Made by a program: the position numbers and the translations under genes
In this document: positions 1-64,000 of the stretch, in pieces
How positions within the stretch are numbered: position 1 is the stretch's first letter
Layout of the letters: each line of letters begins with the position of its first letter
Notes under the pieces: generated by a model
Told to the model about the DNA's origin: nothing
Database searches by the model: none
Seen by the model: the letters and a program-made list of their open reading frames with translations, nothing else
Source of the DNA: a virus
Lineage: Duplodnaviria > Caudoviricetes
Strand: one strand, 5' to 3'
DNA length: 64,000 bases
Virus record (IMG/VR): IMGVR_UViG_3300028603_000018
Location: 96,001-160,000 of that record

Positions 1-894
1 CATCATGTTCTCACGCATCTGTTGGAAATCATCAGCACGATTACCAAAGAAACGGTTAAAGCTTGTTCGCGTAACTCCTTGAGCAAAACGAGCACGAGTA
101 TCTTCATGCTGCTCTACTTTTAGTAAGTCAGGCTTTTTAACTTCTTTAATTAATTCAGATAAAGCACTAGCTTGAAGAACTTGAGCTTCTCGCAAAACTT
201 CTAAAGTTTTACCTTGAATAAAGTATTGCTTTAATTGTAATTCTAAACTCTTTCTTTGGAAGTTAATCTGTAGCTTATCATTATAAGCATTTAAACGACT
301 AACACCTGTAGCAATTTTCTCTAGTTGATTATGAGTGCGAATTTGATGACGGCCTTCTACAGCCATTTTTACTGCTTCTCGTGCCTCAGTTCTTACTTCA
401 GCATTTTCATCAGCTTCGACTTGTTCACCAAAGATCTCTTTTAATGTATTACTAATTTGCTCTTCAAAGACTTGAGTCTCAGTAAGAGAACGTTCTGTTT
501 TCTCTCTATCTCTAGCCCAAGCATCTACTCGACCTTTTACTCCTTTAGGAATATAGTCACCAGCTAGATTACTCAAGCTCTCAACAGTACGTTTAACAGG
601 AGAGATGACTTTACTATACTCTTGAACTCCTTCATCGTATAGTTGTTTTACACCCTCTCCTAACTCCATTAAATCACCGACAGCCTGACCATACCCCACA
701 GGTAAAGTCTTACTAGCGACTGTTCTAGCGGTACTAGAAGAGAGCATAGAACTACCTGCTCCTGACAGTATGCCCTTCGCAAAGTCTTTAACCTTATCAA
801 ATCTAGTCTTAGGCTTGTCGTTAAATAAATCCCCAAACCCATCGTCAAAATTATCGAAAGGGTCTGTGATAAAATCTTCAGTTTTCTTAACCAT
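1..894 (-). CDS. Large virion tail/lytic protein, 5' part only (phiKZ gp181-like by position); runs off the window
   Basis: Manual translation from ATG at 894 (MVKKTEDFITDPFDNFDDGFGDLF...) is open to base 1. Helical, charged sequence, divergent from the vRNAP beta' gene as in phiKZ-like gene order. Not in the ORF track. Confidence 0.6.
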   Translation of the reverse strand, partial: MVKKTEDFITDPFDNFDDGFGDLFNDKPKTRFDKVKDFAKGILSGAGSSMLSSSTARTVASKTLPVGYGQAVGDLMELGEGVKQLYDEGVQEYSKVISPVKRTVESLSNLAGDYIPKGVKGRVDAWARDREKTERSLTETQVFEEQISNTLKEIFGEQVEADENAEVRTEAREAVKMAVEGRHQIRTHNQLEKIATGVSRLNAYNDKLQINFQRKSLELQLKQYFIQGKTLEVLREAQVLQASALSELIKEVKKPDLLKVEQHEDTRARFAQGVTRTSFNRFFGNRADDFQQMRENMM

Positions 895-966
895 GTAAGA
901 AAGCTCCGTTATTTTAATATTCAATAGCACTCTATATATGAGTGTTTCTCAATTAGAGGTCATAAC

Positions 967-3228
967 ATGTCTGTGTCTAATCTAGACAAAGCATTTAATA
1001 TTAGTATTCTCTATCTAACACCATTGAATCTAAGAGGCTTAGGATTAATCGATACACTGGATACTTACGATGTAAATGGTGAGTTCAGTGATCGTGGTCT
1101 TTACTCTATTGATTACTTTGGTCCAGTAGGAGATCTACGACGTTCTCGTCGACTTGCATATATTGATATCAAGATGGAGGTTATTCATCCTCTTATCTAT
1201 AAATCCTTAGTAAAACTAAAAGGCTTTTACGAAGATATTATCCTAGGTAAGAAATATGCTATTTGGAATAAACTCACTAAAGACTTCGAACCAGCAGATG
1301 CATTAACTGGTCAAACTGGTTTTAATTTCTTTCTTAATCACTGGATGGATATTGATCTCGTTAGAAATAAGAGTACAGCTAGAAACGAGAGAGTTACTTT
1401 TATTGAGAATAATAAAAGTAAAGCACTTACTAATAAAATCCTAGTTATTCCAGCAGGTATTAGGGACATGACAGTAGGTGCAGATGGTAGACCAGTTAGT
1501 GATGAGATCAATAATATCTACCGTCGATTAATTGGGGTATCAAACACTATTACTGAAGCAGCTATTGAACACAACCCAGAACTCTTTGATAATTCTCGAT
1601 TACGATTACAATTAGTCTTTAATGAGTTATATGAGTATATTACCCAATTACTTAAAGGAAAAAAGAAACTCATTACAGGGAAGCTAACCTCACGTAGAAT
1701 CCATAATGGGACTTCAAACGTTATTAGTGCTTATATCCCTACAGTAAAGCGCTTAGGTGAGCCAGGATCTATCTCAGTTAATAATACCATTGTAGGATTA
1801 CAACAATTCTTAGTCTCTATTGGTCAAACAGCTAAGTATTATATTAAGAATGGTCCATTAAAAGAAGTATTCATCTCTCCTGACCTACCAGCTCGACTCA
1901 TTAACAAAAAGACACTAGAGCAAGAAGAAGTCGATATCTCTATTGAAGCTTATGATTACTGGATGTCAAATGAAGGTCTTGATAGAGTACTCAGTGAATT
2001 TGCTAATGGTAATATCAGACACCAGCCTGTTGAGATTGAAGATCATTATGTCGCTTTGATTTATAAAGGACCTGATAATACTTTTAAAATCTTCTACGAT
2101 ATTAGAGAATTACCTGCTAACTTCTCTAAGAAGTATGTTAGTCCTATTACGCTATTAGAACTCCTATACCTCTCTGTTTATGAGACTTCAGCACAATACC
2201 CAGCCTTCACTACTCGCTATCCCGTATCAGGAGATGGCTCAATCTATCCTTCTTTCTCTTATGTTAAAACAACAGTGAAGTCTGAGAAGAGATATCCTCT
2301 AAATGAAGTATGGCAAAAAGACGATACTCTACCTATTGCTTTTGAGTTCCCTTTACTTAATTCGAGTTTCTACGATACTCTGACTCCACACACTTCGAGG
2401 CTTGCTGGTCTCGGCGCTGATTATGATGGTGATAACGCCTTAGCCCTTATTTATAAGGGATAATTCAAGAAAAGTGTATAACACCTTATCCTAGTAGTAT
2501 GAAAGTCGTTAAAAACTTTTATAACTTATATAGATAATGTCGAAGCTTTTACTAATAAAAATACTCAAAGTAATTTTATTAACCATATACATTTTTCATT
2601 ATTATTCCTTATTTATATTACGTCACCTATTAGTAGAAATACTAATACAATAAACCTCTTTAATTGACGGGAAAAGACTGTTAAAGTCTATCTACCAAGC
2701 TATGCATTGGAAACAACATAGTGGCTGAACTAATCACTCAGGTAAGGTAATAAAGATAGAACTGGTTTAATCCGCAGCGAAGCTCCTAGAGATACTTTCT
2801 ATAAGTATACGGAGTGCGTTCAACGACTAATGAAAGGCGTGTGTTAATTATAACACTAAACCGAGTAAAGTAGCGCCTAGTGGTAGGGTGTGTAGATTGA
2901 GAATGGGTCTACACAGTAAAACCCTTTAAAGCGAAATGGGAGGCACCTGACTGCTATTGTTAGAATAGTAAAAGGTGAAGATATAGTCTGAGCGTCTAGG
3001 GAAAGCCTAGAGTAGTAGTTATCTTAACTACGGGTATAGATTAACGAGCTATACTGAACATAACTGAGAATGTCATTTAATGCTTTATATACCGATGAAG
3101 CAAAAGAAGAAATACGGAAATTCTTAACTGAACCTAGAGCATATTTAAATACTAATGGTGAATTAAGAATGAGTGCTTCTTTCCCCACTATTGATTTAGT
3201 ACTCTATAACCTAACTTCTAGGAAGTAG
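967..3228 (+). CDS. Virion RNA polymerase beta'-like catalytic subunit (phiKZ gp180-like); spliced from exons 967-2433 and 3067-3228, 542 aa
   Basis: Exon 1 ends in the catalytic motif LAGLGADYDGD. Exon 2 continues in frame as RMSFNALYTDEAKEEIRKFL...TSRK*, parallel to bacterial NADFDGDQM. Confidence 0.9.
2434..3066 (+). ncRNA. Group I intron (633 nt) in the vRNAP beta' gene
   Basis: P AATTGACGGGAA 2662-2673, Q AATCCGCAGC 2769-2778, R GTTCAACGACTA 2818-2829, S AAGATATAGTCT 2978-2989. The 5' exon ends in U (GGTGAT) and pairs with guide GTCACC 2622-2627. P2 is TATTAGTA-GAAA-TACTAATA. Terminal G is 3066, and removal restores the frame. Confidence 0.93.
2509..2599 (-). pseudogene. Decayed antisense GIY-YIG-like homing endonuclease N-terminus in the intron P1 loop
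   Basis: RBS AAGGA, then ATG 2599 giving MKNVY; after a frameshift, VNKITLSIFISKSFDII, which resembles the GIY-YIG pattern Y-x-I-x-N-K-I-x-G-K-x-Y-I-G-x-S-x-D-I. Confidence 0.4.
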
Positions 3229-3236
3229 AAAAAGAA

Positions 3237-6200
3237 ATGTTAATTTACGATACTTATTATAAACGCAGAGCTTCTTTTCGATTAGGTCAGATTGCTTCTC
3301 CTAGGAAAAATCCTTTAGAGACGATGGAAATGCCTAAAGGTTCCGTTTACCATTACTTAGGTGAAAGTGCTACACAAGTAGGTCCACCTGAAGATCTCTA
3401 CATCTATCGAGCAGTTAGTGATCCTATTCAAATGAATGTGGTCTCTAGTTATAGTACTGATTTTGAATGGAGAGGTAATCCTACTGTATTAGGTAGGAAT
3501 ATTCAATCTGATATTGCTAAGTACTTACGACTGCATCGACGCTATCGTCGTTTCCCTGAAGTCAGTAAGATCAAAGGTACACCTCATATTCAGTTACTTA
3601 TTAACTACGCTAACATTAATAAGAGTTATCGATATATCCAAAATCGATACTCTAGTTATAATGCTTGGTATAATAAGTTTGCTAGTGTATTAAGTAATGT
3701 TAATGAAGTAGCTACTAAGACTAATAGACAACAGTTCTTAATCTTTAGTTTACCTGAATTTATTCCTAGTGCTTCGCATCTACTCATAGCAGAAGGTCAA
3801 GCTGTTATTACAGGTAACTTATTAAATAGCTTTAGCTCTAATGAAAGTAGAGTTATTTTAGAGTTGTGGAAGTGGTTAAGTGAAGCTAGAACTAATTCAT
3901 TGTTTAATCTGATTAGTCCTCAGAACTACGATAAAGTCAACATCATCTTCCAGGACATGGGAGTATGGGTGGGTTATCGGTTAGATTCATTAAATAACTT
4001 TAGACTCCCTAGTAAGGAAGAATTAAAAGCTTATGAAGATGATCCTACTGGTAAAGTTGAGCCTAATACTAAAGGTATTCTACCTGACTTATTAAAACGT
4101 ACTTTCTTACGTGGATTAACTACTGTTACTAAGTTTAGGAATGGGGAGTTAATTGAAGAAGAAGAAGAACAAGATGTACTTGATGATGAGTTAGATGAAG
4201 AAGAAGATATTCAAGTACTCGATAAGGATGCTTCAGGTAATGCCGTTGTCTCTAGTCTGAAAAACATTAAAAAGAGTTTAGATGAAGCTGAAGCTTCTCG
4301 TGCTGAAAAAGAAGTCTTATCTCGTATTCAATCTATCGAACGAGAGTTAGAAAAAAGAAATGAGGCGAGTGACTTTATCAGTACTATCGATGGTATTGAT
4401 TTAGAAGAGTTTAGTAATCTCATTGATGAGGATCTTAGTGCTTTAGATAAAATCAATGAGAGATTGGTTTTAAATAAAGAAGTGGTGGGTCATTCTACGG
4501 TAGGTACTGGTTTAGGTGAACTAACTGAAAGAAATAAGAACCTACCTAATACCTTTGAAGATGGGTTAATGCGTATTGCTACAGACTATGCTGAAGCTGG
4601 TTTGTTATCTGCTACGGATTACCAACGCTTTGTTAGGCATAGTGAAGCTTATAAGTCAATTAAGATGCCTAATGGACAGACATTAGAAGAGTATATTCAG
4701 ATCGATAAGAAAGACTTAGAGATCGATTATAATAAACCCGTTCCTTCTGTTGATACTGTTAATGATCCTAGCTTGATTGGTTCTACAATGGTAGAGTTTA
4801 ACCGTAAGTATAATACGGAGCTTCTCTATAAAGACATTGCTAGGATGGTTCTAAATATGCAGTTCGGTGGCGTAGCTGTCACTAACATGAATATCTACAA
4901 GCAAGAAACTGTCTTAGGTAGTAATTACGTTTATGAAGTTAGGTTAGTTCCCGTAGATGGAGAGCCTGGTACGGTTCGCTTTACGATTCCAGAAGTATCT
5001 AAAGACGGTACATTTAGAATCAATGGTGTGAAGTATCGGTTTAGAACTCAGCAAGCGGCTCAATTACCTATTAAGAAAACAGCTCCGTATCAAGTAGCAT
5101 TAACAAGTTACTACGGGAAGCTCTTTATTAATCGAACACAAAGAAAGGTTAATGATTACGGTAGTTGGATTACTCGCTACATTAAAATGGAAGCATTAGA
5201 AGGGACAACAGATAAGATTCGTGATGTAGAGACCTTTCCTACTTTCAAAGCTAATGTTAAGCGTCCTAGAATCTTTACTATCTTAGCTCAGACTTTTAAA
5301 CAGTTCTCTGTTAAAGTAGATGCATTATCAGAAAGACTTTCTTTTGTTTTAGATGAAGACATCTTAAAAGAGAAAGACCCTACTACTTATAATGCTCTTG
5401 TAGATGAAGGGTTTATTCCTTGTGGTATTGTAGGTAATGATTTCTTAGTTGTTAATATTAACAATGAATTCTTTATCAATCGAAAAGAAGGTAAAGAGGA
5501 CATTGGTACTATTGAAACTATTTTAGACTTAGATATTCGAAAAGCACCTATCGAATATATTGAAGCAGGCATTAGTGGTAAAGACATCCCTGTTGGTTTC
5601 ATGTTAGGTTTAGAGATGGGTTTAGAGCAACTCATTGTCTTACTTCAACCTAGGATTCGACGTGTTCCTAAAGGTCAGTCTGTTAAACTTGAAGATGATG
5701 AGTATCGTTTAATTTTTGAAGATGAAACATTAGTCTTTAATAAAAACGATAAGACGGCTACTTTACTCTTAGCTGGCTTTACTAAGTTTCACCGTAGCCT
5801 ACGCCTTTATACAGTTAATGATTTCAATAGTGTTGCTGCTTATATTAACGTATTAGAAGAACATGGGATGACTTCCCGTATTGCTGCAAGTATTGATACG
5901 CTTAATAAACTCTTTATTGACCCTATCATTAGAGAGTTATTAGTAGATATGAATGAACCTACTCATTTTAGAGGCTTGCTACTGCGTTGTGCTGAGCTAT
6001 TGGTGGATGATTATGTCCCTGATGTAAAAGACCGTGTACGGGGCTATGAGAGGTTTGCAGGGGCTGTTTATAGTGAGCTAATCAAAGCTTATCGTGCTCA
6101 TCAGTTTAAACCTTCTCGTTTTAAGCAACCTATTGATATGGCTCCCTTTACTGTATTCAATAACATCAGTACTGATCCAGCTAAACTCTTAGTTCACGAT

Positions 6201-7998
6201 ATCAATCCAGTAGAAGACGCTAAGCAAATTGATGCTTTGTCTTATACAGGTTCAGGTGGTCGTAGTAGTCGTTCTATGACTAAAGAGACGCGTCTTTATA
6301 CTGATAAGGATCAAGGTCTAGTTTCTGAATCTACGGTTGATTCTGCTAAAGTAGCTATTAATAACTACAGTTCAGCAAAGCCTAAGTTAACTAGTGTACG
6401 TGGTACTTATGAGCAATTCAATTTAGAAGAAGATGGTGTAGGTAGCTTAATTAGTACTGCTGCCTCATTATCTCCTTACGTGCTGTACGATGATTAACAA
6501 TTAAATAATATTTGTATATTGTTTAACTAGTCCACTTAGTTAGTAATAACTAATGTGAATGCTTCTTAATTGCTGGGAAAGGCTTAGAGCTAAAGTAACC
6601 ACTGCGAGACGAAAGTCAAAGCCAAGGTTTGAAAATACTTTAGATTGCTCAATCAGCAGCGGAGATTCTACGTCTTATTATTTATAGTAAGATATGAATA
6701 GCGTTCAACGATCAATCCCTTATCAGGATGTAGGTCACAAGTGTGATCCAAACAGAAGCCTTCCTAATCACTAGGAAGAAGATATGATCTAGACATCTAG
6801 GGAAAGCCTAGAGCTGCAAGTAAAGTTGCGGGTTAGTCCTAACGAGACTAATTGAATACAATCGGGAAAAAGGGTCTCCTTTATCGGGGTCCAGCACGGT
6901 CATGGAATTGCATGTACAGGGTATACTGCTCCTGTAGTTAGGACAGGTAAAGAAGCTAGCTTAGCTCAACAAACTAGTGAAGTGTTTGCTAAAGCTGCTG
7001 AACAAGACGGTGAAGTTATCTCTGTTAAACCAGAAGGTATTATTGTTCGCTACGCAGATGGTAGTGAAGAAGGCTATCCTTGTGGGAAAGTCTTTGGTAA
7101 TAGTGCTTCATTATCTTTTCCTTTTAACATTGTAAGTAATGTTAGTAAAGGAGAGGTATTTAAAGCAGGAGATATTCTCACGTATAATACGGAGTTCTTC
7201 ACTAAAGATACATTAGCTAGAAATACTGTTGTCTGGAAGAATGCTGTGCAAGTAAACGTAGCTTTAGTTGAAGTACCTTCTACTTATGAAGATGCTTCAG
7301 CCATTACTCAACGCTTAGCTAGTAAACTTACTTCTAAGATCTCAGAACCTATTAACATCACTGTTCGGTTTAACCAAGCTATTCATGACTTAGTTAAAGT
7401 AGGTGATAAAGTTAAAGCTGATGACCATCTTTGTGTTATTGAAGATGAAGTTACAGCAGGTAGTGATCTTTTCGATCAGGACTCCTTAGATAACTTACGC
7501 ATTCTGCGCTCTCAAACACCTCGTGCTAAAGTCGATGGTGTTGTAGATAAGATCGAGGTCTTCTATAATGGCGAGCTTGAGGAGATGTCAGAATCATTAG
7601 CTGAAGTAGCGATGGCTGCTGATAAACGTTTAGCTAAAGAGTTATCTTCAGTAGGTAAGAAGCCCATGACAGGTTCTACCTTAGGAGAGAGCTATCGTAT
7701 TGAGGGTAATGTTTTACAGTTAGATGAACTTGTTATTCGTGTTCATGTTACTGAAGACAAAGGGATGGGTAATGGTGATAAAGCCGTATTTGCTAACCAG
7801 TTAAAAACTATTATCTCTGAAGTATTACCTGATCCTGTTCAAACAGAATCTGGCGTAGAGGTAGATGCTTTATTTGGTATTAAGTCAGTCGGTAACCGTA
7901 TCGTTAACTCACCTTACGATATTGGTATTGATGCTAGACTCATGACTAAAGCAACTGAGCGAGCTATTGCTGCTTATACCACTCCTATTAAAGGTTGA
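3237..7998 (+). CDS. Virion RNA polymerase beta-like subunit (phiKZ gp178-like); spliced from exons 3237-6494 and 6865-7998, 1463 aa
   Basis: Beta motifs include DGTFRINGVKY, SYTGSGG, GDKAVFANQLKTIIS and SVGNRI. The spliced junction SLSPYVLYDD|GKRVSFIGVQHGH parallels bacterial LIPFLEHDD-ANRALMG. Position 6865 is in frame with the 6982 ORF. Confidence 0.9.
6495..6864 (+). ncRNA. Group I intron (370 nt, no ORF) in the vRNAP beta gene
   Basis: P AATTGCTGGGAA 6568-6579, Q AATCAGCAGC 6651-6660, R GTTCAACGATCA 6703-6714, S AAGATATGATCT 6779-6790. P2 has a GTAA tetraloop. The 5' exon ends in U and terminal G is 6864. Confidence 0.93.
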
Positions 7999-8012
7999 TA
8001 TTAATTATAGTA

Positions 8013-8054
8013 GAAAGAGGTTCCTTTTATCAGGAGTCTCTTTCTTTTTTTTTT
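8013..8054 (+). terminator. Intrinsic terminator after vRNAP beta
   Basis: Imperfect stem GAAAGAGGTTCC/GGAGTCTCTTTC followed by T10. Confidence 0.7.
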
Positions 8055-8139
8055 AAGCCTTTAGAGGGTTTAGGTTAAATAAGTCTTTTAAACCTATGAG
8101 ATAATATAAACAGTCCCTTAGCTTAAGGATATTTTTAAA

Positions 8140-8352
8140 ATGAAGAAAGTAGATAGAGAACACACCACTCTCCAAACATTATCAACAGCTGTTGAATTTG
8201 GATTAGGTGTAGCTCAAGAAGTTTTAACAGGTAGTGACTTAGGTTCTTTCTTAAGTAAGAATGGTCGCACTAACCTAGCCCAACAAATGTTAACTGATAT
8301 TCAAACTAAATTTAATAAAGAATTAGGAGCTGCTCAATATGCTAAGCGATAA
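8140..8352 (+). CDS. Small hypothetical protein of the vRNAP/protease cluster
   Basis: RBS AAGGA, phage-like codon use, overlaps the next gene. Confidence 0.65.
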   Translation: MKKVDREHTTLQTLSTAVEFGLGVAQEVLTGSDLGSFLSKNGRTNLAQQMLTDIQTKFNKELGAAQYAKR

Positions 8353-9811
8353 AATTGTTAAAGCTAGTATTCCACTTACAGCTCTTTGGACTGAAAATGA
8401 TTTAGTAGCCACTGCATACGAAGGCTCTCCATTAGCTTTACTAATTCATCATCAATTAGAAAAGAATATTCAAAGTAATGTTTTTTATGCTTCAAATAAA
8501 GACTTTGGTAATTCTGATTTAGAAACTCGTTTAACGACTATTGCTAATAATCTAGCTAACATCGGTTCTCTCAATGGTGTTGAGTCTGTAACGGGTATTG
8601 ATACTAACCAAGTCTTAGATACGCATATTAGTGCTGCTGCTGGTAAGATTAAACAACATATCAGTATTATTAAAAACGTCGTTAAACCTGCTGTTATGGA
8701 TTTAATTGAACGTATTAATGCTGCTTTAAAATCCGTTACTAATGAATCGATCTTAGATGTAGAGATTATTCAGTTTGAAGTCCCTAAGAGTTTTTCTAAT
8801 AACTTCTTTGTAGCACCTCTTGGTAAGTACCAAGATAAGGATAATGCAATTCCTTATAAGTTAGTTGGTTTACCTAATTTAGACTGGACTACTTTAGTTG
8901 AGAAATTAGCGATTGGTGATTCTGAAGTTGATGACGAAAACTTAAGCTTTATTCTGTCTGCTGGTAAAGAAAACATCCAGCAACTATTTGATTCTGTTTT
9001 TGGTAATGGACAATCTCCAGTTAAAACTAATAAGAATATTGGTGATTTCTTAAAAGATAGTAAGTTTAACACCCAATACAACTTAGCGATGTATCTGTGG
9101 GCTAATAACTTTTTTGATAATCCAGTAGAAGGCACTAATGCTACCTTAATTGATTACAATAATCAATTAGCAGCTATTCGTGAAATGGCAGGTGCTAATT
9201 TACAGCGATTAGTACAAGTACATCAAAGTAACTTAGAAAGTAAAGTCTTAGTTAAAAGCTTTGGTGATGGTTATGTTGAAGTCTATTCCAACGTATATGA
9301 AGACTTTTTAGAAAATGGTGGAGTGCCAGAAGCATTACTGGGTCTGATCTACTCTGATAGCAAGTCTTATACGTACGATAATATCATTGCTCGTACTGCT
9401 GAATTAGAGCGTATTTGGAATACTCAAGTCGGTAGTCTTAAGCTCAATGAAAAAGCTCGTCGGGCTAACTTTATTTATCGTATTGCTCTAGCTTCGTTTC
9501 ATGAACAGATGTTAGAGGAGCAAGACGGACAAGCAGGACTGGATAATAACATCCTCTCTATTTTAGAGAAAGCACGTAATATTCTAGACGCTCTTCGTCC
9601 TGAAGAACTCAATAATATCACTGAAGTCTCTTTACTGTTAGAGTGTAGAGCGCGTTTTCCTAACACGGCTTCTGAGCAATTCTTACGAGATATTGTTGAT
9701 GTAGTGGCTGATTGTCCTGATACTGATGTAGAAGAAGCTGCTGCTGTAGCTACTCTGCGTTATATTACGACTTGGATCTCAAACCAACTCTCAGTTAAAT
9801 ACGCACGTTAA
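8339..9811 (+). CDS. Probable virion (head) structural protein
   Basis: 490-aa ORF lying between vRNAP beta and the protease, as in phiKZ-like phages. Confidence 0.6.
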   Translation: MLSDKIVKASIPLTALWTENDLVATAYEGSPLALLIHHQLEKNIQSNVFYASNKDFGNSDLETRLTTIANNLANIGSLNGVESVTGIDTNQVLDTHISAAAGKIKQHISIIKNVVKPAVMDLIERINAALKSVTNESILDVEIIQFEVPKSFSNNFFVAPLGKYQDKDNAIPYKLVGLPNLDWTTLVEKLAIGDSEVDDENLSFILSAGKENIQQLFDSVFGNGQSPVKTNKNIGDFLKDSKFNTQYNLAMYLWANNFFDNPVEGTNATLIDYNNQLAAIREMAGANLQRLVQVHQSNLESKVLVKSFGDGYVEVYSNVYEDFLENGGVPEALLGLIYSDSKSYTYDNIIARTAELERIWNTQVGSLKLNEKARRANFIYRIALASFHEQMLEEQDGQAGLDNNILSILEKARNILDALRPEELNNITEVSLLLECRARFPNTASEQFLRDIVDVVADCPDTDVEEAAAVATLRYITTWISNQLSVKYAR

Positions 9812-9825
9812 TAAAAAAGCTAATT

Positions 9826-10548
9826 ATGGATATTTCTACTTTAAAAAGAGATCCAGCATTAGTAACCAGTAAACTCATCAGTAGTGGCGATCAATACTTA
9901 GCCAAAGAAAGAATTAAGATCATGATTCCTGCTTTCTATGAAGCAAAGCAATTAATGACTTATGGTACAGAAACGTACTTTCTTGGTTTTTATTGTATCA
10001 TCACTGCTGATGGTCATTATGCTATTGACATTGCTCCGACTATGATTCAAACTGAACCTAGTCAAATCACCCGTGTAGATATTGATGATATGGAATATAT
10101 TGTCATGATCTATGATAAAGGTGATGCAGTTATTGCTAATGATAACGTTGTAAAAAACGAAGCTATTGGTTACGCTGTCTTTAACGAGATTCTCTCTAAA
10201 GGGTTATTCCCTTGGTGGATGACTTATGAAGATGCTGCTAAAGTATTTTCTAAAATGCGAGAATTCACAGGCTCTTCTGTAGGCGATAACCGAGTACTTT
10301 ATGAAGTTATTATCTCTACATTAGCGCGAGATCCTGATAATAAATCATTACAATATCGACAAGGCTTTAGTAATAAAGCAGAACTAATTTCTAGACCTCC
10401 TTCTTGGGCACCGTTACGAAGCGTTCAGTACTCAGCTACTAACACCGTAGCTAAAATATCAGGTAGTTATTTTGAGGAAGGTGTTATTAGTGCTATTAAT
10501 GACCCTACTGATCGAATCGAGCGTGGTGAGAAAATCCTAAGACTTTAA
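9826..10548 (+). CDS. Probable vRNAP beta' C-terminal subunit (phiKZ gp176 / SPN3US gp244-like)
   Basis: C-terminus PLRSVQYSATNTVAKISGSYFEEGVISAI resembles the beta' C-terminal [20 protein letters not shown] region. Lies directly before the protease. Confidence 0.6.
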   Translation: MDISTLKRDPALVTSKLISSGDQYLAKERIKIMIPAFYEAKQLMTYGTETYFLGFYCIITADGHYAIDIAPTMIQTEPSQITRVDIDDMEYIVMIYDKGDAVIANDNVVKNEAIGYAVFNEILSKGLFPWWMTYEDAAKVFSKMREFTGSSVGDNRVLYEVIISTLARDPDNKSLQYRQGFSNKAELISRPPSWAPLRSVQYSATNTVAKISGSYFEEGVISAINDPTDRIERGEKILRL

Positions 10549-10567
10549 CTAAGAGAAAAAAATAAAC

Positions 10568-11383
10568 ATGCTTAATTCGATTGTGTTTGAATGCACAGCT
10601 ATGAGAGGGCTAAATAAGAAAGGCATTATTCCAGCAATGGATGAGTACGGCTATAGAAAAGTCGTACTCGGTGCTTTAAATGTATTTAGTCGTAAAGGTG
10701 AATACTACGCTTTAGAAGGTGCTGAAGATCTATTTAAGAATAGTTCTATCTTCATGAGGAAAGTAGAAGGCGAAGCATTACGAGGAGAGTTAGGTCATCC
10801 TATTCCTACTCCTGGTATGTCTGAGGAACAATTCTCTATTCGTATTCGTCAGGTCATTGAACCTCGTATCTGTTTACATATTCGTCGTGTCTGGTTAGAT
10901 CACACTAATGTAAAAGACGATATGGGTAGGACTGTCATTGCTATTATGGGTGAAGTCGCTCCTAGTGGTGAATTGGGTCATATCCTAGAGAAAGCGTTTA
11001 ATAATCCTTATGAGAACGTGGCTTTCTCTATTCGTTGTTTCTCTGATGTAGACCGCTCCTTTGGCGGAGCTGTTACTCGTAAGATGCGAGAGATTGTGAC
11101 TTGGGATTATGTATCTGAACCTGGAATTAAAGTAGCAGATAAATATTACAGTCCTTCTCTAGAAAATAACGATATTATCCTACCTAAAAAGCAAGAGATT
11201 TTAAGAGCTGATACAGTAGATAACCTGATCAATCGAAAATACTCTAGAAGTTTCTTAAGGAAAGTAAGTGAAAATAAAGATCTTACTTATTCTGAAGAAT
11301 CTGTATTTTTAACAACTGATGAGTTATTTACTAGCTTAGGTTGGAATAATGTAGAGAAACCACCCGCTTTCCATAATTGGTAA
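10568..11383 (+). CDS. Prohead (head maturation) protease, phiKZ gp175-like
   Basis: Motifs GELGHP (His), AFSIR (Ser) and TWDYVSEPG (Asp); SPSLE fits an S-x-E autocleavage site. Confidence 0.88.
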   Translation: MLNSIVFECTAMRGLNKKGIIPAMDEYGYRKVVLGALNVFSRKGEYYALEGAEDLFKNSSIFMRKVEGEALRGELGHPIPTPGMSEEQFSIRIRQVIEPRICLHIRRVWLDHTNVKDDMGRTVIAIMGEVAPSGELGHILEKAFNNPYENVAFSIRCFSDVDRSFGGAVTRKMREIVTWDYVSEPGIKVADKYYSPSLENNDIILPKKQEILRADTVDNLINRKYSRSFLRKVSENKDLTYSEESVFLTTDELFTSLGWNNVEKPPAFHNW

Positions 11384-11390
11384 TTTAACA

Positions 11391-11438
11391 GCATAAATGG
11401 GAGTCTTAAATGACTCCTATTTATGACGTCTTTTTTTT
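11391..11438 (+). terminator. Hairpin-family terminator
   Basis: CATAAATGGGAGTC...GACTCCTATTTATG followed by T8. Confidence 0.75.
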
Positions 11439-11552
11439 ATATCTTAACTAGAATTAACGCTTAAGTAAAAAGGATGGTCTTTTCCCTTACGATGCTTTAG
11501 ATGTATGGTGTCGTAATAGAGAGTCTTATTGACTTCCTAATACATTGGTTTT

Positions 11553-12233
11553 CTAATCAACGCGTTCAAAAACTGGTCTCCAACATCGGTATAATGTATA
11601 AGCACCACCACTATTAATGACATTAGTAGCACTTGCTTTGTCATAAGGTCTAATATCCGTAATACTTGGGGTGCTCCAGCCATAACCTATAATAAAAGCT
11701 TGATTCTCGTTATTAGCGTTTACTTCTCTACACCAAAAAGATTGCTCTCTAGCATTTACACTATTGGCTGCTAGATTAGCGTATTTTGGTCCTGTATAAG
11801 TATACCCCCAACCATTATATACGGAAGCTGATAAAATTGGTAAAAATAATCTGCAAAATTCACTATGGTTAGGTTCTAACTTCATTGCATTTACATAACT
11901 AGGTAGGCTATGGGTTTCATCACTTACTCTAATAGCCCTGCAAATATATTTTACACCAGCTATCTCTATCTCTACTCCATGGATGAGACCTCTGCTATTT
12001 AACGCGTTCCAAGTTACAGATTGATAAACGTTAGAACTGGGTATATATAATTGCTTATCATCTAAAGTAAAAGATAACCAACTACTACTATTTAAACTAG
12101 TTCCACCACTTAAACCAAAATGATTGACTAAGCTAGCGTTAGTCATTAAACCACCAACTTGACCATGATACATGTAAGGGACTTTTATCCTATCCCCTCC
12201 ATCTACTGTTTTTATTAATAGTTCTTTACTCAT
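11553..12233 (-). CDS. MSKELL-tagged protein with one WRPVLE-type virion domain
   Basis: Likely start is ATG 12233 (MSKELLIKT). Contains WLSFTLDDKQLYIP...CWRPVFE, the same domain as in the 19727 and 60577 ORFs. Confidence 0.7.
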   Translation of the reverse strand: MSKELLIKTVDGGDRIKVPYMYHGQVGGLMTNASLVNHFGLSGGTSLNSSSWLSFTLDDKQLYIPSSNVYQSVTWNALNSRGLIHGVEIEIAGVKYICRAIRVSDETHSLPSYVNAMKLEPNHSEFCRLFLPILSASVYNGWGYTYTGPKYANLAANSVNAREQSFWCREVNANNENQAFIIGYGWSTPSITDIRPYDKASATNVINSGGAYTLYRCWRPVFERVD

Positions 12234-12256
12234 GTTAAATATCACTTATATAAATA

Positions 12257-12292
12257 AAATAGGAGATCTTCTTAAGGATCTCCTATTTATGC
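12257..12292. repeat. Hairpin-family element
   Basis: AAATAGGAGATC...GATCTCCTATTT-ATGC. Confidence 0.75.
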
Positions 12293-12302
12293 TGTCTTTC
12301 CA

Positions 12303-13247
12303 TTACCACGTAGCTAAATCAATACCTTCTGGCGGTGTATACTCAAACCATTTATTTTGATAGGCGATTGGAGATGATGTACTGCCGCCATATGTGTATA
12401 TTTTATTATTATAGTGAAATAATAATGGAGAACTTAGTGGTTTACCATTAAGGTGAGGATGTACTGCATCATTTCTTAATGTTATATCTGTGAAAGTTAA
12501 AGTAGTTAAATCTAATTTAGTGAAGTTACTATCAAACAAATATAAGTTCTTACCGACTTGAACGTAACCGCAATTATTTTGATTAATCGCATTAGTAAAA
12601 TTAATAGCCGTAAAAGTTTCAGTTAGATGATTAAATAGATAACCTTCCCTAGTAGAAGCAGAGGCTCCCGTTCCTAAGAGATAAAAATCATTACCTAACC
12701 TAGCATTTACAGAAGGTTGAAAAAAATAAGGCCATTCTGTTAATGTAGTAAAGGTAAGACTAAACGTATCTAGATTTAACTTAGCTATTCTTTTTAATGC
12801 GCTGTTAAAGAGATATAAAATATTTCCAAATTGCACACCAGGAACATAAGAAAAGTCTCCTAAACCAACTATTTGTCTGGTTGTCAGTTGTGCTGTATTT
12901 AAATCGATTTCATAGTAAGTATTAGGGGTATAGACTCTGGGGTATGTTAATGTTGAATCGTCATCTGTTATTAGCCTAGAACCACTGAGTGCTTTACCTG
13001 TTCCTTCAGGGTCGTTAAAGAAACTCCAGTTATTTGATGGGATGTGATAAATTGATACGTATCTAGGGGGATCTATGCCATAACCCCTATACCCTCCTCG
13101 CATCACTAAATATTCACCTTTACTCCATGAGAGTGTTATAGAAGTACCTGTACATATTGAGTCAGGACTGCTTTGCATCTCAGTAGCTTGACGCCACCCC
13201 CCCTCCATCTTGTTAGATGAGGTGGTTATTAAGAATTCTCTACTCAT
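12303..13247 (-). CDS. MSREFL-tagged Kelch/beta-propeller-like protein
   Basis: Blade-like motifs GNILYLF, GNDFYLLG, GKNLYLF and NNKIYTYGG; ends WFEYTP. Confidence 0.7.
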   Translation of the reverse strand: MSREFLITTSSNKMEGGWRQATEMQSSPDSICTGTSITLSWSKGEYLVMRGGYRGYGIDPPRYVSIYHIPSNNWSFFNDPEGTGKALSGSRLITDDDSTLTYPRVYTPNTYYEIDLNTAQLTTRQIVGLGDFSYVPGVQFGNILYLFNSALKRIAKLNLDTFSLTFTTLTEWPYFFQPSVNARLGNDFYLLGTGASASTREGYLFNHLTETFTAINFTNAINQNNCGYVQVGKNLYLFDSNFTKLDLTTLTFTDITLRNDAVHPHLNGKPLSSPLLFHYNNKIYTYGGSTSSPIAYQNKWFEYTPPEGIDLATW

Positions 13248-13256
13248 GTTATTTCA

Positions 13257-14534
13257 TTACCAAATAGTTGTTGTAGATATCTTAGCTAAATAAGCAGATG
13301 CTGATCTAAAAGGCCAATACGGAAAAGCTCCAGTTCTAGCATCATCAATATTATCTAATTCATCTTCATTAGTTGTTCTGTATAGATAATGATCGTCTCT
13401 ATTTTCTTGTACACTTAATGACCATAATCCACCAAACTCTGTCTTACTCCAATAATTACCAATAACTCCTCTAGCCATGAATAAAGGATAATCAGGTTTT
13501 ATTCCACTACCATAAGAAAGAAGTCCCTTACCATTTCTAAAGACAAAGACTTTTTCCTTAATAACATCTTTAGCCTTTAATAACACAATAAAGGATTGAG
13601 ACATAGTTAAGTACTTTGTAATAACTTCATCTGAATAGAGTTCTTCTTTACTTACAAAGTAAGGATTAATAGGAGATTGACTTAAACCTAATTGAGTCAA
13701 ATCTAAGAAACGTCTTGAATCTAAATAACGATCAAGAAAGTTAAATGAAGAGAAGTCAACATTAAGTAAGTTTACACCTGTTCTAATAAATAGTCCATCT
13801 TGGTAGGTATGTAGATAACCACCAATAACTAATAGAACTGTACAATCTTCACATTCGCTATCTATCTTAATACCAAACCCATCTTTCATAGGTCTGTTAT
13901 CAGAGAGTTTAAAGAGTTTATCTTCAGTAATAGGCTCGAAGTGTAGTTCACCTAAATTCTCAAAACTAATCAATCCAACATGATTAACTTGTGCAATATC
14001 TAAAGACTTTACACAATCTCTAACATAAGCACCATTCACATCATAGTCTGTCGCATGGATATAACCATTGATACTAACTAAGATATGTTTATAGAAATGT
14101 TCGAAGTCTGTATCTTCTCTAGTTAACTTAATACCTGTTTTACCATCTTTACCTTGATCATCAATACTAGATGAACCATCTGTCAACCATACCTTATACC
14201 CAGCTCTAAAAGCATCTTGGTATTTTACAAAGTGTTGCTTTAATTCTGGGATGATGTGTTGTGTAGGTAAGGTGTTATTACCATTAAGTACTAACATCTC
14301 AGCTACAGTTTGTTCTGTACCACTTAACTCTGTGCGTATTTCTTCAGCGTCCAGAGATAGTGTCTCTGGTAAGATAGGATGCTGTAGAACAAACACAACT
14401 TCTCTATATTGGTTAAATAGATCAATACAACGAATATTACTACTATCAATCTCTTCCCATTGACTAAAGGGTTCTTTACTTTTTACGAAAGTAGTTATTA
14501 AAGTATACATATTTAGAATCTCTTCCCTAATCAC
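13257..14534 (-). CDS. Probable virion structural protein
   Basis: 425-aa ORF (ATG start probably about 8 codons in), divergent from the tail fibre genes. Confidence 0.6.
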   Translation of the reverse strand: MIREEILNMYTLITTFVKSKEPFSQWEEIDSSNIRCIDLFNQYREVVFVLQHPILPETLSLDAEEIRTELSGTEQTVAEMLVLNGNNTLPTQHIIPELKQHFVKYQDAFRAGYKVWLTDGSSSIDDQGKDGKTGIKLTREDTDFEHFYKHILVSINGYIHATDYDVNGAYVRDCVKSLDIAQVNHVGLISFENLGELHFEPITEDKLFKLSDNRPMKDGFGIKIDSECEDCTVLLVIGGYLHTYQDGLFIRTGVNLLNVDFSSFNFLDRYLDSRRFLDLTQLGLSQSPINPYFVSKEELYSDEVITKYLTMSQSFIVLLKAKDVIKEKVFVFRNGKGLLSYGSGIKPDYPLFMARGVIGNYWSKTEFGGLWSLSVQENRDDHYLYRTTNEDELDNIDDARTGAFPYWPFRSASAYLAKISTTTIW

Positions 14535-14650
14535 TAGTATTAGTACTCAATGGATTACGATTAAGAAGATAATAGGGCAAACTTAATGATATAGTCCTGA
14601 ACGACATATTTTTTTATTTAAAATAAATAACTGCCTCGGAGTTTTTCCTC

Positions 14651-17404
14651 ATGGCTACAAGTCCTATCGTACCAACCTATCCCTTTGATCCAACAGGGAC
14701 TGCTGTTAGTAATAGAGTTACTAATGAGCAACATCCCTTAACGGCATCGAATTATAGGGATTACCAATTAATTATTCCGAGATATGCTCCGTTCTATGAG
14801 ACGGGACTTGTCTTGCGTTATCGAGATTTAAGTGGTAATATTCGTCCATTAACATTTGGTATCGATTACTATTTAGGTCACCAGTTTCAATCCGCTAGTC
14901 GTAGTGTTGGTAAGAGTTTATATGGTTCTATCTATATTCTAGATAAAACGCTCACTGGTATCATTATTATTGATAACTACCAAACTATCGGCGGTATGTG
15001 GAATATTGACGAGAATAAGATCGCTGAGATTTTAGCTGATCGAACTCATAATCCACTAATCACAACTTGGGAGCAAGTCAACGACTTACCTGTTTATTTC
15101 CCGCCTATCGACCATCCATGGAATATCTATGACATGGTGGGTATGAGCGATGTTAAAGAAGCGTTAGATAGCATTCAAGATGCTATTCGTGCTAGTGGTG
15201 AAGGTAGTATTGATGACCACATCAATAACCATAACAACCCTCACAACGTAACTAAAGCTCAAGTCGGTCTAGGTAATGTTAATAACTATAACATCGCAAC
15301 AGATGCTCAGACCGTAACAGGTACAGCTACTAATTTATACGTCGTTCCTTCTGGTGTTAGAGCGGCTATTACACAACTCGCTATTACGCCATTAACGACT
15401 CACACTAATAACTTATCAAATCCCCACAATGTGACTAAGGGACAAGTGGGACTTGGTAATGTTAATAACTTTGCTACCGCCACTATTACCGAAACCACTA
15501 TTGGTTCTAGTTCTAGTTTATATACCACACCTGCTGGTGTACGAGGTGCAATTGATGAACTCGTTGCTATTCCGTTAGCTGATCATATTAACGATCAATC
15601 TAACCCTCACCAGGTCAATAAAGCCCAAGTGGGTCTGGGTAATGTGAATAACTACGGTACTGCAAACAATAGTCAGACAATTGATGGTGTAGCAACCGAT
15701 CTTTACGTAACACCTGCTGGATTGAAAGCTGCGCTCGTAGCAGCAGGAACAGGTGGTGGTGGTGGTGAGATTTCTGATCACGTTGCTGATATGAATAACC
15801 CCCACCAAGTCACTAAGACGCAAGTGGGTTTAGGTAACGTAGATAACTATAGTACTGCTACTGTCCAAGAAACTGTTTTAGGTGCTGCAAATAACTTATT
15901 TGTCACACCTGAGGGAGCTTCTGCACTTATTGAGAATTTAGTTGGTACTTCATTGACCAACCACGTTAGTGCTATTAATAATCCTCACCAAGTCACTAAA
16001 GGACAAGTAGGCTTAGGTAATGTAAGTAACTTTGGTACTGCTTCAGTGGCAGAAACACTTGAAGGGACTTCAGAGAATTTATTTACTACGCCTTTAGGAG
16101 TATTTACTTTAGTTAAGAATTTAGCTGAAGATCCTCTTAATGCTCACGTAGCTAATACTAATAATCCTCACAGTGTGACTAAGACGCAAGTAGGATTAGG
16201 CAGTGTTAACAACTATGGTACAGCTACCCCTGCTGAAGCTAGTACAGGTACAGCAAATAACTTATATGTAACACCTGAAGGATTAACTAGCGCTATTAAT
16301 ACTAGAGCTGTTACTCCCTTAAATAATCACCTTAGTGACACTAATAACCCCCACAGTGTAACAGCTGCTCAGATTGGTGCTTACGATCAAGGACAGGTTA
16401 ATACACTTCTTCAATCTAAGTTAAATACTACTGCAACTGCTGCTGACAGTAGTAAGTTAGAAGGTAAGACTTTAGCTGAAATCTTTACTGATGTCGCTGC
16501 TATGACTGTCGATAACAGTAATAAATTAGAAGGTAAAACACTTACTGAAATCAAGGCTGAGATTGGATCTGGAGAAGCTGACGATACAACCCGTTTTGAT
16601 GGTTATACAGTTACAGAATATGCTGATTACATCATTAAACAGAATAAGACACCAGTTTATGATACTATCTTAGCTCCTGTAGGTAATGCTTCTACACCTG
16701 TTGAATACTATATTCCTTTGGATGTAGGTTTCATTGATCCAGTTTCCTCTACTAATGTGCGAGCTGCTCTATATCGTTTTGATTTATTTAGCACTAAAGC
16801 AGAAGAGAAATTGGTAACGAGTTACTATATTTATCAAAAAGGCTCTGTTATTCGCTGGTATGGTAATAATGGTAGTGATATTGTTAAAGGTGTTTATTAT
16901 GCTTTTAGTAGTGATGCTGAAATCATTGATGAAACCACTTTTAATAAAGTATATCTGTACCTGCACTTAGAATATACAGGGTTAGCTGATAGATCTATTC
17001 GTGTTACTCGTTTAGCTGGTGAGAACAGTGGTAAGATTGATCGTGATACATATCCCATCGTACCTACCTTACCATCTGGTGCTTTTGCAGCAAGTGAAGA
17101 TCCTGATATTATTCAGAGCTTTATTGGTCCTCAGGGAGTTGCTGGTGAAGATGGTGAGCAAGGCGTTCCTGGTGTAGGCGTAGAAAGAGAATTAGTCACA
17201 GGCACACTTAATCCTTCAGATTTTATTGAGATAACTGAATTTGATTGGGACAGTGTTATTCAAGCTATGGTATCTACAGTTGCTGATCCTGATGATTATT
17301 TTGATGCTATTTCTAAACTCACTATTATTAGACGCTCAACTAACATTACTGTTACTAACGTTTCAACCGAAACTCTGAACTACCGAATTACAGGTATTAA
17401 ATAA
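14651..17404 (+). CDS. Tail fibre protein 1 (NPHxVTKxQVGLGNV repeats)
   Basis: phiKZ-like fibre N-terminus YPFDPTG. Seven ~61-aa HxxxxxNPH repeats, the last a variant, and a short collagen-like GPQGVAGEDGEQGVPG near the C-terminus. Confidence 0.85.
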   Translation: MATSPIVPTYPFDPTGTAVSNRVTNEQHPLTASNYRDYQLIIPRYAPFYETGLVLRYRDLSGNIRPLTFGIDYYLGHQFQSASRSVGKSLYGSIYILDKTLTGIIIIDNYQTIGGMWNIDENKIAEILADRTHNPLITTWEQVNDLPVYFPPIDHPWNIYDMVGMSDVKEALDSIQDAIRASGEGSIDDHINNHNNPHNVTKAQVGLGNVNNYNIATDAQTVTGTATNLYVVPSGVRAAITQLAITPLTTHTNNLSNPHNVTKGQVGLGNVNNFATATITETTIGSSSSLYTTPAGVRGAIDELVAIPLADHINDQSNPHQVNKAQVGLGNVNNYGTANNSQTIDGVATDLYVTPAGLKAALVAAGTGGGGGEISDHVADMNNPHQVTKTQVGLGNVDNYSTATVQETVLGAANNLFVTPEGASALIENLVGTSLTNHVSAINNPHQVTKGQVGLGNVSNFGTASVAETLEGTSENLFTTPLGVFTLVKNLAEDPLNAHVANTNNPHSVTKTQVGLGSVNNYGTATPAEASTGTANNLYVTPEGLTSAINTRAVTPLNNHLSDTNNPHSVTAAQIGAYDQGQVNTLLQSKLNTTATAADSSKLEGKTLAEIFTDVAAMTVDNSNKLEGKTLTEIKAEIGSGEADDTTRFDGYTVTEYADYIIKQNKTPVYDTILAPVGNASTPVEYYIPLDVGFIDPVSSTNVRAALYRFDLFSTKAEEKLVTSYYIYQKGSVIRWYGNNGSDIVKGVYYAFSSDAEIIDETTFNKVYLYLHLEYTGLADRSIRVTRLAGENSGKIDRDTYPIVPTLPSGAFAASEDPDIIQSFIGPQGVAGEDGEQGVPGVGVERELVTGTLNPSDFIEITEFDWDSVIQAMVSTVADPDDYFDAISKLTIIRRSTNITVTNVSTETLNYRITGIK

Positions 17405-17418
17405 AGGTATAATAAACA

Positions 17419-19635
17419 ATGTCTAATCCGATTATCGTAAGGTATGATTTAGATAGGACTGGTATCAGTCCAGATAACAGAGTGGTCGGTGAAATCCATG
17501 AATTATCTAATCGACGTATTCGACCCATTTCACCACACTGTGGTCCTTTCTTCTTAGATAACCTTCTTGTTAGAGATAGTTTGACTCAACAAGAGTTAGT
17601 AATGGGAGTGGACTGGGAGCCTTCAGAACTCTACACGGTGGCTTCCTTAGATTTAGCTAAAGAGATCTATGCTCTAATCTTAATTACTAATCCTGATGTA
17701 TCTAACTCTGTAGAGATTGATTATCAAGTAGTGGGTGGTGAGTATAGCTTTAACACGTATGCTATTGTAAAGATGATCGAGGATCTAGAACTCGATAATC
17801 GTCCTGTAGATTGGCCTAACATTATTGGTAAGCCAGATGAATTCACACCAGCACCTCACTTACATGACGTAGGTGATACTTTTGGTTGGGAATATACAGT
17901 ACAAGCGCTTTACAATATCCGTGACGCTATTCTGATGGGTGATAGGGCTTCTCATGATCAAATTTTAGATTATATTGATAGTCAAATCACCTCTTTTGAT
18001 GATTTGGTTAGTAATCACATTAATAACACCAATAACCCTCACAGTGTAACTAAAGCTCAAGTAGGGTTAGGTAATGTGAGTAACTTTAGTACTGCTACAC
18101 CCGCCCAAACATCAACAGGTACAGCTACTAACCTATTTGTCACGCCTGAGGGTGTAACTTTAGCTATTACTAATAGAGCAGTTACACCTTTAAACACTCA
18201 CATTAGTAATACTAGCAATCCGCATAACGTAACCAAAGCACAAGTAGGATTAGGTAGTGTTAATAATTACAGTACAGCCACACCAGCAGAAACCAATACA
18301 GGTACAGCAAGTAACCTGTATGTAACACCTGCTGGTGTACTTAATGCTATTAACACTAGGGCGGTTACGCCGCTTAATGCCTTTATCGCACGAAGGGACA
18401 ACCCTCATGTTGTGACGAAGCCTCAAGTAGGGTTAGGTAACGTAGATAACTTTGCTACAGCAAACAATAGTCAGGCAGTGGCAGGTACAGCTACTAACTT
18501 ATTCATTACTCCAGCGAGTTTGAAGGCAACGATTGATAGTAGAGTTCCAGCTGGTATGGTGGATCACGTCACTAATATCAATAACCCTCACCAAGTGACA
18601 AAAGCACAAGTGGGATTAGGATTAGTTGATAACTATGGCACAGCTTCATCTAGTCAAGCTGTGACTGGGACAGCTACTAACCTCTTTGTAACTCCAGCAG
18701 GTCTACGCGCCGCAATTGATAATCGTGTGCCTTCTGGTTTTGCTACTCACCTTACTAATACTAATAATCCACATAGTGTAACAAAAGCACAAGTGGGTCT
18801 TGGTAATGTGAATAACTACGGCACGGCTACACCAGCAGAGGCTAACACAGGAACAGCAAGTAACCTGTATGTAACACCTGCTGGTCTGTTAAATGCTATT
18901 AATACTAGAGCAGTTACACCATTAACAACTCACACGAGTAATACCAGTAACCCTCACAACGTAACTGCTGCTCAGGTAGGCGCTTATACTAAATCAGAGA
19001 TCGATACCATGGTCTCTAATTTAAGTAATTCTTACCTGCCTTTAGCAGGTGGTTCCATGACTGGCAGGATTACTAACACACCTAATGCTGCAACTCGTGT
19101 TCAGATGGATTCCAGTCCAACAACATTAGGAGCCATCCTTTTCGATGCTGGCACAACAGCTACAGGAGATGCTGAGGTTGCTGGTTTCTCTTTCCGAGCT
19201 GGTACTAACATTGTTAAGATGGGTCTTAATAATACGGGTGTTTTTGGTTGGGGTGGTGGTACAAGATCGCCTTGGTCTTTCTATTCGTTAAACAACGGTG
19301 ATGTTGTCGCATCAGGTGATGTTACAGCTTACTCTGATCCTCGTTTAAAAGAAAATGTGAAACCTATTCTTAATGCTCTAGATATTAATAGAAAATTAAG
19401 TGGAAAGTATTTCATATGGAAAGACTTACCTCATGTAAGAAATAAAGCTGGTACGAGTGATCTAGGTGTTATGGCTGATGAAGTAGAGGCTGTTCTTCCT
19501 GAAGCAGTTAAAGAGTCTGTTGAGTATGATGGTCAGACTTATAAGACTGTAGCCTATGGAAAAATTGTTCCAGTACTTATTGAAGCCGTTAAGGAATTAG
19601 AGTTAAAAGTATTGCGTTTGGAATCAATGTTATAA
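17419..19635 (+). CDS. Tail fibre protein 2 with C-terminal intramolecular chaperone (peptidase S74)
   Basis: N-terminus paralogous to fibre 1, six repeats, and the S74 signature YSDPRLKENVKPI...YGKIVPVLIEAVKEL. Confidence 0.88.
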   Translation: MSNPIIVRYDLDRTGISPDNRVVGEIHELSNRRIRPISPHCGPFFLDNLLVRDSLTQQELVMGVDWEPSELYTVASLDLAKEIYALILITNPDVSNSVEIDYQVVGGEYSFNTYAIVKMIEDLELDNRPVDWPNIIGKPDEFTPAPHLHDVGDTFGWEYTVQALYNIRDAILMGDRASHDQILDYIDSQITSFDDLVSNHINNTNNPHSVTKAQVGLGNVSNFSTATPAQTSTGTATNLFVTPEGVTLAITNRAVTPLNTHISNTSNPHNVTKAQVGLGSVNNYSTATPAETNTGTASNLYVTPAGVLNAINTRAVTPLNAFIARRDNPHVVTKPQVGLGNVDNFATANNSQAVAGTATNLFITPASLKATIDSRVPAGMVDHVTNINNPHQVTKAQVGLGLVDNYGTASSSQAVTGTATNLFVTPAGLRAAIDNRVPSGFATHLTNTNNPHSVTKAQVGLGNVNNYGTATPAEANTGTASNLYVTPAGLLNAINTRAVTPLTTHTSNTSNPHNVTAAQVGAYTKSEIDTMVSNLSNSYLPLAGGSMTGRITNTPNAATRVQMDSSPTTLGAILFDAGTTATGDAEVAGFSFRAGTNIVKMGLNNTGVFGWGGGTRSPWSFYSLNNGDVVASGDVTAYSDPRLKENVKPILNALDINRKLSGKYFIWKDLPHVRNKAGTSDLGVMADEVEAVLPEAVKESVEYDGQTYKTVAYGKIVPVLIEAVKELELKVLRLESML

Positions 19636-19660
19636 TACATTTTTAAGTATGTACTTTATC

Positions 19661-19693
19661 TAAATTAGGGACTTTTTACAAGTCCCTAATTTA
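19661..19693. terminator. Hairpin-family element
   Basis: Perfect stem TAAATTAGGGACTT...AAGTCCCTAATTTA. Confidence 0.7.
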
Positions 19694-19726
19694 TACTGTT
19701 TTAAATGTAAATAAAGGAAAATATAA

Positions 19727-21313
19727 ATGAGTTTGCCTGATTGGACTGATGATCCCTTAACTCCTCTTTCAATTGGAGACATCAGGGACGAATGGGGCGC
19801 AACATTTGGGAACCCTAGACTTAGTTGGTTTTATGCAAACGGTCCTTATGTTGATGCTAATGCTAAAGGATATCCATTTGGTGTAGAGACAAATATCCCT
19901 ACCTCTGGGCGTATTAGTATTAGTAATTTCTACGGTAGTGCAGCTGATGTAGCTATTTGTAATAGAACAGGTAAATGGGCTACTTATATTGCACGAAATA
20001 CCAACTCTGGTGGTTTAGGTAGACTTAACCCTATCAACTATGTTTGGAGAGGTTTAAGATTTCCTATTTTCCCTTTCTTGACAGATTATCCTGCTCCCTT
20101 TACATCTACTGAAAATCTAATCTTTAAAACACCTGACGTTACCCAAGGTCAATTAGCGTTATACGGTTTAGAAGATGCTAACGTTGTTTGTATTGGTCCT
20201 GATGATTATCTTTATATCAACTTCTATAGCTATACTGACCACATTGTAAGACCTGGTATCTCCATTCTTAACCCTGTTACAGGTCAGTTCACTGCCTATC
20301 ATGGACAGAACTATATTGAGAACATGGATGGTACTGGTGGCTTAGGCGGAGAGATGGTAGTCTACGCAGGTAAAGATCTCCCAGCTAGTGGTGTATTCTT
20401 TCCTGGTTATACTTACGACGGCTCTCCTCACTATTGGGTGAGGATGGAGGTGAGATTAAGACGTAGGAATGACACATTTGCTTGGGGTAATTCAGCTGGA
20501 TTAATGTATCGTGGCGAGCATAATGAGAACAATGTTATCTCTTACTCTGGTATCTCATCTTTAGTTGGCTTTAACTCTGGTACACTAATTAATAATAAAG
20601 ATAGCGGTTGGTTAAAAGTAACGTTAAATAATAAAGAGTTATATGTAGCTAAGAAAAACGTTAGACGAAATGTTACACTATCTCAATTAAACGCAGCTAA
20701 CCTCGTTACAGGCAATAGAACAGTTACTGTCAGAGGAGTTAATTATCGTATTCGATTACTAACTGCTTCTGAATGGGTTTCTTTATTCCCACCTTTATCG
20801 AGAGAGACACTATTAGGTTATTCCGGTGTTAAGTTAGCACAGTTTGAGCAAAGTGAGTTTGTAAGACATACTGAATTAGCTCAAGTAATTACTAAAGGTG
20901 GGTATGATCCTGAATGGCCATTTAACTCTACTCGTACCTTTGATTTCATTCGAAATTATCAGAGTTGGGGTGGTCATGGTGGTGGGTATCTCAGACCAGG
21001 TCATATTCAAAACTTTGTTCCTGGTACAGGTACTATGTATAGTTCCCGCTTATTATGGAACTACGGCTATCCTTTAGCCAGTCTTCTTCAGGATGGTACG
21101 GCTCGTGGGGCTGATGGTGCTCAATGGAAGTGGACTATTAGTGAATCTGAATACTGGGCAGAATTTGAAGAAGGTGCTATTCAACATGGTATTCAGTATA
21201 CTGCTGGTGCTGTAACCATTCCTCCTTCATCACCAAGTCCTATTGGTAGTGGTACATTTACTTCTTCTAGGAACTATGAATTGGGTTGGCGGCCTGTGTT
21301 AGAAGAAATTTAA
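19727..21313 (+). CDS. Putative tail-fibre tip adhesin with C-terminal WRPVLE domain
   Basis: N-terminal LSIGDIRDEWG...IPTSGRISISNFYG motif of the kind found after S74 fibres; ends GWRPVLEEI. Confidence 0.6.
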   Translation: MSLPDWTDDPLTPLSIGDIRDEWGATFGNPRLSWFYANGPYVDANAKGYPFGVETNIPTSGRISISNFYGSAADVAICNRTGKWATYIARNTNSGGLGRLNPINYVWRGLRFPIFPFLTDYPAPFTSTENLIFKTPDVTQGQLALYGLEDANVVCIGPDDYLYINFYSYTDHIVRPGISILNPVTGQFTAYHGQNYIENMDGTGGLGGEMVVYAGKDLPASGVFFPGYTYDGSPHYWVRMEVRLRRRNDTFAWGNSAGLMYRGEHNENNVISYSGISSLVGFNSGTLINNKDSGWLKVTLNNKELYVAKKNVRRNVTLSQLNAANLVTGNRTVTVRGVNYRIRLLTASEWVSLFPPLSRETLLGYSGVKLAQFEQSEFVRHTELAQVITKGGYDPEWPFNSTRTFDFIRNYQSWGGHGGGYLRPGHIQNFVPGTGTMYSSRLLWNYGYPLASLLQDGTARGADGAQWKWTISESEYWAEFEEGAIQHGIQYTAGAVTIPPSSPSPIGSGTFTSSRNYELGWRPVLEEI

Positions 21314-21326
21314 AACGAGATAGAAA

Positions 21327-22173
21327 ATGAGTAAAGATTTATTGATAGGAGTAGGTGGAGGGGAGGGGGTAGCACCTCCTGGACAGGTTCTTTGGGGAGT
21401 AAATATTGTCAACTCTTACTACGGTCCTAATGGTTTATTCCCCTTTGTTGTTCCTCAAGGCGTTTATTCTATTTGTGCTGTCACAGTGGGTAGGGGTGGT
21501 TATGGACCGGGACATACGAGTGGCAGGACTGCCGCCGGAGGTGGTGGAGGATTATCCTATCGTAATGATATTCCAGTGACTCCTGGCGAAACATTGACTA
21601 TTGACTATTGACTTCAATGCCGAACATGTAGGTATTCGTAGAGATGCTGAATGGTTATGCTATGCTCAATGCAGTGCTGCTAGTAGAACGGGCGGTTTAG
21701 GTGGTAAAAGCCTCTCTGTTATACATACTGGTGGTGGAAATGGTGGTCTCGGCGCGAATAATACAGGCAGTACAGTCCAGCGTTTAGGAGGTGGTGGAGC
21801 TGGGGGGTATACTAGTAACGGCGGAAATGGTGGTGGACATAACACTACTCAGACCACTAGTTTTGATGGTGGTAGTGGAGGTAACTATAATGCTTCATTC
21901 AACACATGTTCTGGTGGATTTGGTGTAACCTTACTGGGATCACGCGTACCTGGATCTAATGGAGTTCCTGTAGGCTCTCCTTACCCTCCTAATGTGAATA
22001 ATACTTCCACTGCACTACGTAACGCTCCTCCTAGAGGTGGTGGTAGATATGGTGGTGGTGCTGCTGTTATTTATAATACTACCTCTGGTAATGTGAATGG
22101 TCAGTCTTCTGGTGGTGTAAGAATTATTTGGGGTGAAGGTAGGTCTTACCCTTATAATGCTTTAGATGTATAA
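21327..22173 (+). pseudogene. MSKDLL-tagged glycine-rich adhesin-like protein, frameshifted at (ATTGACT)3
   Basis: The 94-aa and 190-aa ORFs join into a single 279-aa protein (...VTPGETLTIDFNAEH...) if one heptamer is removed. Confidence 0.8.
21593..21613. repeat. Tandem heptamer (ATTGACT)3
   Basis: Copies at 21593, 21600 and 21607. Confidence 0.95.
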
Positions 22174-22174
22174 G

Positions 22175-22210
22175 GCATAAATGGGAGGTTAGAAAACCTC
22201 CCATTTATGC
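22175..22210. terminator. Hairpin-family element between convergent genes
   Basis: Perfect 16-bp stem GCATAAATGGGAGGTT...AACCTCCCATTTATGC. Confidence 0.8.
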
Positions 22211-22283
22211 TGTACTAAAGAGAATACTAACTAAAACAAAGGAATAAGAGATGTTGATTTCCTTGAGTGTATCCTTCATTTTT

Positions 22284-23109
22284 TTATTCTTCAGGTGTGT
22301 ATTCCCAAATCCTAGCTTCTGGTACATCACCTATTACTATGAAACTATAGAAGTATATCTTTCCGTTTAATACACAAGGAAAGCAACTAGTAGACGATAA
22401 CCACATATTAAAAGGATCAGGAACAGGTATTTCAGTTACTTTATTTGTAACATCATTATACTTATAGAAAGAAGCACCAATAGTACTATTACCAGCTATG
22501 AAATAAATATCATCACCTAACGAACATCCTCTTCCCCATACACCACCGCCAGCATCATTAAACTCCCATTCCTCATCTAGCTCAATATACTCAATTGTTT
22601 CATCTAATAAATTATACTTAGATATTAATTTAATTCTATCAGGCTTAGTTAAATCTACGCGGGGTAAAATACTATATATGTAATTTTTATGCAGAACTCT
22701 TAATACAGGGTTTCTGGGCATAATTATATTTTTATATACTTTAGTATTAGTGCTTAGATTAACTACATCCATAACTTGATCACTTATCGCGTATAAATGA
22801 TTATCAAACACAAAACCATTCCAACTGGGTAAGGTAAATGGATTTGTTAATGCTAAAGATGAAATATGATCTGAAGCATAAGGTTTGATTTTAAGCATTC
22901 CTACGTTAGCTGTAGTCCCACCAATATAACCACCTAATGAATAAATAAACTCACCATCAGTAACAACTCCATACCTATTTCTAGTAAGTAATTGAGTTAT
23001 TGACCAAGCTATCCTCAGATAAATTCTTCTTGATATTGGATCGATGATGAAGTATTTAACACTACCACTCTTCAATCTCGTGAGAACTTATTAATATTTC
23101 TTTAGACAT
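22284..23109 (-). pseudogene. MSKEIL-tagged Kelch-like protein, frameshifted near the 5' end
   Basis: ATG 23109 gives MSKEILISSHEIEEW*. The Kelch body (FIYSLGG, DIYFIAG, GKIYFY, WEYTPEE) is in another frame; the span is 826 nt = 3n+1. Confidence 0.7.
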
Positions 23110-23114
23110 AATTA

Positions 23115-23723
23115 TTACAGATTCTCCTGTATGTATTCTTGCAGGACAGTTAACTGTTCTCGCAGAGAATTATTCTCATTAACTAATTGATTTACATCAG
23201 CAGTTAATGTAGTGTTAGAAGTAATCAAGTTTTGTCTGGCTTGTTCTAAAGACTCATGTTCTTGTTGTGGTACTAACTTAGTCTCACTTAACTTAATTAC
23301 CTTCACCTCAGGCTCTAAACCAATGTTATCTTTAACTAAATCTTCGATCTTACTAATAAGACTGTCTAACGGAATTTCATCAGCTATAGCTCCTAACTTT
23401 ACTGCTAAAGCAATAACATTATACGGAACACCACCTACTAAAGGACAATTCTTAATATAAGAAGTAGGGACAACAATTTGCTGTCCGCTATCGGATCGTA
23501 ATGTAACTAGTCTAACATTATTCTGAGCATCAGTTTCATAAACAGTCTTATCTAGATCTACTGGGTAATAGACTTCTGTATAGGGGTCTTTCCCCCAGCT
23601 CTGCATTTCACTAAAACTGCGAAGTGCTGTACACTCATAGACAACGTTAGCAACGATTTGGGTATCAAAAGGAGCTTCTAGTTCATAAATACCTTTAGCT
23701 CCAACTACTGGAATAACACTCAT
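23115..23723 (-). CDS. Hypothetical protein with C-terminal coiled coil
   Basis: 202-aa ORF with RBS, co-oriented with the upstream gene. Confidence 0.65.
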   Translation of the reverse strand: MSVIPVVGAKGIYELEAPFDTQIVANVVYECTALRSFSEMQSWGKDPYTEVYYPVDLDKTVYETDAQNNVRLVTLRSDSGQQIVVPTSYIKNCPLVGGVPYNVIALAVKLGAIADEIPLDSLISKIEDLVKDNIGLEPEVKVIKLSETKLVPQQEHESLEQARQNLITSNTTLTADVNQLVNENNSLREQLTVLQEYIQENL

Positions 23724-23743
23724 TACTTATCCTTAGAGTTTTC

Positions 23744-25054
23744 TTAACTCATGCTCTTCTTACAAAGAACTAAGTGATTAATATTTTCAATAGAAGTAGT
23801 TAAGTAGAGCTTACCATTCCTAAAGACTTTTAAGATACCATTAGGTGGAATATCAAAATCTTGGAAATCTTCAGCTAAGTAGATCATTTGTTGCATAACT
23901 GTAAACCAATCCCGAGTACGTTTTGTCATTCGGTTAAAATCAGTATCTGTTGATGAAACAGCAATCCAATCAGGATAGACCTCGTTGATTCGGTATTGTG
24001 CGTCTCTATTCTCATTACTACCAATAGACACAACAGCTAAACTCCTCCAAGGCCAACCAGTTACCATCGAGTAGTTGTTAATATGTGCTACAGGATAACC
24101 TACAGTATTTGCTTGAATGATAGTAGGAACTTCTCTATAATCTAACACTGAGCTATAAATACCTTTAACCGCTTGCTGATCTGGTACTGCTAATTTATTC
24201 CAAACAGGCACGTATACAAATTCAGTGCGTTTGAAAATATCAGGTAAGATTTCAGCCCACTCTTCACGCGTGTGGTTGGAATTACTTAAGATATGGTCTT
24301 GAATAGCGTCTTTAATAGAATCAATGTTATTACCAGCAATACCATAAATAAGAATACCCCAATCACTTGGAATAATGCGAGAAGAGTTATTAGGGTCGTG
24401 ATAATTAAAAGAATCAACTCGAAGATACGTTTCTGGATAACCTTCTTTAGCTGCTTGGATCTTTGCAGCAGTATCAGTCATTGTAATAGCTTCTAAAAGC
24501 GCTTGTACCTCAGCACCAGGTCTAAAGAAGATATCTAAAGGATATTGACCACTTGCTTCAATAGGTGGGACTACAGTGATAGTGTAATTAGGATATTGTA
24601 CTCTGAAAGCAGAGTCTGAGAACCAGATAGTAATATTTGCATTAGTTACTTTCATTGTCCAGCTAACGAACTCTGGAACATAATAAGTCCCATCAGTACG
24701 AATAGCACCCGCTGAGAAACTCTCTGCTGTAGCACTAAAAGCAGTAATTAACTCATTTAGGATTTCAACATGATCGACTTGTACACCAGGATTATTAATC
24801 GTATAGTCGTAAACAAATTTACTTACCGCTAAGATGTGGTCTCGAACAGCAATAGGCATCTCAGTATCAACACCCTCATCTTGACATTCAAATGAGATGA
24901 TGGTAATGTTCGGAGCCTGTTGTTTATTACTATAAACTCCTTTATCTTTAGCGTAAGTAAGGGAGAGAGTATGAATCTCTCCTACCTCATTAACAGCATG
25001 GGAATTATTATCAAATAACCCTGCGTGAGGTGCGAATCCTTTAATAACAAACAT
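23744..25054 (-). CDS. Probable virion structural protein
   Basis: 436-aa ORF with GGAG RBS, next to the RNase H cluster as in phiKZ-like phages. Confidence 0.6.
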   Translation of the reverse strand: MFVIKGFAPHAGLFDNNSHAVNEVGEIHTLSLTYAKDKGVYSNKQQAPNITIISFECQDEGVDTEMPIAVRDHILAVSKFVYDYTINNPGVQVDHVEILNELITAFSATAESFSAGAIRTDGTYYVPEFVSWTMKVTNANITIWFSDSAFRVQYPNYTITVVPPIEASGQYPLDIFFRPGAEVQALLEAITMTDTAAKIQAAKEGYPETYLRVDSFNYHDPNNSSRIIPSDWGILIYGIAGNNIDSIKDAIQDHILSNSNHTREEWAEILPDIFKRTEFVYVPVWNKLAVPDQQAVKGIYSSVLDYREVPTIIQANTVGYPVAHINNYSMVTGWPWRSLAVVSIGSNENRDAQYRINEVYPDWIAVSSTDTDFNRMTKRTRDWFTVMQQMIYLAEDFQDFDIPPNGILKVFRNGKLYLTTSIENINHLVLCKKSMS

Positions 25055-25148
25055 AAATACTCCAGCGTATTTTTTAATCTAGAAATTAAAATTCTATTTT
25101 TTCTATTAGAAATCATAGGATTGACTATGACTAAGGTAATAACAAAAG

Positions 25149-25460
25149 ATGTTTCATTTAATAAGAAAAATATTCCCTTTCATAAAAGAAATGATTATTG
25201 GCAGGGGTTCTGTTTGGCAGTCTTTCCAGTACGATAAAAGAAGGTTCTTTTTCTTCGTCATTGTCTCTCTATCTATTTTCATAGCAGTTAATACAACAGG
25301 CTATTATTTAGAGGATGCGAGGAGACGCATTTTTAGTAAGTTAAATAACGTACCTTACATTTCTTTAAAAGATGATTTAAGAAAGACAGAAAAAGAAATT
25401 GAAAGGCTAAAATCTATTATCACTTACTATGAATCTAGATATGGTTTATACGAAGACTAA
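25149..25460 (+). CDS. Small membrane protein (one TM helix plus coiled coil)
   Basis: RRFFFFVIVSLSIFIAV followed by LKDDLRKTEKEIERLKS. Confidence 0.55.
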   Translation: MFHLIRKIFPFIKEMIIGRGSVWQSFQYDKRRFFFFVIVSLSIFIAVNTTGYYLEDARRRIFSKLNNVPYISLKDDLRKTEKEIERLKSIITYYESRYGLYED

Positions 25461-25517
25461 ATTGAAATTAATGCATTTGCTCTTCTATATGAGTATCGAT
25501 ATGAAAAGGAAAAGGAA

Positions 25518-27026
25518 GTGGAAGCGACGGTTGAGCAAACTAAACTACCTTATGATTTAGCTATCTGGACTGACGGAGGATGTCGTCCTAACCCAGGCCA
25601 TGGTGGTGTAGGAATTCATGGTTATTTTTACAAACAGAAAGAATCCAAGACAGGTAATGGTCATCCTACCCATATTCTAACTAATGAAGGGTATATTCTT
25701 AAAGCTGACTACAAACAAATTGAGAAGAGTAAATTTCGTTCAATTGCTGAAATTGAAGTAGTCTCTTATATTGATGTCGTTGCAGCAAATCCTAACAGCT
25801 CGAATAATCGAGCAGAGTTACTAGCTTTAACTATCGGATTAGAAAAAGCTGTTCAGTATGGTGTGTTGAGTCTAACATGTTATCTTGATTCTCAATACAC
25901 GATTGATAGATACAACAGCATCGAAAAAGGTAAAGCTAATAACTGGACATCTAACGGTGAGAAGGTTAAGAACTGGGACCTTTTAGAAAGACTCTACCAA
26001 GCTCACATTAAAGCTAAAGAGGCAGAATTCAAAGTCTCCATTAAAAAAGTGGCGGGTCATTCAGGTGAACCGGGTAATGAAGCTGCTGATCAACTAGCCT
26101 CTATTGGCGTGGCTTTAACTGCAAATGGAGAAGCTGCTTTTGAATGTGTAATATCAGACGCTAAAGGATATTGGAAATCTGATGTAGAACGTCATCCATT
26201 CCTGCAATCTCAGTGCTGTTATTTCCATACGAATCCTAATGATATTAAATCAGGAACTTATCTTCTTGGTAGTCATGGTAAAAAGAGTGAACTTCTTGGC
26301 ACTAGAATGACTGAAGGTAGTTATGCTATTGTTCAGATCGATGAGGGTGTTGATGTACTAGAATCAGTAAGAGATACAGCTGTTAACAAATCAGACTACT
26401 TTGGTAGACATTGTTTAATGTTTGCTAACTTAGATAAGATCTTCAATCCTAATGTCTTTAGTTTAATCACGACTTATAAAGATCGTGTTATGCTTCAAAA
26501 ACCAAAAGAGCAAGATCTTTATCTCTTATCAACAAGATCAGATAGAATGTTTGTTGAAGCACTAGAACCACCTCGACTAGCATGGCGAGCTATGGATGCG
26601 CTTAATTATCTAAACAGCATCTATCAGGATGTTGAGAGGAAATCTGGTAAAGTCGTCGTTACTGATATCACTCATTACTTCTACGAATCTATCGAAAAAG
26701 CAGGTAAAGGAAAAAATAGTGAACCTATTCTTCTTACTCAATTAAAGAAAGAGTTCGTAGTAGGATATAGAAATTTAGATGTTGATGCTCATTGTAAATA
26801 TGAAGATAATGAGTATAAATTAACAACACGCCTAATCTTAGGTGTAGATATGCCTAATAGGAACTCTCTAAAGCGCTTAGAGGGCCTTAATCCTACTATT
26901 GAGCTAGTTACCTGGCCTGAGTCAGAAACTAGCTTCAGATACGCTGTAATCATTCGAGTCGACGGTGCTAGAGGTATTTGGGCGGGTTATTATTCTAATT
27001 TCTTATTTGTTCCTAAAAAGAAATAA
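25518..27026 (+). CDS. rnhA: Ribonuclease HI with long C-terminal extension
   Basis: Motifs WTDGGCRPNPG, SNNRAELLA, YLDSQY, KNWDL and KVAGHSGEPGNEAADQLA. Confidence 0.9.
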   Translation: MEATVEQTKLPYDLAIWTDGGCRPNPGHGGVGIHGYFYKQKESKTGNGHPTHILTNEGYILKADYKQIEKSKFRSIAEIEVVSYIDVVAANPNSSNNRAELLALTIGLEKAVQYGVLSLTCYLDSQYTIDRYNSIEKGKANNWTSNGEKVKNWDLLERLYQAHIKAKEAEFKVSIKKVAGHSGEPGNEAADQLASIGVALTANGEAAFECVISDAKGYWKSDVERHPFLQSQCCYFHTNPNDIKSGTYLLGSHGKKSELLGTRMTEGSYAIVQIDEGVDVLESVRDTAVNKSDYFGRHCLMFANLDKIFNPNVFSLITTYKDRVMLQKPKEQDLYLLSTRSDRMFVEALEPPRLAWRAMDALNYLNSIYQDVERKSGKVVVTDITHYFYESIEKAGKGKNSEPILLTQLKKEFVVGYRNLDVDAHCKYEDNEYKLTTRLILGVDMPNRNSLKRLEGLNPTIELVTWPESETSFRYAVIIRVDGARGIWAGYYSNFLFVPKKK

Positions 27027-27124
27027 ATGCTTCTTTATAGAAAGGGTTGGTTAATGTTATGGTCACATGTAACAACTAAGTAGACTTTTTATTTTTTATT
27101 AACTCTTTCCAGTGTTCTTTCACT

Positions 27125-27553
27125 ATGAAAAAAAGCAATTTCTTAAAAGTCTGCCTGGGTAACGTGATTAAGTTCTTTGCTGGTATCATGTTACCTAATC
27201 GCATGAAGAGAATTGTCTTCGTTTCATCCCTAGCTTGTCAGATGAGTCCTGAGAAGAAGTTAAGTCCTGAAACCATTAATAAACTCAATCTACTTATGGA
27301 TCTCGTAGAAGATAGTAAGAGTTTAGAGTTGGGTTCGGACTTCTCTAATGCTATTTGGAAAAATCGTCAATGTCTTACTGTCTGTCAAAAAGTTGCTCAA
27401 GAAGAAGTCAGTGATGATCAGTCCGTTTCTTCTATAGTAGCTTCAATTAAGGAGTCAACAGCACATTGGTTGAAATACGGAGACGAGAAGTTAATGGAAC
27501 GGGATATTCAATTCCTAGTAGAAAACAAAGAAGTAATTGCTGGTCGCTTTTAA
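27125..27553 (+). CDS. Hypothetical protein
   Basis: 142-aa ORF followed by a hairpin. Confidence 0.6.
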   Translation: MKKSNFLKVCLGNVIKFFAGIMLPNRMKRIVFVSSLACQMSPEKKLSPETINKLNLLMDLVEDSKSLELGSDFSNAIWKNRQCLTVCQKVAQEEVSDDQSVSSIVASIKESTAHWLKYGDEKLMERDIQFLVENKEVIAGRF

Positions 27554-27557
27554 AAAC

Positions 27558-27598
27558 GCATAAACTAGGGACTCCTTTTACAGAGTCCCTAGTTTTGC
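27558..27598. terminator. Hairpin-family element
   Basis: AAACTAGGGACTC...GAGTCCCTAGTTT. Confidence 0.75.
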
Positions 27599-27627
27599 CT
27601 TAAGTGTTAAACAACGTTATTTCGATG

Positions 27628-27643
27628 ACATATCACTAAATGG
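27628..27643 (+). promoter_or_regulatory. Putative early (vRNAP-type) promoter ACATATCACTAAATGG
   Basis: 15/16 identical to 30568-30583, with similar motifs at 32455, 49784 and 56429; resembles the phiKZ early TATATTAC motif. Confidence 0.5.
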
Positions 27644-27795
27644 ATAGAGCTAACTTCTCTTTCATTCAGCTCAACAAGAGAGTTAAGTAGTATAAAAAAA
27701 TATTCACTTACTTCTTCTTGTGTAAGAGCTAAGCTTGCAAGCTTATTTTTAATTAGTGGTAAAAAATAAAGTATTTCTTAATAAGGAAAATTTAC

Positions 27796-28251
27796 ATGTC
27801 GTCGATCAAACCTGAAACCTTAGAACTCTCGAAAATCATTGATGAAGCTTCTACTATCTCTAAAGATGGTGCTGTTGAATACAATAGCGATCTGTATGAG
27901 AATCTACTCAAAGCCCGAGGTGTTGAACTCAAAGACGCTAAAGTGGTTAACTCTGCAAACGTTGAGATTGCAGTTGCTCTGGCTCACAGTGGTGGTAGCA
28001 AAGCTATTCCAGTTCTAGCAGGTAACAAAGACTTAGAGCGGGTTACAGGTAAACTAAATCAAGGTAATGCTGAGATTTGGTTTGATACCCGTCGTGAAGT
28101 TACGACTCGCAATCCTAAGACGGGTGAAACGGGTGTTTCTTATGGTGCGACCTCCATGGGTGTTAACCTGAAAGGTCTGAAAGGTGGACAAGCTGCTGCT
28201 GTTAAAGCAGAACTCAAAGAGCTGGCTGCTAAGAAGCTCGGTAAGAAGTAA
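27796..28251 (+). CDS. Small protein with HU/IHF-like arm motif, possibly DNA-binding
   Basis: TTRNPKTGET motif, Lys-rich C-terminus, strong RBS. Confidence 0.5.
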   Translation: MSSIKPETLELSKIIDEASTISKDGAVEYNSDLYENLLKARGVELKDAKVVNSANVEIAVALAHSGGSKAIPVLAGNKDLERVTGKLNQGNAEIWFDTRREVTTRNPKTGETGVSYGATSMGVNLKGLKGGQAAAVKAELKELAAKKLGKK

Positions 28252-28354
28252 TTCTTATTACTGAAGTAAAGTAAATGTAAAGGAGGGAGAGCATTTGCTC
28301 TCCTTCTTATGCTGGTTATTTTTCTTTTGTTATTCTAGATAAAGGATTTAAGAC

Positions 28355-28612
28355 ATGCGTAATATATTTAATACTCTAGCAGTAATACTCTTTATAATTG
28401 CTATTATTTCAGCTGTTATAATTAATCTCACCACTCCCTCTTATAGCGTAAATCAAATTACACGAGCTGTAGGATATTGTGCTAATCAAGGTCTAAGTTA
28501 TCAACTAACTTCCACTTTCATTTTTCCAGGGAAGAAAACCATTACTTCAATCAATTGTATTGAACCTAATTCAATCACTCCTGTACCAGAGCACGTACTT
28601 GGAAAAAAATAA
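28355..28612 (+). CDS. Small membrane-anchored protein
   Basis: N-terminal hydrophobic helix, two Cys, RBS AAGGA. Confidence 0.55.
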   Translation: MRNIFNTLAVILFIIAIISAVIINLTTPSYSVNQITRAVGYCANQGLSYQLTSTFIFPGKKTITSINCIEPNSITPVPEHVLGKK

Positions 28613-28801
28613 ATGCAGTCAATAAGTAAAATCTATAGCCCGAGTATTAACTCGGGCTAATATGCTATATTTTTTCAATAACACATCATCTTTATATAGT
28701 TAACATTTATTGGCATAAAAAGTACTTTGAAAGTACTCTATAATAATTATCTCTTAAATATAACATATCTTCTTTATTCAATAGGTAGTCTTTTATGGTG
28801 A

Positions 28802-29131
28802 GTGGTTATGGGTATTTCTGATATTTTCCTAAATGACGAATTATGTTTTAAAGATAATGAAGATATGGAGAATCCATCTAATACTGAAGTTAGAGCTGAA
28901 CTTTTGAATGACAGTATGATGAAGCGTAGATTATTTCAACTAGGCTTTGGACTTAAGCATCGTATATTGGTAGAAGAGCATCATTTTCTTTTTCAAACAG
29001 AATTTATGATTATACCTAGTCATGCTGGTGAATCAATATTAGGTAAATCACACCTAATACGTACAGAAACCGTTGCAGCTAAGCACTTGCTATTGAATGA
29101 CGGGTGTGAAGTGGGAGGGAATTTCAGATAA
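28802..29131 (+). CDS. Hypothetical protein
   Basis: First of a run of translationally coupled small ORFs. Confidence 0.5.
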   Translation: MVMGISDIFLNDELCFKDNEDMENPSNTEVRAELLNDSMMKRRLFQLGFGLKHRILVEEHHFLFQTEFMIIPSHAGESILGKSHLIRTETVAAKHLLLNDGCEVGGNFR

Positions 29132-29415
29132 TGCTTTGTATAGAAAGGGAAAACGAAAAGGATGTTTTTATCAAGTATCTCTGTTCAGATGCTAATATTC
29201 GTTTACAAAAAGAAAGAGTTTCTCAGAGAGAATTTAAACACCCTATCTCTGTGCTACACTATGAATTTTTTTCGCAGATAACGTTACCGAATTTCCTCAC
29301 CCTAGAACCTGAGTCTCCAATAAGAATATTTAGTCATGATCCTAGTAGCATAATTTATAAGAAAGGTCCTGTTGGGTTAAAGCATAGTTTATCGAACTTA
29401 TTTTATACGGATTAA
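29131..29415 (+). CDS. Hypothetical protein
   Basis: TAATG-coupled to the previous ORF. Confidence 0.5.
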   Translation: MLCIERENEKDVFIKYLCSDANIRLQKERVSQREFKHPISVLHYEFFSQITLPNFLTLEPESPIRIFSHDPSSIIYKKGPVGLKHSLSNLFYTD

Positions 29416-29419
29416 ATAA

Positions 29420-29794
29420 ATGGATTTAACAGACGTTTTTGATATACCTAATATTGATTCAGAAATCCTTCATTTACCAGAATCTGATAACAGTCATGAA
29501 TGTAGTAAAGAAGAACTTGAAGATTTAGATCTTGATGATACTGATGTAATTGTATCGAAAAAACATATGCGCCGCAATCCTTCTAAACCTCCTATAGCTA
29601 ATTATCTAGACGGCTCTTCTCTTTATATGCCTTCTATGGAAATAACAGATCTTACTTCTGCTTTTGAAAAAGATATGTATGTGGTCTATAAAGCTGAAAC
29701 AATGATTCTAGCTCAGACTAGAGACTTCCATATTCTTCAATATACATTTGAAGCGAGTGTCGAGAATAACTATTTAATTAAACTAATGGAGTAA
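29420..29794 (+). CDS. Acidic hypothetical protein
   Basis: ORF track; tight operon spacing. Confidence 0.55.
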   Translation: MDLTDVFDIPNIDSEILHLPESDNSHECSKEELEDLDLDDTDVIVSKKHMRRNPSKPPIANYLDGSSLYMPSMEITDLTSAFEKDMYVVYKAETMILAQTRDFHILQYTFEASVENNYLIKLME

Positions 29795-29801
29795 ATACCT
29801 A

Positions 29802-30128
29802 ATGATCCATTTAGATAAGTGTTGGGAGATTAATCCTTGTAGCACTTTTGACTTTATGTCATCAAAGACGGAAGAACTCCATAACGGATTAATTAGACAA
29901 GTTAGATTTGACGAAGGTAATTATGACAACGAAGAAATGACAGAAAGTAACTATTTGAGTCATCGTAATCCCTTGAGTTTTTACTTAGATCATGCTGTGG
30001 TTGAAGATGATTATGTTATTAGTGAACAATTCAATAAAGACTACACCGTCTTCTTTGGTCATGGTGATACAGCTATAACTACTATCTTTATCCCAATAAT
30101 AACAGTTATGTTCTTAAGACATGAATAA
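29802..30128 (+). CDS. Acidic hypothetical protein
   Basis: GGAG RBS; tight operon spacing. Confidence 0.55.
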   Translation: MIHLDKCWEINPCSTFDFMSSKTEELHNGLIRQVRFDEGNYDNEEMTESNYLSHRNPLSFYLDHAVVEDDYVISEQFNKDYTVFFGHGDTAITTIFIPIITVMFLRHE

Positions 30129-30164
30129 CAAAAAATAACGCTTTTTATTAAAGAGGATATAGTA

Positions 30165-30467
30165 TTGCTAGACTACAAATTAAGAGATGATTTTATATTT
30201 CATACAGAGTCTTATTGGGATAAATTTGAAATCCATGATAAAGGTATTAATGAAATAGAATTCTTGTTAACACCTACTGATATTTTAAGTAAGAGATTAG
30301 AAGCTGATTGGGGAAGTATTCTCTACTCTGATGTACATGATTTTATCAGGGAGAAACTATCTGGTGAAGGGTTTGCTTATACTCTTACAGAAGTTACAGA
30401 CGGTTATACTTTTCTATCTTTGCTTATGATGGACTATAATACCAGCCTAATGAATAATCTAGACTAA
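30165..30467 (+). CDS. Acidic hypothetical protein
   Basis: TTG start after a GAGG RBS. Confidence 0.5.
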   Translation: MLDYKLRDDFIFHTESYWDKFEIHDKGINEIEFLLTPTDILSKRLEADWGSILYSDVHDFIREKLSGEGFAYTLTEVTDGYTFLSLLMMDYNTSLMNNLD

Positions 30468-30567
30468 GGAGTAAAAAAAGAAGATATGTCTTTTACTTCA
30501 GTATTAGGTATACAAAATAATTAAAAACGCATCTCACTAATAGTCTGTATTCTAATGGATATTAAAA

Positions 30568-30583
30568 ACATATCACTAACTGG
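30568..30583 (+). promoter_or_regulatory. Putative early promoter ACATATCACTAACTGG
   Basis: Near-identical to 27628-27643; upstream of the AAA ATPase. Confidence 0.5.
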
Positions 30584-30643
30584 TATAGTTTAGCAATATA
30601 CATTTAATCTCCCTTCATTTATCTCTATTAGGGCTAAAAATTA

Positions 30644-31924
30644 ATGTCTAACAACTTTAACGCTACTGCACCTAAAATTTTATATGACAAAATTGATCCT
30701 ATTGAATCTATCAATGAATCTAACAATCATTTTGATCCAAAAGAAGTAGCTGGTCTTACCGGATCTAGTTCTAATCAAGAAGTAAGTAGCAATGCTTTTG
30801 TTCCTACTAGCATCCGAGGATCTCGTGTGTCAGAAGCAGCCGTTAATAAAGATCTTACCCTACCTCAGTGGTTAGCTTCTATTTGTCCTTTTATTGATTT
30901 CGACTCAGCTCGCTTTTCTGAACTGTGTTGGGCTATCCGAGCTGATCATAATCTCTCTACTGTTACGCGTATCAAACATTTCAGCAGTAACACCACTGCT
31001 AATACAAATGAGATCTTCGATTTCCTTCGAGATAAGTATAAGATTCATTATGAATCTGATCATACCTTCCGTACTTTCCAGGAAGATCCTAAAGTAAAAG
31101 GTGTCTTAGGTCTTTACCTTATCGCTGGTAAAAGCAATGGTACGCCCATTATCATTGCTACAGGTGATAAGGAATTGGTTGATGAAGTCATCAACCCTAT
31201 CAGTGAGCGTTATAATGAGCCTTCCGTTATTACTATTGAAGAACTCAGTAACTTCTCTAAAGATGGTCCTATTACTTCCACTATTGAGATGGTTGAAGGA
31301 AAGGTCTCTAAAGTAGGCCATGATGCTTTCTATCCGTTCTTGAAGCTTAAAGACGATACCCCCTTCTCTATTAAAGAATTCGCTAAGCGTTATAAAGAGA
31401 GTTCTTCTAATATCCTGCTTCTCATTGGTGATGTCGGTCTTGGGAAGTCTGTTCTCTTGAAAGCACTAATGATGGAATTGGGCTTTAAGAAAAACGGTGT
31501 TGCTAATGGTAATAACACCACAATGAATCCTCAATTTATCGAATGGTTGAAGGATTTCAAGGACAATAGTATTGTCGTTATTGAAGACGCTCATGACCTT
31601 GTACTGAGTCGTGATGAAGGTAACGCGCAAATGTCTAACGTTTTGAACTATGCTGAAGGTATTACCTCTCGCAATAACAAACTCGTTATCTCCACGAACT
31701 TAACTGATACTTCTAAAGTGGATCGTGCTCTGCTTCGTGCAGGTCGTTGCTATGATGTATTGGAATTTCGTGAACTGCGCGGTGAAGAGATTAATGCGGC
31801 TCGTACCGCAATTGGTCTAGACGCTATTGAAGTAACTGAAGCTGCTCAGATGAGTTTGGCTAAAGCGCTTAACTTTGAAGAGACTACAGAACGTCATAAA
31901 CCTTCTGGTGGCGTGGGCTTCTAA
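30644..31924 (+). CDS. AAA+ family ATPase
   Basis: Walker A GDVGLGKS, Walker B IVVIEDA, sensor I STN, and SRH DRALLRAGRCY. Confidence 0.88.
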   Translation: MSNNFNATAPKILYDKIDPIESINESNNHFDPKEVAGLTGSSSNQEVSSNAFVPTSIRGSRVSEAAVNKDLTLPQWLASICPFIDFDSARFSELCWAIRADHNLSTVTRIKHFSSNTTANTNEIFDFLRDKYKIHYESDHTFRTFQEDPKVKGVLGLYLIAGKSNGTPIIIATGDKELVDEVINPISERYNEPSVITIEELSNFSKDGPITSTIEMVEGKVSKVGHDAFYPFLKLKDDTPFSIKEFAKRYKESSSNILLLIGDVGLGKSVLLKALMMELGFKKNGVANGNNTTMNPQFIEWLKDFKDNSIVVIEDAHDLVLSRDEGNAQMSNVLNYAEGITSRNNKLVISTNLTDTSKVDRALLRAGRCYDVLEFRELRGEEINAARTAIGLDAIEVTEAAQMSLAKALNFEETTERHKPSGGVGF

Positions 31925-31954
31925 TCTATAAAACAAAAAAAGGAAAGTAATTTC

Positions 31955-32356
31955 ATGTCTAAAGTAGTCTTTAGTAAATTGTACCGTAAGTTGTTAGCTG
32001 GTGAACTTCTTGATGGCTTGCAACCTATGGGCGAAGGTTTAACTTCTCGCTCTCAATATGAGTTGGACGGTTATCGTTTTGTCTTTTATGTACTCATTCG
32101 TCCTGAACAGTCTAAGATCGTCTCTGAGAGTAAAAACATCAGTTATACAGGCGCGTACTACTTCGGGCCTCTTCCGAACAACGTAGAGGGTTTAAAAGCC
32201 CTCCCAGAGGGTGTTATCTATAACACTGTAGTTAGCTCTACTGTAACTACTGGTTTGGATGAAGAAGCGCTCAATAAAGTTATCAATACTGCTATTGACG
32301 ACTTCTACGATAAAGCCAGTGTTTATGGTTTGACTGAATCTGCTTTGTTGGTTTAA
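31955..32356 (+). CDS. Hypothetical protein
   Basis: RBS AAGGA; followed by a hairpin terminator at 32366-32415. Confidence 0.65.
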   Translation: MSKVVFSKLYRKLLAGELLDGLQPMGEGLTSRSQYELDGYRFVFYVLIRPEQSKIVSESKNISYTGAYYFGPLPNNVEGLKALPEGVIYNTVVSSTVTTGLDEEALNKVINTAIDDFYDKASVYGLTESALLV

Positions 32357-32507
32357 GTAATCATTCTTAGGGAGTCTTTAGGACTCCCTAAGTTTGCCTT
32401 TCTTTCTTTTTTTTTTACTATAACAAAATAATTGGAGATTAGAAATAATCAATTACATATAACTATTGTGAATAGACTTCCCCAATCCACTCATTCAAAG
32501 GAAAATC

Positions 32508-32786
32508 ATGGTACTGAACCTTACCTCAGAAGAAGTGAGTCAAATACAAACTGTCGTAGTTGAGGCAAATGTCGAAGAAAAAGAGTTATTGAATGAAACC
32601 CTCCGCACAGCTAACACGCGGCAAGAAATTCTCAAGCTTTCTTTTAACGTCGCCACTTATTGCTCCCTTTACAATTGCAAAGCAGTAATTCTTAAAGGTC
32701 CCAACCCTAATTCAAGTGAGTTAAGCGCTCAGTTGCGCTCATTAGGCATTCTTGCTTTATTCACTACGGATAAAGTTAAGGTATGA
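32508..32786 (+). CDS. Hypothetical protein
   Basis: Own promoter-like motif at 32455, RBS, flanked by hairpins. Confidence 0.6.
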   Translation: MVLNLTSEEVSQIQTVVVEANVEEKELLNETLRTANTRQEILKLSFNVATYCSLYNCKAVILKGPNPNSSELSAQLRSLGILALFTTDKVKV

Positions 32787-32793
32787 TTATACA

Positions 32794-32832
32794 GCATAAT
32801 TGGGAGAGCTAATTGCTCTCCCGGTTTATGCC
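32794..32832. repeat. Hairpin-family element, 38/39 identical (inverted) to 47083-47121
   Basis: Direct sequence comparison. Confidence 0.9.
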
Positions 32833-32860
32833 TTTCTTTTTTTCTACTTAAGTAGTTATA

Positions 32861-33727
32861 TTAGAAATTTTGTTGTTGTTGACCAACACGCTCCACACCT
32901 CGTGCATAGCCTTCACGGAGTGCTTGTACATCAGAGCTAATAGAATCAATAAAGCTTGTACGGAATGCTGGGTTAGCACCTAAGGTATTAATATTCCGGA
33001 GAATTCCTTGTGCTAAGGTATCAACACCTACACCGTATTGCATGATACCACCGAACTCGATATCTAGGTTACGGGTTTCCATTGCCGAAGTAATTTCACG
33101 ACGACCTAAGATATCGCCAGTACTACGTGGGAAAAGGTTAGTTACTAAGAAAGCTTGAACTACGTTTGCCCAGTGTGGATCAGGTTCAATAAAGAGCATG
33201 GTGAACGTGTAGTTATCTGGTAACCAGTCTGCGATGTTACGACCACCTGGGAGTGTAGACACACCTGCCACTTTGGAGTCTTCGTTCATCATCAGCATCT
33301 GGATATAATAACGCCAGAAACGACTCGTCGCCATCCCATATCGATCGATCCAGGACATGGTTACGTTAGTCTGAGCAATCGTCACGTTAGTGAATTCATG
33401 CTGGACCTGACCACCGCCACCAATAGCATGTTCAGCTGTCTCAACGGTCAGTGTAGCATTAAGACCGTCAATTCGCATTGCTTGTTCTTCTACTAGCTGC
33501 CGTAGTGTACCACGTAGAAACTCAGGCTCAGGACAATAGTCAAACCCTCGTGGCGCTTCCATCAGAATAGGAATGAGCGGACGACCAACGTGCGCAGCAT
33601 TACTAATCCAGTTAGGAAGGTTATTTGAATAACCCATTTGACCTGGTAAGGTTAAGTTTACCATGGGTGCATAGGCTAAACGAGCATAACCAACTCTGTT
33701 CTTCAGAATTTCTTCATCATTACGCAT
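32861..33727 (-). CDS. Tail tube protein (phiKZ gp30-like)
   Basis: 288 aa, directly downstream of the sheath; YTFTMLFIEPDP...AFLVTNLFP motif. Confidence 0.8.
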   Translation of the reverse strand: MRNDEEILKNRVGYARLAYAPMVNLTLPGQMGYSNNLPNWISNAAHVGRPLIPILMEAPRGFDYCPEPEFLRGTLRQLVEEQAMRIDGLNATLTVETAEHAIGGGGQVQHEFTNVTIAQTNVTMSWIDRYGMATSRFWRYYIQMLMMNEDSKVAGVSTLPGGRNIADWLPDNYTFTMLFIEPDPHWANVVQAFLVTNLFPRSTGDILGRREITSAMETRNLDIEFGGIMQYGVGVDTLAQGILRNINTLGANPAFRTSFIDSISSDVQALREGYARGVERVGQQQQNF

Positions 33728-33796
33728 TTTTCATTCTTACCTTGTTAACACTCCTCCCTTATTAGAGAGGAGCAGTCTGTTTATCTCGTTATTTAG

Positions 33797-35917
33797 TTAA
33801 GCCCGAACACCTTGATCGGCAGGAGCATCTACAATACGGAAGCCCTCAATCGAGTACGTACCGACAGTCTTCATAACACCTGCGTAAAGCTTGATATTCG
33901 TCTTCCAGCTAAATCCACGTTGTGCATCTCGACCAGTAATTGTCGACTCAGGAATAATAATGACACGATCATCGAATCGACCTACAACATTCTCACGAAT
34001 CTCTCTATCAATAGAGTCACAGAGTTGCTGGTCAGTCATCTTCGAAATACCGGTATGATTACGCCAGCTTTGCTCTGCTACAGTTTCTAGTTCAGCAACA
34101 ATGAAAGCATTGATCATGCTAGTGAAGATAGAAGTATCGTTAGGATAAACGGACTTATACGCAGGAATCATTACACGCTTAGTATCGTAGGATTGAACAG
34201 TCATCAGACCTGCATCCCAATCTTTGTTACGTGCAGTAATAGGCGTAAAGGTAACGTTGATCTTAGCAAACGTATCTACAATATGGTTAGGTGGCTCTGG
34301 ATTAGCAGTACCTTCCCAGAAACCATTACCTGCACCCATATAGGCAGCAAACTTAGAAGCCAGTTCAATAGTCAGTGGTAAATTACCCCGCCATTTATCT
34401 TCTAAGTACGTACCACTTCGACCCATGATGTGAGCGCGGAAGGTAGGCGTTCCAAATACGTTAGATTCAGGGAACATCAGTGCGCGAGTTCGAATAGAGA
34501 TCGCTAAGGAGTTCTCTTGAGAAGAAGTCAGCACTGGTCCTTGAATATCAAACGGCGTAAGGATAACGTTCGTATTCTTACGCAGAGCGATAAACTTAAG
34601 CATCTCATACTTCGTATCCAGTGAGAAGCCTGTATCATAAAGAACAGATTCTACGCGACGAGCAGTATCTTGCAGATGAGAGTTGGGATCACCATATTGA
34701 CTAAAGAATTCCCGAGCCAGTAAATCAAACGTCTGAGCAGTCATCGTACCATCACCACCACCACGAGCATACTGAACACTATTCTCAGAGAGAATAACTG
34801 CGTCAGCATTACTGCGATCGATTTGGTAGGAGTAATAAGGTACACCAGTAGAAGTGGTTCCACCGATAAAGTTAAAGACGTGTTCTTCATCACTACCGTC
34901 ATTACGGAAGTCAGAGAACAGAGCTGGCATTAAGTTAACTTCAGCTTCATAGAAATCTTTAACTAAAGTATCGATATAGTTCGTATAGATATACTCGTTA
35001 CCAAAAGGACCAATGGTATCTGGTAACTGAGGATCACCTTTACGTTCCCAAGCAGGAATGAATAGATCACCTACGAAGATATCTTGATCTAAACGACGTG
35101 AGTAAGCATCGACTTTAAAGCATCCATCAATATATTGTTCAGCTGATAAAGTTTCAACAATTTTTGGGAGCGTGTATTCATCACGACGCTCTAAGCATTG
35201 GAAGCGATATGGGTAAGCCCGTGCTTCTTCAATGATAGTTTGGTCTACTGGAATAGAACTACGAGTAGTAGGTGCATAAATACGAGCACCAATGTTATTA
35301 CCATAAGCACCAAAATCCGACACCCGAAGGTCACGAATTGGAAACTTACGAGATTGAGCGCCTGTAGATACATCGACTTGCGCACCGTTACCGATTGTAC
35401 CTTTACCAAACATGTCTTCATTAGTAACAGGATCTGGTAGAATCTCTTCTGCCACCATCATGACTTTAAAGCCAGGTACAGTATCACCCGTTTCAACAGG
35501 TAGATTGGTCACAGAGTCATAAACAATACTACCGTCTTCAGCATTACGTTCATAAAGCGGAATGTCTGTTTCTAATACGTCTAAAGAAATACGTAAAGTT
35601 GCTGGATCAGGAGCATCGGCAGGACGCAGTCGCTGATACATTTGTGAAGCGTTGCCACGACGCTGCATGGCGTTCGAGACGATTAAGTGGTGTTGCGCGT
35701 ATTTACTACGCACATCAAAAGTTTTGCTACCAAAGATAACTTCCCTACTTGCTCCGCTTGCTAACACACCCGTAGTAGGACCACGTTCTGCAAAGATGAC
35801 AGTCAGTGGGCAGTGAGTAGGGCGCTGTTCCGGCTCCAGTACAGGTACAGTGGTAGAACTGTCCTTAGTACCTTGTAATAGCGCCAGAGGCGTAGCATTG
35901 ATAATTTCAGTGCTCAT
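33797..35917 (-). CDS. Contractile tail sheath protein (phiKZ gp29-like)
   Basis: 706 aa; INATP..QGTKD, PTHCPL..FAERGP, GGGDGT and YDTGFSLDTK motifs; codon use typical of an abundant protein. Confidence 0.85.
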   Translation of the reverse strand: MSTEIINATPLALLQGTKDSSTTVPVLEPEQRPTHCPLTVIFAERGPTTGVLASGASREVIFGSKTFDVRSKYAQHHLIVSNAMQRRGNASQMYQRLRPADAPDPATLRISLDVLETDIPLYERNAEDGSIVYDSVTNLPVETGDTVPGFKVMMVAEEILPDPVTNEDMFGKGTIGNGAQVDVSTGAQSRKFPIRDLRVSDFGAYGNNIGARIYAPTTRSSIPVDQTIIEEARAYPYRFQCLERRDEYTLPKIVETLSAEQYIDGCFKVDAYSRRLDQDIFVGDLFIPAWERKGDPQLPDTIGPFGNEYIYTNYIDTLVKDFYEAEVNLMPALFSDFRNDGSDEEHVFNFIGGTTSTGVPYYSYQIDRSNADAVILSENSVQYARGGGDGTMTAQTFDLLAREFFSQYGDPNSHLQDTARRVESVLYDTGFSLDTKYEMLKFIALRKNTNVILTPFDIQGPVLTSSQENSLAISIRTRALMFPESNVFGTPTFRAHIMGRSGTYLEDKWRGNLPLTIELASKFAAYMGAGNGFWEGTANPEPPNHIVDTFAKINVTFTPITARNKDWDAGLMTVQSYDTKRVMIPAYKSVYPNDTSIFTSMINAFIVAELETVAEQSWRNHTGISKMTDQQLCDSIDREIRENVVGRFDDRVIIIPESTITGRDAQRGFSWKTNIKLYAGVMKTVGTYSIEGFRIVDAPADQGVRA

Positions 35918-36222
35918 GAGGTATTCCTACATTCAAATAAAAAAGTTATTATTTCTAATAACTGCTTGTTTATTGTCGTTATACACTAACTATTAGTTAA
36001 GTCAATAGATTTATCTAGAAATTCATCTATTTAAATAACATTAGTGTAGTTAATATTTTTTTAAAGAATGACATTTTTTAAAAAAGCAAGAATTATACTC
36101 CTTGCATAAGATTGCGTGTACATGCCGGGATTATTAAACTGCTTGTATCTTTTGAATTCGCTTAATAACTCCATTAAATTCCTTGTGGAGTAATAACATG
36201 TTATTAGTAAGGATCTAGAAAA

Positions 36223-37134
36223 ATGACCGTACTTAAAACGGCTTACGATACAACTATTGGTAAGTTGAAATCTCAAGACAATGCAGATGTAGCTATTAAA
36301 CAAGCTATTTTAACTGGTGAGTTAGGAGCTAGTGATAAAGTTAATACCATTATGCGTATTAAAAATAAAGCGATTGAGGAGATCCCAGCTTTATTATTTC
36401 CCCGAGTACTCCATGTCAATGAAGAAGAGCGTGTCTTTGTAGATATGCGTTACTTCACAACTCAAGGTATTGGATTAGCAGATATCAGGATTAATAACCG
36501 TCCTGAATTTGACTTTTCTAGTTATTGGGCAAGTTATCAATATCGTTGGATTTCTGAACGTCCTAGCAACCTAAGGATTATCTCTCCTATTGGTATGGCT
36601 GCTTACGCTAACTGGGTTAGTGATATGATCTCTAAACGACTGTCGTTAGATATTAGAGAGAGTATTCCTCTAAAAGTAATTACTGCTTACTACTACGCTT
36701 ATCAATTCCAAGATGCTGAGTTTAGTGAAGTAGAGAAGAATAACATCTTCCGTTTAATTAGTCGTAATCTTCATACACCTATTGATATTGTACTTCAGCT
36801 CATTGCTAATGCTGAGCCAATTAATAATCTTCAAGATTATTGTAATGCTTTAAAACAAATCATTGGTAGTATTCGTTTAGATAAACTCACGCCTGGACTA
36901 TTACTTTCATTAGTTCAAGGGTCTTGGTTTGGTGTTAATGCTAGAGAGATTATTGCTGTTGCTTTAGAACACCCTCCGACTTGGCTAGCTATCGTTACAT
37001 CAGCGCTAAATAATAGGATTTATAAATCTACACCTATTATGAAAGCAATTGAACGTTCTCTTAATCGAGTTAGCATCAGTGATGCAGCACTAACATTCAA
37101 ACGAGCCTCTGGTGTAGAAGCTCATTTTAATTAA
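36223..37134 (+). CDS. Virion structural protein (phiKZ gp28-like)
   Basis: Position between sheath and terminase; ALEHPPTW motif. Confidence 0.65.
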   Translation: MTVLKTAYDTTIGKLKSQDNADVAIKQAILTGELGASDKVNTIMRIKNKAIEEIPALLFPRVLHVNEEERVFVDMRYFTTQGIGLADIRINNRPEFDFSSYWASYQYRWISERPSNLRIISPIGMAAYANWVSDMISKRLSLDIRESIPLKVITAYYYAYQFQDAEFSEVEKNNIFRLISRNLHTPIDIVLQLIANAEPINNLQDYCNALKQIIGSIRLDKLTPGLLLSLVQGSWFGVNAREIIAVALEHPPTWLAIVTSALNNRIYKSTPIMKAIERSLNRVSISDAALTFKRASGVEAHFN

Positions 37135-37148
37135 GAAGATTTAAAACC

Positions 37149-39740
37149 ATGCAGAAATACGATTACTTAACTGACTATGTATTAAAAAATGTATGGTGCT
37201 CTCCTCGTTTAGATTATACCTTTGTTATTGAACCAAAAAGAATAACACATCGGTATGGCGAATGGAACACAGTTAACACAGGTTGGAGAATTGTTTCTTT
37301 ACCTAAAAAGTCTACTCGCTTTCACGTATTTCAATACGGTCAAATCTATCCCTTACTACTTAACTTACCTAACAGTAGAAATAACTGGACCCTCATTAGT
37401 CAAGCTTGTAATGAGCAAAATATGTTGGTTGATATCTATACGAAAGATGGTATCATGCTTCCTAGAACCAAGGCATGGTATCAGGTAACGAGAGATAACA
37501 ACTTAATTATGGCTATTGAAGAGAGTGATGTTATTGACGCTCCCTATGGTGATGAACCTATCTATTTTAGGTTCTATACCAATGCCTATTTTAGAAGTCC
37601 ACGCTCATATCCCCAATCACAAGCTGTTACTATCACTGGTAAGCGTATTGATACAGTTACTGAAATTGTCACGTATCAAAACCAGGTAGAAGCCTTGAGA
37701 TTACAACATGGTGCAGTGTTCTGCTTTGTTAATGGTATCTATGTGAATAGCATTACTCCACTAACAGCTAGAATAGGTGATGAGGTAGAATATGTTTACG
37801 ATAGCTCTATTAAGAAAATTGTTACATTTAAGTTAAGTGAACTAAAAGAATTTGAGAGTACTTTAGATAATCGAAGGAAGTTCCTTTTAAACTATCCTCG
37901 TGATCCTGGTGATGAACCTATTGTTGATTATAAAGATGATATTGACGTTTACTTAATGAAACGTGATTCACCTATTAGTAATCGTTATAGAGGTAGGTAT
38001 TATAGTCATAATAGTTCAGATTGGTTAAGAAACTTAACTCATCGAGATTATAGCATTCCCGTTCAACTCATCAATAGTTATATTCAAGCTAATCCAGAAT
38101 GGCCTAATTCAAACGATATTGAAATCCAACTCTTTATTAGGCACGGTGGATTTGATCACAAGTTAATTTTTGAAGATAGCCGTATCCACGAACTCTATAA
38201 ACTCAGTGATGAAAAGATTCCCAGAGCTATGGTAGGGATTGATTCTACTTTAGAGTATTGGAGAGCAGCACATTTGGAAGCTTCTTTCTATACAAAAGCG
38301 ATGGGTATTAAAATCACTGAAGTGGATAGGGAATTAACTGAAGACCTCTTAGGTTATAACGCAATCAGTAAAGTGTTAGGTGATACACCTAACTTACTTT
38401 ATCCTAAGATGGGTCCTATGGTGGCTGATGTTCCTTATGGACTTCAATACCAATGTACAGGTTTTGAGTATGATGATGACGGTAAGTTACTAGGTTACAA
38501 TCACCATACTGGAACGAGTCAGTGGCCTATTCGAAATGATGATGCTAAATTCGTAGAACTCATTGCTAACTATAGCGACCGTTTACTAGATGAGTATTAT
38601 GGTTCTCCTGAAGTAGCTATTGATCCTCTTTACGAATATCGTTGCTATACTTGTCCTATTATTAATGGTATTCCTAGTAATGAGTGGACTGATGTAACAG
38701 ACTCTGGTAACTATCACATTGATAACGATAATCGTTTAATTTGGTTAGTCAATCCAAATACTACCTATACATTAGTTCGTTCTAATCGACGTAATTTAGT
38801 GTATAGTACTTCTATTACACCTACTTCAGCCACTACTCGCTTTGCAATTAAACAACAGTCCTTTAGAGAAGGAGTGTTATTAGAGCACAATATGCAAATC
38901 CCAATGGGGGAATTAGATATTTGGCTAAACGGACATTCTTTAATTGAAGGTGTGGATTATAAGGTTGAGTTTCCTGAGGTAGTTATCATTGGTAAGAAGT
39001 GGTTAAAAGTCCCTCAAGATGGTCCTCAGGATATTACGATTCGCTTCACTAATTTTTGTGATTCTGACCTCAACTATAATAGAGCTGGGGATAGAGGTTA
39101 TGTCAACCACGGTGTTATTAGCCATAATGACGTTTTCAATATCTTAGATGATAAAGTCTTACGCATTATTATCGGTGGTAAGACTTACATGCGTCAAGAT
39201 GTAGAATTTGCTGAAGATCATGGTGGTGGAACTGATCCACATCCTTTAAATGGACAACCTTATTTTGTTAGGGATATCATTGTTCCTACACGAGGTTTAA
39301 CGGATCAAAGTGCTTATGAGTTAAGGGATAAGAGTTTAGTGATTGATCAAAAGGTGAGTGACTATATGTCTATTCATTTACCTAATCCACATTATGGAAA
39401 TCCTAACGCTGTACTTGAAAGGTATCCTGTTGTCTCACCGTTCATTAATATCATCCTTCATGACTTACGAGCTGGTATTTTAAACGATCCTCGTATTCAA
39501 GGTTGGTATACAGATATGGAGGTGAGGGAAATTGTTAGTGATTACGAAAGATATCTTATCTTTGATCCTACTCAGCCTGAGAATCAATTAGATCCTACTT
39601 ATGTAGTTTGTGTACCTCATGTATTTGACTATGTGGTAGAGGTCAATCTCTTTATCTACCGATTCTTAGATAGAGTAGTCAAGCTCTATTGTAATAACCT
39701 AATTCAACTTTCTCATTTCTTAAAGTTAGAAGAATACTAA
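37149..39740 (+). CDS. Virion structural/baseplate protein (phiKZ gp27-like)
   Basis: 863 aa; NVWCSP N-terminus; LNGHSLIEGVDY; synteny. Confidence 0.65.
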   Translation: MQKYDYLTDYVLKNVWCSPRLDYTFVIEPKRITHRYGEWNTVNTGWRIVSLPKKSTRFHVFQYGQIYPLLLNLPNSRNNWTLISQACNEQNMLVDIYTKDGIMLPRTKAWYQVTRDNNLIMAIEESDVIDAPYGDEPIYFRFYTNAYFRSPRSYPQSQAVTITGKRIDTVTEIVTYQNQVEALRLQHGAVFCFVNGIYVNSITPLTARIGDEVEYVYDSSIKKIVTFKLSELKEFESTLDNRRKFLLNYPRDPGDEPIVDYKDDIDVYLMKRDSPISNRYRGRYYSHNSSDWLRNLTHRDYSIPVQLINSYIQANPEWPNSNDIEIQLFIRHGGFDHKLIFEDSRIHELYKLSDEKIPRAMVGIDSTLEYWRAAHLEASFYTKAMGIKITEVDRELTEDLLGYNAISKVLGDTPNLLYPKMGPMVADVPYGLQYQCTGFEYDDDGKLLGYNHHTGTSQWPIRNDDAKFVELIANYSDRLLDEYYGSPEVAIDPLYEYRCYTCPIINGIPSNEWTDVTDSGNYHIDNDNRLIWLVNPNTTYTLVRSNRRNLVYSTSITPTSATTRFAIKQQSFREGVLLEHNMQIPMGELDIWLNGHSLIEGVDYKVEFPEVVIIGKKWLKVPQDGPQDITIRFTNFCDSDLNYNRAGDRGYVNHGVISHNDVFNILDDKVLRIIIGGKTYMRQDVEFAEDHGGGTDPHPLNGQPYFVRDIIVPTRGLTDQSAYELRDKSLVIDQKVSDYMSIHLPNPHYGNPNAVLERYPVVSPFINIILHDLRAGILNDPRIQGWYTDMEVREIVSDYERYLIFDPTQPENQLDPTYVVCVPHVFDYVVEVNLFIYRFLDRVVKLYCNNLIQLSHFLKLEEY

Positions 39741-39759
39741 ACCTCTAAAGAGAGTATCA

Positions 39760-41448
39760 ATGAGTAATACGCCTTTTCTTAACCCTCTTGGTATTGACGG
39801 GAGGGCTTTAGTTCAAGATCCCTATAGTACATGGAAGATATGGAACTATAGTGAGATTTATTTTGGAGCAGGGAGTCCATCCACTGCTATTTATATCCCT
39901 AAAGTCAATGACCTCATTCTGAATTTAGATGAAGGTATCTTCTATATTGTTCTTCAGATTGATCCCGTTAGTTATATTCCTGTAATTAAACGTTATGTCA
40001 TCAGCACGGCTTCCGAAGAAGATGGTAATGGACTTCTACTTGGTGTAGGCGTTGGTTCGGCTTCAGAGTTGAATCGTGTTTATATCAACAAAACCACTAT
40101 TCCTTATTCAGCAGTTGTCGATAGGAGGAAATGGGTGGGTGGATCTGATGCTGCCTATGCTATCGCTTATCGTGGTTCTCCTGTATCAGGTAGTCCTATG
40201 GAGGTCATCTCAATTATGTATGACACCAATAGTTCTACTATCTTAGGTAATGAGATTCCACTGGAGGATGTTACTGCACCTGGTTTTGCTAATTGTAAAG
40301 TTATTAAACCTTTCTATACGAAGGTTGATTTACAAGATAATGAGATTGTTACTATCATTGTTTATAATAATGAGAATACAGCCATTGAGCGAGGACAGCT
40401 ACTTGTTGAAAATACAGCCTGGATTCGAGATCAAACTGATAGTCTGAAATACATTGTCGATATCTTCTGCACTTCACCCTTCATTAAAGATACTGATCCT
40501 GATCTTATTGTCTATCCTCTTAATCTACCAAAGAACGCTTTAAACTTATTTGGTACAGTTCTTTATAGTGATGGTGAACAACGTACCTTACCAGTTAATG
40601 GTGGTAAGTTCTCTATGATGGGTCTTTCTGGTTTCGTAGCAACTTATCCTAACCAAACAGATGAATGGGTATTAAACTATCAATTAGATCAAAATGAGGC
40701 TGTTCATGGAGCTGTAGTGGGTCAACATTATTCCATGACAAAACCCTATCGCGTCAAAGTAACTCAAGTCCAAGGAATGTATTCTGTTAAACTCTTTGGA
40801 TTCCCTGTATGGATTAACGCAGTCAATGGCTACACTATGCGTTGGTTCTTATACAGTTTAGAGAGACAAGAGTGGTTTGATGTCACTCCTTACGTTCGTG
40901 TTGGTGCGAATAGCCCTGCGTTTGATCCTACCCTTTATGGTGTTAACCAACAAATTCAATGGGTAATTGAATTAAAAGATGTTGACCCTGTCTATGGTGA
41001 CTGGACTCATACTCAGGTTATTAATATCGCCTTAATGCGTCAAGGAACAGAAGTCATCATGCCTCGCTGGACAGTAAGAGATCAGGGTCAGGCTGAACCT
41101 TACGGACGTGATATTGAATGTCAAATGACTTTCATCAACCAGAACTTACGTCAGCTTAATTTTGGTTCTGGTTTAGCTACAAAAGCTCAATGGTTAGAAA
41201 AAGCGTATTATGAACTTAACCCGCTTTATAATTCCTTAGCTGAAACTAAACCTATTGAACCCGATTATATTAAGATTAGAACAGGGTCTGGTTTAGAGAT
41301 GGAAATCAGTGTGGATGATTGGAATAGTGATATTCCGACTAACCTTCCAATTGTCGCTAATGAAACCCTTTTCTTACATTTCGTAAAACGTACTGCTGAT
41401 AGTGAACTACAGTTAGCTGTTGGTGGGTGGTCTGTAAGACAACTGTAA
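39760..41448 (+). CDS. Virion structural/baseplate protein (phiKZ gp26-like)
   Basis: 562 aa; synteny next to the terminase. Confidence 0.65.
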   Translation: MSNTPFLNPLGIDGRALVQDPYSTWKIWNYSEIYFGAGSPSTAIYIPKVNDLILNLDEGIFYIVLQIDPVSYIPVIKRYVISTASEEDGNGLLLGVGVGSASELNRVYINKTTIPYSAVVDRRKWVGGSDAAYAIAYRGSPVSGSPMEVISIMYDTNSSTILGNEIPLEDVTAPGFANCKVIKPFYTKVDLQDNEIVTIIVYNNENTAIERGQLLVENTAWIRDQTDSLKYIVDIFCTSPFIKDTDPDLIVYPLNLPKNALNLFGTVLYSDGEQRTLPVNGGKFSMMGLSGFVATYPNQTDEWVLNYQLDQNEAVHGAVVGQHYSMTKPYRVKVTQVQGMYSVKLFGFPVWINAVNGYTMRWFLYSLERQEWFDVTPYVRVGANSPAFDPTLYGVNQQIQWVIELKDVDPVYGDWTHTQVINIALMRQGTEVIMPRWTVRDQGQAEPYGRDIECQMTFINQNLRQLNFGSGLATKAQWLEKAYYELNPLYNSLAETKPIEPDYIKIRTGSGLEMEISVDDWNSDIPTNLPIVANETLFLHFVKRTADSELQLAVGGWSVRQL

Positions 41449-41456
41449 CATGTCAT

Positions 41457-41489
41457 AAATAAGAGAGCTAAATGCTCTCTTATTTTTTT
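41457..41489 (+). terminator. Intrinsic terminator (hairpin family)
   Basis: AAATAAGAGAGC...GCTCTCTTATTT followed by a T run. Confidence 0.75.
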
Positions 41490-41509
41490 CTTTAGAAAAA
41501 AGGTCAGTA

Positions 41510-42179
41510 ATGAGTAAGGAACTGCTATTAATTAGTTCTACCCCCCCCCTCCCCTCCAGGCATATTTACTAAGTTAAAACCTGCTACTGACGTAAGATTC
41601 CATCTCCAGTCAGTTGATGGTGTAATCAAAGATGTCAGTTCTTATAACCATGTTATTAATAATAGTGGACATATTACTGTCGATAGTGAAGGGTTTATTA
41701 ATAACGGTAACACATCAGGCTTCTTAGAAATATCAAGTGCTAATTTTCCTTCTCTAATGCAAGACTTTACAGTAGAGATGAGAGTTAAAATTGCAGATTT
41801 ATCTAAACTATATCACCAAATGGTGGGTAACTGGACTAGTAGGAACTTTCAATTTACTTACCGTGGGGTTAGTGGTAATTATTTTGGATTTGAAGATACG
41901 CCTGGTTGGGTTATTTCCCCTTATAGTCCTGAATTAAATACTTATATGCATATAGCATTTGTAAGACATAATAATGTTTTCTTTTGTTATAAGAATGGAG
42001 TTAAAGCTCAGTTAAGTCGTTTACCTACAGACGAGGTTAGAAGAACTGAGAATATCAAGATATTCCAAGTTTATGGTAGTACAGGTTATTCCTTGATAGG
42101 CGGGTTGTATGATGTAAGATTTTCCCAGAGTGCTGTATATACTGATAACTTTGAAATCAACCCTTTACCCTTAGTCTAG
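41510..42179 (+). pseudogene. MSKELL-tagged LamG/concanavalin-like protein, frameshifted at a C9 tract
   Basis: ATG 41510 gives MSKELLLISSTPP... Losing one C joins it to PPGIFTKLKPATDVRFHLQ...DFTVEMRV...HIAFVR...DVRFS, a 222-aa protein; the paralog at 55725 is 223 aa. Confidence 0.82.
41541..41549. repeat. C9 homopolymer at the frameshift site
   Basis: TCTA-CCCCCCCCC-TCCCCTCC. Confidence 0.95.
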
Positions 42180-42194
42180 TGCAGTTCACTATAT

Positions 42195-42233
42195 GTCATA
42201 AATAGGAGATCCTTTTGAGATCTCCTATTATGC
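42195..42233. repeat. Hairpin-family element, 39/39 identical (inverted) to 56875-56913
   Basis: Direct sequence comparison. Confidence 0.9.
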
Positions 42234-42235
42234 TC

Positions 42236-44497
42236 TTAAAAGAGATTCACTGAACTACTGTACATATTTCGATAATTGTTTAATGAATTAGCACTATCAA
42301 AGTTTTTAAAACTAGATTCAGTAGTGCGGCGAGATCGCAGCCTTTGTTCTCTAGCTTTCTCAATTAACTCATGCATGTTATTAATACTTCTATCGTTTTT
42401 TACAGTATTTCTATCGAGATGTTTTAATTCTCTCTCTAACTGAGAAACAACAAATTCTTCTTTCTCTTTACCTAACCTTTCTAATAGTTCAGCAATCCGT
42501 TTATGGTTCTTTTCTTGTTGATAACGTTTTGTTCTTTCAGCAAGTGTTAGTGTAACTTCTTCTCTTCTTGGTTCTTCTGAGAAGATATTGAGAGGATCTA
42601 AACCATAGAAAGATAAGTTCTTACCAAAAAGTAGTAACCATACGTTGAGTAACCAAGCAATTACCTGATCATCATGACCATTAGTACCGTGATCAATCCT
42701 ACCATTTTTCACTGATAAACCCATGAGTTGTTGGATTAAGGTTTTATCATTAATAACTTCAGCAAAGCGTTGAGTAGCTGTAGAGAGTACTGTACCGTAT
42801 AGTCGTTCTCTTGTATAGTTCCCTGCACCAGAAGTCTTATAGCCAAACAACCCTTTATTCATGTCGTAGAAGTTAGCGCGGCGAGCATGGATAGGTTTTC
42901 TTAATTCTTCAAAGAGTTCTTTCATCTCTTCTTTTTCTTGAACGATTCTATTAAAGATACGTTTAAAGGGATCTATTCCATGACTCATTAGAATCTCAGA
43001 TACTTGATCGATAATAGCCATACCACTACTGCGACATTCAGGAACCCATAATACACGAGGATATTTTATAAGAATATCTGCGATCCATTCAGAAAAACTA
43101 AATAAACTCATGTTGTTAAAAGTAGCTGCTGCTACTGTATTTAGTGATCGAGAATCTGTAAAGACAATACCCATGGTATCACCCCCTACAGCATCAGAGC
43201 TATCCATACCCATGAGAATGTCTCTTTCATTCATCACGGTTTGAATATCTCTTTGAGGAATATACCAGTTTAATAAGAAGTTCTTCTTATTATCATAATC
43301 CCTATAAACAACCTTCTTTTCACTTTTAACAATCCTAGCAGTTGTATCAGGGCTGAAAGGACTATCAGCTTGTCCGTTTGTCCATACGTTAAGATAATCT
43401 CGTTCAGCACCATCTCTTGGACCAGAAGCTTTAGCAATTTTCTCTCTTAACCAATCATCTGTATAACCTAATTGACGGTGAGAAAAAGTGGCATTAATAC
43501 GCGGAACAATGATCTGAGGAATCTTAGCCCCTTCTTTCGTATAGCTCGGACTCTTTCTACACATGGATATAATACGATTTGTTAAATCCTCATGATTCTT
43601 AGCGTCGAGAAAGAAAGGATCGTCCCAGTGAGCTGCTGTTTGAAGAAGTTCATTATAGAAGAAAGATCCTGAAGGACTATCAATCTTACCTGACGTCGTT
43701 GTACAGATAACTCCATGTGGCTCGTTCTTTGTTTTTGCGATATCTTGAGCAGCACCTGCTGATGCCATAGCTGCTGGAAACGCAATTGAAAAGTTAGGCT
43801 GAAAAGGACCTTCGTCGAATAGCATGGTTTCAGTCGTCATACCTCGACCCACGTTATTTGCACCTGCTAAGCTAGATTGAGGAAGGAAGGTTTGGAAAGC
43901 ATTACCTACTTGAGAAAATGTAATGTTCTCTGAGTTCCTACTTCCCTTTTTACCCATCTGGTTTAAATAACCTGGTAGAAGATCAACAATATCCTTTAAT
44001 CGCTTAACGTTTTCACGACGCAGTGTATCGTCTTTAGTTAATAGGTTAATGTTAGCATTACGACAAAGGATATTTCCTAGTAATGAAACTAACTCATCTA
44101 AACTTAAAGACTTACCTGTCTGACGTGGTTGAATTAGTGTAATAAAGATATGATTAAAATAACACCAATACAAACACATGTTTCCACGGTTTGCTAAGAA
44201 CAACCCAGGTTCACTGCCTGAACGGGCTGGAGCGCGAGCTACTTCTCTAAAGAAGTACCAAGGGTTAATACGACACTCATAGCTGATAGCACCTATTTCT
44301 TCTTTTGTTAGATCGGGTGCAAAAGGATCTATTCCTTTTAGATTAGGATTAATCAATGCTAATGGAAAAGCATGATTCTTAATACCCATGTCTCGCCATA
44401 AAGCAGCAATTTGAATAAAACTCTTATTCTTAGTCGATGTATCAATATCTGCTGTGGGCCAATAATCCCAATCGTCTCTAAACAATATCATACTCAT
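42236..44497 (-). CDS. terL: Terminase large subunit (phiKZ gp25-like)
   Basis: NPWYFFRE, Walker A QPRQTGKS, Walker B MLFDEG, motif TTT, and nuclease motifs MGMDSS and HDDQVIA. Confidence 0.92.
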   Translation of the reverse strand: MSMILFRDDWDYWPTADIDTSTKNKSFIQIAALWRDMGIKNHAFPLALINPNLKGIDPFAPDLTKEEIGAISYECRINPWYFFREVARAPARSGSEPGLFLANRGNMCLYWCYFNHIFITLIQPRQTGKSLSLDELVSLLGNILCRNANINLLTKDDTLRRENVKRLKDIVDLLPGYLNQMGKKGSRNSENITFSQVGNAFQTFLPQSSLAGANNVGRGMTTETMLFDEGPFQPNFSIAFPAAMASAGAAQDIAKTKNEPHGVICTTTSGKIDSPSGSFFYNELLQTAAHWDDPFFLDAKNHEDLTNRIISMCRKSPSYTKEGAKIPQIIVPRINATFSHRQLGYTDDWLREKIAKASGPRDGAERDYLNVWTNGQADSPFSPDTTARIVKSEKKVVYRDYDNKKNFLLNWYIPQRDIQTVMNERDILMGMDSSDAVGGDTMGIVFTDSRSLNTVAAATFNNMSLFSFSEWIADILIKYPRVLWVPECRSSGMAIIDQVSEILMSHGIDPFKRIFNRIVQEKEEMKELFEELRKPIHARRANFYDMNKGLFGYKTSGAGNYTRERLYGTVLSTATQRFAEVINDKTLIQQLMGLSVKNGRIDHGTNGHDDQVIAWLLNVWLLLFGKNLSFYGLDPLNIFSEEPRREEVTLTLAERTKRYQQEKNHKRIAELLERLGKEKEEFVVSQLERELKHLDRNTVKNDRSINNMHELIEKAREQRLRSRRTTESSFKNFDSANSLNNYRNMYSSSVNLF

Positions 44498-44663
44498 AGA
44501 ACTTTAATCCTTCATAGACATCGCCACTCATTACTAAATGACAATGTCTTGTAATGCTTATAATTTGTTATTACTCATATAGTAGAGTTTCTAGTATAAA
44601 TAAGGCATAGAAAGGGAGTCCTTTTAAGACCCCCTTTCAGAAACACTATTTAGATCAGTTCTG

Positions 44664-45065
44664 TTATTTAATTGCCGTGTTGAGGTAACGAATTTCCTCA
44701 TCTAGATAATGATCTAGAACGACTTCAAATTCCGATAGCTTTTCAGGAAATGTTAAAAGACTAGAGTTTACATAAAAAGGAGTTCTAAATAGTTTTATTA
44801 GTGCTTTTGGTATATCGTCACTAAAGGTTACTTCTAACTTATAATTAAAAGTACCATTAACTGCTAACTTTTTTCTAACAATAAAATGGATAAACCATTT
44901 ACCATTTCTTGGTAAAACTTTTATTTTACCAACGAGAGAGTTAGGTGATTTAGTTTTTTCACCTAACTCTCTCTTCCCCTCTCCAAGTAGTTCTTTAGCC
45001 CATTTTTTTAAATGTTTAACGACCTCTATCAACTTCAAAGTCTCGGCTTGTTTACAAATTGACAT
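44664..45065 (-). CDS. Hypothetical basic protein
   Basis: 133-aa ORF with its own downstream hairpin at 44604-44638. Confidence 0.5.
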   Translation of the reverse strand: MSICKQAETLKLIEVVKHLKKWAKELLGEGKRELGEKTKSPNSLVGKIKVLPRNGKWFIHFIVRKKLAVNGTFNYKLEVTFSDDIPKALIKLFRTPFYVNSSLLTFPEKLSEFEVVLDHYLDEEIRYLNTAIK

Positions 45066-45149
45066 TTCAACAGCCTTAGAATCAGAGGTTTATGAGAAAA
45101 AGTATGATGTAGGTCTTTACTAGCTTACCTACCTACATAGAATTTAAGT

Positions 45150-46388
45150 TCAATTCTTAGAGAAGTATTGTTTAGTCAAAGCTCGTGTCACAATGTACAA
45201 AAGAACACCGGTTCTAACACTAGCAATATTACCTTTATGTCGAGTATTGGTGGCTATTGCTACTAGCTCTTCTGTTTGTTCACGAATACTAATTAGTAAA
45301 GGATCTGTTGTTCTAGATGAACTATAAGCACCCTTTAAACTAGAGATAGCATTACCAATATCATTCGTATTAGAGAAGGTATTTCGTTTACTATAAAGGT
45401 AGTTAAAAGCATGTATAGTAATATCAGTAATAAGTTTACTGATTCTTTCTTCATACTGAGCTTTCTTACTATTATCACTTAACCAATTTAACGTCACATA
45501 GAACTGTTTCTCTGGCATCGTACTCATAGCTTTGATAATGACGTTTGTTAACATAGGCTTAACAAAACTACGTTTATCAGATATAATGTCAAGTAGATAA
45601 CGATAGTATTGCGAATACCCACCTACCTGATCTTTTAAAATCATCTCACCCTCATGCTCCATGACTGAGGCACTAGAGGTCATTTTAACCCCTTGAGCAT
45701 GGAGTCTAAAGTGTACATTCACAATATTCTTAATCATAGAGCGAATACGAAGCTGAGTATCATTAATCATCTTCCGAACTTCAATATCGTCATCCATGGT
45801 AAGGATCTTCTTATAATGAATACCTCTTGGATCAATAATATCAGAAGATCTGGCTTCAAGAGTTTTAGTCCAGTTACCATATTGCTTTAGAGCAAACTTT
45901 CTTGATAGTGCTGCATAAGTGGCTGCTGCTACCTCTGGATCAGCAGGATAGCGGAAATGATTCCATAAGCGAGAAGTTAAGTAACGATAGTTCATGACCA
46001 TTGCTACTTCGAAAGCTCCAGCTCTTTGTTTTTCTTTGCTTAACTTAGATGATGTGAGGAACTTATGCATCATCCAGATAAAGCTATTATTTAATGTATC
46101 ACTAGAGACTTTAAAACTAGGAATAATAGTAGGAAGCTTTCTCAGTTCATTTGTTAATAATGTCTCACTCACACCTAAAATTTGATCTGTCCAGTAATCT
46201 GCATCACTAGGAGTAAATCTAACGACCTCTACTCCAGTTAAATTACCTCCGAAGAATTTAATATGTTCTTCGTTTCTAGTAAGAAAACCAATACGAAAAG
46301 CATTTACTTTTTTAAGTAAATTATCGTCAAAGATGAGGTGTGAGCACAATTCATCAAACACCCCTTTAATTGTCGTTGCCATTATCAT
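45150..46388 (-). CDS. Conserved jumbo-phage protein (phiKZ gp32-like)
   Basis: 412 aa; FFGGNLTGV motif and LSRKFALKQYGNW. Confidence 0.6.
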   Translation of the reverse strand: MIMATTIKGVFDELCSHLIFDDNLLKKVNAFRIGFLTRNEEHIKFFGGNLTGVEVVRFTPSDADYWTDQILGVSETLLTNELRKLPTIIPSFKVSSDTLNNSFIWMMHKFLTSSKLSKEKQRAGAFEVAMVMNYRYLTSRLWNHFRYPADPEVAAATYAALSRKFALKQYGNWTKTLEARSSDIIDPRGIHYKKILTMDDDIEVRKMINDTQLRIRSMIKNIVNVHFRLHAQGVKMTSSASVMEHEGEMILKDQVGGYSQYYRYLLDIISDKRSFVKPMLTNVIIKAMSTMPEKQFYVTLNWLSDNSKKAQYEERISKLITDITIHAFNYLYSKRNTFSNTNDIGNAISSLKGAYSSSRTTDPLLISIREQTEELVAIATNTRHKGNIASVRTGVLLYIVTRALTKQYFSKN

Positions 46389-46475
46389 CCTTAAACTTTA
46401 AAAAGCTAATTTATCTATTCATAGAGTTTAAATTAAAATACCGATCTTATATAACATGTTACTTAATGATTCTTC

Positions 46476-47081
46476 ATGAGAGAAAAAAAAGGAACACTTA
46501 TGTTAAATAACTTGATTAAACAGCAAGAAGAAATGATGCTAGAGAACTATGTCTTAGCTAATAGAGATTTATTTCTTTTATTTAAAGATATAGAAAAACG
46601 ATTAGAAGGGGAGGAAGAACACACTGACACTCTTTCTGAATCTCTAGTAATCGTCTACAATATACTTTCTATTGGTCAATACATTATACCTAATGTGATT
46701 AAAAGTGATATTAATTGGTTCATCAATATCTTTAATCAGGAATTTGAACACGAACTAATTAGAATCGACACACATCCTAATATGGAAAACTTACTGTTAG
46801 TTAAAGTAGGTGATGAAAGGACAGATGTTCTCTCTATTGGGATTACACCTTCTTTAGAGCCTTCTAGATTTAAGATGTTTGTCATCGATCCTCAGGGTAA
46901 AGAGTTAGGAAAGTATAATACTTCTCAAGTGGTTTATAAAGAAATTATACGAACTGATATTTATAGGTATTTAGAGAATCTAACACAAGTCATTATTAAA
47001 GAGTTAGGTTCTTCCTTTCCTATTATCAATAAGATGGACCAAATTCTAACTATCTATAAAGAAAAAGATCTTGAAGTATAA
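46476..47081 (+). CDS. Hypothetical protein
   Basis: Opposite strand to its neighbours; likely start at the second ATG (46500) after AAGGA. Confidence 0.55.
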   Translation: MREKKGTLMLNNLIKQQEEMMLENYVLANRDLFLLFKDIEKRLEGEEEHTDTLSESLVIVYNILSIGQYIIPNVIKSDINWFINIFNQEFEHELIRIDTHPNMENLLLVKVGDERTDVLSIGITPSLEPSRFKMFVIDPQGKELGKYNTSQVVYKEIIRTDIYRYLENLTQVIIKELGSSFPIINKMDQILTIYKEKDLEV

Positions 47082-47082
47082 A

Positions 47083-47121
47083 GGCATAAAACGGGAGAGC
47101 AATTAGCTCTCCCAATTATGC
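47083..47121. repeat. Hairpin-family element (inverted near-copy of 32794-32832)
   Basis: One mismatch in 39 bp. Confidence 0.9.
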
Positions 47122-47128
47122 CGTCTTA

Positions 47129-48394
47129 TTAAGAGAATAAAACAAGTCCTAGGACTTTACCCCAAGCCGTTAAAGCATTCACAGCTCCTTTAGCAAAGGA
47201 AACTGTAGTATTAAATACTGCTTTCGGATGTGTATGGAATTTTATCTCTTTAGATAAAGATCCTTCTTTAGACTTCTTATTAATTTCCTCTATTGTTTTG
47301 TCTAACTCTGGTGTCTTATCACCATTACTTGCAAACTGTTTAACATCTTCAATTAATTCGTTAATTTTATTTCTAGAGGTTTGAATTAAGTTTACAGTTT
47401 CTTCATCAGGTTCAGTGACTTCGACTTCAGTTTCTTCTTGCTCAATATCGCTATTTGAAAAGACTGTCTCTTCCTGAGTCTTTTCATTTTTGGTTGTAAT
47501 GCGAGTAATCTCGCCATTGGGCCAATTGAACTGATATTCAGACACTAATTCAGCAGGAGATTGTGGTCGAGTTTTTGATAACTGTTGAGAGAGCTTTTCG
47601 TAGTCTTCAGGATTAGCTTCAGCTAATTGCTCAGCCGCATTAATAGACCAGGTTTGATATACCACAGTTTGCTTCTTTACTTTATCTACTAATGCCTCAA
47701 TCTCTGAGATAGCTGTATTAGCTTCCTTACTGAGTTTTTTTAAATCCTTAACAGTACTCACTGATTTAACAGTTTTCTTCTTTACGGGTTTATAATTATC
47801 TAAAGCTTCTACAGATAAGTCCATTTCATCAGAATCAACACTATCTTCCTCTTGAGAAGATTCTACTTCATCTGACTCTTGTGTCAGCATATCAGGTTCT
47901 TCTTTTTCTTCATCAAAGATCTTACTAAAGAAAGAATCTAAGTCATTATACACTGCTAAGTTATTTAACTTAGCTATCTCTTCAATAATTAGTGTCCATG
48001 GATTAGCAGGTGATCCTTCTTTATCGACAATACTGATAAAGACTACATCATCACTAAACTCTTTGTCCTTAATAAGTTTATTAAAGTTAAGAAGATCATC
48101 AGTCGTTGATTTGGACTTCACTACTACGTAGATATAGACTTGTCCTTCTCCAGCCTTATCTACAATAATCTGTCTTCCATTAGAACTAAGTGTAAGAATG
48201 TCTGTTGACTCTACACTAGGTGCGTTAGTCTTTCTATCATCAAATTTAAATAACTCATGTAGAGTCTTACTAATGATCTCAGAAAGCGGACCCTTCATTA
48301 CGATGTTCTTTTTACCTGTTTTCTTATAATCGACAACACTAGCTCTAGTTCTATCATCTTCAGGCTTAGTTGTCTTGATCGTAAATTCAGACAT
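47129..48394 (-). CDS. Probable head protein with acidic linker and S-x-E processing sites
   Basis: PSVES, SSQEE and LSVEA around a D/E/S-rich linker; KGPLSE motif shared with the adjacent gene. Confidence 0.55.
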   Translation of the reverse strand: MSEFTIKTTKPEDDRTRASVVDYKKTGKKNIVMKGPLSEIISKTLHELFKFDDRKTNAPSVESTDILTLSSNGRQIIVDKAGEGQVYIYVVVKSKSTTDDLLNFNKLIKDKEFSDDVVFISIVDKEGSPANPWTLIIEEIAKLNNLAVYNDLDSFFSKIFDEEKEEPDMLTQESDEVESSQEEDSVDSDEMDLSVEALDNYKPVKKKTVKSVSTVKDLKKLSKEANTAISEIEALVDKVKKQTVVYQTWSINAAEQLAEANPEDYEKLSQQLSKTRPQSPAELVSEYQFNWPNGEITRITTKNEKTQEETVFSNSDIEQEETEVEVTEPDEETVNLIQTSRNKINELIEDVKQFASNGDKTPELDKTIEEINKKSKEGSLSKEIKFHTHPKAVFNTTVSFAKGAVNALTAWGKVLGLVLFS

Positions 48395-48813
48395 TAGTTA
48401 GCCTCCATCAAATCTTTGACTAATCGATCAAAAGAAGTATACGTGGGGGATTCATATTCTTTTGCTATAATAATCATGCATTCAGTAAACACATTAACAA
48501 CTTCTTTATTGTCAAGTAAAAGCAATTGTACTTGAGTTTTATTCTTAGTTTGATTATAAATGTTAGCAAATTCTGCTACTTTAACTGCATCGACATCTTT
48601 TACACTAATGCCATAAACTATAATGGTGTTAAAGGAACGAGAGCTTACAATGAATTTTTTAGAACCTTCATCATTTTGAACAAGAGAGATTCCTGTATCA
48701 TCAATAACGCTTTCTTGACTCACTTCTGTTTTACTAATGTATTCTGTTAAGGCTGCGTAAAGACTATCGCTTAAAGGACCTTTGAAAATTATCTTCTGCC
48801 TAACTTTACTCAT
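48394..48813 (-). CDS. Paralog of the N-terminal domain of the 47129 protein
   Basis: KIIFKGPLSDSL...SQES compared with NIVMKGPLSEII...SVES. Confidence 0.6.
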   Translation of the reverse strand: MSKVRQKIIFKGPLSDSLYAALTEYISKTEVSQESVIDDTGISLVQNDEGSKKFIVSSRSFNTIIVYGISVKDVDAVKVAEFANIYNQTKNKTQVQLLLLDNKEVVNVFTECMIIIAKEYESPTYTSFDRLVKDLMEAN

Positions 48814-48935
48814 AATTTCTTCATTTTAAAAATGCCTGTATTAAATTAGAGGCGTTTAGAGCGTTTATTTATATTTTTGAGGTATCGATATACCTGAGTA
48901 AAAAATAATCAATTAGACTGATTATTTGTACCCTA

Positions 48936-49739
48936 TTATCGATAACCACCGAACATAAGTCTATAGTGTCGTCGACTCGATTCCATGTCCGTCATCATTA
49001 GAACACCCATTAGTGTTTCTTTTAAATATTCTTCATAAAGCTCATCAGCGTCTGAGAAACCTTCAATGATATTTCTAATAGCGCCGAGTTCAGCTCCGCC
49101 GCTAATTGCACCTTGATCTAGTTCTACAATAAGTGTATTGTAGATATATGCTTTTGTTGCTAGGAACACTGCCTCAGCAATGTTATTATAAGCTCTAATA
49201 GGAATGTTATTTAAATTCTCATCATTAGCGAGTCTGCATCGTAAATAAGTATTAGAAGGTAAGACATGCGTATAACGAACCGTCACTACGTTCTCTGCTA
49301 CTAATTCTACATAAGCTGAACTAATGGGAGGGATATTCGCATTAGAATCTAATAACGCTTTAGCAGATTGGAGTAATTCTCCTCTACCACAAAAAGCAGT
49401 TGATCCAAAACTATTTAATGCATTAGGGTCTAAGAAGTTAACACTTAATACAGAAACAATTGATCTACCGTCTGTTAAAGTCTTAGGAACTCTGAACACA
49501 CTAGTAAATTGCTCAATGACTTCTTTAGGGACGGTGATAAGAGGTACGAATACTTCTTTGCCTCCGATGATATCTAAGTCAGGTAATACACGATCATGGA
49601 TAACTTTAGTGAGGATCTGTTGTTCTATCGATACAGGTTCATTCCAATACCGAGTTAATGGTTTTAAGAAAGCTTCGCTTAATACGAGCTTATTAATTCT
49701 CATTGTTGTTTTCTTGATCGCGTGGTTAATAGCAGACAT
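48936..49739 (-). CDS. Conserved jumbo-phage virion protein
   Basis: 267 aa; LATKAYIYN..IVELDQGAISGG motif; divergent from the PhuZ operon. Confidence 0.6.
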   Translation of the reverse strand: MSAINHAIKKTTMRINKLVLSEAFLKPLTRYWNEPVSIEQQILTKVIHDRVLPDLDIIGGKEVFVPLITVPKEVIEQFTSVFRVPKTLTDGRSIVSVLSVNFLDPNALNSFGSTAFCGRGELLQSAKALLDSNANIPPISSAYVELVAENVVTVRYTHVLPSNTYLRCRLANDENLNNIPIRAYNNIAEAVFLATKAYIYNTLIVELDQGAISGGAELGAIRNIIEGFSDADELYEEYLKETLMGVLMMTDMESSRRHYRLMFGGYR

Positions 49740-49836
49740 GTCAAGCTTCCTTGCGATTAGGTATAATTAAGATTTATTCATTCACATATCATCTATAAGT
49801 ATCTGTTATTAATATGTCTTTTTTAGGGAAATGTGA

Positions 49837-50382
49837 ATGAGTTGGGTGAGTCCATATACTCGTCAAAAAATATTACCCTTAAATACAAAAAGCTCATTAT
49901 GCTTTAAACCTGAACTTTATGAAAAATACATCTGGTTAGACTTAAGGGATTTATTTGATCTAATTAATAACGCAATCATTTCTTTTGAGGATGAAGAAAG
50001 GCATAGAAAGCCAAACGGATTAATTAATGTACCTATTGAAGCAGGGTCAGTATTTGGCATTGATGCTAAGATCTTAAGTAGTGAAATACTTGATCTCATC
50101 TTAAGCAATGGAACATGTTATGATTTATCTGTCTTACACGACTGGTTAAGTAATTACTTTTATACTGAGCCAGATGATCCAGATAAGGAGTACTACGACA
50201 ACATAATCAGTCAATTCTTTTCTCTTATTATTTATACAGCTAACATTATTGTTGAGAAATACGTATCCATATTAGGAGCTATTTCTTTCAACACTATCTA
50301 TCAATCTGATTATCGATGGAAGCTATTGCAATTCTATCGAGATCAAGCCTTAATTGGTTTTGGGTTAAAACCTGGTTATTAA
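49837..50382 (+). CDS. Hypothetical protein
   Basis: First gene of the PhuZ operon; promoter-like motif at 49784. Confidence 0.55.
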   Translation: MSWVSPYTRQKILPLNTKSSLCFKPELYEKYIWLDLRDLFDLINNAIISFEDEERHRKPNGLINVPIEAGSVFGIDAKILSSEILDLILSNGTCYDLSVLHDWLSNYFYTEPDDPDKEYYDNIISQFFSLIIYTANIIVEKYVSILGAISFNTIYQSDYRWKLLQFYRDQALIGFGLKPGY

Positions 50383-50401
50383 ATAAGGACGTATTGAAAA
50401 A

Positions 50402-51472
50402 ATGTCGAATACTATTGAACGTACTCGTGGTAACATCCGTGTCTATGCTTGCGGTGGTGCTGGTATTAATCTAGGCCGAATGGTAGAGACCATCTCTGAG
50501 AAATCTAAGGATAATCTTAACTTTGCTCAGATTGATATCACTTATGTAGATACTAGCCTGGCTAATGCAAAAGGACTTCCTAAGGATTGCTTCTACCACA
50601 TCCAGCCTTCTTATACGCATATCAGTGATCGTGAAGATACTCTAGATGGTAGTGGGCAAAAACGTGATGAGAACGCTGAATCTGTTAAGCAAGCTATTCC
50701 CGATCTACTTTTAAAACATCCTCCTAAAGATATTAACATTCTTATCCATTCTGGTGGTGGTGGATCAGGTAGCGTTCTTGCTCCCTTTATCACTGCTCAA
50801 CTAAAGAAGAAAGGATTAGAAGTTATTATCATCCTAATTGGTAGTCGAGATACTTTAAAGGATATCACTAACACTATTGATACTATCAAAAGTTATGCTG
50901 GTATCTCTAAGGTGAATAACTCACCTATTGCTATTGCTTATGAAGAAAACGGTTCTGAATACAATAACTCTCGGTTAAGCAGTCAGGTTGTTGATAGCAA
51001 TGTACTTTTGACAGTTAATAGCTTAGCTGTTCTCTTTTCTAAGAATAATGAACGCTTAGATACGAAAGATTTGGAACACTGGTTGAACTTCCAGAAGGTT
51101 ACGGATTACCAACCTGGTATTGTGGGACTTCAGATTTGTGATCGCAATACTGCTAAGGACTTCGATCAGAATATTGTTTCTGTTGCAACACTGCATTCAG
51201 AGACTTCCGGTACGAGTTTAGGTAGTAATAACATTCCATCTTACCAGTGTCGTGGTATCTTACCTGAAGAACTCTCTTCTGTTGTTGTGGATGAAGATAA
51301 TAACAGTAAACTACCGCTTCATTTTATTCTCTCTGATGAGATTATTGTAGATAGTCTCTTTAGTTTGAATAAACTATCTGCTGGTTTAAAAGAGAAGTCT
51401 CAGTCTCGACCTAACATGGTGTCTTTGATCAGTGATGATGACAATGCTTCTGATGATGGTATTGTTCTTTAA
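50402..51472 (+). CDS. phuZ: Phage tubulin PhuZ
   Basis: VYACGGAGINLG, YVDTS, DGSGQKR, tubulin signature GGGSGS, RLDTKD, and acidic C-terminus DDGIVL. Confidence 0.92.
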   Translation: MSNTIERTRGNIRVYACGGAGINLGRMVETISEKSKDNLNFAQIDITYVDTSLANAKGLPKDCFYHIQPSYTHISDREDTLDGSGQKRDENAESVKQAIPDLLLKHPPKDINILIHSGGGGSGSVLAPFITAQLKKKGLEVIIILIGSRDTLKDITNTIDTIKSYAGISKVNNSPIAIAYEENGSEYNNSRLSSQVVDSNVLLTVNSLAVLFSKNNERLDTKDLEHWLNFQKVTDYQPGIVGLQICDRNTAKDFDQNIVSVATLHSETSGTSLGSNNIPSYQCRGILPEELSSVVVDEDNNSKLPLHFILSDEIIVDSLFSLNKLSAGLKEKSQSRPNMVSLISDDDNASDDGIVL

Positions 51473-51558
51473 TTCTTCTTTCTCTTGATGTAGCTGTGAA
51501 AGGGAGTGGGTATCAACCTACTCCCTTTTCATTACTGAGGATTTATTTTTTACTAGAC

Positions 51559-52392
51559 ATGAAAACAAATAAACTCACTATAACACAATATGCTAGTCTT
51601 TTAACTAATCAAAAAGCTCATGCAGGTATTGTTTTTAGTACTCCAGATCTTCTCTGTGTATTTGAAGAGTTAGAAGAAGCTGGTTTATTAGATATCACTC
51701 CTCAGGAAATTAACTCTTATAGAAAAGAGATTGATCTAACTCGTCATAGTACTATTATAGTGCGTCCTCCTAAAGGTGGATTTTGGATTTGTCCTTTTGA
51801 TCCTAAAGAAGATTTAGAAAAAGTAAAGGGTTACTTAAGGAATTTCCCTATGCTTTCTTCTTGCTGGATCTTTTATGATCTCCAACCCTTTCAAGCTTTG
51901 ATTCGCTTTCAAGCTGAGCAGAACTTAAATAAAGTTGGTATCGATATCCCAGAAAATCTTGTTACTGAGGATACACTCTTAGAAACAGAGATTGCTAATA
52001 TGAATCCTGATTTCTATAATGATGATGTCATCCAAGATAGAATTCGTCTCATTGATAGGAATTACCGTTTAATTGCAGAGAACTTTGTCACTGAACTGTT
52101 TAACGTTCTTATTATCTCATACACAAACTTTCTAAAAAGTAGTTCTGAAGATACGGTTGAATCTTTAGTTGAGCGTTATATCAAACATTTTCCTAAGAAA
52201 GGAAATGTCGGCTATAACTTAATTGAATCTTTGTGGGGGATCATTGACGAGTATGATGTTAAATTAACTGAATTCATTAATGGTGAGTATAATAAAGTCT
52301 ATATGGCTTATCCAGTCATGAACAACAATATCGTTGTTCTGAAATACGATATTGATTATCGGGTTATCATTCATGAATACCATAAAGAATAA
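51559..52392 (+). CDS. Hypothetical protein
   Basis: Likely start at ATG 51559 (MKTNKL), after the hairpin at 51498-51530. Confidence 0.55.
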   Translation: MKTNKLTITQYASLLTNQKAHAGIVFSTPDLLCVFEELEEAGLLDITPQEINSYRKEIDLTRHSTIIVRPPKGGFWICPFDPKEDLEKVKGYLRNFPMLSSCWIFYDLQPFQALIRFQAEQNLNKVGIDIPENLVTEDTLLETEIANMNPDFYNDDVIQDRIRLIDRNYRLIAENFVTELFNVLIISYTNFLKSSSEDTVESLVERYIKHFPKKGNVGYNLIESLWGIIDEYDVKLTEFINGEYNKVYMAYPVMNNNIVVLKYDIDYRVIIHEYHKE

Positions 52393-52807
52393 TGATTCTC
52401 TAAATATTACCAATCCTAAACATATTTATATAAATGCCACAGAGTTAACAGACTTTATTACGAGCATCTTCTTATCGGATATTAACCTATCTACTTGGTG
52501 GGCAATTATAGGCTTTGCTACTAGGCGAGAGGTTTTAACTGATTTCGTAAAGACGGCTTTAGCAACTGATGACTCTACTTCTATAGATTCTTTAGCTATA
52601 CAGGAGTTATATGCTAAAATCAATGAGTCCATGATTAATCCAGAAATTATTGAAGCAATTGTTATTAATACGCTAGATTTGATTATAGACTTTATATTAA
52701 ACAAATATCCTAATAACACAATCGATAATCTATCTAATTATAGAGTATCTGTATTTCGGTTTGATACACTTATTCTAGAAAGGATTGAGAGTGCTGTGTT
52801 ATGGTAA
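52373..52807 (+). CDS. Hypothetical protein
   Basis: One of a run of overlapping ORFs; start uncertain. Confidence 0.5.
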   Translation: MNTIKNNDSLNITNPKHIYINATELTDFITSIFLSDINLSTWWAIIGFATRREVLTDFVKTALATDDSTSIDSLAIQELYAKINESMINPEIIEAIVINTLDLIIDFILNKYPNNTIDNLSNYRVSVFRFDTLILERIESAVLW

Positions 52808-53288
52808 GGAACCAGTAATGGATACTCAACTGTATAGTGTATTATTCAGTATAAGAAGGCTCTATGAAATTATTCCAGAACTACCTCTTCTATATCGTTT
52901 CTTAGGTCAAGAAGATTTAACATTAGTCAAACTCAGCTTAATGGGTCCACAAGACCCTATCTTACTAAATCAGTATCGATTACTATCTATTGAAGATCAA
53001 GTTGAGTGGTTAGCTTATTATGTACTAGAAGAATGGGAAGCAACTAATACTGTTACTTATAGCACTGATACTAACTTGAGTCAAAATACATTATTGAGTT
53101 TGTTAGGTTTACCTTCAACTCATGAAAAGAATATCCGAGCTATACGAGATATTTTCTACCCTGTTCTAAATTTACCTAATAGCAATATTGTTATAGACTC
53201 TATTACTCGTATCTTTAAAGATTGTTCTTTATTAGAAACTGATCAATACGCTGGTCCGGATTATTATTGTGTCAATTACCGTCTCTAG
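52785..53288 (+). CDS. Hypothetical protein
   Basis: Likely true start ATG 52818 after AAGGA. Confidence 0.5.
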   Translation: MRVLCYGKEPVMDTQLYSVLFSIRRLYEIIPELPLLYRFLGQEDLTLVKLSLMGPQDPILLNQYRLLSIEDQVEWLAYYVLEEWEATNTVTYSTDTNLSQNTLLSLLGLPSTHEKNIRAIRDIFYPVLNLPNSNIVIDSITRIFKDCSLLETDQYAGPDYYCVNYRL

Positions 53289-53742
53289 AAAGAATAGGTT
53301 ATCAGAGCAGTTAACTGACTTTAGTGACTATGAACTTAAAACAGTTCTTATCTTCGATGTCTATGAATCTACTAATCTGTTAAAAGAAGCTTTTCTCTTT
53401 TATTGTCCTGACTTAGAATATGAGCTTCATTTTTCTTATATGGCTCTTGAACTAGTCTCTTTTGTATTAAACGAAGGGTCTTGTTTAAACACTTCAGGAA
53501 TGTCTGATTTCATATATGGTTATTTAGAAGGCTTTTATGAAGCAGAAGTTATTAATAATCTTGACACATTACTAACTCCTCATCTTTTAAAAATATGTAA
53601 TTTAATAAAAGAGAGGATTGATTATCTATTAGGGTATACCTTCTTAGATAAAGTTAATTTTTATAATAACTTCTATTGGGATCATGTCTATACTTCTGGA
53701 AAGTATGTAGGACAATTTAACTTATTAAAAGAAAAGTTGTGA
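53269..53742 (+). CDS. Hypothetical protein
   Basis: One of a run of overlapping ORFs. Confidence 0.5.
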   Translation: MSITVSRKNRLSEQLTDFSDYELKTVLIFDVYESTNLLKEAFLFYCPDLEYELHFSYMALELVSFVLNEGSCLNTSGMSDFIYGYLEGFYEAEVINNLDTLLTPHLLKICNLIKERIDYLLGYTFLDKVNFYNNFYWDHVYTSGKYVGQFNLLKEKL

Positions 53743-54128
53743 CAAAACTCATTCCTGATTGTGTCCTAGATGTTTATGAAGTGATGGAAGAATTAAAAGA
53801 ACTTTATCCAACAGCTAGTGAATTAAAGTTATACTCAACTATCCCTGCGTTAGTTAACCTTTATCTCTATACACCAATCAATGAATTAGATAGAGAGCTA
53901 AAGTTTCGTAGATTCAACACTACTTCTGACGATACACTAAAAGAAAAGTTAGGCATTATCTTTCAGAAACTCATGTTTAAAATAAAGACTATCGCTAACG
54001 ATATGAGTTCAGATGAGATCCGACAATTCTTAGTAATTGGGTATATTACAACACCTGTTATGAGAGTTATCATTAGTGATACCAGAGCCAGTCTTTATAC
54101 AAAAGCCCAACCTATTTTCTTATTCTAA
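53739..54128 (+). CDS. Hypothetical protein
   Basis: GTGA-coupled to the previous ORF. Confidence 0.5.
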   Translation: MTKLIPDCVLDVYEVMEELKELYPTASELKLYSTIPALVNLYLYTPINELDRELKFRRFNTTSDDTLKEKLGIIFQKLMFKIKTIANDMSSDEIRQFLVIGYITTPVMRVIISDTRASLYTKAQPIFLF

Positions 54129-54584
54129 ATGAAACTAAAAATCTTACCCGGACTAAAGGTTCTAGAAAAGCAAACTGCTTTAAAGAGATTACCTGAATAT
54201 GTGTATGTTGATCTAGAAAGAGAGTTTATCGAACTACTCGTTGAACTCCAAGTACTTATCAATACTAACCCTCTTAGCATTACTCGCTTTCCTCCTATTG
54301 AAACTAATTCTATTATTGATACAGAAGAACTCTTTAAAGTTTATACTAAAGAGGAAGAAATATCTATTAATATAACTGAGTTAGCACTAGAGTTAGTTGA
54401 AGTCATTGATCCTTTCTTTGATGACTATCCTGATATGAATAATCAATATGTTAATTTACTTACCTGTCATTTGTATTCTATTTACAAACGGTTAAAGAAT
54501 TTAGATCTCTTTATAAATGGTAAGTTAGTTTATGAATTTTATAAGGAATATGAAAGAGGTTTTCTAATTAAGATTAAAGAATGA
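54129..54584 (+). CDS. Hypothetical protein
   Basis: Abuts the previous stop; followed by a long hairpin at 54601-54651. Confidence 0.55.
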   Translation: MKLKILPGLKVLEKQTALKRLPEYVYVDLEREFIELLVELQVLINTNPLSITRFPPIETNSIIDTEELFKVYTKEEEISINITELALELVEVIDPFFDDYPDMNNQYVNLLTCHLYSIYKRLKNLDLFINGKLVYEFYKEYERGFLIKIKE

Positions 54585-54695
54585 TAAAAAAGATTAGAAT
54601 AAGTACTATGTCTTAACAACTTCTCAATAGGTTGTTAAATACATAGTACTTTATTTTTTTCTTGGTGTATAACAAACCTCTCTCTTTTAAATGTT

Positions 54696-55109
54696 ATGAA
54701 TATCCATGAACTAAATGCAGCTAGTAGAAATATTTTACTAGAGATAGGTCCTATGTGCCGTACACTCATTCATTTCTTAAAGACAAAGAAAGTAGAGCAT
54801 CAGGACATTATCACAGTTATAGACTCTGTCGTTTATTCTTTAAACTACCCGTCTCAAGCAGAAAGAGAACATTCTTTAGATAATCTAAATTTCAGTAGGA
54901 TGGTGAAGAGTCCATTTCTAACAGGAGTAGTTTCTGAGAATGATCTTTTTCTATTTAAACAAAGTTTACGCGGTGCTGCTACTGAAATATGGGATAAGTA
55001 TCGATATTTAGATTTAGATCATTTGATCGGAACTCATGCAGGTTATCATTCCTTAGTCTTGAGTTCTCTAACTAATCGACATCTATTTATCTCAGCTCTC
55101 CCTTATTAG
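54696..55109 (+). CDS. Hypothetical protein
   Basis: 137-aa ORF. Confidence 0.55.
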   Translation: MNIHELNAASRNILLEIGPMCRTLIHFLKTKKVEHQDIITVIDSVVYSLNYPSQAEREHSLDNLNFSRMVKSPFLTGVVSENDLFLFKQSLRGAATEIWDKYRYLDLDHLIGTHAGYHSLVLSSLTNRHLFISALPY

Positions 55110-55123
55110 GAAAAGAAAAGACA

Positions 55124-55540
55124 ATGATTTATCAATTTGAACCTGGTCAAAAATATTCATTTGACACCTATGCTCCTCAAATCCTGGGTACTGAATTTAA
55201 AACAGTAGTAGTTAAATCTGTTACTGATTACGAGGACGCTATTTCTGAGGAAGATGTTCAGGTATTACATAGTCAGATTCTTGGTTATATTACTGACTCT
55301 ACTGTATCTGTGCCTGCTGATTTTAGAAAACTCACTTATATTAAAATTGATACAGGAGTTGGTAAGCGTCGTTTTATTGCTGTAGAGTGGATTAAGCAAA
55401 ATACCATTACTAAAATCTCTGAACTCAATATTGATGTAACTATCTTTAGAGTAAGTGATCCTGCTAAAGTACGTTTAGTGAGGGAAGCTCTGTCTCAGAA
55501 TGGGTTTACTGATTTTCAAATTACTACAAGAGAAGCGTAA
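55124..55540 (+). CDS. Conserved jumbo-phage hypothetical protein
   Basis: GQKYSFDTYAPQILG...WIKQNTI...ALSQNGF pattern; RBS present. Confidence 0.6.
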   Translation: MIYQFEPGQKYSFDTYAPQILGTEFKTVVVKSVTDYEDAISEEDVQVLHSQILGYITDSTVSVPADFRKLTYIKIDTGVGKRRFIAVEWIKQNTITKISELNIDVTIFRVSDPAKVRLVREALSQNGFTDFQITTREA

Positions 55541-55724
55541 TGTCTAAAAAATAAATACGCCACGCTATAGAAGGGAGAGGGGGTAAGAACACCCTTATTA
55601 GTATTTAGATCAGATCACTCACAAGCACTACTAACATTCTTACTAGTAGCAGTGTTTATACATCATACCTGTATTGGATCTTATAGATACATAATCAATC
55701 ACTTTTCTTAAAAGTAATATAATC

Positions 55725-56396
55725 ATGAGTAGAGAACTTCTAATAACTTCCTCCTTAGTTGATGGGTGGGGTAGTGAGATAGTGGATGAATTCACTAATT
55801 TTTATTTAACAGTACGGGATGGTCAGATAATCGATCTTATTAATCCTTCTAATTATGTAAATATCATAGGTACTGGGATTAGTACATCAGGTATAGAGAT
55901 TGTTAATACGACACGCTCTGGTTCTGGTATAGAAGTTCCTTCTGCGGCTTTTAATGTAACCTCATTAGAGAGTTCTACAGTGGAGTTCTGGGTTTATTTT
56001 ACTAACCCAATAGCTGAGCTTTATGATCAAATGTTAGGTCAGTGGGGGAGCGGAGCAAATAGCACATTTCAATTTTGTGTACTAGATTCTTATCTTGCTA
56101 TAGCACAGGCTAGACCAGGTAACTCTATTAGTACTTTTAGAAGAATACCTAATACTTGGATGCATGTAGCTTATGTGAACCCCGCTGGTGGCGGCAATAT
56201 GGTTATCTATGTAAATGGAGTTTCAGAGCAACTAGATAGACGTTGGACAGTTTCACCTAATTTGAATATTCCTATGTCTTTATTGAAGGTATATGGACAA
56301 AATGGATTTAGCTTATTAGGTAGGATAGCTAAAATGAGAATCTCCACCATTGCTAGGTATACAGAGAATTTCGTACCTAATTATGGAATGTATTGA
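55725..56396 (+). CDS. MSRELL-tagged LamG/concanavalin-like protein (intact)
   Basis: STVEFWVY, NTWMHVAYV, IYVNG and GRIAKMRISTIARYTENFVP. Confidence 0.8.
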   Translation: MSRELLITSSLVDGWGSEIVDEFTNFYLTVRDGQIIDLINPSNYVNIIGTGISTSGIEIVNTTRSGSGIEVPSAAFNVTSLESSTVEFWVYFTNPIAELYDQMLGQWGSGANSTFQFCVLDSYLAIAQARPGNSISTFRRIPNTWMHVAYVNPAGGGNMVIYVNGVSEQLDRRWTVSPNLNIPMSLLKVYGQNGFSLLGRIAKMRISTIARYTENFVPNYGMY

Positions 56397-56441
56397 TAAC
56401 AAGAGTAAAAAAATAGAATAACTCATTTATATATCACCTCT

Positions 56442-56867
56442 ATGACGGTATATAAATGAAACATCATTAACTGGGATGAAGATAATAATGTTAAATATGC
56501 TTCAGATGTTGATTTTTTAAATGATACTGAAATCAAAGCAGATCTCTATTCCTTAAAGTTTAACTCTCCTTCAGTACCTAAATCAAGTCTTTTAAAAGCT
56601 ATTGAGTTTAGTGGATCGGGTGTGTTGGTTAATACTGTTGATGATGTTGAATATACTGTTAAAGGTATTAGTCGTACTTTGACCATTAGCAGTAAAAGAG
56701 ATAAGGTTCTTTTTGTTACTAGAGAGAGGAATCTTATCATCCATGAGGAAACCTATTTGAAAGGGTTTTTTGAACTGATCGTAGGGAATTACCTCTCAGC
56801 TATGTTTAATCGCTTTGCAGCCTCTTTAAAGGCCCCTAGCGCTATTGATGTTGGTAGTATTAGTTAA
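56442..56867 (+). pseudogene. Disrupted hypothetical gene
   Basis: The frame of the 56622 ORF is open back to 56460 (NIINWDEDNNVKY...). ATG 56442 meets an in-frame TGA at 56457, and ATG 56456 is out of frame by one A. Confidence 0.45.
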
Positions 56868-56874
56868 GTATACG

Positions 56875-56913
56875 GCATAATAGGAGATCTCAAAAGGATC
56901 TCCTATTTATGAC
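56875..56913. repeat. Hairpin-family element (exact inverted copy of 42195-42233)
   Basis: 39/39 identity. Confidence 0.9.
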
Positions 56914-57790
56914 CTTCTTTTCTATTTATTTATTTATGTTTTTAGATTATCGGCTATTAATAGTAAGCTATTATAAAGCATTCTAGCTATTATATTTAAG
57001 CTAGGGGTCCTAGCATACCAATATGAGAATAAAAGCGCTTATAGAGCCTCTAGAGGGCTTAGAGAGTGTATTGTGATCCAAAAGCAATCTAGTTACTCAT
57101 CCATGGAGAATGATGTAGTAACTCTCAATAAAAGTGCTAATATGATAATAGCTGTTGCATAAAAAAGTCGCGGCGCCTAATATTACTTATATAACCCCTA
57201 CTTTCTCAAATTCTTATAGTTTCAATTTCTCTTATCTATTATAATACTTAACTTCTTCTATCTACTATTACTTTTAAATTAATAGGTAAATATATTTATT
57301 TTTATTTATACCTATTATCATTTGTAAAAGTGTTAGTTCTATGAGACTTGACCCACTTATAGTACCTCTTTGGTAAAAACACTTTTACGGGTCCGAGCCT
57401 TGGCGAGATACTTGGTAGTAGATAAGTATTGTTCGAAGCTGTAGGTATAGAAAGGATATAATAAGGTTATAGTAAGGATAGTAGCTGAGATAAGATACTT
57501 AGATACGTACCCCCTTGCGAAGCAACTTGAATCCTAGAGAAGCGAAGCTTCTCTTAACATACATACATACGCAAGATATTAAGCTATAAACATAAATAAA
57601 TATTACATTATTATACCTATTATACAACAACACTATAAGAACAGACTAAAAAGCCTATAGAGAGACTAGTATCTCTCTATTTATGCCTTACTATTGACTA
57701 TACTAGTCTACTACTAGAATAAAAGAATAACTACTTATACTAGAAAACCATCTACTTAAAGTAACTACTTAGAATAGAAAGAACCTACTC
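56914..57790. other. Long structured non-coding region; candidate replication origin or ncRNA
   Basis: No ORF of 60 aa or more; several nested inverted repeats, two GCGAAGC mini-hairpins and clustered CTACT pentamers. Confidence 0.45.
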
Positions 57791-58201
57791 ATGGAAAGAT
57801 TTAAAGATACTTGCTACTTACTAGAGAGAACGAGTCAGATTGAAGGACTACTAGTTTATATTCGTAGTATACTACAATTAGAGAGTTATGAAGAAGAACG
57901 GTTTATTGATGGATTAATTGATTATAGTTTAAATAGTCGATTTATTAGGACTCAAGTAAATGAAGAGATAGTGTTGAAGTTTGTAGATGAGAGTCTTTAT
58001 AGTAAGTTGACTTTAAATAGGTCTTACTTAAATGCTTTAATTAAGTATAGTAGACTATTCTTAGAAGAAGTAGGAAAGAAGGTGAGTGGGTTAAGGATTA
58101 GGGGAGAGTATGTTGGATTACCTGTAGAGAAGAGGAATTTGTATCTCTATAGCCGAATTGAGAGTAATGAGTTTATTGCGATATGCGAGATAATAGAGTA
58201 A
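57791..58201 (+). CDS. Hypothetical protein
   Basis: 136-aa ORF upstream of the DNA polymerase. Confidence 0.5.
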   Translation: MERFKDTCYLLERTSQIEGLLVYIRSILQLESYEEERFIDGLIDYSLNSRFIRTQVNEEIVLKFVDESLYSKLTLNRSYLNALIKYSRLFLEEVGKKVSGLRIRGEYVGLPVEKRNLYLYSRIESNEFIAICEIIE

Positions 58202-58342
58202 GTGGTGGGTAAATGAAGAAGAGAGGAGGGGTTGATTATTCTCTCTTTTCCTTTCCTATATAGAAGAGAGGGAGAATAACTTTTATTTTTTTATCTATTT
58301 GGTTAATGAGATAGATAGATAAAATGCTTTTGAGAGAATATA

Positions 58343-60499
58343 ATGAAATTTCAATCTCCTTTTGTATTACCTGTAGAAGAGTATACGAGAGATCTGAATC
58401 TAGTTAAGCACTATGTGACTCAGAATGCTTATTACTTACATAAGAGGACTGGTAAGCCTATTGAAGTCTGTGAGAGTTATGTAGAGAAGCAAATTAGGAA
58501 AGGAGGGAAGTTTGAGTTAAAGGACCCTGTATTGACTCATACTTACCGAGGGGATAATGGTGATAGAGCTAAAGTGCAGAGTGGGTATTTACAGTATCTG
58601 ACTACCGCTATTAAGGAGAGGGATGTTATTGCTCCTACTTTGACTCGGTATAAGAACCCTTTAATTAAAGAATCTATTCAGGTAGGCTCTATTGATAATA
58701 AGAAGAAATTAAGAGCTATTGATAAAGAAAAGATGTTCCAGGCTGATAGGGATGGGAATGAGGAGAGGAGGGTTTATTATTATAACAGTCAGACAGGTAG
58801 GAAATTATCGAATAATGCGGTAAGTGGTGGGTATTGTTCTACGAGTACTATTATTTATAATCCATCTGGCCATACTAGCTTGACAAGTACATGTCGAGTG
58901 ACTGCTGGATATGGGAGTATGAATAATGAGAAAGTATTAGCTGGTAATAGACACTACTATGATGATGAGATTGTGATTGGGAATATCTTATCTATTTGTA
59001 GTACGATTGATAAAGAAAAAATAGCTAATACATGTAGTCTGTATCAATTAAAGTATCCTAGTCATGAAGAAGTGATGGATGCTATTTTACGATGTACTCG
59101 CCTTTATTGGAATCAAGCTGATAAAGAAGAGAGGATTTGGGAGTTAGTTAAGACGCTAGGGCCTGAGGAAAGGGCTGCGTTTATGTATACGGGAGACTTG
59201 TATAATACACGTATACTCAATGATAACTTCATGAAGGAATTCATTACTGATTTAATTAGACCTGCTACTGAACCTCATCCTGATCCTGATAGTGTTTTTA
59301 AATCAGTAGAGGGTGACTATATTACTGTAGCTTGTCAAATTCATAGTGGGTTTATGAATGGTAAGGAATTAAAGAAGTTAAAAGGAACTAGAGAGTATGG
59401 TATCGTAGCTGCTACGCTTTATAATTTCTTATCTGTTCTACATCGACATAAAGCTTTCTTTAGTACTTTCTTTTTAACGAGAAATGTACCAGCTTCTATT
59501 GCATTTGCACCTAGTTCAGTTAGGTTCTCTGTATTGATGGGTGATACAGACTCTACAATGTTTACTGTACAAGAATGGGTAAAGTGGTTTACAGGTAGTT
59601 ATGCTTTTACTGAGATCAGTAATGCAGTATGTGAGACGATGATCTTTTTAGCTTCACAGTCCATTACTCACTGTCTAGCCTTATTAAGTGCTAATCTAGG
59701 CGTTAGGAAAGAGCGGTTGTTTGAGAATGCAATGAAAAATGAATATCGGTTTGATTCATTTACTCCTACTCCTAAAGCTAAACATTATTATGCCTTAATA
59801 GGGAGGCAGGAGGCTAATAGTTATGTTAAGAGGAAGGTAGAGGTCAAGGGAGTTCATTTAAAGAGTTCTGCGGCTCCTAAAGCGATTATGAAGGCAGCAG
59901 AGGAGAAGATGGTCGAGTTAAGTAATAAAGCACTCAAAGGAGAGAAGATCTCTATTGTAGATGAGTATCAGTTTATTGCTAATATCGAACACTCTATTGT
60001 CAATGCTATTAAGAGCGGACAAAGTTCTTACTTTAGATTACAGCGTATTAAAGATAGTAAGGCTTATAAGCAAGAACCGACTAAGAGTAACTACCTACAT
60101 TACACGATGTGGCAAGAAGTCTTCCAAGATAAGTATGGTACAGTAGATCCCCCTCCTTATCCTGCTTTGAAAATCAATATGGATATAGAAAGTAAGACAG
60201 ATTGGTTAAACTTTGTTGCGAGTATTAAAGACGAAGCCCTTAAACAACGACTCTTAGATTTTTGTGTTAAGTATGGAAGAGAAATTATTAAGACCTTTTA
60301 TATTCCAAAAGGGTTTATTATTGATAATGGAGTACCTGAGGAATTGATGAATGGTATTGATATTCGTAGAATTGTACTCGATAATACGAAAGTCTTCTAC
60401 TTAATTCTAGAATCTTTAGGACAGAACTTTATTGATGATAAGATTAATAAGCTCGCTATGGATACGTTTGAATTAAAAGAAACTTTTATTATTGAATAA
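58343..60499 (+). CDS. B-family DNA polymerase, polymerase-domain subunit (phiKZ gp50-like split polymerase)
   Basis: Motif B QTGRKLSNNAVSG, motif C MGDTDSTMF, KAKHYY and KGVHLK; no exonuclease motifs recognised. Confidence 0.88.
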   Translation: MKFQSPFVLPVEEYTRDLNLVKHYVTQNAYYLHKRTGKPIEVCESYVEKQIRKGGKFELKDPVLTHTYRGDNGDRAKVQSGYLQYLTTAIKERDVIAPTLTRYKNPLIKESIQVGSIDNKKKLRAIDKEKMFQADRDGNEERRVYYYNSQTGRKLSNNAVSGGYCSTSTIIYNPSGHTSLTSTCRVTAGYGSMNNEKVLAGNRHYYDDEIVIGNILSICSTIDKEKIANTCSLYQLKYPSHEEVMDAILRCTRLYWNQADKEERIWELVKTLGPEERAAFMYTGDLYNTRILNDNFMKEFITDLIRPATEPHPDPDSVFKSVEGDYITVACQIHSGFMNGKELKKLKGTREYGIVAATLYNFLSVLHRHKAFFSTFFLTRNVPASIAFAPSSVRFSVLMGDTDSTMFTVQEWVKWFTGSYAFTEISNAVCETMIFLASQSITHCLALLSANLGVRKERLFENAMKNEYRFDSFTPTPKAKHYYALIGRQEANSYVKRKVEVKGVHLKSSAAPKAIMKAAEEKMVELSNKALKGEKISIVDEYQFIANIEHSIVNAIKSGQSSYFRLQRIKDSKAYKQEPTKSNYLHYTMWQEVFQDKYGTVDPPPYPALKINMDIESKTDWLNFVASIKDEALKQRLLDFCVKYGREIIKTFYIPKGFIIDNGVPEELMNGIDIRRIVLDNTKVFYLILESLGQNFIDDKINKLAMDTFELKETFIIE

Positions 60500-60505
60500 G
60501 TAGAC

Positions 60506-60544
60506 GGCAAAATAGGGAGTCCTTTTGGGACTCCCATTTATGCC
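60506..60544. terminator. Hairpin-family element between convergent genes
   Basis: GGCAAAATAGGGAGTCC...GGACTCCCATTTATGCC. Confidence 0.75.
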
Positions 60545-60576
60545 TACTAAATAACTATTGTATAATTACTTAAGAA

Positions 60577-63500
60577 TTAACCGTTAGGACATGTACCCCA
60601 AACAGGTTTAGGTAACACCCAAGCAGGCGTAGTGGATGCAAAGGTAGTAGGTTCGTTAGGAATGAGAGTTACGCACCATCCAGAAAGGTCTGTGTTAAAT
60701 ACTTTAGAGTAACCCCCTCCTAAGAATCCATCCATATTAGTAACTTTACTCACATCCAAATGCTCCATACCTGTACCTACCATGGCTCTAGAATTATGAA
60801 GCATATTCTGCATGGTTATAACATTACCGGTATTCCAGTGAGAAAAATCAAAATTCATATTCCAAGTACTATGAAAGGTATTTTCAAGACTTGTTACATT
60901 ACTTATATTCCAGTTAGCTAAATTGGCGCGTAATTGACGACATTCTTGAAAAGCAGAAATTAGTGTATTGACGTTACTCACATCCCAAAACTGTAACTCT
61001 TCGCCTGTAAGAATAACAGATGAAGATAAAACACCAGCTAAAGAAGTCACACTTCTAGGTAAATAATTAGGAACTTTTGTGAGGATGTTAGAGCCTACTC
61101 TCACACGGTTCCATTTTATAAACCCCCAACTAGTAACTTCTTTCAAACCTATATTAATAAGGTTAGCTCTCCAGCCAGCATTCAAATAGAGGGTAGATGG
61201 CGTAGCAGCTCTATTTATAGCTTTTACAATGAAAAGGGTTCTTTCCGAACCTTCTTCACCAGACATATAAATAGAATCTGTTTGATGAAGAATCCCTTCG
61301 TCTTCCCAAAAATAAATAATATCATTTTGAGAAATTTCTACTACGCTATTATTGCCTGCTAAAGCTTGTGGAGTAACTGTATATTTAAGTTGAGTAGAGA
61401 ATATTTTAAGTACTTCTAAATCATTCTCCTCAATAGCTTTATCAATTATTAACTCAATATCTTTTTCATCGATAAGTTCTAATACAGGTCTCCAACCTAA
61501 AGTATTATTACCTGTTAAACTAACAGAAGCTGAAGAAAGATACGTTACGTCAGTATGACCTCGATGGACTAAATGGTAAATAGACGTTGGTGCGTAGTAA
61601 AACACATCCCTAGTTATCGTACCAGAACCACTTCCTACCCCTAAACCTAGGTCTACTTGCTCATATTGCTCCCAATTCCCACTGGTTTGACTTAACTTAG
61701 GATAGCTAGGATTAGCTTTAGTGATAGGATAGATAAGTCTGTTCCACTCACTATTATACGTCATCACTGGATCATAACCGCCAGAAATAGTAGTATAGTC
61801 GGGAGAAACTCCACCTAAAAGTCGGATTCTATAGAACCTATCTTTTATTTGGATTATTCTTTTACCATTGATTAAATTCAGAGAGTCTAAGTAATTCCTA
61901 CTAACTGAAATACTAATAGGTTTCTTAGTAGTGTAGATTATGTTGCCATCTGAAATGAATTTAAGCCAAGACGTATCTAGATTACTAGGTAATCCTTCTA
62001 CGAACTCTAACTCTTCAATTAAATCTTCAGGTGTGATAAGTAACTCATTCTCTACTTCGCCAAAGAACCCACTAATCATGTCAGCACGCGGACCAACCTC
62101 ATGACCAATTAAAGTAGTAGGACCTACACCTAAATCGCTAGGTAAGTCGAGTTTCTCTAAAGCAGGCCTCCAACCTCGGTTAGATTCACCAGAACTACTC
62201 TTTGTAGCTGTAGGTACAATATAGGTTGTATCGAATCTACCACGTAATACAGCTAATGTGTCATTAGTAAGATTAGTTTCACGACACCATGAATAACTAC
62301 CTGTTCTACCATCTTTAGAATAAGAGAATATGTCTAAATCAGCATCTGGAGTAAAGTTCCTCCAATTCTTACCAATTTGAGATTGCTTAAACCGTTCAGG
62401 TAAAATGGGCGAGCTATCGGCGACGTTATACATCAGCCTATTCCATTCACTATTGTGAGTGCATAAAACATCATAACCTGATTCTTGGACTACCGTGGGA
62501 TCAGGATTACGACCACTTAATAAGCGAGACTTATATTGCTGTTCAGCAACTTCAACAACTCTACCACTACCTGTTAGCCCAGCATTCTCAAGATCAATCC
62601 AAGAAAGATTAGTTCTAAAGTTCTTTTTAGCGACATACATAATCTTGCCATCTAAATAGAACTTTAACCAGTTAGAATCGGTGTTAATAGCAACCCCAGC
62701 AGTTAACCCCATTTGAGTAGCTAGATCAGCACCATCAATGAGGTCAGTAACTTGTACTTCACCAAAGAAACCTGCACCTCTTGTACCTTCTTTATTTAAA
62801 GTGCGATACTTAAGATGCTTATAACCTGGACCAGTGTCCTCAGGTAAAGGAAATGCTTCCCAGTAACTGATTTTCTCTAATACAGGTCTCCAGCCTCTAT
62901 TAGCATTTTTATAGCTAGCAGGTTGAGAAGTTAATCTAGTCGTATTGATATTACCACGACACGCTTTTCGAATCTCACCGTCTAATTCAGTCTGCTCCAT
63001 GCACCAGGTAAAGCGACCAGCTCCGGTCTTAGTACCTAACTCATTTTCCGTATAAGTAACCCAGTTAGGACCATATTGAGAATTCTTAGGATAAGAGGGA
63101 TTAGTTTCTACGACATTATAAATAAGTCTATTCCATTCTGTACCCCAAGTATCTTCACTATCATGACCGCCCTTATACGGAATACCTGAATCTTCATTAT
63201 AACCGTTGATCAACCTAACCCTATAAAAACCTCCATTGATCTCTAAGACCTTATTACCGAATACTGCATCACAAGCATTGATTTCATCCCAGCTTATGTC
63301 TGACATAATAGGTTTTTTAGGTATGAACAGAATTTTACCATCAAGATAGAATTTTAACCAAGGTTCAGTTAAGTTAATAAGATCACCTGTAATCAGACCG
63401 ATTCTGCTAGCTAAAGAAGCGCCGTTAATAAAATCCTCAGGAGCAACTTCACCAAAGAAACCCGCCATTTGAGTAGGTCCAGGACCTTCAGATTCACCTA

Positions 63501-63999
63501 CTAGATATCTAGGACCAGGTCCTGTATCCTCAGGTAAGGGGTTAGTATCCCAATAATCATATTCTTCTAATATAGGTCTCCAGCCTCTATTAGTAAATGA
63601 GAGATCATAGCGTGAGTTATCTATACTAGCCGGCCCTCTATATCCTCTAGCATAAACAAAATACTGATATAAGGTAGGATCAGGTAAAAGGCTATGTGCA
63701 CCTAAGAACTCTTGTACAAAGTTAGCAGTACCCATTAAATCAGGAATATCGATACTACCAGGAGTACCCATACCGAGTTCTCGACTCGTGTAAAGATCTA
63801 AACGAGGTCCTGTATAGGACTTATCATCGACCTCATCACTAATTAATGAATAGAAGATCCTAGACCATTCAGATTCATAAGTACCTGGAATATCTCTACC
63901 TGCACTTAAACCTGTTAAGATACCTGTCTCATTATCATCAGCACCTTGAATCAATCTAACTTTATAAGTCTTACCTTCTAATTCTACTAAGCGTAATTG
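60577..63999 (-). CDS. Large virion-type protein with tandem WRPVLE domains and C-terminal BspA/DUF285-like repeats; 5' end outside the window
   Basis: The frame is open to the window edge (QLRLVELEGKTYKVRLIQG). At least four GPG..GFFGEV...GWRPxLE units, then WDVSNV, WNISNV, WNTGNV and LDVSKV repeats. Confidence 0.8.
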   Translation of the reverse strand, partial: QLRLVELEGKTYKVRLIQGADDNETGILTGLSAGRDIPGTYESEWSRIFYSLISDEVDDKSYTGPRLDLYTSRELGMGTPGSIDIPDLMGTANFVQEFLGAHSLLPDPTLYQYFVYARGYRGPASIDNSRYDLSFTNRGWRPILEEYDYWDTNPLPEDTGPGPRYLVGESEGPGPTQMAGFFGEVAPEDFINGASLASRIGLITGDLINLTEPWLKFYLDGKILFIPKKPIMSDISWDEINACDAVFGNKVLEINGGFYRVRLINGYNEDSGIPYKGGHDSEDTWGTEWNRLIYNVVETNPSYPKNSQYGPNWVTYTENELGTKTGAGRFTWCMEQTELDGEIRKACRGNINTTRLTSQPASYKNANRGWRPVLEKISYWEAFPLPEDTGPGYKHLKYRTLNKEGTRGAGFFGEVQVTDLIDGADLATQMGLTAGVAINTDSNWLKFYLDGKIMYVAKKNFRTNLSWIDLENAGLTGSGRVVEVAEQQYKSRLLSGRNPDPTVVQESGYDVLCTHNSEWNRLMYNVADSSPILPERFKQSQIGKNWRNFTPDADLDIFSYSKDGRTGSYSWCRETNLTNDTLAVLRGRFDTTYIVPTATKSSSGESNRGWRPALEKLDLPSDLGVGPTTLIGHEVGPRADMISGFFGEVENELLITPEDLIEELEFVEGLPSNLDTSWLKFISDGNIIYTTKKPISISVSRNYLDSLNLINGKRIIQIKDRFYRIRLLGGVSPDYTTISGGYDPVMTYNSEWNRLIYPITKANPSYPKLSQTSGNWEQYEQVDLGLGVGSGSGTITRDVFYYAPTSIYHLVHRGHTDVTYLSSASVSLTGNNTLGWRPVLELIDEKDIELIIDKAIEENDLEVLKIFSTQLKYTVTPQALAGNNSVVEISQNDIIYFWEDEGILHQTDSIYMSGEEGSERTLFIVKAINRAATPSTLYLNAGWRANLINIGLKEVTSWGFIKWNRVRVGSNILTKVPNYLPRSVTSLAGVLSSSVILTGEELQFWDVSNVNTLISAFQECRQLRANLANWNISNVTSLENTFHSTWNMNFDFSHWNTGNVITMQNMLHNSRAMVGTGMEHLDVSKVTNMDGFLGGGYSKVFNTDLSGWCVTLIPNEPTTFASTTPAWVLPKPVWGTCPNG

Positions 64000-64000
64000 A

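Follow-up and report, generated by a model that had tools for sequence, protein, structure and literature searches.

One short N-terminal peptide on several unrelated binding domains of a phiKZ-like jumbo phage: a candidate docking element of putative, partly phase-variable adhesins

Results

The stretch of DNA analysed here (the window; 64,000 nucleotides) is part of C90, a 244-kb contig with 36% G+C from a chimallivirus-like phage. Taking a split multisubunit RNA polymerase, PhuZ tubulin, gp26/27/28, gp130 and the sheath as the criterion for Chimalliviridae, we found profile matches to RNAP beta (phrog_3148), DUF7193, DUF7194 and PhiKZ_VTX, a PhuZ-like protein (E 3e-13), a sheath protein (E 1e-70) and, as a further core gene of the Chimalliviridae type, a gp130 homologue. 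Judged by these core genes, C90 is a phiKZ-like (chimallivirus-type) jumbo phage.

Six genes in the window, members 5 to 10 of the family described below, begin with variants of one short peptide (the tag). Member 5 (11553..12233, minus strand; 226 aa, intact) joins MSKELLI and a linker to a possibly C-type-lectin-like WRPVLE domain, and member 6 (12303..13247, minus strand; 314 aa, in frame here) joins MSREFLI to a Kelch-like body and carries a G7 tract at codons 15-17 (13197..13203, minus strand; C7 on the plus strand). Directly upstream of both, on the same strand, lies the phiKZ gp130 homologue (13257..14534, minus strand; 31% identity, E 2e-42 to phiKZ 133125-134387, that is PHIKZ130). 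Beyond it come two tail-fibre genes (14651..19635, plus strand; 917 and 738 aa; phrog_2163/13857 and tail-fibre PHROGs), which are syntenic with phiKZ gp131-135 and have a Peptidase_S74 C-terminus, and a gene for an untagged 528-aa protein with a C-terminal WRPVLE-type domain (19727..21313, plus strand), in which all three SNPs relative to the JGI assembly are located, each of them nonsynonymous. Member 7 (21327..22173, plus strand) starts with MSKDLLI, encodes a Gly-rich domain (phrog_4474), is split into 94 and 190 aa, and contains three copies of the heptamer ATTGACT (21593..21613, plus strand). In member 8 (22284..23109, minus strand), MSKEILI is followed by a TAG and a TAA stop and a frame change, ahead of a Kelch-like body. 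Member 9 (41510..42179, plus strand) directly follows the homologues of phiKZ gp28, gp27 and gp26 (36223..41448, plus strand; PhiKZ_VTX, DUF7193 and a phrog_3430 virion protein); it consists of MSKELLL and an out-of-frame LamG domain, has a C9 tract (41541..41549, plus strand) and is 31% identical to member 10 (55725..56396, plus strand; 223 aa), an intact MSRELLI-LamG protein with no tract.

In phiKZ, gp27 and gp26 belong to the outer peripheral baseplate, and gp130 is the outer-baseplate platform for fibre attachment, with the fibres attaching beneath it (PMC13250141). Gene order supports the placement of tagged genes in or beside tail-fibre and outer-baseplate modules: members 5-8 lie on either side of the gp130 homologue and the fibre genes, and member 9 comes right after the gp28/27/26 homologues. 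The hairpin-family element that the initial annotation had put next to most of them matches terminator-like hairpins of the form AAATAGGAG...CTCCTATTT.

All six N-termini reported in that annotation proved correct in both coordinates and strand. When the whole 4.13-Mb assembly was scanned in six frames, MS[KR][ED]xL[IL] gave eight matches, all of them on C90 and all at the starts of open reading frames, no more than 20 codons from the upstream stop. The widened pattern MS[KR][ED]x[LM][ILV] matched ten times on C90, whereas 20 second-order Markov simulations averaged 0.05 matches and the remaining 3.89 Mb of the assembly had none; the motif is thus present far beyond chance on C90 and absent elsewhere in the assembly. 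Looser variants extend the family on C90 to 11 genes (four Kelch, three LamG, two WRPVLE and two Gly-rich), so the six window members stand but the total is 11 and not six. The five members outside the window are a LamG protein with MREILIA (C90:32588), a WRPVLE paralogue of member 5 with MSKELML and a G6 tract (C90:33306), a Kelch protein with MSKELLI and a C10 tract (C90:42695; up to 108.9 bits), a Gly_rich_2 protein with MSKDLLV (C90:83990, minus strand), and a protein with MSKELLL and a G10 tract that is assigned to Kelch by Atlas structure (C90:197848; TM 0.64-0.68). The synonymous variation of the tag codons noted earlier is real, and the bodies behind the tag are either unalignable or only 28-31% identical. 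These comparisons support the view that the tag is a selected peptide common to unrelated binding folds.

The four folds named at the outset (WRPVLE, Kelch, Gly-rich and LamG) were likewise recovered. Judged against Pfam gathering thresholds, the two window Kelch-like members (12303-13247 and 22284-23075; 24.4 and 21.8 bits) fall just below the cut-off of 25.3, which C90:42695 exceeds. Laminin_G_3 scored 31.5, 32.7 and 44.1 bits at 41757-42179, 55725-56396 and C90:32588 (cut-off 27.6), and Gly_rich_2 scored 37.3 bits at C90:83990 (cut-off 24.3). The WRPVLE domain of member 5 (about 200 aa; 298 HMMER matches) is of the phiKZ gp83 / 201phi2-1 gp452-456 type, a family to which only two of the 11 tagged members belong, and has the signature F.GEV...ITG..LA...GLT.GT...WLKF...SEWNRL...WCQE...RG...GWRPVLEL; PhiPA3 gp080 and 201phi2-1 gp452 are among the 171 records of phiKZ-like phages that a homologue (P0079) matches. 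An AF2 model of member 5 reached a pLDDT of 80 with low confidence for residues 1-19, the tag and linker (residues 1-20) having a pLDDT of 47-63 ahead of a confidently modelled domain. Aligned with VIA-align, the model matched PvdO (Z 7.2), TvpA (7.1), Mtd (5.9) and many CTLDs (about 5), a homogeneous set of folds, yet with every Z below 8 and weak Foldseek E-values.

These structural features bear on the possibility that the peptide serves each protein for oligomerisation or for capping its fold, acting for example by strand exchange in a trimer, with no shared socket at all, the tag having been inherited from one ancestor that exchanged its C-terminal domain again and again. Receptor-binding proteins are indeed often oligomeric, with N-terminal association regions, and phiKZ fibres assemble via gp131-like N-terminal segments and a six-helix bundle (PMC13250141). 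However, Kelch, LamG and C-type-lectin folds are self-contained, linkers of variable length part the tag from the domain, the model does not pack the tag against the domain, and seven residues cannot form a stable bundle, all of which makes this explanation very unlikely in our opinion.

Repeats are a second feature of several members. All three G/C runs of at least 9 nt on the 244-kb contig, and four of the five of at least 7 nt, lie 30-45 nt past a tag ATG; in five members altogether, codons 11-17 contain a G/C tract of 6-10 nt, whose length decides the reading frame. Because CCC and GGG account for only 8% of Pro and Gly codons, the runs are maintained at the nucleotide level. No long tract is present in members 1, 4 and 10, and in member 5 there is just GGAGGGG.

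Compared over 20.7 kb, metagenome assemblies from other samples share 99.95% identity with ours, and the only two indels both fall in repeats of tagged genes. The G tract of member 6 counts 7 here, 8 in ENA ERZ27247376 and 6 in JGI 3300015214; G7 is in frame while G6 and G8 are both out of frame, and assemblies L068 and L069 have the product begin at a later start, which gives 291 aa. One Logan contig ends exactly at this tract. The ATTGACT repeat of member 7 has three copies here, with the gene off, versus two in L068 and L069, where the frame is restored; in two assemblies other than ours this member is one intact 279-aa gene. The two indels place members 6 and 7 in opposite ON/OFF states between assemblies, a contrast between consensus sequences that gives no switching rates. 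In member 9, C8 or C11 would restore the frame; C9 is found also in NCBI GCA_023230825.1, together with an A>G change at 41540. Its length, as well as those of the G10 (C90:197848), G6 (C90:33306) and C10 (C90:42695) tracts, is equal in the two to three assemblies compared, and hypermutability is therefore directly seen at two loci only. Member 8, with two in-frame stops and a frame change in a sequence identical in three assemblies, is probably a decaying pseudogene rather than a switch.

In total, four of the 11 tagged genes are off in this assembly. The earlier statement that half of the window members are switched off holds insofar as three of the six are out of frame (C9, the triple ATTGACT and a less clear lesion in the gene starting at 23109), the last of these having to be withdrawn as a switch; partial phase variability is supported directly in two members by differences in tract or repeat length between independent assemblies.

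It could be argued instead that the frame-shifted members are pseudogenes or assembly errors and the runs mere Gly/Pro linkers, or that transcriptional or ribosomal slippage on the runs rescues the off alleles, in which case the DNA frame would not equal expression. The several lesions fixed in member 8 and the constancy of the C9 and G6 off states among the assemblies compared would fit the former, contig breaks at tracts could also mean sequencing difficulty, and long homopolymers are known sites of polymerase slippage. It would, however, be difficult to reconcile with this explanation that the sole indels in 20.7 kb of nearly identical sequence hit tagged-gene repeats, that one of them is a 7-nt unit, which is not a typical sequencing error, that three samples show three tract lengths, that use is made of rare codons, CCC and GGG, that the contig's three longest G/C runs share one position after a tag, and that the downstream frames are otherwise intact. 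We thus regard it as unlikely.

The tag is not peculiar to this phage; by sequence comparison it is a local variant of an N-terminus, M-x-E-x-L-L, that occurs widely among phiKZ-like phages. Without its Met, the peptide reads S-K/R-E/D-x-L-I/L, in register with M-x-E-x-L-L of the relatives. Dozens of the 298 HMMER matches start with M[LIF]E.[LM]L; phiKZ gp83 and gp298 both begin with MFELLLS, PhiPA3 has at least six such N-termini including that of the Kelch protein gp360, 201phi2-1 has them in gp452 and gp456, and on one metagenomic contig the tag precedes a WRPVLE as well as a Gly-rich protein. A literature search with four tag strings, including MFELLL and MSKELLI, found no mention of a shared N-terminal motif. 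Variants are similar inside one phage and unlike between phages, as would be expected if the tag co-evolved with a phage-specific partner.

Some of these relatives are known to reach the particle. According to database record notes, 201phi2-1 gp452 and gp456 are virion proteins by mass spectrometry. A 2025 preprint describes phiKZ gp298 as a virion protein of low abundance that is required for adsorption to certain wild hosts: an orf298::Tn mutant adsorbs to PAO1 and fails to adsorb to isolates PA1032 and Env201 (bioRxiv 10.1101/2025.11.23.690004). The 40 proteins modelled in the phiKZ virion atlas include neither gp83 nor gp298 (PMC13250141).

The latter finding is compatible with flexible or weak attachment, and could also be accommodated if the peptide were a transient signal read by a phage chaperone or assembly factor, by a sorting system that retains tagged proteins outside the phage nucleus where tails are assembled, or by a turnover (N-degron-like) system. 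A short linear motif at the extreme N-terminus with a disordered linker behind it is typical of adaptor-read motifs, and protein sorting between compartments does occur in chimalliviruses. Nevertheless, we found no candidate reader protein, the presence of relatives in purified virions and the action of gp298 at adsorption imply that the proteins reach particles, and the phage-specific homogenisation of the tag fits docking equally; this scenario strikes us as rather improbable.

A further alternative is a capsid-targeting signal or propeptide, used for head loading and cleaved by the prohead protease, since a short N-terminal peptide on unrelated proteins is exactly the pattern of the T4 capsid targeting sequence (CTS). 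The phiKZ protease site was reportedly described by Thomas et al. in 2012 as S/A/G-X-E, which we take to be matched by the S-K/R-E of the local tags, present in seven of the 11. Three local members nevertheless have D, MREILIA lacks the Ser, and the tags of phiKZ, PhiPA3 and 201phi2-1 (MFE, MIE, MID, MLE) have no S/A/G at that position, so that among the tags compared S-[KR]-E is confined to local ones and a prohead-protease motif conserved across the family was not found. Moreover, cleavage would take off four residues only, the heads are lectin-type, their genes lie in tail-fibre/baseplate modules, and gp298 acts in adsorption. Head loading is therefore the explanation to which we attach hardly any probability.

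Discussion

The reading towards which we lean, if only slightly, is that the tag would be a virion-docking peptide on accessory adhesins that are additionally subject to phase variation of the contingency type. The eleven dispersed genes would encode small accessory adhesins of 220-315 aa, in each of which an N-terminal peptide of 6-7 residues is joined through a short and flexible linker (Gly/Pro/Ser) to a single lectin-type head, be it a Kelch propeller, a LamG jelly-roll, a possibly C-type-lectin-like WRPVLE domain or a Gly-rich domain. The site into which the peptide inserts would be shared by all members and lie on the peripheral baseplate or the fibre apparatus, and different heads on one socket would broaden or shift adsorption specificity. 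Several members have a presumably hypermutable repeat, either where tag and head join or farther inside the gene; its length sets the frame and, at two loci, differs between natural populations, such that each virion lineage would express a stochastic subset of heads, as in contingency-locus phase variation. Taken together, the family looks like a plug-in, stochastically variable host-attachment kit, and the adhesin toolkit proposed in the initial annotation draws partial support from a selected tag on binding folds, the fibre/baseplate context, the occurrence of relatives in virions and the host-specific adsorption conferred by gp298. The brevity of the peptide speaks against docking, 6-7 residues being very short next to the 29 of a validated Klebsiella peptide, and so does the absence of gp83 and gp298 from the modelled phiKZ virion.

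Among chimalliviruses, phiKZ gp83/gp298, PhiPA3 gp080-083/gp360 and 201phi2-1 gp452/gp456 resemble the proteins described here in combining a WRPVLE-type domain, homologous by HMMER and tblastn, or a Kelch body with the same type of N-terminus, such as MFELLLS or MIDLML. The phage studied here differs by the extra Ser in its tag (MSKELLI), by having 11 members as opposed to the two found in phiKZ, by tagging LamG and Gly-rich heads as well, and by frame-switching G/C homopolymers or a 7-nt repeat in several members, whereas phiKZ gp298 and gp83 have no Pro/Gly run after the tag.

The initial annotation knew of no description of such a system, but the concept has published analogues in the RBP2 docking peptide of Klebsiella podophages (PMC13352976) and the polyG tracts of Campylobacter phages. 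In KP32, K11 and KP34, a conserved N-terminal peptide of RBP2 docks on the T4gp10-like branching domain of RBP1 (PMC13352976; PMC6872550). It is needed to mount the second receptor-binding protein and is transferable to unrelated heads, which is the logic proposed here. The two peptides share no sequence similarity, and a podophage carries one RBP2 as compared with up to 11 small lectin-type proteins in this jumbo myophage; the Klebsiella partner is known to be the branching domain and phase variation does not occur there, whereas docking is here proposed from conservation and gene context.

As for switching, Sorensen et al. are said to have reported in 2021 hypermutable polyG tracts in genes of Campylobacter (Fletchervirus) phages that give rise to ON/OFF subpopulations (Cell Rep 35:109214, cited in PMC10877375). 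In both cases G homopolymers lie inside structural or receptor-binding genes, but the phage group and the proteins are different, and in the present phage the tracts have a fixed position after a shared tag in a multigene family, with one switch being a heptanucleotide repeat. Finally, the CTS of T4 is an N-terminal peptide of about 10 residues on the unrelated, polymorphic proteins IPI-III and Alt that serves as an address for virion incorporation. It directs proteins to the head core and is cleaved off by the prohead protease, whereas the gene context, the folds and the gp298 phenotype point in our case to the tail and to adsorption.

A phiKZ-like jumbo phage with a tagged gene family

Judged by several marker genes, C90, the 244,062-bp contig that contains the window at bases 96001-160000, is a phiKZ-like (chimallivirus-type) jumbo phage. 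It encodes a split RNA polymerase beta subunit, a phiKZ-type DNA polymerase, a terminase, a tail sheath protein (E 1e-70), homologues of phiKZ gp130 and of gp28, gp27 and gp26 (PhiKZ_VTX, DUF7193 and phrog_3430), DUF7194, and a PhuZ-like tubulin (E 3e-13). The tubulin gene (window 50402-51472; 25% identity to 201phi2-1 gp59) is consistent with a nucleus-forming lifestyle. With 35.8% G+C, C90 is far from the other large contigs of the 4.13-Mb assembly (~64%), and is therefore of phage origin, placed in the bin of an unrelated bacterium. Three more low-G+C contigs (C39, C67 and C87; 37-41% G+C, 62-145 kb) occur in the same 64% G+C bin, and none of the three carries the tag described below. The nearest isolates share just 31-39% identity, measured on one conserved virion protein, and a 13-kb megablast query found no match in the phage collection.

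The initial annotation had reported six genes in the window beginning with the heptapeptide MS[KR][ED]xL[IL] (the tag), and all six N-termini were found in place. A six-frame search like the one it had proposed, run on the whole assembly, gave 8 matches, all of them on C90 and all at open-frame starts. A slightly widened pattern matched 10 times on C90, against an average of 0.05 across 20 Markov simulations, and was absent from the other 3.89 Mb. Counting the variants MSKDLLV, MSKELML and MREILIA, the family comprises 11 genes (members 1-11 along the contig, which has 219 ORFs of at least 100 aa), 7 intact and 4 out of frame. Because the codons for Ser, Lys/Arg and above all Leu/Ile differ between members, it is the peptide and not the DNA that is conserved; an N-terminal peptide present on four folds is thus under selection. 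An explanation at the level of translation or mRNA was rejected, since the codons vary within the phage and the motif persists across phages that differ widely in G+C. The exact heptapeptide is not diagnostic by itself, because the 43 single matches to ATGAGTAAAGAAYTNYTNATH in IMG/VR sit on unrelated proteins (T4-like prohead proteases, for example), with no related bodies and no multi-copy contigs among them.

Heads and gene neighbourhood

That four folds follow the tag was borne out by Pfam, phrog, Atlas structure and homology: Kelch propellers in four members, LamG in three, and Gly-rich (Gly_rich_2, phrog_4474) and 'WRPVLE' domains in two each. The Kelch assignment is strong in Pfam for C90:42695, slightly below the Pfam cut-off for window 12303-13247 and 22284-23075, and drawn from Atlas structure (TM 0.64-0.68) for C90:197848. 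BLAST among the tagged bodies detected recognisable paralogy in two pairs only, at 28% and 31% identity. The AlphaFold2 model of member 5 (11553-12233, minus strand; pLDDT 80) has structural matches at Z 5-7 to PvdO, to the DGR variable proteins TvpA and TaqVP, to the Bordetella-phage tropism determinant Mtd and to many C-type lectin domains, with weak E-values in Foldseek, and the predicted WRPVLE domain is likely a C-type-lectin-like fold. The same module forms the C-terminus of an untagged 528-aa protein (window 19727-21313) adjoining the fibre genes, and an untagged 2,179-aa ORF outside the window (C90:163116, minus strand) consists of about eight WRPVLE-type modules in tandem. A word-indexed homologue search with member 5 returned only the query itself, tblastn searches of phages with three queries (member 5, the Gly-rich and the LamG member) gave no useful match, and PDB sequence searches by protein and by profile gave none.

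The tagged genes are placed beside fibre and baseplate modules. In order of coordinates, members 5 and 6 (12303-13247) and the gp130 homologue come first, all three on the minus strand; the plus strand then carries two tail-fibre genes, the gene for the 528-aa WRPVLE protein, and member 7 (Gly-rich; 21327-22173), and member 8 (22284-23109) is again on the minus strand. This gp130-fibre region is syntenic with phiKZ gp130 and then gp131-135, and member 9 (LamG; 41510-42179, plus strand) lies directly 3' of the gp28/27/26 homologues. In the phiKZ virion atlas, the outer peripheral baseplate is where the fibres attach, beneath gp130, and it is also the region of gp26 and gp27 (PMC13250141). The structural and tagged gene units are divided by one family of terminator-like hairpins, AT-flanked and long, of the AAATAGGAG..loop..CTCCTATTT type and followed by T-runs (window 11392-11425, 12257-12288 on the minus strand, 19661-19693 and 41462-41492, between structural and tagged genes); these are probably intrinsic terminators that recur as boundaries between units.

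Repeat tracts and their natural variation

All three of the contig's longest G/C homopolymers lie 30-45 nt past a tag ATG, as do four of its five G/C runs of at least 7 nt: C10 at C90:42695, C9 in member 9, G10 at C90:197848 and G7 in member 6. The sole such run outside the tagged genes is at C90:178825-178831. CCC and GGG make up just 8% of the Pro and Gly codons of this phage, which argues that the tracts are maintained as nucleotide runs. Frame analysis of this assembly agrees with the earlier statement that three of the six window members are out of frame. In member 7, three copies of ATTGACT break the frame and two restore it; member 8 is interrupted by two stops and shifts frame; in member 9, C9 is out of frame and either C8 or C11 would restore it. 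The gene at C90:33306, outside the window, is broken by a G6 run. The six repeat tracts are located at window 13197-13203 (member 6), 21593-21613 (member 7) and 41541-41549 (member 9), and at C90:33348, 42725 and 197882.

Independent assemblies (ENA ERZ27247376 and JGI 3300015214), compared over 20.7 kb of the window, were 99.95% identical to it, with two indels only. The G tract of member 6, 7 nt long and in frame in the window, has 8 nt in the ENA and 6 nt in the JGI assembly, both out of frame; member 7, off in the window with three heptamer copies, has two copies in both other assemblies and is on, with a 279-aa product. Two frame-setting repeats are thus naturally polymorphic in length, and this comparison led us to reject the view that sequencing error alone explains the frameshifts in members 6 and 7. 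The proposal of the initial annotation that the family is partly phase-variable is directly supported for these two members. The C9 tract (beside an A>G change) and the G10 and G6 tracts kept their lengths across the assemblies compared, and the lesion of member 8 was identical in all of them. We consider it improbable that the frame-shifted members are, as a group, pseudogenes or are rescued by slippage.

All three SNPs relative to the JGI assembly over the 20.7 kb are nonsynonymous and lie in the 528-aa WRPVLE protein (Y169F, T389S and D394A), hinting at diversifying selection on this receptor-binding candidate. Two Logan contigs terminate within tracts, one of them reading 14 C, and the ENA contig k141_1654286 ceases to match the window precisely at the start codon of member 9 (41510), continuing for ~130 nt absent from the 4.13-Mb assembly before it ends, which may reflect replacement or insertion of a cassette at the tag. 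As evidence, these contig ends and this divergence are suggestive but weak.

The same N-terminus in phiKZ-like relatives

The tag extends beyond this phage: it is a variant of an M-x-E-x-L-L N-terminus that is widespread among phiKZ-like phages. An exhaustive HMMER search with member 5 recovered 298 relatives, and dozens of those of ~200-260 aa start M-[LIF]-E-x-[LM]-L (MLEALLS, MFEVMLG, MIELLLA and others), followed by a variable linker and the domain. Both phiKZ gp83 (504 aa) and gp298 (335 aa, Kelch) start MFELLLS with differing codons. In PhiPA3 we find MFELLLG, MMESILG, MLELMLS, MFELLLS (twice) and MFEILLS, the last on gp360, in which a Kelch propeller makes up the C-terminal half (Pfam E 2e-60); MLELMLS belongs to gp082 (L049 8184-8855), at an unannotated in-frame upstream start. 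In 201phi2-1, gp456 begins MIDLMLS, and in gp452 MIDLLMT starts at a Met 13 codons inside the annotated ORF, which is probably the true start; the annotated starts of gp082 and gp452 thus look wrong. In one metagenomic contig, a WRPVLE protein starts MIELLLS and a Gly-rich protein MLESMLM. The loose DNA pattern M-x-[ED]-x-h-h showed no overall enrichment over control in phiKZ, PhiPA3 and 201phi2-1, and only specific ORF starts count. Since Met is normally cleaved off before Ser, the mature S-K-E-L-L-I would be in register with M-x-E-x-L-L. Variants are similar inside one genome and different across genomes, which we read as co-evolution of the tag with a putative phage-specific partner.

Tagged relatives act in the virion and in adsorption. 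Both gp452 and gp456 are virion proteins by mass spectrometry according to the 201phi2-1 record, and phiKZ gp298 is a low-abundance virion protein and tail-associated adsorption factor, whose disruption (orf298::Tn) left plaquing and adsorption on PAO1 normal and abolished adsorption to two wild isolates (bioRxiv 10.1101/2025.11.23.690004). The N-terminal motif goes unmentioned in that study, as do gp83 and gp298 in the papers on the phiKZ atlas and on Goslar, and searching the literature for the tag strings turned up nothing relevant. The DUF7941 filaments of Goslar belong to a different family. Given tagged relatives in virions, we regard a transient chaperone or sorting signal as an unlikely role for the tag. 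An oligomerisation element is quite unlikely.

Implications and comparison with known systems

The tag and repeat family is a real feature, from which we infer docking as the mechanism: the peptide would dock the heads on one common virion site, and the tracts would give reversible, stochastic expression of the tagged genes. It is possible, if tentative, that the peripheral baseplate or fibre apparatus of chimallivirus-type phages has a universal 'socket' for any protein starting with the hexapeptide x-x-E-x-L-L, and that in this phage the system has expanded to an adsorption kit of 11 heads with combinatorial phase variation. If so, every burst would yield virions with differing subsets of lectin heads. 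This would be a way of hedging bets on host range that differs from DGRs and invertases, and designed binders could be mounted on phiKZ-like phages with the tag as a portable handle.

Host recognition by these phages is poorly understood; the flexible periphery is largely unmodelled in the recent phiKZ and Goslar virion atlases, and the role of gp298 as an adsorption factor was recognised no earlier than 2025. A family-wide short motif joining gp83, gp298 and many lectin-type proteins offers a concrete, testable rule for which accessory proteins these virions carry, and how they are mounted. The M-x-E-x-L-L motif itself, its link across gp83-type, Kelch, LamG and Gly-rich virion proteins of chimalliviruses, and a family of 11 members with repeat switches where tag and head meet all appear to be undescribed. 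The tracts add phase-variable receptor-binding genes, backed by natural polymorphism, in a group unrelated to Campylobacter phages, and suggest that jumbo phages hedge host range stochastically.

In form the tag is like the T4 capsid targeting sequence; a capsid-targeting propeptide is highly unlikely. The tracts follow the same logic as the polyG phase variation of Campylobacter phages, reportedly described by Sorensen in 2021 (cited in PMC10877375), and the tag follows that of the validated N-terminal docking peptide of RBP2 in Klebsiella podophages (PMC13352976).

Follow-up and report, generated by a model that had tools for sequence, protein, structure and literature searches.

The LamG locus and its reading frames

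The DNA analysed here (the window, 64,000 nt) covers positions 96,001-160,000 of a 244,062-bp contig (C90, 35.8% GC), and carries at 41510-42179 a gene whose start and body lie in different reading frames on either side of a run of nine cytosines. The features of the locus are listed below in window coordinates.

41450..41490 (+): upstream intergenic element, consisting of the motif ATGTCATAAATAAGAGA, a hairpin with a 12-bp stem (41457-41485) and a T run; terminator-like
41510..41542 (+): shared N-terminal tag MSKELLLISST, codons 1-11, by translation; an MS[KR][DE]xL start is found on ten genes of the contig
41510..41572 (+): 20-codon product MSKELLLISSTPPLPSRHIY of the present state, from the frame-0 translation, with its TAA stop at 41570-41572
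41541..41549 (+): C9 homopolymer, the frame-setting tract, spanning codons 11-14 and thus within the first 15 codons
41550..42179 (+): LamG/concanavalin-A-like body, read in the +1 frame and open over all 209 codons, from translation, Pfam, codon usage and a structure model
41757..42179 (+): 140-aa ORF (P0003), the only one to possess a start codon and the version annotated in public assemblies, lacking the first six beta-strands
42193..42232 (no strand assigned): second copy of the motif (ATGTCATAAATAGGAGA) with a hairpin, between the LamG gene and a convergent 753-aa gene, from sequence comparison
55725..56396 (+): intact LamG paralog of 223 aa that carries the tag (31% identity), followed only by short G runs (G3, G4), from translation and alignment

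Read directly, the locus runs ATG AGT AAG GAA CTG CTA TTA ATT AGT TCT ACC CCC CCC CTC ... TAA, the nine cytosines being preceded by an A at 41540 and followed by a T. This bears out an earlier examination made from the letters alone (the sequence-only reading), which had placed a C9 tract at 41541-41549 behind MSKELLLISST. After the tag, frame 0 continues as PPLPSRHIY up to the TAA, and the +1 frame is open for 209 codons from 41550 to its stop at 42177-42179, in agreement with the earlier claim that the remainder of the frame is free of stops. The first ATG, GTG or TTG of the +1 frame lies at 41757, which leaves 140 aa as the only conventional ORF. When one CCCC is read as a single proline, as would happen at C8 or after a +1 shift, tag and body form an unbroken protein of 222 aa (MSKELLLISSTPPSPPGIF...). 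By arithmetic, C11 also restores the frame and C10 does not, and either C8 or C11 joins the tag, a Pro-rich linker (TPPSPPG) and the LamG body in one protein of 222 or 223 aa. Tract length in this way toggles between a truncated and a full-length product (20 aa at C9, 222 aa at C8), as at a slipped-strand locus, and the run is a G/C homopolymer of at least about 7 residues within an ORF and near its 5′ end, as at a contingency locus. The continuous protein predicted earlier for C8 or C11, with 222 aa at C8, is thus recovered by translation and arithmetic, and the paralog at 55725 is indeed one residue longer (223 aa).

The +1-frame body matches the Pfam family PF13385 (Laminin_G_3) with 35.7 bits, above the curated cut-off of 27.6 (E 1.2e-8), and its AlphaFold2 model is a beta-sandwich (pLDDT 78, pTM 0.79), so that it combines a profile match above threshold with the beta-sandwich jelly-roll fold of the LamG superfamily. 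A profile built from the body and its paralog finds 3065 relatives, which are mostly domains of large multi-LamG proteins. In Foldseek, the model matches lectin-like jelly rolls with a probability of 1.0 and TM-scores of 0.65-0.71 at 10-15% identity, including domain 4 of the arabinanase AbnA and the lectin-like subdomain of clostridial neurotoxin binding domains. As these are generic lectin-like jelly rolls, with a likeness of fold only, a function drawn from the top matches was set aside. An Rfam scan of the LamG locus returned no RNA family.

Since Met70 comes after the first six strands of the model (residues 15-61), the 140-aa product is, according to the model, unable to fold into a LamG domain. 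The C9 state ends translation after 20 codons and the 140-aa fragment is predicted to be domain-incompetent; hence, the gene is off in this assembly. The body itself has a codon-usage score of 0.32 in frame, compared to -0.77 and -1.36 in the other two frames, which is typical for genes of this phage (0.40 +/- 0.10), and the chance of 209 open codons is ~1e-11 at the out-of-frame stop frequency of the genome (11.3%). With an intact body and normal codon usage, the lesion should therefore be recent, reversible or bypassed. The sequence-only reading had named the first two of these options, which both observations uphold; bypass has to be added as a third.

The genes adjoining the LamG gene match PhiKZ_VTX (gp28) and DUF7193, and the identity of the DUF7193 protein with proteins from cultured phiKZ-like phages (of Burkholderia, Ralstonia, Xanthomonas and Pseudomonas) does not exceed 42%. 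Judged by these matches and identities, the contig is that of an uncultured phiKZ-like jumbo phage. It sits in a 109-contig bacterial assembly in which the other large contigs have ~65% GC. Six further contigs of 37-40% GC and 20-145 kb (C38, C39, C57, C75, C85 and C87), which may be other phages or a second organism, hold no MSKELL-type tag gene. Because both ends of the contig (1-80 and 243983-244062) run into collagen-like GXY-coding repeats, the contig break probably falls within a repetitive gene, in a genome that is circularly permuted. Public data include a version of the phage contig with 249,759 bp, which is known, like contigs of 210,701 and 94,899 bp, from protein look-ups.

The LamG gene is flanked on both sides, at 41450 and 42193, by a motif (ATGTCATAAATA[A/G]GAGA) with a hairpin, and the two copies bracket it as a cassette. 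The upstream copy, which is terminator-like, closes the transcription unit of a 562-aa gene 20 nt before the LamG start. The same element of ~40 nt, the motif ATGTCATAAATA with a hairpin, is dispersed in intergenic positions: in addition to window positions 41450-41466 and 42193-42209, copies lie at 5461-5498, 108258-108291, 152875-152913, 188085-188124 and 225441-225484 of the contig, and it recurs beside other genes that share the tag. Its role may be that of a terminator, a promoter or a recombination site.

In the one relative compared at the DNA level (L003, IMGVR_UViG_3300028603_000070, positions 6000-8500), a copy of the 562-aa gene with 70% identity is present and the LamG gene is missing; the junction holds one hairpin element, and the 753-aa gene is inverted. 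The LamG gene is thus dispensable and, since it also lies between two flanking elements, an accessory cassette; the missing gene and the flipped neighbour mark the junction as a rearrangement point. This 52.7-kb record contains no tag gene and no G/C run of at least 6. Such an arrangement is also what would be expected of a recently dead accessory gene, in which a single slippage was fixed in the lineage and the frame has no regulatory role, the body being as yet undecayed: the gene is absent beside a neighbour 70% identical, and the cassette sits between its two element copies like a losable insertion. However, the 209 codons of the body hold no second lesion, and their codon usage is normal.

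A family of ten tagged genes and the placement of their tracts

Ten genes of the contig open with MS[KR][DE]xL, and they are labelled A to J as follows (coordinates, where given, are those of the window).

Gene A: G6 tract; off in this assembly, a -1 shift being needed
Gene B: C10 tract, Kelch body; on (in frame)
Gene C: Gly-rich body; no tract
Gene D, 11553..12233 (-): tag, G4, 226 aa; intact
Gene E, 12303..13247 (-): tag, G7 at 13197-13203, Kelch-like, 314 aa; in frame
Gene F, 21327..22173 (+): tag, Gly-rich body, split into 94 + 190 aa by three copies of ATTGACT (21593-21613)
Gene G, 22284..23109 (-): tag, a stop after 15 codons, and 267 codons of Kelch-like body that continue in the +1 frame
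Gene H: the LamG gene with the C9 tract; off
Gene I, 55725..56396: the LamG paralog; intact
Gene J: G10 tract; on

The linker behind the tag is Gly- or Pro-rich in all members. Genes H and B share a cassette (AGTTCTAC followed by C9 or C10) with 83% identity over ~51 nt, including 11 nt before the ATG, despite which their bodies (LamG and Kelch, respectively) are unrelated. Sister bodies match the Pfam families Kelch and Gly_rich_2, and their PHROGs are named virion structural protein or tail fiber assembly. From these domain types and PHROG names, from which alone virion location and receptor binding are drawn, the LamG product is probably an accessory, virion-borne binding protein of the phiKZ-like jumbo phage. 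The type of body found in genes A and D also forms the C-terminus of larger proteins with tail-fibre-like repeats (..RLHDGSTPGGYEIVG..) in the IMG/VR jumbo-phage contigs L021, L022 and L024 (~1050-1900), which supports a role as a receptor-binding tip for bodies of this type. Distant homologues of this body in IMG/VR also start with MNELLLS.., MKEQLLI.. or MSEILLPPPPDSF.., although such tag-like starts occur in few of them and long tracts in none. A match of gene B to PS119XW lies inside a larger protein and was ruled out as a match of the tag.

The runs are not scattered at random over the genome. The 244,062-bp contig contains three G/C runs of at least 9 in all, compared to none in 40 third-order Markov simulations, which substantiates the earlier remark that a long C run is conspicuous in this AT-rich DNA. 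All three lie 30-34 nt behind the ATG of a tag (binomial P ~1e-8). When the threshold is lowered to 6, five of the 15 G/C runs on the contig fall 30-44 nt behind a tag ATG (P ~3e-10), and a run of 6-10 is found at the equivalent position in half of the ten tag genes (G6, G7, C9, C10 and G10). Within the window, C7 or longer occurs at two places only. The codons that build the runs are rare, with CCC making up 8.4% of the Pro codons and GGG 8.0% of the Gly codons, and only two CCC-CCC pairs exist in the 54,796 codons of long ORFs. The tracts are over-represented against both base composition and codon usage, as contingency loci are, and both their location and their make-up speak for selection on the nucleotide sequence itself. 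For the LamG gene, a run of rare codons at a site that is also occupied by runs in four sister genes argues against an accidental lesion in a dead gene.

In this assembly, four of the ten genes are out of frame, and one of the four (gene G) is left without a repeat, which in turn would fit a LamG gene that has recently died. The stop of gene G lies at 23067-23065, and its break (TGG TAG) falls where paralogs carry TGGGG or a G run; no repeat is left there, as if a run had collapsed. Gene G may be locked off, or it may start at a TTG at 23075.

States of the family in a near-identical phage and the candidate switch

The 210,701-bp contig belongs to a near-identical phage: in exact-sequence protein look-ups, the 562-aa neighbour of the LamG gene is identical at 560 of its 562 residues, and the large conserved and structural proteins are intact and identical between the two assemblies. 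Three members of the tag family nevertheless differ. As gene calls rather than DNA, gene B appears there as 268 aa from Met36, without the tag and identical at 268/268 residues, and gene E as 291 or 267 aa (from Met23 or later), also without the tag. Gene F is fused, with 279 aa, and reads ..ETLTIDFNAEH.. at the junction, which is the exact prediction for two copies of ATTGACT, compared to three copies here; judged by this junction, the heptanucleotide repeat of gene F acts like the homopolymer tracts of its sisters. At the level of gene calls, genes B, E and F are hence in opposite states in the two near-identical phages, so the family varies in its on/off state at the repeats. A search for close variants of gene B returned the 268-aa form only.

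For the LamG gene itself, the picture is one-sided. In a homologue search, the only entry was the truncated call of 140 aa, which occurs on two contigs; the "on" form of the gene, the read-through product expected at C8, is absent from a collection of ~15 billion proteins. Likewise, no "on" form of gene A (G6) is on record in the protein collection. Together with gene G, which is broken and without a repeat, this means that some genes of the family decay or remain off. No match to the locus or the LamG body was found by blastn and tblastn among 50,697 phage records, and neither IMG/VR scans with the LamG body, the tag-plus-tract pattern and the two-copy junction of gene F, nor two JGI metagenome scans and a GTDB genome-contig scan, returned anything. 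The same holds for 112 bacterial genomes from the genus, family and class of the host, with no matches, near-identical records possibly having been withheld from the collections searched.

An error of assembly or consensus, with a true C8 or C11 or with a mixed population from which C9 was picked, has to be considered for any such tract, as homopolymers are a classic site of consensus errors and DNA of 65% and 36% GC is mixed in the 109-contig assembly to which the contig belongs. We consider it improbable. The same truncated 140-aa call is present on two contigs, long genes elsewhere on it are unbroken, and no gene is disrupted by an A/T run of 10 on the jumbo-phage contig. A screen of the contig for long frames without a start gave few, of which one is an intron exon and two are without features of the tag family; startless frames elsewhere are explained by introns or by the family repeats. 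Group I introns (Rfam RF00028) lie at window positions 2605-3012 and 6508-6813 (+), with 60.8 and 65.6 bits, and the open frame at 6856-7995 has no start because it is the exon behind the second of them. A general indel error is unlikely, since the large genes are intact and identical between the assemblies and a change in the copy number of a 7-nt repeat is no homopolymer miscall. Moreover, a mixed population would itself amount to phase variation.

Recoding is another way in which the C9 allele could yield the full-length protein. A +1 slip of tRNA-Pro on CCC_C (41546-41549), or the loss of one C by RNA polymerase, would give the TPPSPPG linker, and C9 would then be a low-level "on" state by design. 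The shift that is needed is indeed +1, and a CCC followed by a C permits perfect re-pairing, as frameshift sites require; CC[C/U]-[C/U] is documented as +1-prone for tRNA-Pro (PMC4519876). However, the A-site codon is CUC and not a stop, and no Shine-Dalgarno-like sequence lies upstream, so that the locus has no stimulator of this kind, and the reported levels of slippage reach only a few per cent. In addition, gene B is in frame at C10 with the common cassette, and the out-of-frame layout is therefore not conserved. The other broken members need other shifts (-1 for gene A, a 7-nt change for gene F), and the differences between assemblies indicate a change at the level of DNA. Recoding as the purpose of the tract thus appears highly improbable.

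The dead gene is the main rival, and it differs from a switch only in whether an "on" allele still circulates and is selected. In its favour, the truncated form is the only one on record (on two contigs), with no "on" form among the ~15 billion proteins. Against it, the states of sister genes differ between near-identical phages, and so the lesions at the family repeats are not all fixed. Together with the undecayed body and the shared position of the runs, this leads us to regard a gene that has simply died as unlikely.

As one of a family of tagged genes with slippery repeats at the junction, the LamG gene is likely a mutational switch that is set to off. The C9 tract would accordingly be a slipped-strand contingency tract between the shared tag and the LamG body, a reading to which we assign a probability of roughly 0.55. 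Polymerase slippage during the replication of phage DNA would alter the length of the run at a high rate, and the phage population would hold particles with and without the LamG protein. Each tract-bearing sister gene would switch independently, which would give the particle a varied binding repertoire. The off state may leak, by tRNA-Pro +1 slippage on CCC_C or by slippage of RNA polymerase. We infer the switching of the LamG gene, its rate and its reversibility, as well as the virion location and binding role of the product. For reversible switching, the ground is analogy with the sister genes, because no variation in tract length is on record for the LamG gene, of which only the 140-aa call is found. 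The sequence-only reading had proposed an ON/OFF switch for a lectin-like protein. The anatomy of the locus, the LamG fold, five tract-bearing members of the tag family and three sisters in the opposite state speak for it; the LamG gene itself, with only a truncated 140-aa call and a relative (L003) that does not have the gene, does not.

Taken alone, the LamG gene is a modest finding, an intact lectin gene parked in an off state. If the switch is real and extends to the whole tag family, a single genome sequence would not define the host range of such phages, which would instead belong to the population, and it would be wrong to discard "frameshifted" small genes in jumbo-phage assemblies as pseudogenes or errors. 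In that case, the short tag would become a candidate for a portable signal that attaches cargo to the particle. A wider reading, which we hold tentatively and at somewhat less than even odds, is that at least five independent hypermutable switches, together with the 7-nt repeat, at the junction of a docking tag and interchangeable lectin, Kelch or Gly-rich bodies make up a combinatorial "phasome" of virion adhesins, by which a nucleus-forming jumbo phage would hedge its bets on host range. Each burst would then release particles with different sets of binders. We know of no description of such a bet-hedging device in phiKZ-like phages.

Comparison with known systems

In bacteria, contingency loci carry poly-G/C tracts near the 5′ end of ORFs, as in Neisseria, Haemophilus, Campylobacter and Helicobacter. 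The LamG locus resembles them in having a run in the first 15 codons, an on/off state set by the reading frame, an off allele that is intact, and a family of surface-type binders. Unlike these loci, it is carried by a virus that replicates with its own enzymes.

Among phages, hypermutable polyG tracts were reportedly found by Sorensen et al. in 2021 (Cell Rep 35:109214) in virion and receptor-binding genes of Campylobacter Fletchervirus phages. To our knowledge, it is only in Campylobacter phages that repeat-driven on/off switching of phage host-binding genes has been demonstrated by experiment. Common to both systems are phage-encoded G/C homopolymers inside the ORFs of probable host-binding proteins, several tract genes per genome, and a tract length that sets the frame, from which mixed populations are expected. 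The present case differs in its carrier, a phiKZ-like jumbo phage (of the nucleus-forming type) with 36% GC. It also differs in that the tracts lie at one fixed site, between a shared tag of 7-11 residues and interchangeable LamG, Kelch or Gly-rich bodies, and in that C and G runs are both used, with one member having a 7-nt repeat instead.

Within the phiKZ-like group, gp298 of phiKZ is a Kelch-domain virion protein of low abundance on which adsorption to some wild Pseudomonas strains depends (bioRxiv 10.1101/2025.11.23.690004). Like the product of the LamG gene, it is a small, non-essential accessory protein of the lectin/Kelch type that is encoded away from the tail genes, and its role in host-specific adsorption is of the kind proposed here for the tag family. 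It differs in being a Kelch protein, whereas gene H encodes a LamG body, and no repeat switch is reported for gp298. In a tblastn search of gene B against cultured phages, phiKZ was not among the matches listed. The example of gp298 shows that small accessory binders matter in phiKZ-like phages.

A +1 shift of tRNA-Pro on CC[C/U]-[C/U] occurs at ~1% in an E. coli reporter (PMC4519876), and further papers deal, at least in part, with non-programmed tRNA-Pro +1 frameshifting on CCC-C (PMC7577736, PMC8324841). The tract of the LamG gene is similar in offering CCC_C with perfect +1 re-pairing in the direction that is needed. It is different in that the known levels are ~1% or a few per cent, in that no stimulator is visible at the LamG gene, and in that the layout is not conserved in gene B. 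Compared to these systems, the novelty lies in the carrier (a phiKZ-like jumbo phage) and in an architecture that joins a short shared tag, a repeat at the junction and interchangeable binding bodies.
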